A stretch of DNA of 64,000 nt from Scenedesmus sp. PABB004 (GCA_014905635.1 JABVCE010000015.1:310001-374000), one strand, 5' to 3'. Shown: positions 1 through 64,000, numbered from the stretch's first letter. The notes: generated by a model from the letters alone, not told the origin. A program made the numbers and translations.

Positions 1-894
1 CGCGTCGGCCGCGGGCGGCGCGGCGGCCGCGACGGCGGCCTCCGCCGCGGGGGCCGCCGCCGCCTCGCCGTCCTCGACCTCCGCCGGCGCGGGCGGCGCC
101 GGCACCGGCAGCGTGCCCGGCAGCACCTCGTGCGCGCCGCCCTCCCAGCCGTCGCGGACAGTCAGCTCGACTGCGCCCGCAGCGGCGGGCGCGCACAGCT
201 CCAGGTTGTCGGTCGGCTGCCACGCCCGCACCTGCGCGCGGCGCGCGGCGCCCGCTCGACGGCGCGCTCGCCGCCAAAGCCGCGGCTCGCCTTGGCCGCG
301 GCGCGCTGCCGGTGCGTGGCTCGCTGCCCGCGCCGCCGCTGAGCCGCCCACCTCCTTGACCTCAGCCTCGCCGGCGCGCACGATGTACTTGTACTCGAAG
401 CGCGCCCTGGCGGCGGCGGCGGCGGCGGCGCGGCGACGGCGGCGGCGGCGGCGGCAGCGGCGGCGCGGGGCGAGGCGGCGCGGCGCGGCGCGGCGTGGGC
501 TCGGCCCGCAGGACGCGCGCGCGCGCCGCGCGCACGGACGCGTGTGACACGCGCGCGCCGCGCACCCCGCGGGCAGCTCCGCCTCGGCGGTCCAGACGTC
601 GCCCTCGTTCCACGCCATCGGCACGCAGGCGTCGACGTTCCAGCTGCCGAGCGCGTCGGCCTCGCCCACGAGGCAGACGTCCTCGCCCCACTCGACGTGC
701 TTGGGCAGCTGGAAGGTCACCTTGGCCTTGGCGGCGGGCGGCGCGTCGCCGGCGTCGAGGGACGGCTCCGCGTCGGGGCGCTCCTCGGGCTGGAAGCGCG
801 CCGGCGGCGCCAGCCGCGCCGGCGCGCGCCGCGCCGGGCGCGGGCCGAGCAGCGCGGCGGCGCCGCCCGAGCGGGCGAGGAGCAGGTTGGCCAT
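1..894 (-). CDS. CBM20 starch-binding domain protein, probably plastid-targeted; 3' end runs out of the window
   Basis: ATG at 894; exons 894-566, 406-352, 231-<1 joined by GT-AG introns. Spliced product KVTFQLPKHVEWGEDVCLVGEADALGSWNV..MAWNEGDVWTAEAELPAGARFEYKYIV..WQPTDN matches the CBM20 pattern. The Ala/Arg/Pro-rich N-terminus resembles a transit peptide. Confidence 0.88.
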   Translation of the reverse strand, partial: MANLLLARSGGAAALLGPRPARRAPARLAPPARFQPEERPDAEPSLDAGDAPPAAKAKVTFQLPKHVEWGEDVCLVGEADALGSWNVDACVPMAWNEGDVWTAEAELPAGCAARACHTRPCARRARASCGPSPRRAAPRRLAPRRRCRRRRRRRRAAAAAAARARFEYKYIVRAGEAEVKEVGGSAAARAASHAPAARRGQGEPRLWRRARRRAGAARRAQVRAWQPTDNLELCAPAAAGAVELTVRDGWEGGAHEVLPGTLPVPAPPAPAEVEDGEAAAAPAAEAAVAAAAPPAADA

Positions 895-1391
895 GGCTGC
901 TGGGAGGGCCTGGCGGTGGCGGGCGGTGGCGGGCGGTGGGCCCCCAGATGCGTGCGCCCCGCAGCAACGCGGCGCCTGATCGGGCCCGCGGCAATCGCCG
1001 TGACCGCCCGACACCGCACTGGAGAGCCCCAGCGGGCAGCGGTCGGCGCCGGCGGCCCCAGCGCGCTGCGCCGGTGCGGCCGGGGCGAGCTGCCCGGCGC
1101 TCCGGGGCCCAGTGGCCTTGCGGCCGCCGCGCGGCGGCTGTCCCGGCGTCCCACGATTGCCGGGAGCACGACCGTAGCGAGCCGCAGGCAGCCGAGTGCG
1201 CACCTGCGAAAGGGCCAACTTGCTGTTGTCGGGCCGGGCGATCGACGCGTCCGACCTGCGTGGGCGAGGTGAGCTGGCCTGCTGCGGTCTGGACGTCGCG
1301 GGCCGCGCAGCAGCCGGCGGGCGGCGCGGCGGCGCTGGTTGACGAGCGGCGGTTGAGCCGCTCAGCAGCCGGCGGGCGGCGCCGCGACGGC

Positions 1392-3806
1392 TCACGCGGC
1401 GCCGCCGCCGCCGACGCCGCCGCCGCCCAGCAGCAGCACGTCCGGGCCGCCGCCGCCGCCGCCGCCCCACGCGGCCGCGAGCACGCCGCCCGCGCCCTCG
1501 GCGCCCGCCGCGCACGCGGGCTCGTCGCCCGCGTCCCGCGGCGGCAGCAGGCCGGCGGTGCACACGAGCAGCTGCGGCCGCGCCGGCGCGCCCACGCACT
1601 CGGCCGCGAGCCGCGCGGCCTGGCGCGGCTCGCCGGGCGCCCAGCGGCGCAGCCGCACGCGCTCGCACACGATGCCCGGCTCGGCCGCCGCCAGCGCGGC
1701 GGCAAAGCCGGCCTCGTACGCGGCGCCGCCGCCGGCGGGGCCCGGCATGACCGCGGTCGCCCGTGCCGCGCCGCGCCACACCGCCACGGCCGCGAGCAGC
1801 GCGGCCGCGGCGCCGGCCGCGGCGAGCGCGCCCGCGCCCGTGCCGCCCGCTCCGCCGAGGCCGCGCGCCGCGGCGGCGGGCGGCGCGGCCGGCGCCGGCA
1901 GCAGCAGCGCCGCGCGGCCGCGGCGCTCGCCGCCCAGCGCGAGCCAGGGCGGCAGCAGCAGCGCGCGCCGCCCCAGCAGCTGCAGCGGTGCGGCGCCCGC
2001 CAGCAGCTCGTCCAGCGCCGCCGCGAGCGCCGCCGCGGGGGCGGGGCAGGCGCCGCCGCCGCCAGCGCCGCCGCCGGGCACGCGCCACGTGCGGCCGGCG
2101 CACGCGACCTCGTGCCACTGCTGCGCCAGCGGCGGCTCCGGCCCCGGGTCTGGCCGCTGCCGCTGCCGCTCCAGCTGCGCCAGCTCCTGCTGCCGCTGCG
2201 CGGCCCCCGCCGGCGCCGGCGCGCGCCCGCCCTGCGCCGCCGCGCCTGCCGCCGCGTGCGCGCCCCCGTTTGCGTGAGGCGCCGCGGCGGCGGCAGCGGC
2301 CTCGCCCGGGGCATACCTGAACACCGCCTGCACCCAGCGGCGCGGCATGCGCACGCGCGTCTTGCGATTCTCAACCACGCGCGCGTGCACCAGGCTCGCC
2401 TCGCACACAAAGCCGGCGGCCGCAAACAGCGCGGCGAGGCCCTCCTGCGGCGCGGCGGCGGCGGCGGCGGCGTGTACGCGTGCACGTGCGCTCCGTCCCT
2501 CGCGCGCCAACGGCACGCCACCTCCCCGCCGCGCCCCCGCCCTGCCCACGCCCCGGGCGCGCCTGGGTGTAGTAGTAGCAGCAGGTGCCGTCGCCGCGCG
2601 CGTAAAAGCCGGGGCTGATGAACCGCGCGCCGCCGCTGTGGCCGTCGAGGCGCGCTTGCGCGAGGTCGCCGGCCGCATAGTCTCGGAACAGCACGCGCCC
2701 GGTGCCGGGCCGCAGCACCGACGCCACGTTGGACAGCGCCTGCCGCGGGCGCGGCGACGCGCGCGGGCGCGGGCGCGGGCGCGGCGGGCGTGCGTGGGCG
2801 TGAGCTGAGGGCGCGGGCGCGGCGCAGGCCGCGGCAGTCAGCGGGCGGGCCCCGGCGCGGCGCGGCGCGGCGCGGCGCGGCGCGGCGCGGCGCGGCGCGG
2901 CGCGGCGCGGCGCGGCGGTCACCGCGGGCATGGCCTCCGGCGCGACGGCCGAGAGCACAAAGACCATGACGGCAAAGTCGACGCGCGTCCCGGGCGGCAG
3001 CAGGCGCGGCAGCGGGTCGCGCGTGACGTCGCACACAAACGCGGCGAGCCGGCCCGCGGCCGCCTGCGCGCCGCCGACGGCGGCGGCGGCGGCGGCGGCG
3101 GCAGCGGCGGGGCGTGGGCGGCCGCGGCGGCGGCGCGGCGGCGGCGCGCCGCCCCGTCCCCCGCGCCGCGCGCCGCGCGCCGCGCGGGGCGCACCGCCGC
3201 GTCGTGCGCCGGGTGCGCGCGCACGATCGCGACCGCGGACGGCGAGAAGTCGCAGGCAAGGACCGCGAGGCGGGGGTTGAGGTCGAGCAGCGGGAACACC
3301 GTGTTGCCCGCGCCGCAGCCGACCTGCGCGGCGGTCGCGCGCGGCGGCGGCGGCGGCGGCCGTGCGCGGACGAGGCGCGCTGTGCGTGGCGCCGCCGTGC
3401 GCGACGATGGCGCCGCGCCGCACCTCGAGCACCGTGAGCTCGCCCTCCGCGAGCTGCGGCCACTCCTTGTCCAGATAGTGCCGGTCGCGGAAGAAGCGGT
3501 CGGCGTTGCGCCTGCAGCGCGACGGCGCGGCGCGGCGATTGAGCGCGCCGCGCTCGAGCTGCCGCCAGGTGCCCCCCGCGGTGGCGCACGGCGCGCCCTC
3601 TGCCCAGCGCCGCACTTGTAGAAGGCCTCCCAGTAGCGCCCCGCCTCGCGCTCGAACTGGGCTGCGCGCGGGCCAGGCAGCAGCGGTGCCGGCCGGCTGA
3701 GCGGCGGCCCCCTGCAGCGCGCGCGCGGCAGCGGCTCCCGGGTCGCACCCGCTAGCTCCGGCGGCACCTCGTCCTCCGGCACGGCGGGCTGGCTGTAGAG
3801 GCGCAT
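1392..3806 (-). CDS. METTL6: METTL2/6 (Trm140)-like tRNA m3C methyltransferase with long C-terminal extension; 7 exons
   Basis: Spliced motifs YWEAFYK/RNADRFFRDRHYL, VLE/VGCGAGNTVFPLL, ACDFS, FVLSAV, VLFRDYAAGDLAQ, FYARGDGTCCYYY and VENRK..RRWVQAVF. Last intron has a GC donor at 2562. Confidence 0.88.
2855..2917. repeat. (CGCGG)n pentanucleotide array in a METTL6 intron
   Basis: About 12 perfect cgcgg units are directly visible. Confidence 0.9.
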
Positions 3807-4047
3807 GGCGGCGACGCGGCGGCCGCCCGGAGGCAGCGGCTGGCGGCCGTGCGGCTGCGGCGCCCCTCGCGCCGGCAGGCCGAGAGGGCGGCCGTCTGAG
3901 CGACACGGGGACGAGTGTGCGTTGCTCGCAGGGCGAGCGGGGCGCCGCCGCCGCGCGGCGCCCCGGGACCGCCGCGGTGCAGACCGCAGCGGCGGTCCAG
4001 CCGCCCGCGACACCGGCCTCCACAGCCGCGCGCGGCAGCACTGAGCT

Positions 4048-4906
4048 GGCGGCGATCGGCGCTGCAGCCAGCGCTGCTGCGCGCGCGGCGGCTGCGGCGG
4101 CGCGCGGCGCGCGCGCCTCCGCCCAACCTGCGGCGTGACGCAGCCTTGCAGCTCCAGCAGCTCCGACACGTCCGGCAGGCTCGTGACCACGCTCGTGCAC
4201 GGCAGCGCGCCCGGCAGAGAGCGCAGCCAGGCGACCGCCTCCGCCGCGTGCACGGTGCGGGGCGGCGCCGCCGAGTCCATTACCGCTGGTGCTGCAGGCG
4301 CGCCGCTGGGGCGCCGCTGGTGCTGGGCGCCGCCCGCGGCAGCACTGAGCTGGCGGCGGGTTCGCCAGCCGTCGCGGCGGCGGCCGCGGCTCGCCGGTCC
4401 GCCGGGCGGTGTGCGCCGCACCCGCGCGCACGGTGCGCGCGCGCGCGCCGCGACCACCCCGCCTCGCAGGGCCGCGGCCCTGCGCCGCGTCGCGTCAGCG
4501 TTGCGCCGCGCCGCCGGAAGCGCGGCAGCTCACACTCCAACTCACACACCGCCGCCGCGCCTCCCACACCCACGCCGCGGCCAGCACACAGCACACAGCG
4601 CCCCGCCACGACGCGCGCGCGTGCCGGCGGCCCCGCTGCAGAGCAAACCCCATCGCTGCTCGCGGCGCACGTGCATTCGCGCGCCCCCCGCTTGCGCGCC
4701 AGCCCTCCGCGGCACGGCGCGGCCCTCGCCCCTCCGCCGCGCGCCGCCTCGCGGCTCCAGCCCCCTGCCGCGCGCGCCCGGCCAGCCGCGGAGCTGGCGC
4801 CGATGCTCGGCGCGGCGTGCGGCGCGCCCGCCCTCGCCCGGCGCGGCGCGCCCCGGGATGCGAGTCCCCTGAGCGCCCCCTCGGCGCGGCGCGGGGCGCT
4901 GCGGAG
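4048..4906. repeat. Copy 1 of an 859-bp direct duplication (copy 2 at 5959-6817). Carries a truncated methyltransferase exon 1 (ATG 4280, minus) and a truncated thioredoxin 5' end (ATG 4803, plus)
   Basis: Constant offset of 1911 bp; the only mismatch I found is 4146 T vs 6057 G. Confidence 0.93.
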
Positions 4907-4910
4907 GGCC

Positions 4911-6191
4911 TCAGCCTGGCTCGGACGGCGGCTCTGCGACCAGCTGCGGCTGCTCCAGCGGCGGCGGCAGCTCGTGCGGCGAGCCTGGCTGCTCCGGCAG
5001 CGGCTGCTGCTCCTGCTCCGGCAGCTGCTGCTCCTGCTCCGGCGGCTGCTCCGGCGGCTGCTCCGCCCGCCCCGCCTGCGCTGCTCGCCCCTGGCCACGC
5101 CCCGCGCCGCCGCGGCCGCCACGCACGAGCGACACCGCCCCGCCCGGCCCCACGGCCGCGCGCAGCGCGCGCGCGCGCGCCGCGCGCTTTGGGCTCAGCT
5201 CCACGCCGACCGCGGCGAGGCCGCACGCATTGGCGACCGCGAGCACGGTGCCGTGGCCGCAAAAGGGGTCCAGGACCACGCGGCTGCCCGTCGCGCGCGC
5301 CACAAAGCGCACCGCGGCCGCCGCAGCGGCCACGCCCGTCCCGCGCGCCCACGCTGCCTCGCCGGCGGCGGGCAGCACGTCGCTGGGCGGGCTGCACGCC
5401 CCGGGCGCCAGCCGCACGCCGCGCGAGAAGCAGAGCATGTGCTGGAAGCCGGGGCTGCTGAACGTCGGCGTGCCTGCGCGGCGGCGGCGGCATGTGGCAT
5501 GCGTGGCACCGGCGCGCGGCTGCCAGCGAGTCCGCGCGCGCTCTTGGCGCACCTGGCGGCACGCGGCAGACGAGCTTGTGCCACAGCAGCGCGACGCCGG
5601 GCTCCTGCTCCGCCGCGAGCTGCACAAGGAAGCCCTTGTCGATCCAAGCGCCGCCGGCCTTGATGTCTGCGCGGCGGCGCCCGGGCCCGCGCGGCGGCGA
5701 GCAGCGGTCGGCGAGCAGGCGGGCGCGCGCCGCCGTGGCTGGTCCGATCCCCCAGCCACCGACCCCGTCGTACTGCTGGGCACGCACGTGCCGCGAGCTC
5801 GTGCCGCTCGCGCGGGGTCGGCGGCGCGCGCAGCGCCTCCCCCGTGCGCACCGGTCTGCAGAAAGATCGCGACGCCGTCGTCGGGGCAGCGCTGCAGCAC
5901 GAGCCGCGCCGCGGCGATGAACCACGCCCGCCACGTCGCGAGCGCCTGCGGCGGCGGCGGCGGCGATCGGCGCTGCAGCCAGCGCTGCTGCGCGCGCGGC
6001 GGCTGCGGCGGCGCGCGGCGCGCGCGCCTCCGCCCAACCTGCGGCGTGACGCAGCCGTGCAGCTCCAGCAGCTCCGACACGTCCGGCAGGCTCGTGACCA
6101 CGCTCGTGCACGGCAGCGCGCCCGGCAGAGAGCGCAGCCAGGCGACCGCCTCCGCCGCGTGCACGGTGCGGGGCGGCGCCGCCGAGTCCAT
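4911..6191 (-). CDS. Bacterial-type SAM-dependent methyltransferase with beta-class N4/N6 DNA-MTase-like motif order; 4 exons
   Basis: Exons 6191-6039, 5945-5852, 5666-5553, 5473-4911 (GT-AG). N-terminal RTVHAAEAVAWL..SVVTSLPDV, central AIFLQTDIK..WIDKG..LLWHKLVCR, C-terminal SAM motif I VVLDPFCGHGTVLAVAN..AVGVELS. Confidence 0.82.
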   Translation of the reverse strand: MDSAAPPRTVHAAEAVAWLRSLPGALPCTSVVTSLPDVSELLELHGCVTPQVGRRRARRAPPQPPRAQQRWLQRRSPPPPPQALATWRAWFIAAARLVLQRCPDDGVAIFLQTGAHGGGAARAADPARAARARGTCVPSSTTGSVAGGSDQPRRRAPACSPTAARRRAGPGAAAQTSRPAALGSTRASLCSSRRSRSPASRCCGTSSSAACRQVRQERARTRWQPRAGATHATCRRRRAGTPTFSSPGFQHMLCFSRGVRLAPGACSPPSDVLPAAGEAAWARGTGVAAAAAAVRFVARATGSRVVLDPFCGHGTVLAVANACGLAAVGVELSPKRAARARALRAAVGPGGAVSLVRGGRGGAGRGQGRAAQAGRAEQPPEQPPEQEQQLPEQEQQPLPEQPGSPHELPPPLEQPQLVAEPPSEPG

Positions 6192-6817
6192 TACCGCTGG
6201 TGCTGCAGGCGCGCCGCTGGGGCGCCGCTGGTGCTGGGCGCCGCCCGCGGCAGCACTGAGCTGGCGGCGGGTTCGCCAGCCGTCGCGGCGGCGGCCGCGG
6301 CTCGCCGGTCCGCCGGGCGGTGTGCGCCGCACCCGCGCGCACGGTGCGCGCGCGCGCGCCGCGACCACCCCGCCTCGCAGGGCCGCGGCCCTGCGCCGCG
6401 TCGCGTCAGCGTTGCGCCGCGCCGCCGGAAGCGCGGCAGCTCACACTCCAACTCACACACCGCCGCCGCGCCTCCCACACCCACGCCGCGGCCAGCACAC
6501 AGCACACAGCGCCCCGCCACGACGCGCGCGCGTGCCGGCGGCCCCGCTGCAGAGCAAACCCCATCGCTGCTCGCGGCGCACGTGCATTCGCGCGCCCCCC
6601 GCTTGCGCGCCAGCCCTCCGCGGCACGGCGCGGCCCTCGCCCCTCCGCCGCGCGCCGCCTCGCGGCTCCAGCCCCCTGCCGCGCGCGCCCGGCCAGCCGC
6701 GGAGCTGGCGCCGATGCTCGGCGCGGCGTGCGGCGCGCCCGCCCTCGCCCGGCGCGGCGCGCCCCGGGATGCGAGTCCCCTGAGCGCCCCCTCGGCGCGG
6801 CGCGGGGCGCTGCGGAG
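5959..6817. repeat. Copy 2 (source copy) of the 859-bp duplication: divergent promoter between the methyltransferase and thioredoxin genes
   Basis: Near-identical to 4048-4906; here both flanking genes continue intact. Confidence 0.93.
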
Positions 6818-8250
6818 CTCGCGAACGGTCGCCGCGGCGCCGCCCGGCAGCGCGGTGCAGACGCTCTCCGAGGCCCCGCCGAGCCCGGCGGCGGCCCTTG
6901 CGGCCGAGAATGCAGCCAGGTGAGCAGCGGCCGCGCATTTTGGGGCGCCCGCGCGCACGCGGGCCGCGCTCACAACTCCCCGCCCCGCAGGCGCGCGGCG
7001 TACGAGGCGCAGGTCGCGGCTCAGCTGCAGGCGGAGCGCTCCGGCCTGCCCTGGTGAGGCGCGGGGCCGCGGGGCGCGCGCGATGGCGGGGGCGCGCGCG
7101 GCCAGGCTGGCGCCGGCAGCGGCCAGCGCCGGCCTGCGGGCGCCCCGGGCGAGCCGTACGCGCACGATCTGCCGCCTGGCGGCCCGCCGCGGCCCGGGGC
7201 GGCCGGCAGAGGCGGTTGGCCCCAGTCCAGGGCCTGCTGCAGCGATGCTGGCTCGGCGCCCAGATGCCAGGCCTTCCGCTGGCGGGGAGGGCCGGGCCCC
7301 GATCGGGCCCACCCCTCGGCGCGCGCCCGGCGCCGCCGGCGCGGCGGCGCTCACGCTGCGCCGCGCGCGCCGCGCTGGCCGCAGGTGGGAGGTCGACTGC
7401 CCCGCGAACATGGTGAGCGTGGCGAGCCTCGACGAGCTGCAGGCGCGCGTGGAGGGCGAGTGCGCGGCGGGGCGGCTCGTGGTCGTCAACTTCTTCGCCC
7501 CCGAGGTTCGCGCGCGACGCGAGAGGGAGCGCGCGGGGCGGCGACGGCGGCGGGCGAAGCGGCAGCGCCGCCGCTGGGGGCGCAGCGCAGCAGCCGCGCG
7601 CCGCCTCGCCGGCCGCCTCGCCGGCCGCCTCACCCGCCGCCGCCGCCGCCGCCGCGGCGCGCAGTGCTACGCGTGCAAGTCGATGCAGCCCAAGCTGCGC
7701 CAGATCGCGCGCGACAACCCCGCCGCCGTCTTCGTCAAGGTGCGCCCCTGCGCCCCACACGCCCCCGCCCGCCCCCGCGCGCCCGCCCGCCTCGCACGCC
7801 CGCGCCGCGAGCCTCACGCGCGCGCATCGCGCCTCGCGCGCCCCTCGCGCGCCGCCACCTTGCGTCCCGCGTCCGGCGCGCGCCGGCCGCAGGTCAACGG
7901 CCTCGTCGGCGACCTCCAGGCCTACTGCGAGGACATGGGCATCACCAGGATTCCCTTCTTCCACTTTTACAGGCGCGTGCAGAGCAGAGCAGGCCCTGGG
8001 TGTATAGTTTAGGGCATGGATCAGCAGCAGCAGCAGCGGCCAGCCACCGGCGGGCGCGTCGCCGACGCCGCCTGCTGACGCCGCCTGCCGACGCCCGCGC
8101 CCGCGCCCGCGCAGGGCAAACAAGCGCGTCGCCGCGTTCAGCGCCAACATGCGGCCCGAGCGCCTCGCGCTGCTCCGGGCGGAGATCCTCGCACAGACCG
8201 AGGCCGCCGCGGCGACCGCCGCGGCGGCCGCCGGCGCGGCGGCTCGCTAG
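6714..8250 (+). CDS. Plastid atypical thioredoxin (Lilium/ACHT-like), active site ECYAC; 6 exons
   Basis: Transit-peptide-like start; spliced WWEVDCPANMVSVASLDEL..LVVVNFFAPE/CYACKSMQPKLRQIARDNP..FVK/VN..IPFFHFYR. GC donor at 7973; TAG at 8248-8250. Confidence 0.85.
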
Positions 8251-9639
8251 CCAGCCGGCGCCCCGGCGAGCTGGGCGGGGCCCGTGCGGCGCCCTCCCGC
8301 GGGCAGCCGCGCGCGCGGCGCCGCCGCCGCCCGCTGCCGTTTTTTTGTCCGTGGTGCCGCGCGGCGGGGGTGCGCGCGGCACCGCTGCTAGCGACGGTGG
8401 GGGCAGTGCCTTTAGAGCAGAGCACCATCCGGCGAGGCGTGTGGCGTGAGGGTGTGCGACAGGAGGGGGCGCGCGCCGGCGGCGCGGGCGGACGCGGCGG
8501 GCCCGGCCCCCGCGCGCCGCCCGCCCGCCGCCCGCCCCGCATTGCGTTTTGCCGTGGGCGAGAGAAGAAGAGATCTCCCCCCTGCCGCCGCGGCTGCTGC
8601 CGAGGCGCCGCGGCGGCGGGGCTGCTGCGCGGGTGCTGCGCGTTTTTTTCCCGCGCGCTGCGCGCTGCGCGGCGCCGGGGCGGCCGGGCGGGCGCCCGCA
8701 ATGGGCCCCGCCCGCAGCTCGCCGCCCCGCGCCGCCGCCGCGGCGCCGGCGCAGTGCCCCGCCGCGCCGCGCCGCCGCGCCCGCCGCCCGCCGGGGCGGC
8801 GGCCGGCGGCGCGCGCACCACCACCACCAGGCGCCGGCGGCGGCGCACTGTCCGCGCCGCCCGCCGGCAAGTGGCTTCATTTGATCGAGCACCAGCGCGG
8901 GCGCGCCCGCTGCTGCTGCTCTCTGCGCTACCGCAGAGCGGGGTTGGCTGTACAAACAATCAAACAAACCAGGGTCAGCGTCCGCGGGGGGCGCCGGCCG
9001 GCCGCTCGCCGGTCGGTCGGCGCCGCGCGCTGCTGCGGGCCTCTTCGCGCGCCCGCCCGGGCCTGGCCTGGCCTGCTGCCCTCTCTGTCCTCTTGCTCAG
9101 CGGCTGAGTTGAGTTGATGTACATCACTGGGATGCTGACCCTCGCACGAGTGTGTGCACGAGCGCGTTGCGTGGGCGTCGGGCGGCGCCGCGGCGGGCTC
9201 GCTCGCTCGCCGCCGCGCGCCGTGATGCAGCTGCTGCTGCAGCTGCGCCCGCCCCACCTTGCCCACCGCCTCGCCGCCTCGCCGCCTGGAGGCGGGCCAT
9301 TGCTCGAGCGACTGCCCTCTGCTGCTTGCGTTCCGCCACCCTTGCTTTCCATTGCGCCCGTCCGGCGGCCCGGCGCGTGCGGCAGGTTGGTGGACAAGCA
9401 GCCCGCCGCCTGGCGGCCCCACTGTCATTCCTTGGCGCGGCCCTGCGCCGCCGGTAACCGCGACTCGTGCACCAGCGCGCCGCAAGGGCTCTGCAGGTTG
9501 AGCCCCGCCCGCCGCGCCCAGCCGTCGCCTGCCCACACGGCGCGGCGCACCCACACAGGCGCGTTGCCCCGCCCAGCAGCCCGCCCTCAGCACGGCCACC
9601 GCCGCCTGAGCAGCAGCAGCCGCAGCCGCAGCCGCCGCG

Positions 9640-12216
9640 ATGGGCAAGCGCTCCGCGGCGCGCGCGCCGCCGGGCCGCAAGAAGCGCTCGCGCGCCACGG
9701 AGGAGGATGAGGCGCACGCGTTCTTCCTGGACGACGACGAGCCCAAGCGGCGGGGCCAGGAGAGCGAGGAGGAGGACCCCGAGCAGCAGGAGACGGCGGA
9801 GCAGAAGCGCGTGCGCCTGGGTGAGCGGCAAGGCCCCCTCCACACCAGCGCGACCGCGTGCCGGCCGCGGCAGCAGCGGCAGCAGCGGCGCGCCGCGCCC
9901 GGCCGCCGCGGGACGGCGGCGGCAGCAGCGGCGCCCGGCCGGCGCCGCAGCGGCGCCGGGCCTGGCGCGCCCGCCAGGGTGCGCAGCCGCGCTGAGCGCG
10001 CGCTGACGCCGCCGGCCGGGGCGCCGCCGCAGCGCGCGACTACCTGGACTCGCTGCGCGCGGGCACCGCCGGCGGCGACGACGAGGGCAGCGACGACGCC
10101 GAGGGCGACGGCGAGCCCGGCGACGTGGCGGCCGCGCGGGGCGCCGGCTACGGCATCGGCCTGGGCGATGAGGAGCTGGCGGAGCGGCTGCGTGAGGAGG
10201 CCCTTGAGGTGCGCGGCCAGGGAGCCAGGGTCGGGCTCGGGGCTGCCGCCGGGCAGTCTGGCACGCAGTTGCAGCGGCGGCAGCCCCCCCCCCCGACCGA
10301 GGCCACGCCGCGCCGCGCCGCGCAGGCCCAGGGCAAGCTGCAGCGCAAGCTGGCGCGCCGCGTGCAGCTGCCGGAGGCGCCGGCCGCGGGCGCGCGCTAC
10401 GGCGGCGGGCGCTTCAAGCGCGGGCACCGCCTCAGCGCGACGGCGCTCGCGCTCGCGCCGGACGAGTCCACGGCCTGGACCGTGAGCAAGGACGGCAGCA
10501 TCCTGCGCTGGGACGTGGAGACGCTGACGAGCACGCCGCTGCTGCGGCCGGGGAGCAAGGCGGCGGCCGCGGCGGCGGCCGCGGCGGGCACCGCGGCGGA
10601 CTGGGTCAAGCGCGGGCCGCGCCAGAACCCCACCAGCAGCCTGCTCGCCGCCGCGGTCAGCAGCGACGGCCGGTACCTGGCGGTCGGCGGCGGCGACAAG
10701 CAGGTGCGCCCGCGTGGGGGCGCGCTGCGCGTGCGCGAGCGAGCGAGCGAGCGTGCGTGTGTGTGGGAGGGGGGGGGCACCTGGGGCCGGCCTGCGCACG
10801 CGCACGTGCTCGCCCCGCGCGCTCGCCGCGAGCCGCCGCCGCCGCCGCCACCGCGCCGCGCAGGTGCATGTGTTTGATGCCGCCGCCGGCGCGCACGTGG
10901 CGTCGTACCCGGGCCACCGCGACCAGGTCGCCGCGCTCGCCTTCCGCCCTGGCACGCACACGCTGTACAGGCGCGCCGCGCCGCCGCGCCGCGCCGCGAG
11001 CCCCCGCGCGCCCCGCGCCCCCACGCCGCGCGGGCGGCGCGCCGAGCCCTCCTGCCGCCGCCGCGCCGCCGCCGCCGTTGCCGTCGCAGCGGCGGCTACG
11101 ACCGCACGGTGAAGATCTGGAGCCTCGATGACGCCGCCTACGTGGACACGCTCTTCGGGCACCAGGCGCGGCCGCGGCCTGGTCGCAGCCAGCCCGCGCG
11201 CAGGGCTCGGCGCGGCCGTGCCGCCCGGCGGCGCGCGCGCGCGTGCTCGCGGGACGGGCGGGCGCCGCGGCGCGCCGACACCCGTGGCGGCCGCCGCCGC
11301 CCCTCCCTCGCAGGGCGAGGTGTTTGCCGTCGACGCGGCGCGCGCGGAGCGCGTGGTCAGCGCGGGGCACGACCACACCTGCAGGCGCGCGGGGCGCGCG
11401 CGCGCGCGCGCGCGGCGCCGCCGCGCGCGGGGCCACGGCGCGCCGGCGGCCCCGCGCCGGCCGGCGCGGCCGACCGCGGCGCCTGCTGCGCGCGTCGCGG
11501 GCGGCAGGGTGTGGAAGATCCCCGAGGAGAGCCACCTCATCTTCCGCAGCCCCTCGATGGCGCAGCACGCGCTCACGTACGTCACCGGCAGCGCGTGGCT
11601 GTCGGGCGGCTGCGACGGCACGCTGCAGGCGCGGCGCGGCGCGCGGCGCGGCGTGCGGGGCGGGGCGGCGCGGCGCGCGCCGCGCATGTTTTTGCGCGGC
11701 CGGCCGGCCGCTGAGCCCTAAACCCTGCGGCCGGCCCCGCCTAAAACCCTGCGCGCCTGCCAGGTGTGGGACACGATGAAAAAGAAACCATCGAGCGTCG
11801 TCCACGGCGCGCACAGCGGCCGCGGCGCCGCCGGCGGCGCGGGCGGCGGCGACGCGGGCGGCGGCGGCGGCAGCGGCGCGCCGCCGAGCGACGGCAGCTG
11901 GGCGACGGCCGGCGTCGACACGCCGGGGTGGGTGCAGAGCGTCGCGGTCGCGCCGAGCAGCGACCTCGCCGCGAGCGGCGCGGGCGACGGCTGGATCCGG
12001 CTCTGGGGCGTGACGCCGAGCAAGCACGGCGGCGCGGGCGGCCTCGCGCCGCTCGGCGCGCTGCCGGCGCCGGGGTACGTCAACGGGCTCGCGCTCGGGC
12101 GCAGCGGGCGGCTCGCGGTCGCGGGGCTCGGGCAGGAGCCGCGGCTCGGGCGCTGGGGCCGCGCGGCGGGCGCGCGCAACGGGCTGCTGGTGCACACCTG
12201 GGCGCTCGGCGAGTGA
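9640..12216 (+). CDS. RRP9: U3 snoRNP WD40 protein Rrp9/U3-55K; 8 exons
   Basis: ETAEQKRVRLA, AVSSDGRYLAVGG, LYSGGYDRTVKIW, YVDTLFGHQ, WKIPEESHLIF, MKKKP and GQEPRLGRW signatures. Four of seven introns need GC donors (10971, 11166, 11385, 11629). Confidence 0.93.
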
Positions 12217-12498
12217 GCGGCGCGGCGCTGCAATTGGAGCCGGCGCACGAGCATCGACCGCGCGGCGCGCGCTCGGCGGCGCAGGGCTCAGCGCGGCGAG
12301 CGGCGGCAGCCCGGCACAGCAACCTTTCCCGGCCAGGCTCAGCCAGCGCGGCTCTCCCGTGCCGCCCCAGTCGCCGCCGCGGCGCGCGCCGGCAGCAGCA
12401 CTTCAGCTGATCCTGCCCCGCAGCCCGCACGACCGCCGGCGCCCGCCCGTTAGCGCACGCGGGCGGTGACGTAGCATCTTCACGCCTCGGCGCCCCGG

Positions 12499-15459
12499 AT
12501 GGCGGCCTCTGGCCTGGGCGCGCGCCTGCAGCGCGGCGCCGGGCTCGCGCCGGGCGGCCGGCGCGGCATGGCGCCGTGCGCTAGTGGGCGCCAATGGGCG
12601 CCGCCCAGGCGCGCGGCGGTGCTTGAGGAGCCCGCGCTGGCGCAGCCGTCGGCGCCCGCACCCGCACCCGGCGCGCTGGACGCCAACCAGCGCGTGCGTG
12701 AGGGCGACTTCGAGGCTCCCCTGGTCCAGGAGCAGGTGGGCGCGGCGCGCAGGCGCGGCGTGCCCGCGATTGGCGGCGGCGGCGAGCAGCGCGCGACGGC
12801 GCGCGCGCTGCTGCCGGTGCCACCGCGCGGCGTGCGGGTGCGGCACGCGAGAGCACCCCCGCGAGCTGCCAGCGGCGCCCCACGCCCGTCGCCGCACCGC
12901 GCCGCGCGCCGCCGCCGCCGCCAGGCGTCCAAGCGGGACGAGGCGCAGGGCAGCATCGCGGACGTGCTGCCGCGCCTGCCGCCCGGCGCGCGCGTCGACG
13001 CGCTCGTCGTCGGCTGCGGCCCCGCCGGCATCGCCCTCGCCGCGCAGCTCGCGGGGCGGGGGCTCAGCGTCGGCCTCGTCGGTGCGCCGGCGCGCCCGCC
13101 CCGCCCAGCCCGCGCAGCCCGCCCGCCCGCGCGTCCCGCGCCCCGCCGCCGCCGCGCCGTGCGCGCGCCGACGCGCCCCTCTCCCTCCCCGCACCCGCCG
13201 CGCCCGGCAGGCCCCGACGCGCCGTTTGTGAACAACTACGGCGTCTGGGTCGACGAGTTTGCGGCGCTCGGGCTGGCGCACACACTCGAGCGCAGCTTCG
13301 ACGACGCGCTGTGCTACTTCCAGGAGGGCCGCGAGGTGCGGCCCGATCAGCACGGCAGCGCCGGCAACGCGGCAGCGCCGCCGACAACGCGGCAGCGCCG
13401 CCGGCCCACCGCGCGCGCCTCACACGCGCGCCGCGCCGCGCGCCGCGGTGCGTGCGCGCGCCCCGCAGGTGCGCGTCGGCCGCGCGTATGGCCGCGTCTC
13501 GCGCCGCCTGCTGCGCTCGGCGCTGCTGCAGGACGCCGCGGCGGCGGGCGTGCGCTACATGGCGGCGACGGTGGAGGGCGTGGAGGTGTCCCCCGACGGC
13601 GCGACCGCTGCCGTCGCGTGCAGCGGCGGCGCGACGCTCAGCGCGCGGTGCGGCCGCCCGCCGCCCGCCCGCCGCGCCTCCCTCCCTCCCTCCCTCCCGC
13701 CCTCCCACACGCACACACCCGTCCACCTCCCGCCGCCGCCACACGCGCGCGCGCAGGCTTGTCACGCTCGCGTCGGGCCAGGCCGCGGGGCGGCTGCTCG
13801 CGTACGAGTCCGACGCGCCGGGCGTCGCGGCCCAGACGGCGTATGGCATCGAGGCCGAGGTCGAGGGCTACGCCGAGGCCTACGACCCCAAGCGCATGGT
13901 CTTCATGGACTACCGCCGCCACCACTCGGGCCTCTGGGACGGCGCGGCACGGCACCTCGACGGTGGTGCGGCGCCGCGCCGCGCGGCGCGCCACTGCGCA
14001 GGAGCGGCCGCCGCCGCGCCGGGGACCACGCGCCGCAGCGCCGGGGACGTCGCGTTGAGCCTCACGCCGCCCCGCGCCGCCGCGCGTCGCGCGCAGCCAA
14101 CCACCCCAACGCGGGCGGCGGACTGTGGGGGTCGGGCGAGGAGGTGCCGTCGTTCCTGTACGCGATGCCGCTCGGCGGCAAGCGCGTGTTCCTGGAGGAG
14201 ACCTGCCTAGTTGCCAAGCCGGCGCTGCCCTTTGCCGGTGCGGCGCGGCGGCGGCGGCGCCGCCGCCGCGGCGCGACCACGCGACGCTACGCGACGCCGC
14301 TCACACCGCACGCCCACCGCCGCCGCCGCACGCCCGCCGCTGCCGCCACAACAATAACAACCGCCGCCGCGGCAGTGCTGAAGCGCCGCCTCGAGCGCCG
14401 CCTCGCGGCGATGGGCGTGCGCGTGCTGGGCGTGCACGAGGAGGAGTGGAGCTACATCCCCGTGGGCGGCCCGCTGCCGGTCAACGACCAGCCGCTCACC
14501 GCGTTTGGCGCCGCGGCCAACCTCGTGCACCCCGCCACGGGTGCGCGGCCGGCCGCGCAAGCTGCGCCGGCCTGTGGGACCGCGCCGCGCCGCGCGGCCG
14601 GCCGGCCGCCCACCTGACCGACCCGCTCGCACCGTAGGCTTCAGCGTCTCGCGCAGCCTGCGGCAGGCGCCCGAGTTTGCGGACGCCGCGGCCGCCGCGC
14701 TGTCGGCGCACGGCGCCTCCGGCGTGCTCGCCGTGTCGCGCGCGGTCTGGGGCAAGCTCTGGAGCGCCGAGCGGCGGCAGCAGGCGCGCGCCGCGGCGCG
14801 CGGACGCTCTCGCCCCCCCCCCCCCCCCCCCCGCAGCGCCCCCGCTGCATTGCTCAGCGCGCGCTGGGCCCTCCCCCGACCCCTCAAGCCTCACCCTCAA
14901 ACCGGCGCCCCCGCGCCCCCGCCCTCGCCCTCGCCCGTGCGCCGCCCCGCGCAGGCGGCGTTCCACGTCTTTGGCATGGAGCTGCTGACTCAGCTCGACC
15001 TGTCGTCGACCAACGACTTCTTCAGGACCTTCTTTGCCCTCCCGCCCTTCCTCTGGCGCGGCTTCCTCGGCAGCCAGCTCAGCGCGGCGCAGCTGCTCGG
15101 CTTTGCGCTCGCGACGTTTGCGTACGCGCCGCTGGGCATCAAAGCCAAGCTCGTGTCGCACCTGCTGCAGGGTGCGTTTAGGCGCGAGCGCGCGCGCGCG
15201 GCGCGCCACGCCCCCGTTGACGCACGCGCGAGAGCGGCGCCCGTGCAGCGCCGCCGAGGCTGCTCCGCCCGCCCGGCCGCCCCGCGCGCCGCGCGCAGAC
15301 CCCGCCGGCAGCTACCTGATCCGGCGCTACCTGGCGGCCGCCGACGACAGCAGCGGCAGCAGCGGCAGCAGCGGCAGCAGCGGCAGCAGCGGCAGCAGCG
15401 GCAGCGTGACGGCGGCGGCCAGCGCAGCGGCGGCCGCCGCCGCGGCGGACGGCGCGTGA
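12499..15459 (+). CDS. LCYE: Lycopene epsilon-cyclase; 10 exons
   Basis: FAD motif VVGCGPAG, FVNNYGVWVDEF, FLYAMP, FLEETCL, epsilon-type EEEWSYIPVGG, HPATGFS and FHVFGMELL. GC donor at 14784. Confidence 0.92.
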
Positions 15460-16054
15460 GGCGGCGGCGGCGCAGGGACGCAGCGCGCGCTGCTGCGGCG
15501 TGGCGGCGCGGCGCGGCGCGACCCGGCGCAGCGCAGCGGGGCGCGCCCGCGACTTGTGTGTCGATTTTGCGCGCCAGCGCGTCGGACCGGTGCTGTGATG
15601 ATCAGTTTGCGGCGGCGAGACTGCGGGGGGCAGCAGCGGGCTCGCGTGCACGAAGAACCGGACACGCTTGCAGGCCGTCGCGCGGGGCGGCAGCACTCTC
15701 GGGGCACTCGGGGGGCAGCAGCGGGACGAAGGTGCAGAGTAACTAGCAGCGAGGGCATTGGCGGCGAGCTGCTGACCAGTCAACATGGTCATGACGCGGC
15801 TCGGCGGTCCGTCCTCCCTGCCGCATCCCGTAGCCCGCAGCCCGCAGCCCCCGCCACCGCCACAGCACCAGCCCTGCCGCCAGCCTCCCTCGACGCGCAG
15901 ACGCCGCCGCTCGCCCGCCGCGGCAACTGCTGCTGTTTCTGTTCTTCCCCCTCGGCTCGCCGCGCCGGTCGCACGTGCTCCTCAGCCTCCCCTACATCTC
16001 CAGAGCGCACGCCGCGACTCCACGCGCGCGCCGGCGCAGCAAACGCGAGCAGAG

Positions 16055-17271
16055 ATGGCGAGCGACGCGGACGGCCTCGCGGCCGCGCTGGCGGGCAAGG
16101 CCGGGCCGGTGAGGAGTCGGCCGTGACTGCACGAGCTGTTGGGAGCGCTGGCCCGGGCCCGCGCGCGGACGGGCCGCAGCTGACCGTTTTTCTGCTGCTG
16201 CCGCCGCGGCCGCAGGACCAGGACATGCTGCTGGCCCGCGCCCTGCAGGAGCAGGAGCGCGCGTTCTACGCGCTCGCGTCAAGTGCCAGCAGCGGGTGCG
16301 CGGCGGCCCGTAGACGGGCCCGCGGGCCGGCAGCGCGGCCTGCGAGCGCTGCCGCGCCCGGCGGGCGGCCTCACCCGCCCGCCGCCCTGCGCCGCAGCTC
16401 CTGGGCCGCGCCGTCGGGCCTCTTCGCGCGCCCCGGCTCGAGCGGCGCCGGCAGCGAGGAGGAGCTGGGCGACGAGGAGCTCGCGCGGCGGCTGCAGGAC
16501 GAGGAGCGCGCCGCGCACTGGCGCGCGCAGTTTGGCGGCGGCGGCGCCGGCGGCGGCGACGGCGCGGTCGACCTGGGGGAGCTGGGGTTTGAGTTTGAGG
16601 ACGACGGCGCGCTGGAGGTCGACTACGACGAGCTCGGCTACGAGGTGCGGCGGCGGCGGCGGCGGGGGGGGGGGGGTGCAGGCAGGCCGCGCTGCCGTCG
16701 GGGCGTGCGCGCACAACGGGCGCAGGGGCTGCTCATGCGGCGGCCCGCCCGCCGACCCCGCCGCGCGCGGCCGACGCGCCCGCGGGGCCCGCCCGCGCGC
16801 GCGCGCGGACCGCAGGACCTCAGCGCGCTCGGCGACGTCGCGGGCAAGGTCAGCCGCGGGCTCGCGCCCGCGGCGGTGCAGGCGCTGCCGCAGCTGCGCG
16901 TCGCCGACGTGCGCGCGGCGGCGGCGGCGGCGGCGGCGGCCGCGCAGCAGCAGCAGCAGCAGCCCGCCGGCGAGGCGGGCGCGCAGCAGCCCGACCAGCA
17001 GGCGGCGCAGCAGCAGCAGCCGTGCGGCTGCGCCGGCGACGGCGGCACGCAGCACGCGCAGCACCTGGCGCTCGCGGCCAAGGCGCTGTGCGCGTCGGCG
17101 CTGTGCGCGGTCTGCCAGTGCGAGTACGAGGACGGCGAGGACGTGCGGCTGCTGCCGGGCTGCGGGCACGCGTACCACGCGCCCTGCCTCGACACCTGGC
17201 TGGCCATCAACAAAGTCTGCCCCGTCTGCACCAAGGAGGTCTGCGCCCCGCCAGCAGGCCAGTCGGGGTGA
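16055..17271 (+). CDS. BIG BROTHER-related RING-H2 E3 ubiquitin ligase; 4 exons
   Basis: DMLLARALQEQERAF, DEELARRLQDEE, DYDELGYE/DLSALGDVAGKVSRGL and RING-H2 CAVCQCEY..CGHAYHAPCLDTWLAINKVCPVC. Confidence 0.87.
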
Positions 17272-17584
17272 CGCCCAGGTGCTCGGCCGGGGCGGCTGCA
17301 GCTGGGCCAGAGCGCTGGCCAGCGCGTGGCCGTGTGCGCGGTCGGCGGCCGGGCGCCGGCAGGCTGCGTAACGCGGCGACCTCTCGGAGCGCGGCCGCCG
17401 TCGCTCGGTTGCCCGCGTCGCTCGCCCGCCCTTTGCCAGCCCCCCGTGCGTCCCCGCGCGTCGCCGCAGCCCCGCACGGGCGGCGGCTGCACGGCCCCGG
17501 CCCCGCGCCGGCCGGCCTCCGCGCGTCCGGATCCCCCTCTTTCTCCTCCCCCTCACGCTCGCCGCTCCCGGCCCCAGCTCGCCG

Positions 17585-20500
17585 TCACTCGCCCTTCTTG
17601 CCCGCGGCGGCGGCGCCGCCGCCGCCGCCGCCGATGCCCAGCACGGCGGACAGCACCGCGCCGAGCCCGCGCGCCTTGAGCGCGAGCGAGGGGCCGTAGA
17701 ACATCGTGGTCAGGCCCACCGCAAACGGCGCGGCCGCGGGGCCGACGGGGTGCTGCCAGAGCGGCGGGATGGTCGTGCGCATGAGCGGCCAGCCGTCCTC
17801 CGCGACGGCCTGCGCGTGCGGCGGCGGCGCGCGGCGGCGGACGAGGGGACGGACGGGCGGATGAGCAGGCGCGAGCACCCCCGGCTGCCGCACGCCCCGC
17901 GGCCGCCGCGCGCTGCGCCGCGCGCCGCGCGCCGCGCCTTTGGCACGCAGAGTGCGCGCAGGCCCTCGACGCCGGCGAAGCGCCCGAAGCCGCTGTCCTT
18001 GACGCCGCCAAAGGGCAGGCCCTGGCACATGTAGGTCGCGTTGAAGTCGTTGATCGACGTCATGCCCGCCTCAAGCTGGCCCGCGATCGCGCGCGCGCTG
18101 CGCGGTCGTGCGGCGGCGGATGCGGCGGCGGCGCGTTGAGGCGCGGCGCGCGGAGTCGCGGAGTCGCAGCGGGCGGGCGGGCGGCGCGGCGCGCGGAGTC
18201 GCGGAGTCGCAGCGGGCGGGCGGGCGGGCGGCGGGCGGAGTCGCGGAGTCGCAGCGGGCGGGCGGGCGGCGGGCGGGAGGGAGCAGGGAGGGGCGGGGGC
18301 GGGCGGCGCGGCGCGCGCACCGGCGCGTGCTGCGGCTGAACACGCTGCTGCCGAGGCCGAAGGGGCAGTCGTTGGCGAGCGACACCGCCTCGGCGTCGGT
18401 GTCAAAGGGAATGACCGTCATGACCTGCGGCGGCGGCGCACGGGGCGTTATAACGCAGTTCAAACGCGCCGCCGCCGTCCGAGGAGAGGGTGCGTCCGCC
18501 CAGCCATCGCGGGCAGCGCGGCGGCCCCGCGGGGCGAGAGGGGCGTCCGGCACCGCCGCGCCCGCGCCCCGCGCCACACGCCCCGCCGCGCGCCGCCCCG
18601 CGCGCCGCGCCGCGCCGCACCGGGCCAAAGGCCTCCTCGTAGTACAGCGACATGCCCTTGGTCACGCCGGTGATAACCGTGGGAGGGTAAAACTGGCCTG
18701 TAGCGGCGGCGCCGCCGCCGCCCGCCGCGGCGGCCGCCGCGCGGCGCGTGTTGCGCGCCGGCGACGGCGGCGGCGCGCCGCCCGGCGTGGCGGCGCCGTT
18801 GGCGCCGCCGCCGGAGTTGGCGGGGCCCGGCGTGCCGCCGGCGTGCAGCGTCGCGCCCTTGGACACGGCGTCGTCGATGAGACGCTGCACCTTCTCCACC
18901 GCGCCCGGCATGCACATCGCGCCCGCGTCCATGGGGCCTGCCGCGCGGAGCGCAGGCGCGCGGGCGCGCGCGGGAGAGGCGTGAGCAGGGGAGGCGGGGC
19001 GCGAGGAGCCGTGCCCGGCGCGCGCCCGGCACCGGCGCCGCGCCGGCGGCGCCCCGGCGCCACGCAAGCGCGCACCCGCGCCGAGCGTCGGCCCCTGGCG
19101 CATGCCGCGCGCGATGGCCGACACGCGCTGCAGGAAGGGCTCATAGACACCGCGCTGCACGATGAAGCGCTCGCCGCTCGCGCAGTTCTGGCCGCAGTTG
19201 AGGAACGCCGCCTTGATCGCGATCGGCACGACCTGCTGGGTGGTGTGTGGCATGGGGGCGGGGCGGGTCAGTGGGTGAGACCGCTGCCTGCTCCCACGGC
19301 GGCGCGGCGCGGGCCCAGGTCGTCTCGGTCGGCGTTGCGGTCGGCGTCGTCGCAGACGACCTCAACCCTCAACCCTGTACCCCCCTCAACCCTGTACCCC
19401 TCAGCCCTGAACCCTGAGCCCTTACGCCCCGCGCCTGGCCGAGGTCTGCGTCGTTGCAGACGATGAACGCGTCCTTGCCGCCCAGCTCGAGCGTGACGGG
19501 CGTGAGGCGCTCCGCCGCGGAGGCCATGACCTTGCGCCCGACCTCGGTGCTGCCCACAAACACGACCTGCGCGGCGCAGAGGGAGTGGCCAGGGGCGGTA
19601 GAGGGTCGGCAGAGCGTTGGCGGGGGCGGCAGAGTCAGCGGGGAGCGGGGGAGCAGAGCGGGCGGCGCGCGGGGGCAGGCACGGCGCGGCGCGCGGGGGC
19701 GGGCGCGGGGCGGCGGCGGCAGCGCCACGCCGCGCCTTGTCGACGCCGCCGGTGACGAGCGCGTGCCCGGCGTCGCCGAGGCCCGTCACGAAGCGCACGA
19801 GCCCCGGCGGCGCGCCGGCGGCGGCGAGCGCGGCGTCGACGATGCGGCGATAATAGGCGATGCTCCAGCTCGCGTGCTCCGAGACCTGCGTCACAGCCAC
19901 CACGTGGCACACGTGCGTGTGGCACACGTGCGCGTGTGTGGGAAAGGGGGGGGGGGGGGGCGGGCGCGGGCGTGGGCGGGCGGGCGTCCAAACGCACGGC
20001 GCCACGCCGGGGCGGGCCGCCACGCTGACCAGCGCGCCGCGCTCGCATCGCGTAAGCCCTCGCCTGAGCCCCCGCCGCACCTTGACCACGATCGCGTCGC
20101 CCGCCATGACCGCGGCGCTGATGGGGTTGACTATGTTGTGGAAGGGCCAGTTCCAGGGCACGATCGCGCCCACGACGCCGACGGGCACCCACTCGACGCG
20201 CGCGCGCTTGTAGAACGCCTGCGGGCGGCGCGGCGCGGGCGAGCGAGGTGTGCAGGGGCGTGGAGGGGCGCGGGCGCGGGGCGCGGCAGCGAGGGCGGGC
20301 GCGGGCGCGGGGCGCGGCAGCGAGGGCGGGCGTGGGCGCGCACCATGACGCCCGCGCCGCGCTCGCACGGGCGCAGCGCGGCCTCGCCGTGGCGCAGCAG
20401 CCAGGTCAGCTTCTCCGCTGTCACCACAATCTCGCCGAGCACCGCCTCCAGCGGCGTCTTGCCCGAGTCGCGCGCCGACACCCTGCGCCGGCGGGGGCGG

Positions 20501-20762
20501 CGCGGCACGCGGCGTCGGACGCGGCGCTGGGCGTCGGGCGCGGCGGGCGCCGGCGTGCGCGGCGGGCGCCGGCGGCTCGGCGCCCCCCGCTTCTGACCCC
20601 CGGCGCGGCCGGCCGCCGCGGGGCGCGCCTGCAGATGTCCTCCTGGTGGGTGATGATGTATTTGAGCAGCACGCGCAGCAGGCGCCGGCGCTGCGCAAAG
20701 GTCGAGTGGCGCCAGACCTTGGCCGCGTCCCGCGCCTCGGCGATGGCCGCACGCACCTGCAC

Positions 20763-20811
<49 letters not shown>

Positions 20812-21278
20812 CGGCGGCGGGCCGCTGAGCTCGCTGCAGGCGCTTCGCGGCGCCGCGCCGCGCCGCGCCTGCCGCTCGCGCCGCGCGCCTCGGCGGGGGT
20901 CATCGCCTTGGCGTGGCCGAGCAGCTGCATCGTGCTGGGATCGTAGCAGGGGATCGACCCCTTGGGCGCGGGCGTGCCGGGCACGTACGTGGGCGCGTCC
21001 AGGGCCTCCGCCGCCTCGTCTGCGGGCGGCGGCGGCGCGGCGACGCGCGGCCATCAGCGCCGGGCGCCCGCCGCCGCGCCGGCGGGGGCGAGCGCTGGGC
21101 GGGCCGACGTCGCACCCGGGGTGAGCGGCACGTCCAGCGTGGGCACGGCGGCGAAGGCCAGCGCGTCCCAGGCGGCGTAGAGGGCGAGCAGCAGCAGCGC
21201 GAGCGCGCCCGCCAGCGCCAGGCCGCCCGGCGGCCAGGCCGCCGGCCCCCAGGACGCCAGCAGCTCGGTCAGCTCCAT
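17585..21278 (-). CDS. ALDH22A1: Aldehyde dehydrogenase family 22 with N-terminal membrane anchor; 12 exons
   Basis: N-terminal TM segment, [46 protein letters not shown], catalytic [15 protein letters not shown] and [21 protein letters not shown]. Five of eleven introns have GC donors. Confidence 0.9.
18148..18270. repeat. Three-copy minisatellite (cggagtcgcggagtcgcagcgggcgggcgg core) in an ALDH22 intron
   Basis: Core is repeated near 18151, 18194 and 18236. Confidence 0.85.
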
Positions 21279-21540
21279 GGCGATCGCGGTTGTGCCGCAC
21301 TTCCGTGCGGCGGGCGGGTGGGAGCGCAGCAGCGCGCGGTGCAGGCCTGCGGGCTCACCGAGCGGGCTCAGAAGGCACCCGCGGGTCTTCCATCCAGCGT
21401 GTCGCCTCACTCACACACACACCGGCCCGCTGCCAGGCCGCGCGGCGCTGCGGCGCGCCGTGCGGGGGCATCCAAGTTTGGTTGCCCGCTCGCCTGCGCC
21501 TCACGGGCCCGGTCGTGCCCGGCCCGATGGCCTGACGCGT

Positions 21541-21571
21541 AGTTTGAGTCATCAGAAGTTTGAGTCATCAG
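21541..21571. promoter_or_regulatory. Tandem 15-bp direct repeat AGTTTGAGTCATCAG, each copy containing TGAGTCA (GCN4/AP-1-type bZIP motif)
   Basis: Exact repeat at 21541-21555 and 21557-21571 in the 300-bp divergent intergenic region. Regulatory function is inferred only. Confidence 0.45.
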
Positions 21572-21578
21572 CATCACC

Positions 21579-24481
21579 ATGCTGCCGGCGAGCCCGCGCG
21601 CGCTGGAGGGCCACGCCGCGGCGGCGGCGGCCAGCGTCGCGCGCCTGTCGGCGCTGTCCGCGCGGCTGGCGGCGGTGAGCGCCGCTGCGGCGCCCTGGCT
21701 GGCGCCCGACACCACCAAGGCGAAGCCAGGAAGCGGGGCGCCGGCGGCGGCGACGGCACCAGCGGCGGCGGCAGCAGCAGCAGCAGCAGCAGCGGCGGCT
21801 GCGTGCGCCGAGCCGGGCGTGGCCTCGCTCGCTCGCATCCTCACCGCAGCGCTGGCGGCGACGGGGGGCCTGGGCGGCGCTGCCAACGGCGCTGCCGGTG
21901 CCCTCAACGACGCGGCGCCGGGCGGGCGCGCCGCCGTCCCGAGCGCCGCGGCGGCGGCCGCAGCGGCCGGCGGCGTTGGCGGCGACAGCGGCAGCGACAG
22001 CGGCGACGCGCTGGCGGACGTGCCGCTGCGGGCGCGGCTGCACGCGATGCGGCCAGCCGCGCGTGCCGACGGCGGCGGCGGCAACGCGGAGCGCTCGGCC
22101 GGCTGCGCGCCAGCGTCGGCGGGATCCAGCAGCGCAGCAGCGCGCTGCGGCGGCGGTGGCGCCAGCAGCCGCCGCAGCAGCAGCAGCAGCAGCAGCGACG
22201 ACGACGCACTGCTTGATGTTCCGCTCGCGCTGCGCATGCAGCGCCTGCCCGGCGCGGCGCCGGGCCGCCGCACCAAGGCGAGCGTGGTCGCCACGATCCG
22301 GGCGCGCGCCGCGGCGGCGGCGGCAGCAGCGTCCGCGCAGCAGCAGGAGCAGCAGCAGCAGCACGGCGGCCTGGCGGCGCCGCCGGCCTCGGAGCCGCCC
22401 CGGGCGTGGCGGGCGGCGGCGGCGAGCAGCAGCGGCGGCAGCGGCGATGGCAGCAGCAGCGACGGCGGCGCGCCGGCGGCCGCCCGCAAGGCGGCGGCAG
22501 CGCCCGGCGGCGGGGGCGAGCCTCGCTCGGGCAGTGCCGCAGCGGCGGGGGGCTGCGGCCGCGGCTGGCAGCAGCAGTCGCCGCTGCACAGCCCCTTCCC
22601 AGAGCCTGCGTCGGCCTGGGCGCACGTGCAGCAGCAGCAGGAACAGCAGCGGGAGCAGCAGCAGCAGGCGGAGCAGGAGCAGCAGCAGCAGTGCAAGCAC
22701 TGCGGCGCACAGCCGCAGGCGCAGGCAGCGGCGGCGCCTGACGCGCATGAGAGTGCAGTGGTGGACCTGTTTGGGCTGCCCGAGCTGCGGGCGGGGAGCA
22801 AGCGGCACAGGTTTGAACCCCACATACACAGCAGGAGCGTGCGGCACGCGGCGGCCAACGCTGGACCGCCCGCGCCGCCTGCGCCGAGCCCGCCGCCAGC
22901 GCCGCCGCGGCCCCGCGCGCCGAGCGTGCAGGCGGCCGCGGCGGCGGTGTCGGGGGCGGCTGGCAATCGCCCAGACGACGTGCACGACGCCGCAGCGGCG
23001 GCGCCCGGGGCGCCCTCGCCCGACGCCGACGGCGTGCGCGCGGCGGCGCACCCCGCTGCTGCTGGGCAGCGGGCGGGGCCGCCGCCGGCCGGAGAGGGGG
23101 TCATGGCCAGCAGCGAGGAACGCCTGCCAGCGCGCGGCGCGGCGCCGCGCGCGCGGTGCGGCGATGCCAAGCCCGGCCGCGGCGCACCCGGGCCGCGCTC
23201 GACGTGCGAGGCCGCCTCGGCGGCGCCATCGCCGGCGCCCGCTGCGGCTGCGCCCAGCTACGGCCGCGCAGGCAAGGACGTGGGCGAGGTTCTGCGCAGC
23301 TTTTTCGAGCGGCGCAGCCTTGCCGCCGACGCACGCGGGCAGCCGCACCCGGCGGGCGACGCCGATGTCAAGCCCGTGCGCCGACGTGCCTGGAGGGGGA
23401 AAAGGTGGTCGCTTGCATCTGCCGTTGCTGCCGCGGCGGCCGCCGCCGCACAGGCCGCCGCCACAACAGAGCGGGCCGAGGCGGCGCGGCAGGACGTGCA
23501 CGCGGCGGTGCGGGCGCAGGAGAGCGAGCGCTGGCCCGACAGCGGCGAAGGCGGCGAGCGCAGCGGCGAGCGCAGCAGCGGCGGCTCCAGCTGCGGCGAG
23601 GCGGCGGACAGCCACGCTGCGGGCAGCGCAGAGGCGCGCGCCGGCGGCACGGCGGACGCGCGCGACGCCCACGACGGCGCCGCCGGCGTCGGCGGCCGGG
23701 CTGACGTGGACGGCGCGGCCGGGAGCGGCCCCGCCGCTGCCACCCGGCTGCGGCCCGAGCTCGAGGCGGCAGAGTGGGCGGCGCGGCGGGCGGAGATCGA
23801 ACGCCAACGTGTGGCCGCGGCGGCGGCCAAGCTGCAGGCGAAGCGCAAGCGCGAGGCCGCGGCGGCCATGGAGGTGCGCGCGCGCGGGGCCGGCGCGGCG
23901 GGCGGGCGGGCACGCGCCGGCAGCGGGCGCGCGGGCAGTGCCGGGAGGGGGCCCGTGCTGCTGCCTGTGCGCCGTCACTGCTGGCCGGCTCACTCGCACC
24001 GCCGCCGCCGCCGCCGCCGCCGCTGTCGAGCAGGCGCGCGTGCGCGCGCGGCTCGCCGAGCACCACCAGACCGCGGCCGCCGCGAGCGCGGAGGCCGCGG
24101 CGCGCGAGGCGCTGACCGCCGCGGCGCGCGCGCGGCTGGACGCGGAGCTCGGCCCCGCGCTGCGCGCGCGCAACCTCGCCGCGCTGCTCGCCCGCCTGGG
24201 CGTGCTCGCGGCGTCCCGCGGCGGCGCCGCGACGGCCGCGGAGGTCAAGCAGGGGCTCAAGCGCGCCAAGGTGCAGCGCCGCGCCGCGCCGCGCCGGCCA
24301 AGAGGCGGGCGGCGCGGCCGACCCTGCACGCCGCCCCTGCACGCCGCCCCTGCGCCGCCCGGCGCAGGTCAAGTTCCACCCCGACAAGGTGCCGGCGGGC
24401 GCCTCGCTGGCGGAGCGCGTGCGGTGCGAGGAGGTGAGCAAGATTCTGAACGCCTGGAGCTCGGCGGGCCTCCGCGGCTAG
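21579..24481 (+). CDS. Low-complexity protein with C-terminal coiled coil and truncated J-domain (HPD), similar to a plant C-terminal DnaJ-like family; 3 exons
   Basis: AEWAARRAEIERQ..KRKRE, NLAALLARLGV and EVKQGLKRAK/VKFHPDK..ERVRCEEVSKILNAW after splicing at 23873/24034 and 24270/24368. TAG at 24479-24481. Confidence 0.72.
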
Positions 24482-24994
24482 TGGTGGCGCCGCGGCGGCG
24501 GCGGCGGCGTGTCGGACCGGCACTCGTCGGCGCGCCGGCGGCGAGCGGCGGCGCCCGCTGGCCAGTACGCGCCGGGTGCGTGCGATGGTCCCGCCGGGGG
24601 GCGCGGGCGGGCCGCGGGCGAGCGAGCAGCTGCACCTCGTTGGTCATGGCGGGACGCGGGGCCGTGCGGGCCGCGCCGGTAATCGCGCGCGCGCTCGTTC
24701 GCCTGCCGCACCGCGCTCTCTTGACGCCCCACGAGCGGTCTGAGCGCGCACACACGCGCTGCACGCAGGCGGTCAGAGCAGAGCCGGTCACCACCGGGCG
24801 CCTTCTCTGCTCCCGCGCGCCGCCTAGACGGTGCGCGAGTGGCCGCGCTGCCGCCGAGGGCTTGGAGCTGCGACCCGCCGCATGACGCGCCCATCAGCAG
24901 CGCGAAGCGACCGCTGCTCGCGCGGTCAGCGCGGTCGCGCGCGAGGCCAACCGGCCGCCCGCCCCGCGGCGCAGGTGCACCGGCTCTGCGCGCC

Positions 24995-26593
24995 ATGAGG
25001 GCCCTCTTCGCCCTCGCGCTGCTCGCGGCGGTCGCCGCGTCAGGTGCGGGCCGGCGCGGCGAGGCGGCGCCGCCCCCGCCGCCGCCCCCGCTGCCGCCGG
25101 CCGGCTCAGCTCACCCCCCCCCCCTCCCTCCTCGCCGCGCAGCCGCCGCTACGAGCGAGGCGGCCGAGTCGCTGCTGCACGCGTCGGCGGCCATCGCGGC
25201 TGACCCCACCCACCTGGGTGCGCGCGCGCGCTGCGCGGCGCCGCCGCGCGCCGTGCCGGCCGCGCGCGCGCCGCCTCCGCCGCGCCGGGCCGCGCCGCGA
25301 CCCCCGCCCGCCCCGCACCGCGCCCGCAGACGCGCCCGTCGCCGCCGCGTCGACCCCGAGCGCCGCGAAGCCCCCCGCCGCGACCCGCAAGATGCTGCTG
25401 CCGGCCGCCAAGGCCCGCCGCGCCGCCAAGCCCACCGCCGCGGCCAAGGCGCTGCGGGGCGCCGCGGCCGCGGCCGCCACCAAGCCCACGGCGCCGGCGG
25501 CGCAGCCCGCCGTCGCGGCCGCGGCCGCGGCCAAGCCCGTCGCTGAGGCCAAGCCCGCGCCCGCGGCGGCGCAGCCCGCCGCCGTCGCGGCCGCGGCCAA
25601 GCCCGTCGCTGAGGCCAAGCCCGCCGCGCCCGCGGCGGCGAAGCCCGAGGCAGCCATGGTCACCCTGACCTCGCGCAGCGGGCGCCCGGTGACCCTCTTC
25701 AAGGCCTCCACCGGCGAGGCCGCCGGCGACGCCGCGCTGCGCGAGTCTGGCCAGGTCGTGCTGCCGCCCGCGTCGCCGCCGGCCAAGAAGCCCGCCGCCG
25801 GCCGCTGGCCCTGGTCCAAGGCCAAGGCCGGCGCGGCCAAGGCGGGCGCCGAGGCGGCCAAGCCGGCCAAGGCTGTGCGCGTCACGGGCCCGGCCGTCGT
25901 CAAGACCAACCCCCACGGCACCGCCGCGGGTGCGCCGTCGGCCCACGCTCTGCGCCTCCGCTCTGAGCGCCCGCGGCGCGCGCCGACCCTGCCCGCACCG
26001 CGCCGCCGCCGCTGCCCACACCGCCGCCGGCACCGCCGCCGCCCCCCCCCCTCCGCCACCCAGTGCCCCTGAGTGAGAAGGAGGCGGCCGCGCGGCACGG
26101 CGGCGGCGGCCACGGCGGCCACGGCTTCGGCGGCGGCGGCCGCGCCTTTGGCGGCGGCTACGGCGGCCGCGCGTGGGGCCGCAGCTACGGTGGCTACGGC
26201 TCGGGCCGCATCTGGCAGCGCCCCTCGTACGGCAGCGGCTGGGGCGGCAGCTGGAGCTCACCCTACACCGGCAGCTGGGGCGGCGACGACTGGGGCTACG
26301 GTGCGCGGCCGCGCGCCGCGCGCCGCGCGCCGCGCGCACCGCGCGCCCGTACCGATGGCGCCAAGTCCCCCCCGCTGGCGCGGCCCGCCCGCTCACCTGC
26401 CTCTCGCCGTGTCGCCACCGCGCCGCGCCGCCCGCCCGCAGGCAACTGGGGCCGCCGCTGGGGTGGTGCCTACTCCGGCAGGAGCTGGGCCTCCCCGCGC
26501 GGCTACGCGAGCTCCATGGCCGGCTGGGGCGGCAGCGGGCGCAGCGTGTGCGCGTTTGCGGGCCGCGCGCGCGCGTGCAGCTTCTCGGGCTGA
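24995..26593 (+). CDS. Secreted protein with Ala/Pro/Lys repeats and a Gly/Trp/Tyr/Ser-rich C-terminus (putative cell-wall structural protein); 5 exons
   Basis: Signal peptide MRALFALALLAAVAAS; four phase-1 GT-AG introns; AAKPVAEAKPA repeats; GGRAWGRSYGGYG..WGGSW tail ending in two Cys; TGTAA at 27107. Confidence 0.75.
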
Positions 26594-27634
26594 TCGGGCC
26601 AAGTAGGCGGGGGCGGGGAGCGAGCCTGTAGACCTAGGCCTAGCTAGGCGGGGGAGCCGCGGCGCGCCAGCGCGCGCCAGCGGGCGGTCGGTAGCTCACT
26701 TGATGCTGGCGGCCGGCCCGGGCGGGCCCTGTCAGAGCTCGCTGAGCTGGCGGCGGCGGCGGCGGCGCCCATTCACGCCGCCGCCGCCACTGCCCGTGGA
26801 TCAATAGGTAGGGTCTACCATTCTGCGATTGGAGCCTTTCCATTCATTCTTGTGGCGTCCTTCTTTTCGTCCCTGTGTGCCTCGCGTAGCGCGCCGCGCC
26901 CTGTGGCGGCGCCGGCCCCGCGCGCCGCCCTGTGGCGGCGCCGGCCCCGCGCGCCGCGCGCCGCTCCGTGGCGCGCGCGGCGCTCGGGCAATAAGCGAGG
27001 AGCCGCCCGCGGCCTGTGCTGCGGGGCCCTCGCCTTGTTCGACTGGCCGGCCCTGGCTGTGGTCGTGGAATAAAGGATGTGGACGCGCTGCTGAGAAAGC
27101 AAGCCATGTAAACCTTCACTGCCTGCCGCGGGCGTCTCAGCGCGCCGGCGGTTCCCGGCGCCCCGCCCGTGCGTCCGCCGCCAGCATCGCGTTTCGGTCA
27201 GGCCGCGCCCGGATCACGCCGCCACTGCCACGGCGCGCCGCGGCGACGCCCGCGCGGTCCGTCTCAGCAGCAGCAGCAGCAGCAGCGGGCGCCGCCGGCC
27301 ACACGCCGCCGGCCACGCGCGCCGCGCCTCGCCCGCCCGGGCCGTCTGCTCTGTCGATCGTCAGGCCGCGCCAGCGCCCGACCGGAGGCCGCCTGCGGCC
27401 GCAACGCGCCGCTGCAGCGACTCTGTGCCGCCCCGCCCGCTGGCGGCGCGCCCGGGGCAGCGCCTGATCGGGTGCGCGAGCCAGCGTCGCGGCGCTCCTG
27501 ACTCGCCTGGGCGCTGGCGGCTCGCGGCGGTGGCGGCAGGCCGGCGAGTGCGCGGGCGCCGCTGCTGAGCGCTGCCGTGCGGCCAGCGCTCGCGCCGCTT
27601 CACGGCGGCGGTGTCAGCCCCAGCGCGTGCCAGC

Positions 27635-30345
27635 ATGCCGCGCGGCGCCGCCGCCGCCAACCGGCGCTGGGCAGCGGAGGCCTCGGCGGTGCTGGAGCGC
27701 GCGGCGGCGGCGCCCGACCTGGCGGCGTGCGCGGCGCTGTGGCCCGGCGTGCGGCAGGTCTATCAGGCCTACTGGGGGGCACTGGCAGCGCGCGTCGACC
27801 TCGACCCCGGCTTTGCGCCCGACCCCGCGGCGCTGTGCCTGCTGCCGCTGCTCTGCCGGGCAGCGGGGCGGGGCGTGGCGCTGCTGGCGGCCGGCGGCGG
27901 TGCCGGCTTGCGCCGCAACCCCGAAGCCGTGCGGGTGGGAGCTGCGCTCCTGGGCCTGCTGGCTGTGCACCTAGATGATGCAGCCTTCTTCCCACGCGAC
28001 AGCGACATGGTGGCGCTGCAGCAGCAGCTGCACGAGCAGGGTGCGCGGCGCGCCTGCGCGCGCCCTGGCCCTGCGTCGCACCCCCACGTGGCACCGCCCA
28101 CGCCGACCGCCGGCCCCGCTCGCTCGCCGCCGCGGCGTGCCGCGCAGGCCTGAGGCAAGCGGTTGCGGCCGCAGCGGCCCCGCTGGCGGCGGAGCTGGAG
28201 CAGGAGGCGTGCAGCGCGAAGCAGCGCAGAGCTGTGGACCACGACCGCCTGCACCTCCTGGCATGCGCTGCTCAGGCCACGCTGGCGGCCTGGGCAGCTC
28301 TGGCCCAGGCAGACAGCAAGGCGCCCAGCGCTGCGCTGGTGCGAGAGGCTGCGCCGACCGCGCGGCTGGCTGCTGCAGCCCTGCGCATGAGGCTGGTGGA
28401 GGGCGCCGCCGCCGCTGCCGCCCCTGGCAGCGGTGCCGGCGCGGGCAGCGGTGCCAGCGGGGGCAGCGGTGCCAGCGTGGGCAGCGGCGGCAGCACAGGC
28501 AGCGGCAGCAGCGCCGGCGGGGCGCTCCTCGCGCTTGAGAAGTCTGGCCTGAGGGCGACGGAGCTGGTCAGCGCCATTGTGCATGCGTTTGGCAGCGACG
28601 AAGCTCAGCCCCACGACGGCGAGCTCGCCGCAGCGGAGGCCGCCGCGTTTGCCGACCGCCACGTGCGCTCTGCGCTGCTCACGGCGCTCGCCGCGTGCGC
28701 CGGCAAGGTGCTCCGCCGAGGGGGCGGCGGGCGGGCGGGCGCGCTGGCGGCGCCCCTGGCGGGGCTGCTGTCGGCGCTGGGGCTCGAGCACCTCGATCCG
28801 TCGTGTGTTGATGTGGTGAGCATCCCCGCAGCGCACGCCTCCACGGCCCTTGTAGCCCTGATTGAGCACGTGGTCGAGGGCGGCGGCGCTGCCGGTGCTG
28901 GGCTCGAGGGCCCCGCCGCCTCGGAGCTGCGCGCGTGGCTCCCGGCCGCGGTCGCCGTGCTCGTGCAGCTATGCGTGGTGCAGCTGGAGCTGATCCTGCC
29001 TGACCTCGTGCAGCTCTTGCTGCCAATAAGCACTGCCATCGACTTCATGGGACCAGCCTGCCTGCTGGGCGCGGACGCGCCGCGGCTGCTGCCGGTTGCG
29101 GTGCTGAGAGCCCTGCAGCGCAGCGCCGGCGAGGCGAGGGCACGGGAGATCAGCGAGCTTTGCTTGAAGCTGCTCCTGCGGGTGTTGCTCGTGACGTGCG
29201 AGTCAGGTGCGCGTGCGCTGGCGGGGGCTGTGCGCTGCAGCGGCCAGCGCTTGGCTGGCCGCCCGCCCGCTCACGCCGCTGCCTGCGTCCGCCGCTCAGG
29301 CCCCGCCGGCGACGCCGCGCTGCGTGCGGCGCTGGGCGAGGAGCTCGGCACGGCCACGGCAGGCATCGAGGCGGCGCTGCGCAGCGGCGTCGATGCCCCT
29401 GCGCGCATGTCCCTGGCCTCCCACCTGCCGCGGCTGTGCGCGCAGCTGCCCGCGCTGCGGCCCACACCGGCGCTGGCAGCGCTGCTCCTCACCTGCCTCA
29501 AGGTGCAGGCGCAGGCAAGCAACCTCGCACCGCGAGTGCAGGGCATTTTGCTGTCCGTGGCCGCGGGCTGCGCCGGCGGCATCGCACCCAAGCTGCTGCG
29601 GGACCGGCAGACGGTCGGTCGTGCCAGCTACGACGACATGGCGCCCTGGCTGGCGCTGACGGCGCGCGCCCTGGCGCAGGCCGGGCAGCTGCTCGCGCCG
29701 CGGGCCGGCCCTGACGCTGGCCCGGGCGCCAGCCGGTCAGACGCTGGCTCTGCTGAGGCAGGCCGTGGCACGCAGCTCAGGCTCCTCGTCTGCCTGGTCG
29801 TGGGCGTGGAATGGCTGGCGGCCGCCCTGCCCTGCCTGGCGGAGGGCGGCGAAGCAGCCGGCGGCCAGGCGGGGAGCAGCTCCAGCTGCAGCCTTGCGGC
29901 GCGCCTGCTGCCGCCGCCGGTGCTGGCGCACCTGGCGGAGCAGGCGGCGGCCGCGAGGGAGGGGCTGGTGGCGGCGCGGGAGCGCGTGCAGGCCGCTGGG
30001 CCGGGCAGCGGTGACGCAGCAGAGTGGCTGCCCGTGCTGCGCGTGACGGTGGGCCCGGCACTGGCGGCGCAGCTGGCTGCGTTTGGCGGCGCGGTGTGCG
30101 GCGCGCTGCCGCTGCGCACCGCGTGCTCCAACCCTGCCTGCACCAACCTGGCGAGCCTGAGCGAGGCGACGCTGGCGCACGGCAAGAGCTGCGTGTGCGC
30201 GGGCTGCCGCGTGGCGCGCGTGTGCGGGCCAGCCTGCCACGCCGCGTACTGGCGTGCGGGGCACAAGGCCGCCTGCAGGCGGCTGCAGGCGACAGCGCGC
30301 GTGTCGGCGGCCCAGCCGCAGCACGGCAGCGGCTCAGCGCGCTGA
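27635..30345 (+). CDS. Ala/Leu-rich helical protein with C-terminal MYND-type zinc finger (family expanded in chlorophycean algae); 3 exons
   Basis: C-terminal [50 protein letters not shown] introns near 28042-28147 and 29207-29299 keep the frame. Confidence 0.75.
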
Positions 30346-30813
30346 GGGCTCTCAGGCCAGCGCTCGTGAGCTCGCCGCCACCCAGCTGGAGGGCAGTTGA
30401 GCTCAGAGCTTGCAGCCCCAGGTGGCCGCAGGCTGCAGTTGAGCTTGCGCGGGCGAGAGTTGATGCCGCGCAGCGGCGGCGCGCGCCGTGCAACGCGCGT
30501 CCGCCCGTTGCAGGTCCGGGCCCCGTCCGAGGCAGCCCCCGCACGCAGGCCCCCGCGTCCCCAACTCGCCCGCAGCGCGCGCCCGCTCGCTGCGGCGCCC
30601 GTGCGCCGCGCCGCGCCGCCCGTGCGGCTGCCCCTCGCCCCCTCCGTTCCTGCCCGCGCCCCCGCGCGCCCTCGGCGCGCGTCCGGCAGCGCTCCCGCCC
30701 GGCGCGCCGTCGCGCCGCGAGCGCACTCCCCCGGCCCGTCCGCGCCGCCCCGCGCTGTGTCAGCGCTGCTCGGGCCCGCCCGGCGCGCCAGCAGCTCCCC
30801 GCCGTCCGGCGCG

Positions 30814-31585
30814 TCAGCTCTCCTCCGCCTCGTCCGGCGCGCCGCGCATGTAGAGCACGTTGTTGCATCGGATGAGCACCTCGCCGAGGTGCCCCGTCGA
30901 CTGCCCGTCCACAAACTCCTCCGTGTTGGCCAGCTGTCGCGGCGGCGGCGGGGGCAGCGGCGGCGGCGGGGGCAGCAGCGGCGGCGGCGGCGGCGCGGGG
31001 GCGCGTTGAGATGCCACGCCGCGGCGCGGCGCCGGCGGCGCGCGCGCGCGGCAGCTGCTGCTGCCCGCCGCCGGCGCTGCCTGGTCGGCTGCTCGCCGCG
31101 CGCCCCTTGCGCGTGCGCCGCTGCTGCTGGCCGCGCCTGGAGGTTCATGTATGCGTCCACGCTGACGAGGTAGCCCTTGTACTCCATGCCCCACTTGAGC
31201 TTCACGACCACGGTCTTGCCGGTCAGCTCGTTGAGGAAGGGCTTGGGGTTGACCGGCACGGCCTGGAGCGCGCGGCGCGCGAGCGGCGCCGCGGCGCGGG
31301 GTGGGCGCGGCGCGCTGCTGCGCTGCTGCGCTGTCGCAGCCGCTGCTGCTGCTGCTGCTGATGCCACCGCTGGCATTCTCCTCGAACGCCGCTGCCGCGG
31401 CCAAGAGCTGCTGCGCCCGGCAGCCCGCCGCCCGGCAGCCCGCCGCCGCCCGCCGCTGCTGCTGCTGCTCGCCCGCCGGCGCCGCGCGCGCGAGCCGCGC
31501 CGGCCCGGCGGCCTTGCCCCGGCGCGGCCGCGGCCCCGGCCACCCGCAGGGCGCCCGGCGCGGCCCAGCGGCTCACCGCGGCCAT
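30814..31585 (-). CDS. SNRPF: Small nuclear ribonucleoprotein F; 3 exons
   Basis: [73 protein letters not shown]. Intron 2 has a GC donor at 31136. Confidence 0.96.
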
Positions 31586-32132
31586 GGTGGCGGCCTGCGC
31601 CTCGCGGGCGGCTGCTGCGCCCCGCCTGGGCGCGACCGGGTCTGCTCCTGGCTCGCCCGCGTCGCGCGAAAGGAGGGCGATCGCAGGACGGTGTGGCGAC
31701 GCCGCTGCGGTGGGCTCCCGGGCTGGCTCGCCGAGGCTGATCGGTGGGGCGGAGCAGGCGCGGTGCGTGTTCTGCAGCCGGCGAGCTTGTCGCGTGGAGG
31801 GAGAGAGGTGTGTAGAGCGGAGAGCAGCGACGGCGGGCAGCCCACGAACCGCGCGCTGCTGCGCCGCCGCCTTGCGCCGCTGCGCCGCGCGCCGCGGTGC
31901 TGCCAGGCGCGTGCACCAGCGTGCGGCCCGCCACAGCTGTCCTGCTCGGCTCACACGCCGACGATCGGGGGAGTCCCGGCACACAGCGCCGCGCAGCGCC
32001 GTCGCGGGCAGCAGCAGCAGCGGCGGGCCCGCCGCTGGCCCGCGGCGACGCCGGCGACGCCGGCCATGGCGGCTCGCGGAGCGACCGCGCGATCCAGGCG
32101 CTAGGCGGCCCCGCCGGGGGGGCTCGGGCGTG

Positions 32133-35100
32133 ATGGAGGCGGCGGCGGCGGCGAGCGCGGAGCTCGCCGAGCTGCGCCTCTGGCTGGTGGAGCCGCTGCA
32201 GTGCCTGCGGGTGCGCCCGGGCGCACGGCAGTGGCAGGCGCCGCGCCCAGGACGCGCCGCGGAGGGGCGCAGGCGGGCGCATGGGCGCCGCGGGCGCCGC
32301 GCGCGCGGCAGCGGCCCGCGCTGCTGCCCCGCCGCCGCGCCGCGCCGGCCCGAGCGCGGCAGGCGCCGCTGCGCCGTGTGTGCCACCTGACCGCCCCACC
32401 GCCCCGTCGGGTGCGCTCGGCGCCGCTGCCGCCGCAGGCGTGCGAGCCGCTGCTGTGCGCGCTCGGCGGCGGCGGCGACGGCGGCGGCCCGCCGCCGGCC
32501 GACCTGCCCGCGCTGCTGGCGGCGCTGCAGCCGCCGTTTTCGGGCAACGGCCCCTGCACCGCGGTGTGGACGGCGGGCGCGATCGCGTACCGCTGCCGCA
32601 CGTGCGCCGTGACGACGAGCAGCGCGGTGTGCGTCGCGTGCTTCCGCGCCGGCGGCCACGAGGCGCATGACTACGTCATGTATCGGTGAGCCCGCTGCGT
32701 GCTGCGCGCGCCGCGCTGCGTCCAGCGGCCAGCAGCGCAAGCACCCGCGGCAGCTGGCGGGCGCGCGCGCACGCGCGCGCACCGCCCGGGCAGCGCGCGC
32801 GCGCGCGCGCCGCCGAGCGACGCACGGCCGCCGCCGCCGGCGCAGGTCGGGCGCGGGCGGCTGCTGCGACTGCGGTGACGTGTCGTCGTGGCGCGCAGAG
32901 GGTGCGTCGCGCCGGCCGGCGCTGCGTGCAAGGCGAGCTGCGCGCGCGCGCCCGCACGCCGTGCCGTGCCGACCCCGCCGCGCGCGGCCGCCGCCCGCAG
33001 GCAGCTGCCCCGCGCACAGCCCGCTGGTCCCAGCGGTGCTGCCGCCGCCGATACCGCCGGCGCTCGAGGCGCTGCTGGTGCCGCTGCTGCGCGTCACCCT
33101 GCTGCAGGCCTGCCTGTGCCTCGAAGGTGCGCCGGCGGGCGACGGGGCGCCGCCGCACCCTGTGGCCCATCCAGCAGCGCTGCTGGCGGGGGCGCCCTCG
33201 CTGGGGCAGCCGTGCTGACGCCGGCCCGCCGCCGCCGCCCTGCGCGCGCGCACGCATGCACACACGCAGCGCTGTCCAAGCTCGCCGCTGGCGCGCCCGC
33301 GGCGTCGGGCGGCAGCACCGCCGCGGCGGCGGCGGCGATGCGCGCGCAGACGGTGGGCGTGCTGCGGTGGCTGCAGCCGCTGCTCAAGGTCTCCCGCATC
33401 CGCAGCCTGGTCTGCGAGGCGCTGCTGCTGCCGCCAGCGGAGCTCGTGGCGCCGCCGGCGGGCGGCGGCGCCGCCGCCGCCGGCGGCACGGAGGCCGCGG
33501 CCGCGGCGGCGGCGCTGTGGCGCGTCGCGGCGGGCCTCGCGGCGCAGCTCGCGCCGCCCAGCCCCGCGCTGCCCTGCCGCGCGCCGGCGCAGCGCGGCTG
33601 CATGCTGCGCCGCCTGCTGCTGCTGGTGCCGAGCATGGCGCCGTGCGGGCACGACCCCGGCGGCGAGCTGCTGGTCGAGGTCACCACGCTGCTGCTGCTG
33701 CTGTTATATGACGCCCAGTTCAAGTATGATACCACCACGCACCTCCTCGACTGCTACGACCGCCTGCTCTCCCTCGTCGGCGCGGCGCGCGACGACGCCA
33801 TCGCCGAGGCGCTCAGCGCCGCGCTGGACCGGCTCACCGTCCAGCTGTTCAACGCCGAGGAGGTGGAGGGCTCGCCGCCGGGGCGGCGCCGGGGCGGCGG
33901 CGGGGCGGGGGCAGGGGGGCGCCGCGCTCGGCGCCGCCCGGCTCACGGCACCGCTGCCGCCCGCCCGCCGCCGCCCGCCGCAGACAACGATGCGGCTGAT
34001 GCGGCAGCAGGCGCTGCTGGAGCAGCTGCTCGCGACGGCGGCGGCGCTCGCGGGTGCGCGGCGGGCGGGGGCGCCGCGCGGCGGGCGGCGCGCGGGCGGC
34101 GGCGGCCGCGCTCTCACACCACGCCCCGCCCCGACGCGCGCAGCCGCGGTGGGGCGGCACATGTCGCCGAACCACCGCGGCCTGCCGGACACGCCCCAGG
34201 CCGAGGCCGCCACGCTCGCGGGCGGGGCGGCGGGCTTCCGGCTGCGCTTCCTGAACCGCGTCAACGCCTACAGGTGCGCGGCGGCGGCGGCGCTGGCGGC
34301 GGCGGCGGCGGCCCTGGCGGCGGCAGCGGCGCGGGCGACGGCGGCGGCGGCGGCGCCGCCGGCCTCCCACGCCCGGCCCGCCCCCGCGCTCCCGCGCCGC
34401 GCCGCGCCGCGCCAGGCGCGTGCTGTGCGACGTCGCCACGGTGGTGCACCACACGCCCGCCGCGCTCATGCTGCTGGGCCACGGCGGCGCCGGCGGCGGC
34501 GACCCACACGCGCTGCTGAAGCAGCTGCTGCGGCTGTTGACCCAGATCCAGGTGGGGCGGGGCGGGGAGGGCGCGTCCGCCGCCGCCGCCGCCGCGTGGG
34601 CGGCAGGCGCAGCGCCGGCCCACGCGTGTCCGCTGCGCCCGCCGCGCCCGCCGCGCCCGCCGCCAGGGGCTGCTGCCGCACCGGCGCATCGCGACCGGCG
34701 ACATGGCGCCGCCGACGGAGCAGGGCAAGGCGAGCGGCAACCTGGAGGTCGTCGCGTCGCTCACGTTCAGTGAGATGCTGGACATCCTGGTCGAACGCGC
34801 GATCGCCGCCGGCGGCGCCGTCGGCGGCGTCGACGGCGCGTCGCTGCTGCGCCTGCTCGCGGGCGCCGCGGAGGTGGCGTGCGACGCGACGCTCGCGTGG
34901 CTGCGCGGCGCGCGCGAGCACGGGGGGCAGCCGCCCGCGCCCGTGGCGGCGCTGTGGGCGCGGCTGCTGGACGGCGAGGCCGCGGTGTCGATGCACCTGC
35001 CGCTCAATCGCTCCGTCGCGATGTGCGTGCGCGCGGCGCTGGCCCACATGCAGGCCGCGCCGGCGGCGGACAGCGCGGAGGCGGCGCGGGCGTACGCCGA

Positions 35101-37459
35101 GGCGCAGGCAGAGGTGCTCGCGCGGCTGCGCCGCCTCGACTGGCCGGCGCTCGCGCACCACGTGCTGCTGGGCCAGGCCTGGCTCGTGCAGGTGCGCCCG
35201 GCGGCGCGCTGCCGCGCGGGCCGCACGCCGCGCGCCGGCCGCGGCCGTCCGACGCTCGCGCGCGGCGCCCGTCTCTGCCCGCCGCCGCGGCCCGCCGCAG
35301 GTGCAGGCGCACCAGTGGGTGCGCAACGGGGACGACCTGATCAGCGCCCTCAAGATATACTACGGGGTGCGCCGCCGCGCCCGCCCTGGCGCCGCCGCGC
35401 CCGCCCTGGCGCCGCACGCCGCCGCCGCACGCCGCCGCCGCGCGCGCGCCGCTCAATGTGCCGTCGCCGCCGCCGCCACCGCGCCACCGCCGGCACCGCT
35501 GCTGTCCCCACAGAGCGGCGAGTACCTGCTGGCGCCCGACCTGCTGCTGCTGGAGTGCTGGCTGGCCGCCACGCCGCCGGCGGACGGCGCGGGCGCGCTG
35601 CTCACGGCGCTGGGCGGGCTGCCGCTGCTGCACGCCGCGGGCCTCGCGGGCGCGGGGCTGCCCGCGCCGCCGCCCGGCGCGCTGCTGTCCGCGCTGGGCG
35701 ACCAGGGCACGCGCGCCGGGCTCGAGGCGGGCCTGCGCCTCCTCGTCGTGCTGCTGCGCGACCGCACGACGGGGGGCGAGCCGATTCGCCAGCGCTGCCG
35801 CGTGCTGCTGGTGCACTGCCTCGCCGTGGCCGACTGGACCTACACGCAGCTCTTGGAGCAGCTGCCCTCCGACCTGCAGGCGCGGCGGCGCGCCGCACAT
35901 GAAGCTGGCAGCGCCGGCGCGCCCCGGCCGCCGCCACGCCGCCGCCCGCGGCGCGGCCGCCGCGCGCCGCGACGCCCCGGCCGCCGCCCGCCGCGCCGCG
36001 CCGCGCTGCGCCGCGCGTCGCGCAGACCCAGCCGGCCCTGGTGGAGGAGGTGCTGGCGGAGCTTGCTGTCTTCCGGCAGCCCCGCCTCGGCGCCGCGGGA
36101 GCATACTGCCTCAAGTGCGGCCTCCGCCGCGCCGCGCCGCTCGCCGCTCGCCGCTCGCCGCCGGCGCCGCCGCGCCGCCGACGGCCCGCGCCGCCGACGG
36201 CCCGCGCCGCCGACGCCCCGCGCGCCCCGCGCGCCCCGCGCGCCCCGCGCGCAGGCGCGAGCACTGGCGCACCTGGGACCCCCACTTTGCGCTGTATTCC
36301 AGGCCCGCGCTGCAGCGCGCGCTCGCGCGCGCGGCAGACCTGGCGGAGCACCAGCCGTCGTGGCAGCTCGACCCGCCGCGCCACGCGCTGCCGCCGCTGC
36401 TCGCGCCGCTCGCGGCGCTGCCGGCGGCGCCCTGGTCGCTCGCGCTCGTGCGGTACGTGCTCGCCAGCGCGGCGGCGGGCGAGCCGTGGGGCCTGCCGGC
36501 CGCGGCGGCGGCGGCGGCGGAGGGCGCGGCGGCCGCGGCGCTCTCGGCGGCGCGCGCGCCGGACGCGGGCGCGGCGGACGGCGCCGAGGCGAGCGACGCG
36601 GCGGAGGCGGCCGAGGCCGCCGAGGCGGAGGCGCTCGGCGCAGCGGTGGCGGCGGCGCTCGCGGCGGCCGCGGCGCGCGGCGGCGGCGGCCCCGCGCTCG
36701 CCGCGGCGGCCGCGCCCACCGCGGCGGCCGACGTCGCGGCGCTGCTGCGCCGCGTGAGCAGTGGGCGCCGGCGGCGCCGCTCGAGCCTGCCGAGCCAGGG
36801 CTGCCAGGTCACCGAGGACATGACCCTGTCGGCGCTCAACCTGCTGAGCCTGGGCCTCGCGCACCTCGCGCAGCGCCTCGCCGCGCAGCGGCCGCCGGGC
36901 GCGGCGGCCACCCCGGCGGCCACCCCGGCGCTCGAGTGTGTCGGGCAGGCGGAGGCACAGGAGCTAGAGGAGCTGCTGGGCGGCGCCGGCGGCGGCGCCG
37001 ACGCGGGCGCAGGCAGCAGCGCCGGCGCCAGCAGTGGCGCGCCGCCGGGCATCGTGCCGTCGCTGGTGGCGCTGTCGCGCAGCCGCAGCACGCCTGGCAT
37101 GGAGCAGGGCCAGCCCGCGGCGGCGGCGGCGGCCGCGGCGGCGGGGCCGCCGGCGCCGGCGCTGAGCGACGACGTCGTCGCGTGCGCGCGCGCGCTGCTG
37201 CCGCAGGCGCAGGCGGCGCTGCGCGGTGTCCGCGGCGTGCTGCGCCCGCAGGAGGCGCACGCGGACGGCGCCGGCGAGGCGGCGGCGGGCACGGACGACC
37301 GCAAGGCCGCGGCGCGCTCGCGGCAGGAGGCGGCGCTCGCGCGCATGCGGGCGCAGCAGGCGGCGTTCATGGAGACCGCCGCGCGCATGGACATCGACAC
37401 CGACAGCGACAGCTGCGACGACGACGACGGCCTCGGCGCCCCCCAGCAGGCGGGCGGCG

Positions 37460-37493
<34 letters not shown>

Positions 37494-38579
37494 GCCGCCA
37501 CAGCAGCAGGAATGCGGCGCGGCGGCCGCGGCCATGGGCGTGGACCGTGGCGCTGCGGCGGGCCCATCCGCGGCGGCAGCGGGCGGAGCGGCAGCGGCGC
37601 GCAGCAGCGGCGGCGGCGGCGACGGCCAGCCGCTGTCGTTTGAGCGGAGCTTGGACATGGTGCAGTGCGAGCAGGAGGGGGAGCAGCAGCCAGGCGCCGG
37701 GGGCGCGCCGCCGCTGGCGCCGGCGCCGGCGGCGCAGCAGGGGGAGGGCGGCGGTGCAGCGGCCCCGCGCCAGCCGAGCCCCGCACCGGCGGCCCCCGCG
37801 CAGCGTGTCGTGCTGGGGCGGCTGGTGCAGCTGGACGGCGAGTGTGTGGTGTGCCGGGAGGACGACGCCAGCCGGGGCCCGCTCGCCTGGCTCGCGCACA
37901 TCCAGGTGCGGGCGGCGGCTGGCGGGGGCGCTGCGGGCCGCTGCGCCTGAGCCGCAGCTGAGCACGCGCCGCGCCGCGCCGCCGCCGCACGCCCAGGTTT
38001 GTGGGACCATGTCGCACGCGCTCAAGACCCAGGCGCCGTGGAGCAGCCCGCTCAACCCCGGCGCGGCGCGCGACCCGCGCGCGCCTGGCGGCGCCGGCGA
38101 CGGCGGCGGCGCGCCCGACGACGACGCCGACGGCGACGGCGGCGCCGGCCCCCGCGGCGAGCCGCGCGGACTGCCTGGCTACATGCGCTGGGCCCAGCGG
38201 GGCGTGCAGTACGCGACGTATGACGTGGTGCCGGGCTGGCACGTCGCGTGCTGCGGGCACATGATGCACACCGGCTGCTACGCCCAGCACCGGTGCGCTG
38301 CGCGGCCGGCGCGCGCGCGCGGGGCGCGGCGCGGTCCGGCCGCCGTGCTGCTGACGCGCCGCCGCGCCGCCGCGTTGCCGCGCCGCCCGACAGGCAGCAG
38401 CTGCTCGCGCTCGCGCGCGCGCGGCAGCCCTTCCCCGGCGCGGACCTGCTGGCGCCAAACAGTGCCGAGATGCTCTGCCCGCTCTGCCGCCGCCTGGCCA
38501 ACTTCCAGCTGCCGGCGGTGGGGCTGGGCTGCGGCGCCGACAGCCTGCGGCTGCCGTCAGCGCAGCCGGAGGAGCAGAA

Positions 38580-38623
<44 letters not shown>

Positions 38624-40505
38624 CGCAGCAGCAGCAGGCAGAACAGCAGGAGCAGGAGCAGCAGCAGGAGCAGCAGGAGCAGCAGCAGCAGCAGCACGCG
38701 GGGCCGGGGCCGCCAGGGCAGGCAGACGCCATGGAGGTGGACGTCGATGCCGGCGTCGGCGCGCCGCCGGACGCCGCGCAGCAGCAGCTGCAGCAGCAGC
38801 CGCACGGCACACGGGTCGGCGCGCTGGGCGGATATGTGATGGGCGTGGTGCAGCACATGCTCGGCCGGCAGGGCGCCGCACCGGACGCGGCGCACGCGCC
38901 GGACGGCCTCGCGCCCGGCGCCGACGCGGCCGGCCCAGGCCCGGGCCTCGGCACGCCCGCGCACGGCGCGGGGGGCCTGGAGAGCTCGCCGCGCGTCGGC
39001 GCGCTGCTGCGCGGCCTGCTGGGCCAGGTGCAGCGTGAGCGGCTGGAATGGAAGAACCTGCTGGCCGCCGCGCTCAAGAATCTGGTGCGGCGGCGCGTGC
39101 GGCGGCGCGCGGCGGCGCGTGCGGCGGGGGCGCGCGCGGGCGTGCTGGCGCGGCACCCGGGCGGCGCTGAGGCCGCCCGCCGCCGCAGGGCGACTCGGCG
39201 CACGCCGGCCTGCCGCGGCTGCTGGAGCAGCAGGCGGCGCAGCAGGGGCTGCAGGCGCAGCAGCACCAGCACCAGCAGCCCGCGGCGGGGGCGGTTGACC
39301 CGGCGATGCCAGCGGCCGCGCCGGCAGCGGCTGGCGGTGACGCTGCCGAGCCCGCCCAGGGCCTGCCCTCGTGGCAGCTGCAGTCGCTGCAGCAGGTCCT
39401 GCTGGGGCAGCAGCAGCAGCAGCTCGCGGCGGCGGGCGCGGCCGCGGGCACCGCCGCCGCCGCGTCCGCCTCCACGGCGGCGCTGCTGCCGGCGGTGCTC
39501 TGGGCGGCGCTGGGCCACGGCATCGCTCAGTGCGAGGCGCTGATGCGGCCGCTGCCGGCCGGCGCGTTTGTCGCGACATGCGAGGCCGACGGCGGCGGCG
39601 ACGCCGGGCAGGGTGCCAGCAGCAGCGGCGGCGGCGGTGCCGGCGCCGGCGCGTGCGCAGCGCCCGGATCGGCCGACGGCAGCGGCGGCGGCGGCAGCGC
39701 GGCCGCCGCCACGGCCGCCGCGAGCGCGAGCACCGCCGCGCTCGGCACGCAGGCGGTGCTCGCAGCGGCGCAGTGGCGCGCGCTGTCGGCGATCGCTGCG
39801 CTCGCTGTCCTGGAGATGGGGTGCCGCGGCCCGGAGTGCACCGGGGCGGCCCCGCCCGTGGCTGACGGCGCGGACGGCAGCGCCGGCGCGGCGGCGGCGT
39901 CCGCGCAGCAGCAGCAGGAGGGCTTCGTGCGGCTGCTGGGCTGGCTCTCTGGCGCGTCTGCGGGCGGCGGCGGCGGCGGCGATGGCGCCAATGGCAGCGC
40001 GTCGGTGCCAGGCTGCGTCGACAGCGGCTCGGTGCTGCCGCCGGCGGTGCACTGGCGCGGCGCCGCCGCGGCGGCGGCCGCCGACACGGCGGCCGTCGCG
40101 GCGCGCCTGGGCGGGCGGCGCGTCGCGAGCCTGAGCCCGACCGAGCTGGTCACGACGCTGCGCGGCGCGGACGTCACCATCAGCCAGGCGCCGCGCTCGG
40201 CGACGGGCGGCGGCGGCGGCGGCGAGCCGCGCGCGACCGTGCACGCCACCATTCCGGGCGTGAGCAAGTGGCCTGTCCTCGTGAAGCCGCCGTCCCTGGG
40301 CGGCGTCGGCGGCGTCGTGGTGGTCCCCAGCGGCGGCGCCGACGGCGAGCTCGGCGCGGCCTTTGGCGCGTGGGCGCAGGTCGCCGCGCTGGGCGACCCC
40401 TGGCTCCTGCTGGTCGAGGCCCTCGCCGCCGGCCTGCGCGTCGCCGCAGTCACCGCGCAGTGGCAGCGGCAGCGCTGGCAGGCGTGGCAGGAGCAGCCGC
40501 AGGCG

Positions 40506-40537
<32 letters not shown>

Positions 40538-40844
40538 GGGCCGGCCCGGCCGCGGCAGCGGCCCGCAGCAGCCGGCGGGCGGCGCCGAGGGCGACGTCGC
40601 GGCGTGGCTGCAGGCGCCAGCGGAGCTCCTGCACCACCTGCTGCTGCAGCTCGCGCCGGCGGCGGCGGCGCAGGCCGCGCTCTGGGCGCTCGCGCAGCTG
40701 CAGGCCCTGCCGGCCTGGCTGGGTGCGGCGCTGCAGCCCTGCCTGGCGGCGCTCCACGCCGCGGGCGGCGACGACCGCGGACCGCTGCAGGCCGCGGCGG
40801 TGCTGTCGGCGCTGCGCGCGCTGTCGGCGCAGCTGGCCACGAGC

Positions 40845-40875
<31 letters not shown>

Positions 40876-41841
40876 GCGCGGCACAGGCGCTGGCGGACGC
40901 GGCGGCGGCGCAGCTGCTGCCCTACCTCACCCGCGCCTACCTGCTGCGACAGCTCCTGCTCCAGCAGCCCGCGGCGCCACACCTGCTGGAGAGCTATGCC
41001 CGGGTCGGCGGCGCCGGCGGCGCCGCCGCGGCGCGCGCGCACGCGGGCGCGCTGCTCGCGGAGCTGGCGTTGCCGCCGCTGCGCGCGCTGCTCGCGGCCG
41101 CGCTCGCCGCGCCCGCGGCGGCGCGCGGCGCGCGCGGCGCCGCGCCGCCGCCGGCGTGGCTCGCGCCGGCGCTGCGCGGCCACGCGGCGCGCCGGCTCGC
41201 CGCCGCCGCGGCCGTCGCGGGCGCTGCAGGCACGCCGCCGCGGGCGCTCGCGCGGCTGCCGCGGCGGGCGTGCTTCATGGCGCTGCCTGAGCAGTACCAG
41301 TCCCTCTACCTCGCGCTCGCTGAGGTCGCGTGCGGGTTGTGCGGCCGCGTGCCGGAGCACCCGGGGCTCTGCCTCGTCACCGGCCGGTGTGCGCGCGCGC
41401 GCGCGCCTGCGCGCTTCGCCCCTCGCGCGCTGGCGCTTGCGCGCGCGCTCGCGCTGGCGCTTGCGCGCGCGCTCGCGCGCGCGCCGGTGTTGATCCCCCG
41501 CCCCGCCGGCGGCCCCACGCGCGCGCAGGCTCGTGTGCTCCACGCCCGGCTGCCCCGCGTCGCCCGACGGCGGCGCGTCGGCGCTCATCGTCGCGCAGGG
41601 CGGCGGCGCGGCGGGGCTGCTGAGCATGCGCAGCAGCCGCTTCATCGCCGAGCGCCCGCTGCGCACGACGACGTGCCAGTCGCCGTACCGCGACACGCAC
41701 GGCGAGGACTGGTCGAGCCGAAACTGGGGCCGCCCGCTCACGCTGCGCCGCGAGGTGTACGGCCTGCTCAGCCACCTCTGGGCGGCCGCGGGCTTTGACT
41801 TTGACTCATACGTCCTCCACCACGCCGTGCTGCTCGGCTGA
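32133..41841 (+). CDS. Large UBR-box/RING E3 ubiquitin ligase (UBR1/2/3-PRT6 family, UBR3-like); about 17 exons
   Basis: UBR box [50 protein letters not shown]; winged-helix region [15 protein letters not shown]; split [27 protein letters not shown]-terminal SPYRDTHGE. Confidence 0.88.
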
Positions 41842-42406
41842 CGCGGGCGCGCGCGGGCAGCGCAGGACGCACGGCGGGCGGCGCGCGGGGCGGCGGCGCG
41901 GGGGGCCACGCTCGGGCGCAGTGGCGGGGGCACCTTCGGGGGGCTGCGCACGGGCGCGGCGCGGGGGTGGCGGGGGCTGCTTTCTCGCGCGGCGGGGGCT
42001 GCTTTCTCGCGCGGGCGGGGCGGGGCCTGCAGGTTGGCGCGGCGCCGCGAGCGCGCGCGCGACGCGCGGGCGCGAGGCCTGCGGCGGGCTGGCGCGCGCG
42101 CCGGTGCAACGAGCGAGGGCACGCGCCGCGCCGACCAGAGTGTCACCGAGGGCGCTCGAGCAGCAGTCTCGTCCGAGGATCCGGCGGCGCGGAGGGCGCC
42201 GAGCCGCTCAGGCAGTGCCGCGCTCACTCGCTGCGGGCAGGCGCGCGGGCGCACGGGCGCGCCGCGCGCGAGCCTCACGCAGCCTCGCACACGCCGCGCG
42301 AGCGCACGCCGCGCCGCGCCACACCCCGCCGCCGGCGCGCGCGCGCCGGGGCGGGAGTCCGAAGAGAACACGCCCCGCCGAGAGGGGGCCGCCGTCACCG
42401 CTGCGC

Positions 42407-43010
42407 TCACTGCTGCGGCTGCTCGCCGCCGTCGTCGCCGCCCCGCGCGCCCTCGTCGCCGCGCCCGCCGCCGCCGGCGCCGCCGCCGCCGCGGCGCCCG
42501 CGCCCCCCGCCGCCGCCGCCGCCGCCGCCGTAGCCGCCGCCGCCCCACTGCTGCTGCTGCTGCGCCGCCTGGGGCGGCGGCGCCGCGTACGCGTAGGCGC
42601 CGGGCGGCGCGTAGCCGCCGTAGGCGCCGGCGTACGCCGCCTGGTACTGATAGGCCATGGCTGCGGCCGCGGCCGCGGCGGGGCCGTAGCCCGCGGGGAC
42701 CATGCCCGCCGGCGCGCCGTACGGCATGCCCCCGTAGGCCTGCGCCGGCCCGCCGCCGCCGGCCCCAGCAGCCTCCGCGCCGGCGTAGCCACCCGCCTGC
42801 TGCTGCTGCTGGCCGTAGCCGGCGGCGTAGCCGTACGCCATCTGCTGCTGCTGCTGCGGCGGCTGCTGCTGCGGGGCCTGCCCGCCGGCGCCGTTGGACT
42901 GCTGCCCGTAGCCGCCGCCGCCGCCGCCGCGCCCGCCGGCCGGCGGCGGCGGCGGCGGGCGGCCGCCGTAGCCGCCGCTGCCGGCGCGGCGGAAGCCGCC
43001 CTGGCCATCG

Positions 43011-43067
<57 letters not shown>

Positions 43068-45211
43068 GCGTAGCCGCCGGCGCCGTTGCCCGCGTCCGGC
43101 CCGCTGTAGCTGCGCTCCGGCCCGCCGCCGCCGTACGGTTGCTGCTGCTGCTGCTGCTGCTGCTGCCGGCCGCCGCCGTAGGCCTGCTGCTGCTGCGGGC
43201 CGCCGCCGTAGGCCTGCTGCTGCGGGCCGCCGGGGCCGCGCTGCCCGTAGTACTGCGGCTGCATCACCATGCCCGGGGCGCCGTACATCACGGGAAACTG
43301 CGCGCGGCAGTGCGCGGCGCGGGCGGGGCGCGTGGCGCGTGGGCGCGCGGCGCAGTGCGAGGGCGCGGCGCGGCGCAGCGCGGCGCGAGGGTGACCGGCC
43401 GAGCGCACCTCTGAGCCGTAGGTCGGCACCACGTACATGCCGCCCGGCGCGCCCGGCGGCGCGCCGCCGTACCCCGGGTCAAAGCGCTGCTGGTAGCTGC
43501 GGCGGCGGCGGCGGCGGCGGCGCGCGTGGGCGTGGCGCCGGGTGCCGGCGGGGCCGCGCAGCCCCCCCCCCCCCCCCGGCTGCAGGCTGCGGCGGCGAGC
43601 GCACCGGTCCACGCCGCGGCGGTAGTCAGGGTCGTGCACGTCGCGCTCGCGGTCGCGGTACACGGCCTTGGGCCCGCCCGGCCCGCCGCCGCCGGCGCCG
43701 CCGGCGCCGCCGCCCGCCGGCGCCGCCGCGCCGCCGCCGCCCGGCGCGTCGTCGCACACGCCGTCGCCGGCGCCGCCCGGCAGCGCGCCGTCGCCGGCCG
43801 CGCCGGCGCCGCGGCCGCCCGCGGGCGCGCCGCGCCCGCCGCCGCGGCCCGCGCCGCGGCCGGGTTGACCAGGTTGAACCCCCGCTCCCCCGCGGCGGGC
43901 GGGACGGCGGCCATCATGCCCGCGCCCGCGCTCGCGCTGCCCGAGCTCGGCGGGCGGCTGCCGTAGCCGTTGGCGGGCGGCGGGCCGCCGGGGTAGGGCC
44001 CGCCAGGGTAGGGCATCGCGCCGGGCATCATCATGCCGGGGTACGGCCCGCCCGGGCCGGGCATCATGGGCGGTATGCCGCCGAGCAGGCGCTGCCGCGC
44101 CTCGGCGTACTCCATCTCGCGCTCGCGCTGGCTCTTGCGCCGCGGCGGCGCGCCGTGCGGGCCGGCCGGGCCGCCGTGCGGGCCGCCGTGCGGGCCGTGG
44201 TGCGGGCCGTGGTGGGGGCCGCCCATCGCCGCGGGCGGGCGGCGCATGAGCGCCTTGGGCTCCAGCCGGATGGCCGCGACGTCGATGCTCGCCAGCGGCA
44301 GCGGCGGCTGCGGCGCGGCGCGGCGGCGCGTCGTCGGCGCGCGCCCGCGCGCAAGCATAGCCCCCGCGCCGCCGGCGCACCGCTGCCGCGCGGCCCGTGG
44401 CAGCGCAGCGCACCTGGGGCGGCAGCGGCGCGCCGGCGGGCGGCTTGCGCGCGACGACGCGCGGCTGGCCCGCCTCGAACGCCGTCGTCGTCGACAGCAG
44501 GTGGTGCTGCGACACCTTGTGCTCCAGCAGGCGCTGCGGGGCGTCGGGGCGGCGGGGCGGCGGTCGGGGGCGCCGCGGACGCTGCGCGGTGCCTCCCCGG
44601 GCGCGGGGGGCCTGGCACCGCCCGATGCTGCTGCTCCCGGCCCGCTGCCGTCGTGAGCGCGGGCCCAGCGGCCACGCGCGGCGGCGCGATCGTGCCGCAC
44701 CTGGTAGTTGCTGGTCGAGGGCGCAAAATCCAGCACCTGCGCCTCGCCGTCCGCAAGAAAGGCGAGCACGGCCTCCTCGAGGCGCACCACTGCGGCGGCG
44801 CGGGCGCGCGCGGGGCGGTGGGCGGCCTGACGGGCGACACGGCGCCCGAGCGTCGTCCCGCGCGGCCCGCGGGGGCGCACCGGAGTCGCGGTTGGCCACG
44901 AGCGCCTGCTTCAGCGCCGGGTCGACGCCCCTCGCCGCGTCCGGGGCGCTGGGCGCCGGCTGCTGCGCCTCCGGCGGCGCTTCGACCTCGCCCGCATCGT
45001 CGCCGGGCCTGCGGGCGCGGTGCGGGCCTCGGCGGCGCGCCGCGGGCGCGACAGCAGCGAGCCCATCACCCCGCCCGCACCCGGCTGCTGGCGCGCCCTC
45101 CGGCTCTCCCTTCGCCTCCGGCGGCGTCAGGTCGGCGGGCGTCGCCTCGGGCGCGATGCTCAGGCCCGCCAGCGCCTCCGTGGCGGCCTCAGCCGGCTCG
45201 GCGTCGGACAT
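42407..45211 (-). CDS. R3H and SUZ domain RNA-binding protein with RGG and Q/G/Y prion-like tail; apparent 1-nt frameshift near 43862
   Basis: R3H STSNYQ/RLLEHKVSQHH, SUZ KSQREREMEYAEARQRLLG and KAVYRDRERDVHDPDYRR; six GT-AG introns. Confidence 0.8.
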
Positions 45212-45505
45212 AAGGCCTGCCGGGCGCGCGGGCGCGCGCAGCGAGCTGGGAGAGCGGCCGAGTGATCAAGCGAATCGGAGGACTGCCGGCCGGACGCCGG
45301 GCCGCGGGACAGCAGCGCGGCGCCGCGGCCGCGGCGGCGCACGGCGCTGCGCTTCTGCGGGCGCGGCGGCGGCAGCCGCCTGCCGACCAGTGACGGTGCG
45401 TGTGTGCCGGCCCTCTCGTCCGTCCTCCCCGCCACCCCGCCACGCGCTGCGCCGCCCGCGCCGCCGCCGTGCGCGCAAGTACAAGGCGAGCTCGGCCGCG
45501 CCGCG

Positions 45506-47229
45506 ATGGCGCGCCGCTCCGCGGCTCTGCTGGCGCTGGCCCTGATCGGCATGGTGCGCGCGAGGGGCGCTCGGCGCGCGCGCAGGGCAGCATCGCGCAG
45601 ACGGGCGCGCCAACCGCCGCGCCGCGCCGCGCTCGCGGCGCGCGCCGAGGCCCCTGGTGCCCGGGCACACGCGCCCAGCCGCCGCCGGGCGCGCCGCCTG
45701 GTGCTGCAGCGGCGGGCTCGCCCGCCGCACGCCGCGCGCCCGCCGCTGCGCGGCGGTTTCGCTCAACCGACGCGCCCGGGCGGTGACGCCTGCCGCCGCG
45801 CGCCGACCCGCGCCGCCCGCGCGCGCAGGCCGCCGGCCTAGTGGGTGCAGCGGCACAGTCTGCCCCCGGGCAGCCGGCCCCCGCTGCGGCGCGCCGCATG
45901 CTCAGCGGCCGCGCGCTGGCGCAGGCGCAGGCCGAGGCCGAGCCCGGCCTCGAGGGCGCCGAGGCGGCGGCGGCCGGCGGCGGCAGGCCGGCGCCGCGCG
46001 CCGCAGCGCCCGGCCGCGCTGGACGGGGCAGGGGCGCCGAGCCCCGCGCGCCCCGCCGTGTCCGGCGCGTGCGGCCAGGCGCGCCGGCGAGCACCGCGGT
46101 CGCGCCCGTGGCCGCCGTGGCGGCGCCAGTGCAGGTGGCCGCCGCGGCGGCGCCCGTGCCGGTGGCGGTTGCAGAGCCCGTGCCTGCGGCCGCGGCGGTG
46201 CCCGCGCCTGTGGCCGCCGCGGCGGAGCCCCAGCCTGCTGCGTCCCAGCAGGACCCGCCCCTTTACACTCCCTATCAGCCGGGCGCGCTCGAGGCGCGCG
46301 CCGCGCGCGAGCAGGCCCTGGAGGAGGAGCAGCGCGCGCTGGCCGAGCAGGAGCAGCAGGCCGCGGAGCCCAAGGCTGCCGCGCCCCCGGCGGTGCCGCC
46401 GGCGGCCGCGCCCGTGGCGGCGGCGCCGGCGGCCAAGCCCGCGGCGGCGCCCGCGGCCCAGCCCGCAGCGCCGGCCAAGGCCCCCGCGCCGGCTGCACCG
46501 GCAGCGGCGCCCGCCAAGCCCGCAGTGCCGGCCGCGCCCCCAGCGGCCGCGCCTGCGGCACCCGCTCCCCAGCCCGCGCCCGCCCCCGCGCCGGCCGTGG
46601 CCGTCAGCCTGCTGCCGTGGGCCGCGTGCGGCGGCGCCGGCGACCCCTGCCCCGCCGCGCTGCGCGGCGCCGGCAAGTGCCTCGACGCGCCCTGGGAGGT
46701 GCGCCGCGCGCCGCGCGCCGCGCGGCGCGCCCTCGCCGGCTGCCGCGCGCCTGCCAGGCGTGCTGGAAGACCATGACGCACCGCACCGACCCCGCGCCGC
46801 CGCCGCCGCCGCCGCCCGCAGGGCCACGCCTGCTCCTCCGGCACCGCCTGCGCGCGCGTGCACGAGTGGTACTGGCACTGTGCGACGTCCGCGCCCGCGG
46901 CGGCGACCGCGGCGCCGGCCGCGGCGGCGCCCGCGGCGCCCGCCGGCGGCGGCGGCGGGGCCACGGTCGCGGGCATCTGGCAGGCCTGCGGCGGCGCGGG
47001 GGCGACCTGCCCCGCGGCGGTCGTCGCAGCGGGGCTCTGCCAGGACGCTGCGTGGGCGGTGCGCGCCGCCGCCTGGGGGCGCGGCGCGTGCGCCCTGGCG
47101 CCGCGGCGCCGCCCCGGCCGACGCAGCTCGGGGCCGCCCCGCCGCGCCGCGCAGACGTACACGTGCGCCACCGGCCTCGCCTGCACCCGGCTCAGCCAGT
47201 GGTGGTGGTCATGCCAGCCGGCGATGTGA
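45506..47229 (+). CDS. Secreted Ala/Pro-rich protein with two CBM1-like (cellulose-binding) Cys/Trp modules; 4 exons
   Basis: Signal peptide MARRSAALLALALIGM/AAGLVGAA. Modules WAACGG..C..C.DAPWE/GHACSSGTACARVHEWYWHC and WQACGG..C..C.DAAWA/TYTCATGLACTRLSQWWWSC. Confidence 0.8.
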
Positions 47230-47520
47230 GGGGCGCCCTGTTCGCTGTACTCTCCTGCCTAGCCTGTACCCCTGCCTGGGACCTGGCGTGTGACCCGGGC
47301 GCAGAGCGTTGTGCGGCGCGCCGGCTGCTCGAGCGATCCGAGTTTGATTGCTCGCGAGCACAGCACGGCGACCGATTCAATTTTATAGAACCAAGCTGAC
47401 TGCAGGCTGCCGTGCTCGCGTCGCTGGGCGCTCTCAACTTTGGGCAGGGGGTGCCGCTGGTTGGCCGGGGCGGGGGCATTCAGAGATTTTGACGGTTGCA
47501 AGCGCGACACGCGTGCAACG

Positions 47521-48596
47521 TCACGCACCGCCGCCACTTTTGCTGGCGCTGCCGCCAGCCGCTGCGTCCCCAGCCGCGCCTGCCGCGCTGCTGCCGCTAC
47601 TGCCGCCGCCGCCGCCGCCCGCCGCGCCCTCGCCCGGCGGCGCAGCAGAGCCCTCGTCCGGCGGCGCGGCCGCGCCGCCGTCGCCGCCGCCGCGCGCGCG
47701 CGCGAGCAGCGCCGCCGCGAGCCGGCCGGGCGCGGCGGCGGCCGCGCCGACGGCGCCGCCGAGCCAGAGCGCGTCGGCGACGCGGCGCTCGAGCTGCGCC
47801 CACGTGTCGGCGTAGCCGGGGCTATAATCGGTGAGCATGTAGAGCTCTGTCGCGGTGTAGATGCCCGCCAGCAGCGCGCGCTTGGTGTACCTGCGGCGGC
47901 GTTTGCAGGACGCACGCCGTCGGCGCGGCGCAGCGCTTCTTGCAGGACGCTGCCGGCGGCGCGCGCGGCTCGCAGGACGGCGGCGCGGCGCTCGCAGGAC
48001 GGCGGCGCGGGCGGCGCAGGCGCGTGCTGCTTGCAGGGCGGCAGCGCAGGTACACCCGGCGGCGCGCGGCGCGCGCACCAGTTGTAGTCGGTCGACGTGT
48101 CGCCCGCGGCGTGCCAGATGGCGTCGACTAGCTCCGACAGCAGCTCCAGCGCGCGCGGCGCCGCGGCCGGCGCCGCCGCGAGCGCGAGCGCGGCGGGCCA
48201 GGCCTCGGCGAAGGGCGCGTTGAGCTCGAGGCGGCGCCGCACCGCGGCCGCGACGCGCGCGCGCACGGGCAGCGCCGCGAGCTGCGGCGCCGACGCGGCG
48301 AGCTCCGCCGCGAGCGCCGCGTTGTTGGCCGCGATCACGTGCAGCACCAGGTCGGCCGGGCCGCGCGGCAGCACGCCCGCGGCCGCGGGGGAGAGCCCGA
48401 GGTCGCGCGCGCCCGCGCGCAGCGCCGCCGCCGTCCAGCCCTCGCGCTGCACGTGCGGCAGCGCCGCCTCCAGCAGCGCCGCGCGCACGTCGGCGGCGTC
48501 CGAGTCGCCGTCGACGGTGCTGTTCGATAGCGCGGCGCGGGCCGCCAGCAGCGCCGCCGCCGGACGCGCCGCGGGCCGCCGCAGGAGCAGCAGCAT
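47521..48596 (-). CDS. COQ9: Ubiquinone biosynthesis protein COQ9, mitochondrial; 2 exons
   Basis: LLEAALPHVQREGWT and LVDAIWHAAGDTSTDYNW/YTKRALLAGIYTATELYMLTDYSPGYADTW. Confidence 0.94.
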
Positions 48597-48969
48597 CGTT
48601 GCCGCCGCCGCCGCCCCGCCGGCCGACGCGCGGGCCGAGCGCACGTCGAGCGGGAGCGGGACGCACGCGCGTGCACGCGGGGTCGGCGGACGCGAGGGCG
48701 CGCGGCCTGCGAGCGCAGGGCGGGGGCTGCTGCCGGCAGCGGCGGCGCGCGTGTGGTCGGCGGCGCGCGGCGGCGGCTGCCACGAGGGTGCTGCTCTGCG
48801 CACGGAGGCGGACGAGGTCTGGCGAGGCGCCAGCGGGTGCGGCGGCGACAACAGCGCAGCAGGAATGCAGCGGTTAAGTTGGAGAGTGACTGCGCCGCGC
48901 CCTGCCCTGCCGCGCCCCGCCGCGCGGCGTCCGGCCGCCGCCCCGGCCACCGCCGCCGCCGCTGGGCCG

Positions 48970-60088
<11,119 letters not shown>

Positions 60089-60328
60089 GCGCCGCCGCCG
60101 CCGCACCGCGCGGCGCCGCGGCGCCGCGCGTCGTGCGTGCCGCGCCCCCGCTGGCGGGGCGCTGGCCGCGGCGCGCGGCGCGCGGCGGGCGGCGCGCGGG
60201 GCGCCGGACCAGGGGGCGGGGCGGGGCGGGTGCCTGAGCGCCGGCGGCGAGCATTGCGGCGGCGGCAGTTGGCGGCACGCTGCGACGGCGACGCTGCGAA
60301 GCGGCGCCGGCAGCGGCACGCGCGCGGC

Positions 60329-60392
60329 TGTAACCGCGCCGCGCGGCGGCCCCTGGCGTCCGTCTCCGCCGCCGCGGCAGCGTTGCGTTACA
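60329..60392. promoter_or_regulatory. Convergent chlorophyte-type polyadenylation signals: TGTAA plus-strand at 60329-60333 (CDC48) and minus-strand at 60392-60388 (kinase)
   Basis: TGTAA is the established Chlamydomonas-type near-upstream element; both copies lie between convergent stop codons. Confidence 0.6.
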
Positions 60393-61019
60393 ACTCCGCC
60401 CAGCCAGCGCCGCCGCCCAGCTCAGACAGACAGAGCCGGCGCCCCCGGGGCGCGCCGGCGATCCTGGAAGGGCCTGCAATGGCCAGGCCACTGTGCACAT
60501 GAGGACCGACGTGTGCGCATGCAAGCGCTGGCCCAGCAGCAAGAGAAGCGGCGGCGCGCGCCGCGGTCGCGCGCGCGGTCGCCCGAGGCAAGTGAGGAGG
60601 AACAGCCGTGCGACCCGTCGCGGCGAGCCCCCCTTGTGAGACAACGTCGCCTGGCGTAATACCCTGAACGCGCCGCAGCAGCCAGTCGGCCGCGCGTGCC
60701 GCCCCCACCCGAACCCCAATCCACCCTCCTCCCCCCCCCTCCCCCATGCTGTCACACCCGCCCCGCGTTCCCGCCCGCCGCTGTCGATTCGCACCTCCTG
60801 CAGGGAGCCCCCACCTGGCGGCATGCCATGCCGCCAACGCAAAGCAACGGTGCTCCGGGCAAGCGCGCAGTTCCGCGGCGACGCCCCGCGACGGGCGGCC
60901 GAGCCACCACTGCCGCCTCGAAAACCCCTGCGCGCTGCTCCCCGACGCCCCCCAGCGCCGCCCGAGCTGGCCCCCTGAGCTGCCCCCCGCAGCGCGGCGC
61001 GCGGGCGCTCCCACAGTGA

Positions 61020-64000
61020 TCAGGGGCGCGCCGGCGGCGCCGCGGCGCCGCTGCCATCGGTCGACCACGCCGCATCGCGCAGCAGCTCAAAGGGGCTGCG
61101 TGCCGCGGGCGGCGCCGCGGCGGCGCCCCCGGGTGCCGCGGGGCTGCTGCCCGCCCCTGCCGCGGCGCCCAGCTCCCGCTGCGCCTCGTCGCCCGGCGCG
61201 CCGGCGCGCAGGACGCCGCGCACGCGCGCGCCGCCGCCGTCGCCGCCGCCGCCGTGGCCGCGCCGCGTGCGCTCCCGCCCGCGGCGGGCGGCTGCAGCCC
61301 CAGCACCGCGGCGACCGCGGCCACCGCGCCGCGCCGCGGCACGGCGGGCGCGCCCGCCTCAGCGGGCCACGGCAGCCCGGGGCTGCCTGCGCGGGGCGGC
61401 CTGAGCGCGGAACGCAGCCCCCCGCTGCCCGCGCGGACCGGCCTGCCAGCGCTGCTGGCGCGCGAGCAGTCGCTGCCCTCCGCCTCCTCCTCGCGGGGCG
61501 TCTTGAAACTGACGGTCCGCCCCGCCCCGCGCGGCGTGGAGGGCCCCAGTGCGGCGGCCGCCGCCGCGGCGCCCAGCGCCGGCCGGAGCTCCGGCGGCGC
61601 CGCAAACGCCGGCGCGGGCGCGGGGTCGCGCTGCCGCTGCGGCGCGGCCAGCGCCGCCGCGAGGCGCGCCTGGCGCGCCTGCTCCTGCGCCTGCAGCTCC
61701 TCCAGCGCCGCGCACACCTCGGCAAACGTCGGCCTGCCGCGGCGGCGGGGGCGGCTCGCGCGACACGGCGCGGCAGCGCACGCCGCAGCTGGCGGTGGCG
61801 CCTGCGCGGCGCGCCCGGCCCGCACCTGTCCTGGGGCTCGTGCGCCCAGCAGGCCTCGGCGAGCTGTCGGTAGCTGATCGGCGGCCGCAGCTCCTGCCCG
61901 GGCGCGAGCCCCGCGGCCGCCACGGCCGCCGCCGCGACCGCCGCCGCGAGCGCGAGGCCGCGCCCGCCCTCCGGCCACTCGGGCCGCGCCCGGTCGCGCA
62001 CGACGGCGGCGCCGAGCATCGCCTTGGGCACGTCTGGCGGCCGGGCGAGCGCCGCGCAGCGCGGGCGCGGGCAGCGCGTGGGGCGTCCATCGCACTCCAC
62101 CAGGCCACCACGCCGCGTGCGCGCGCGCGCCGCCCCGGCGCCGCCGCGCACCCGCGAACGCGCGCAGGCCGGTGGCCAGCTCATACAGCAGGATGCCAAA
62201 CGCATACACCTGGGGCGGTCAGGGATTTGGGTGTTGTGGTTCAGGGTATTAGGGGGCTCGAGGGCAGCGCGCGGCGGGCGAGGCCAGCGGCCGAGGCGCG
62301 GCGCGGCGCGGCGCGGCGCGGGCTGCACGCGGGCCGCCGCGGGCGCGAGAGAGGCAGGCAGCTCACGTCGCTCGCGCGGCTCGCGCGGCCGTGGAGGAGC
62401 AGCTCGGGCGCCATGTGAGAGAGTGTGCCCCTGTGCACGCCGCTGACGTGCGTGTCGGCGTCGTCGAGGCGCACCGCCAGGCCAAAGTCGGCGACCTTGG
62501 CGACCAGCTCCTCGCGCATCCCCGCCACTGCGTGGCCGGCGGCGCAGTGCGCGCCCGCCCCGGGCGCCGGCATCATCAGCTCCTGCTTCAGGAGCACGTT
62601 GGCGGCCTTGAGGTCGCCGTGCAGCACGCCTGAGGGCCAGCGGCGGGCGCGGCGGGCGCTCGGCGCGCGGCCGGCGGGCCCCGCTCGCGCCGCGGGCGAG
62701 CGCCGGCGGCGGCGGCGGCGGCGGGGCATGGCACGGCGCGGCACAGCGCGACGGCGGCGCGCTCGCCTTCGCTGTGCAGGTGGTGCACCGCGCGCGCGAC
62801 GCCGAGCGCGAGGCCGAGGCAGGTGCCGTGGTGCACCGTCCCGCTCACGCGGTCGTCCAGCAGCCGGCCGTCGATCGCGGCGCGCAGCGAGCCCTGCGGG
62901 CGCGCCGGCAACGCGGCCGCGCGTGGGCCCGGCAGCTAATCAAGGCCGCCCGGGCGCGCGCGGGGTCGCGCGGCGGCCGTCGCCACGCGCCCCGTCGGCC
63001 TCCCTGAGCCCCCCGCCCCGGCGCACCAGGGGGCAGAACTCCATCACGAGCTGCACCTCCCAGCCGGTGACGGGAAGCCCGGTGCCGCTGCCGCTGCCCC
63101 GGCGGTCGCCGAGCGCGCCGCCGCCGCCGCCGCCGCCGCAGCTGCCGCTGCCGCCGCTGCCGTCGCTGCCGCACAGCGTGCCGGCGCCGGCGCCGGCGCT
63201 GGGGCTGGGCGGGGCGGGCGGGCCGAGGGGGCGCAGCAGGTAGGTGTAGACCTGCGCGGCGCCGCGCCAGAGGCGTGTGTGCGTGTGCGTGTGTGCGTGG
63301 GCGCACGAGCGGGGGCGCGCGGCGCGGCGCGGCGCCCGCCCAGGCCCCAAGCCCCGAACCCCGACACGCCTGCACGATGTTGGGGTGGCTGAGGCTCGCC
63401 GCGAGCGCCGTCTCCATCACGGCCATGCGCTCGCGCCGGCTGCTGCCGCGCCGCTCCGCGCCGCCGCTCCCGCCGCCGGCGCCGCCGTTCGCGGGCAGCG
63501 TGACCACCTTGACTGCAGCGGGGATGCCCCGCCAGGTCGCCCTCCATACGATGCCGAACGCACCCGAGCCGACCACCTCGTGCAGCTGCAGGCCCGAGGC
63601 CGCCGCGGCCGCGGCGGCGCCCGCGGCGCTGGAGCCGGGCGACGACGGCGTGCGCTGCAGCCAGCGGGGGCTGCCGCCCGGCCGGCCCGTCGCTGCCACG
63701 GCCGCCTCCTCCTCGTCGCCCTCCTCCTCGCCCTCCTCCGCCAGCTGGCGCAGGCCCGACGACAGCCGCCGCGGCGCGCCCGCCGGCGACGCGGACAGCC
63801 GCGACACCGGCGGCGGCGAGCGGGTGCTGAGGCAGGACAGCGGGCGGGGGCTGCTGCCGGCGCTTGCGTGCGCCGCGCCCGGTGCCGGCCCCGCGCGGCT
63901 GCCCGCCAGGCGCCGGGCGAGCATGTCGGCGCTCACGGCGCTGATGGCCAGGGACAGCCGCTGCGCCGGGCACGCCTCCGCCGCGGCCGGCGCCGCCGGC
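61020..64000 (-). CDS. TKL/Raf-like protein kinase; 5' part lies outside the window and the 3' end is uncertain (61020 or 60752)
   Basis: VGSGAFGIVW, AAVK, LSHPNIVQ, LVMEFC, HGDLKAANVLL, KVADFGL, GTLSHMAPE, SD/VYAFGILLYEL and CWAHEPQDR/PTF. GC donors at 63369 and 62766. Confidence 0.92.

Follow-up and report, generated by a model that had tools for sequence, protein, structure and literature searches.

A 64,000-nucleotide stretch of the Scenedesmus sp. PABB004 genome (hereafter the window) very probably carries GC-AG introns that are of the ordinary U2 type but unusually frequent, in a chlorophycean alga of the Scenedesmaceae whose genome is ~78-80% GC. As judged by homology to proteins, 14 aligned GC donors are real, corresponding to 30% of the verified introns (14/47; 95% CI 17-45%) in a sample that is biased towards genes containing GC donors proposed by a first-pass annotation of the same DNA. 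This annotation had placed the GC-donor share far above the ~1% norm of eukaryotes, and indeed, the probability of finding at least 14 GC donors among 47 at a rate of 1.2% is 3e-16. Base composition of the window is ~0.80 GC overall (0.74-0.83 per 4 kb), and the whole genome of 39.8 Mb is reported to have 78.5% GC (PMC12571836).

The verified sample (n=47) comprises introns from CDC48, ALDH22, RRP9 and lycopene cyclase. It was obtained by splice-aware protein-to-DNA alignment to full-length homologues, with GC and GT donors penalised equally; the homologue set consists partly of transcript-derived proteins from other genera (Enallax costatus, Flechtneria rotunda). The first-pass annotation had listed 21 GC donors reading AG/GCGNG (a slash marks the splice site), and this motif is present at 21/21 positions on the expected strand, that is 11 on the plus and 10 on the minus strand (2562, 17937, 19434, 19735, 20628, 20888, 31136, 49812, 62766 and 63369). 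The 3' end is AG in all 21 introns. Spliced alignment placed 14 of these donors exactly at exon ends (CDC48 4/20, ALDH22 5/11, RRP9 4/7, lycopene cyclase 1/9), and no further GC donor was found in the conserved regions of the four genes. The aligned features are:

10971..11089, plus strand: RRP9 GC-AG intron, CAG/GCGCGC, phase 2; 5/5 homologues
11166..11313, plus strand: RRP9 GC-AG intron, CAG/GCGCGG, phase 0; 5/5 homologues
11385..11507, plus strand: RRP9 GC-AG intron, CAG/GCGCGC, phase 2; 5/5 homologues
11629..11763, plus strand: RRP9 GC-AG intron, CAG/GCGCGG, phase 0; 4/5 homologues, P0145 aligns otherwise
14784..14954, plus strand: lycopene cyclase GC-AG intron, CAG/GCGCGC, phase 0; 4/4 representative homologues
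17588..21278, minus strand: ALDH22 coding region, 12 exons, 11 introns (6 GT, 5 GC)
20757..20888, minus strand: ALDH22 intron 2, GC-AG, GAG/GCGCGC, phase 0; spliced alignment
20483..20628, minus strand: ALDH22 intron 3, GC-AG, CAG/GCGCGC, phase 2; spliced alignment
19567..19735, minus strand: ALDH22 intron 6, GC-AG, AAG/GCGCGG, phase 0; spliced alignment
19233..19434, minus strand: ALDH22 intron 7, GC-AG, CAG/GCGCGG, phase 0; spliced alignment
17810..17937, minus strand: ALDH22 intron 11, GC-AG, AAG/GCGCGG, phase 0; acceptor supported by 3/4 homologues
50713..60085, plus strand: CDC48 coding region, 21 exons, 20 introns (16 GT, 4 GC); spliced alignment
51003..51080, plus strand: CDC48 intron 2, GC-AG, AAG/GCGCGC, phase 0, VLLK/GKK; aligned to P0003 and other CDC48 homologues
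52591..52957, plus strand: CDC48 intron 6, GC-AG, GAG/GCGCGG, phase 0, IFCE/GEP; spliced alignment
53934..54417, plus strand: CDC48 intron 9, GC-AG, CAG/GCGCGG, phase 0, DKTQ/GEV; spliced alignment
58036..58492, plus strand: CDC48 intron 17, GC-AG, CAG/GCGCGT, phase 2, ATNR/PDI; spliced alignment

That conserved proteins require GC donors, as had been claimed, is supported by spliced alignment at these 14 of the 21 sites and by Pfam continuity at two more. GT-only models break the conserved proteins at 14 of the 47 junctions in the four verified genes, and restricting alignments to GT donors cost 138-278 score units per gene and added gaps (CDC48, 237 units; ALDH22, 278 and 276; RRP9, 191 and 138). 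The four CDC48 junctions listed above had been named beforehand and were all confirmed by spliced alignment; around intron 2, a GT-only model deletes conserved residues. All five ALDH22 GC donors are supported by 4/4 homologues, and the different acceptor taken by P0130 at intron 11 lies in a divergent tail. CDC48 intron 6 additionally harbours a (CGCA)50 array.

The remaining seven GC-AG introns, all of them predicted ab initio, are:

30934..31136, minus strand: SmF gene, CAG/GCGCGG, phase 0, MNLQ/LAN; Pfam LSM positions 1-35 and 36-64 on either side
49618..49812, minus strand: thioredoxin-domain gene, AAG/GCGCGC, phase 0, VAK/VDG; Pfam Thioredoxin positions 30-55 and 56-92 on either side
35880..36025, plus strand: probable intron, UBR-box (PRT6-like) E3 ligase gene, CAG/GCGCGG, phase 0
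2445..2562, minus strand: probable intron, METTL6-like methyltransferase gene, CAG/GCGCGC, phase 0
7973..8114, plus strand: probable intron, unnamed gene, CAG/GCGCGT, phase 2; ab initio only
62630..62766, minus strand: probable intron, protein kinase gene, AAG/GCGAGC, phase 1
63252..63369, minus strand: probable intron, same kinase gene, CAG/GCGTGT, phase 0

Profile positions run continuously across the SmF junction, which had been put forward as unambiguous, from the upstream into the downstream exon, and likewise across that of the thioredoxin gene (flanking exons, E 4.5e-4 and 0.013). Partial homology or ab initio prediction supports the other 5/21 sites (2562, 7973, 35880, 62766, 63369). 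The flanks of 35880 show weak continuity of Pfam UBR1-like_wing (positions 4-28 and 34-58; E 0.4 and 0.1). METTL6 chains align up to residue 58 of 59 of the exon upstream of 2562, and a homology search with the downstream exon returned no match. The coding score is positive on either side of 7973..8114, and a Pfam search with this gene retrieved no family. In the kinase gene, the exon upstream of 63369, the weakest of the 21 donors (score 3.0), finishes at Pkinase position 62, and the exon downstream of 62766 begins at position 120, at the catalytic-loop motif.

Because AGGCGNG is found 150 times on both strands of the window, the motif by itself proves nothing. An ab initio parser trained on CDC48, ALDH22, RRP9 and lycopene cyclase recovers each of the 21 sites, seven of which lay outside its training set; in leave-one-gene-out runs it made 14 true GC calls and 2 false ones. 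Filtered predictions for the whole window amount to 93 introns (68 GT, 25 GC), the GC class comprising 20 proposed sites and five others, two of which are known to be false. The unclaimed candidate donor at 29662 (ACG/GCGCGCG) resembles the two known false calls and has no AG exon end; if real, it would break the AG rule. The GC-donor share across the window is estimated at ~20-23%, i.e. about 21 of 90-105 introns, in agreement with the earlier figure of about one fifth (21 of ~112).

The verified donors carry T (33) or C (14) at +2, and the other positions are nearly invariant (-1G in 46, +3G in 47, +4C in 42 and +5G in 46 of 47). GC donors correspond to the GT-donor consensus of the species, (A/N)G/GTGCG, with C at +2, and each of +3G, +4C and +5G is present in 14/14. 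They match this consensus more strongly than the average GT donor does, and their GC-AG termini lie where reading frame and homologues require them (14 by alignment, 2 by Pfam). What sets GC donors apart is an exonic A at -2, present in 14/14 as compared to 15/33 GT donors (Fisher p = 2.5e-4): among the 29 verified donors following AG 14 are GC, and among the 18 lacking -2A none is. The strict AG/GCGNG rule proposed earlier stands with regard to the exonic A, whereas the G residues at +3 and +5 are common to nearly all donors. By phase (0/1/2), verified GC donors number 10/0/4 and GT donors 17/11/5, and -2A occurs in 28/34, 2/18 and 5/16, respectively, of the filtered predicted GT donors.

These features would be explained if strong GC-biased substitution converts T to C at +2. 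The change would persist only in the presence of -2A, whose additional pair with U1 snRNA would offset the pair lost at +2; the number of paired U1 positions would then be equal for AG/GCGCG and NG/GUGCG. The pairing argument assumes the usual U1 5' end; no U1 gene was found within the window. Phase-1 introns would rarely qualify as GC donors, because their -2 base falls on a third codon position, where A and T are very rare in this genome.

It is improbable that, instead, the splicing machinery itself is retuned, with changes, for example in U1 or U6 snRNA or in 5' splice-site proofreading, leaving +2 nearly free and creating a new recognition code. The GC-donor rate, very high for a green alga, and the 14 GC among 29 verified donors after AG would fit such a change, as would the prevalent C at +4 (42/47), which would mismatch U1. 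However, the lack of GC in all 18 donors without -2A is predicted by compensation and not by a free +2 position, and most donors retain T at +2 despite a genome of ~80% GC. Relaxed or retuned 5' splice-site recognition had been the conclusion of the first-pass annotation; the pattern is rather that of standard U2-type GC-AG compensation, a rule already described (PMC1557818).

We consider it very unlikely that some junctions, at most the five partly supported ones, are mis-called, the true donor being a nearby GT or the stretch being coding. Apart from the abundance of the motif in the window and the incomplete homology at these 5/21 sites, this possibility draws on the false GC calls that both aligner and parser make in weakly conserved DNA. 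The equal-penalty aligner proposed a GC donor at 50748 for the first CDC48 intron, rejected in favour of the GT at 50757 (GA/GTGCGT), and several in the poorly conserved termini of RRP9 and lycopene cyclase, likewise false. In addition, 10971, 19434 and 58036 each have an in-frame GT option at a distance of 6-9 nt. Yet the GT options at the 14 aligned sites add or delete residues in a manner seen in no homologue: a GTAAGG 9 nt inside ALDH22 intron 7 would add three residues, and the GT 6 nt downstream of 58036 would insert two into an invariant CDC48 motif. Moreover, the GT options lack -1G and +3G (46/47 and 47/47 of donors), and the SmF and thioredoxin genes show exact profile continuity. 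That C at +2 is an artefact of consensus or assembly, or that the pre-mRNA is edited from C to U at this position ahead of splicing, is scarcely credible: a metagenome contig across donor 53934 has no listed difference there and one of its five differences unlisted, but 21 like errors would be needed at the same motif position, all after AG, with 33 neighbouring verified GT donors left intact, and GC-AG splicing elsewhere needs no editing (PMC1557818).

The interpretation as U2-type GC-AG introns arising under GC pressure is consistent with the comparison to lower-GC relatives that the first-pass annotation had proposed and that was run for ALDH22. In orthologous loci of metagenome relatives (L010, 54.5% GC; L007, 55%; L016, 63.5%), aligned with GC donors at equal cost, GT donors were found in 28/28 introns and GC donors in 0/28. 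At ALDH22 residues 98, 141 and 327, GT introns have the same position and phase as GC-donor introns of the window: the counterpart of intron 2 is GT in L010 and L007, that of intron 3 in all three, and that of intron 7 in L010 and L016. Since the relatives have GT at these three positions, the three GC donors concerned look like T-to-C changes at +2. GC pressure, previously named as the probable driver, is plausible in light of the 78.5% GC genome and these three GT introns in relatives of 54-64% GC.

As in animal and plant U2-type GC-AG introns, the introns described here combine GC at +1/+2 and a 3' AG with the GT-AG consensus of the species, match more strongly at the remaining donor positions, here the exonic -2A, and switch between GT and GC subtypes among relatives. 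In contrast, their share is 20-30% in the window as compared to ~0.4-0.9% across five model species (PMC1557818), and compensation is visible at one position only, because +3, +4 and +5 are nearly invariant in all donors of the alga. U12-type introns may share GC-AG termini, their donor being GCATCC (PMC1557818); this class was rejected, as the 21 donors read GCGCG, GCGAG or GCGTG, with an ATCC box in 0/21.

Parallels in frequency come from GC-rich algae; inside the window, high GC (~0.80) goes with a GC-donor share of at least 10%. In Emiliania huxleyi, 56% of 241 curated junctions are GC-AG, which its authors attribute to a genome GC of 65% (PMC4028052); the AG acceptor is kept there as well. 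However, GC donors are the majority in this haptophyte, a member of another supergroup, at 65% GC, whereas GT prevails here at 78.5%; 13 of its junctions, 9 of them GC, were confirmed by RT-PCR, whereas those of the window are placed by sequence homology or ab initio prediction. The GC-rich pelagophytes Aureococcus anophagefferens and Pelagomonas calceolata have a similar share (~14-17% predicted GC-AG), which the authors link to high GC, and a lower-GC pelagophyte stands at 0.32% (bioRxiv 10.1101/2024.10.30.620910). The earlier statement that GC donors are common mainly in haptophytes and dinoflagellates is thus too narrow. Unlike these stramenopiles with few introns per gene, the window has intron-dense genes, with up to 20 introns each.

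The GC-AG enrichment seen here is not a new mechanism and extends the pattern known from GC-rich algae such as the haptophyte and the pelagophytes. In the literature, we found no GC-AG rate for this alga or the Sphaeropleales; species-level supplements of a splice-site survey in plants (PMC6310983) may list algal figures, and none of the terms 'GC-AG', 'splice' and 'intron' appears in PMC12571836. Tentatively, this alga may hold the highest GC-AG share known among green plants and algae, 20-30% genome-wide, with C at +2 almost exclusively after exonic AG, the boldest version being a shifted 5' splice-site code in which, given -2A, it hardly matters whether +2 is T or C. If so, the genome would represent a natural titration of pairing between U1 and the 5' splice site under extreme GC pressure. 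The strict dependence on -2A and the GT donors of lower-GC relatives at the same introns offer a simple natural test of the U1 pairing that a donor needs, and the GC donors illustrate how base-composition pressure reshapes splice signals. In very GC-rich algae, gene models depend on permitting GC donors. Use of such donors in at least one gene of PABB004 is already on record: the mis-annotation by gene finders that had been expected is not seen in ALDH22, where the deposited ALDH22A1 model uses all five GC donors, its protein (P0122) being identical to our spliced translation at 643/643 aligned residues.

Every one of the 21 coordinates at which the first-pass annotation had proposed a GC donor, that is a 5' splice site starting with GC, carries the sequence AG|GCGNG on the strand it had stated. 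This motif alone has no weight, since AGGCGNG occurs 150 times in the window. Full-length homologous proteins were aligned to the DNA with a dynamic-programming aligner, which allows introns to start with GT or GC at equal cost and to end with AG. The spliced alignment yielded a complete CDC48 protein of 823 residues (2,472 coding bases, 20 introns), with GC donors at 51003, 52591, 53934 and 58036; its nearest relatives are CDC48 proteins of Enallax costatus and Flechtneria rotunda (both from transcriptomes) and Tetradesmus obliquus. ALDH22 is interrupted by 11 introns, and all four homologues agree on its GC donors at 20888, 20628, 19735, 19434 and 17937. In RRP9, which has seven consistent introns, the GC donors at 10971, 11166 and 11385 were recovered with five of five homologues and the one at 11629 with four of five, and the GC donor at 14784, one of nine consistent introns of the lycopene cyclase gene, appeared with all four representatives. 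Restricting intron starts to GT lowered the alignment scores by 237 for CDC48, by 278 and 276 for ALDH22 and by 191 and 138 for RRP9, and opened gaps in conserved motifs.

Some GC donors returned by the aligner were rejected. Comparison of CDC48 N-termini revealed that a GC donor placed at 50748 is wrong and that the true donor is GA|GTGCGT at 50757. GC 'introns' at the ends of RRP9, lycopene cyclase and ALDH22, where sequence is unconserved, were inconsistent among homologues and remained uncounted. False GC donors thus arise where conservation is poor, and therefore only introns stable across homologues were counted, giving 47 homology-verified introns in the four genes, 33 with GT and 14 with GC donors. 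This corresponds to a GC share of 30% (95% CI 17–45%) in a sample that favours genes flagged by the first-pass annotation. Comparison of 44001–59600 with X1, a DNA metagenome (0.05 of sampled words), returned 346 pieces, mostly short GC-rich matches that diverge beyond. One X1 contig spans 53776–53950 including the donor at 53934, where no difference is listed, one of its five differences being unlisted.

The finding is partly embodied already in the deposited annotation. An ALDH exon query matched 'ALDH22A1 [Scenedesmus sp. PABB004]' with 100% identity, and our spliced ALDH22 translation agrees with the deposited protein in all 643 aligned residues. Together with the nearest CDC48 relatives named above, this assigns the source to the Scenedesmaceae. 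A PABB004 protein was absent from the matches of a CDC48 exon and an RRP9 exon as well as from the clusters of the top matches, which hints weakly that the deposited annotation may lack both genes or give them other models. The genome (39.8 Mb, 78.5% GC) is listed with only 7,092 genes (PMC12571836).

Genes in the window were named by a Pfam scan, which served this purpose only and covered 495 of the 507 stop-to-stop six-frame ORFs of at least 60 aa, the 12 omitted ORFs lying at 19638–21053 within ALDH22. The genes named are:

CBM20 gene
METTL-like methyltransferase
WD40 gene (RRP9)
lycopene cyclase
RING gene
aldehyde dehydrogenase
SmF
UBR-box ligase
SUZ gene
COQ9
CDC48
kinase

Seven of the 21 proposed donors lie outside the spliced-alignment set. 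Pfam profiles continue exactly over two of these junctions, namely at 31136 in SmF (LSM profile 1–35 | 36–64) and at 49812 in a thioredoxin gene (Thioredoxin profile 30–55 | 56–92). Partial support was obtained for four others: continuity within the UBR1 winged-helix profile is weak at 35880, the exon after 62766 starts at Pkinase position 120, the exon before 63369 stops at Pkinase position 62, and the exon upstream of 2562 aligns to human METTL6 as far as its second-last residue. The exon that follows 2562 yielded only a chance match in the PDB. The site at 7973 is without a family match and is supported by the prediction of an ab initio exon–intron parser, for which the four verified genes served as training set. 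The parser's minimum exon length of 30 nt curbs most tiny false exons in long introns. In leave-one-gene-out runs on these genes the parser recovered 29 of 33 GT and 14 of 14 GC introns at the cost of two false GT and two false GC calls, and it predicts all 21 proposed sites, including the seven outside the spliced-alignment set.

The parser also provided a tally for the window, which is rough because neighbouring genes become fused. Within strand-consistent regions, 93 introns passed a filter on their signal and coding scores, 68 with GT and 25 with GC donors, the latter comprising 20 proposed and five additional sites. In light of this tally, the earlier estimate that GC introns make up about one fifth is about right for the window, two of the 25 being known false calls (12799 and 13942, by homology). 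The other three additional candidates are 29662 (+) and 37517 (+), both without A at position −2, and 42796 (−), a 57-nt in-frame stretch; these three may be either spurious calls or departures from the AG rule.

The strict AG|GCGNG rule of the first-pass annotation is specific to GC donors in part only. Counting exon bases backwards from −1 and intron bases forwards from +1, the 47 verified donors have G at −1 in 46 cases, G at +3 in 47, C at +4 in 42 and G at +5 in 46; G at +3 and +5 thus characterizes the donors of this alga in general and does not mark the GC class. What sets GC donors apart is the exonic A at −2, which is present in 14 of 14 GC donors as compared to 15 of 33 GT donors (Fisher p = 2.5e-4). 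In addition, none of the 14 verified GC donors lies in phase 1, whereas 11 of the 33 GT donors do. An intron in this phase has a third codon position at −2, where only two of 18 filtered GT donors carry A, from which we infer that codon bias restricts where GC donors can exist. At the acceptor side, the third-last intron base (−3) is C in 46 of 47 verified introns; the lycopene cyclase intron 14541–14637 ends with TAG rather than the usual CAG.

With the ALDH22 protein as query, a single metagenome scan recovered 16 loci, six of which were aligned. The three intron-rich relatives among them, L010 (54.5% GC), L007 (55%) and L016 (63.5%), start all 28 aligned introns with GT, GC being permitted. 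The GC donor at 20888 corresponds in position to the intron at aa 98 (phase 0), the one at 20628 to that at aa 141 (phase 2) and the one at 19434 to that at aa 327 (phase 0), so that the comparison with lower-GC relatives suggested by the first-pass annotation reveals GT at three ALDH22 positions that hold GC in the window. This points to a T-to-C change at +2 within the GC-rich lineage, a direction read from an unrooted comparison of three relatives. A locus of 77% GC, L001, which was the one aligned from the set L001–L003, encodes an ALDH22 homologue that shares 390 identical residues over 637 aligned ones and has a single convincing intron in it, with a GT donor at aa 55. Judged from its gene structure, this second very GC-rich alga has lost nearly all ALDH22 introns instead of converting their donors.

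Abundant GC-AG introns in the window are real and well observed. GC-AG introns account for 0.4–0.9% of introns in five model species (PMC1557818), and GT-AG averages 98.7% in plant genomes (PMC6310983). Higher GC-AG rates are given for E. huxleyi (56% of 241 curated junctions; PMC4028052) and for two GC-rich pelagophytes (~14–17%; bioRxiv 10.1101/2024.10.30.620910), and these sources ascribe them to GC content. The mechanism is probably the familiar one: in the five model species, GC-AG donors fit the consensus better at their other positions, 'apparently compensating' the mismatch at +2 (PMC1557818). Our literature search found no published GC-AG rate for Scenedesmus sp. PABB004 or its order, and the present data add a chlorophyte case from the extreme of GC content in which the −2A rule is tidy.

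GC content is 74–83% in each 4-kb bin of the 64-kb window, and short exons are densely packed. An Rfam search of the window returned zero matches. The ~9 kb at 21500–30400 hold long open frames and predicted exons on the + strand, with no Pfam match at E ≤ 0.001. CDC48 introns contain a (CGCA)50 array (52761–52956, intron 6) and a perfect (GT)73 microsatellite (59654–59800, last intron), in which dozens of GT dinucleotides are unused as donors. Finally, an exact 300-nt direct repeat (4048–4347 and 5959–6258, 1911-nt spacing) lies in or beside minus-strand methyltransferase-like genes, and the donor contexts at 4127 and 6038 within this pair are identical in the parser output, which points either to a tandem duplication of recent origin or to a duplication made in assembly.
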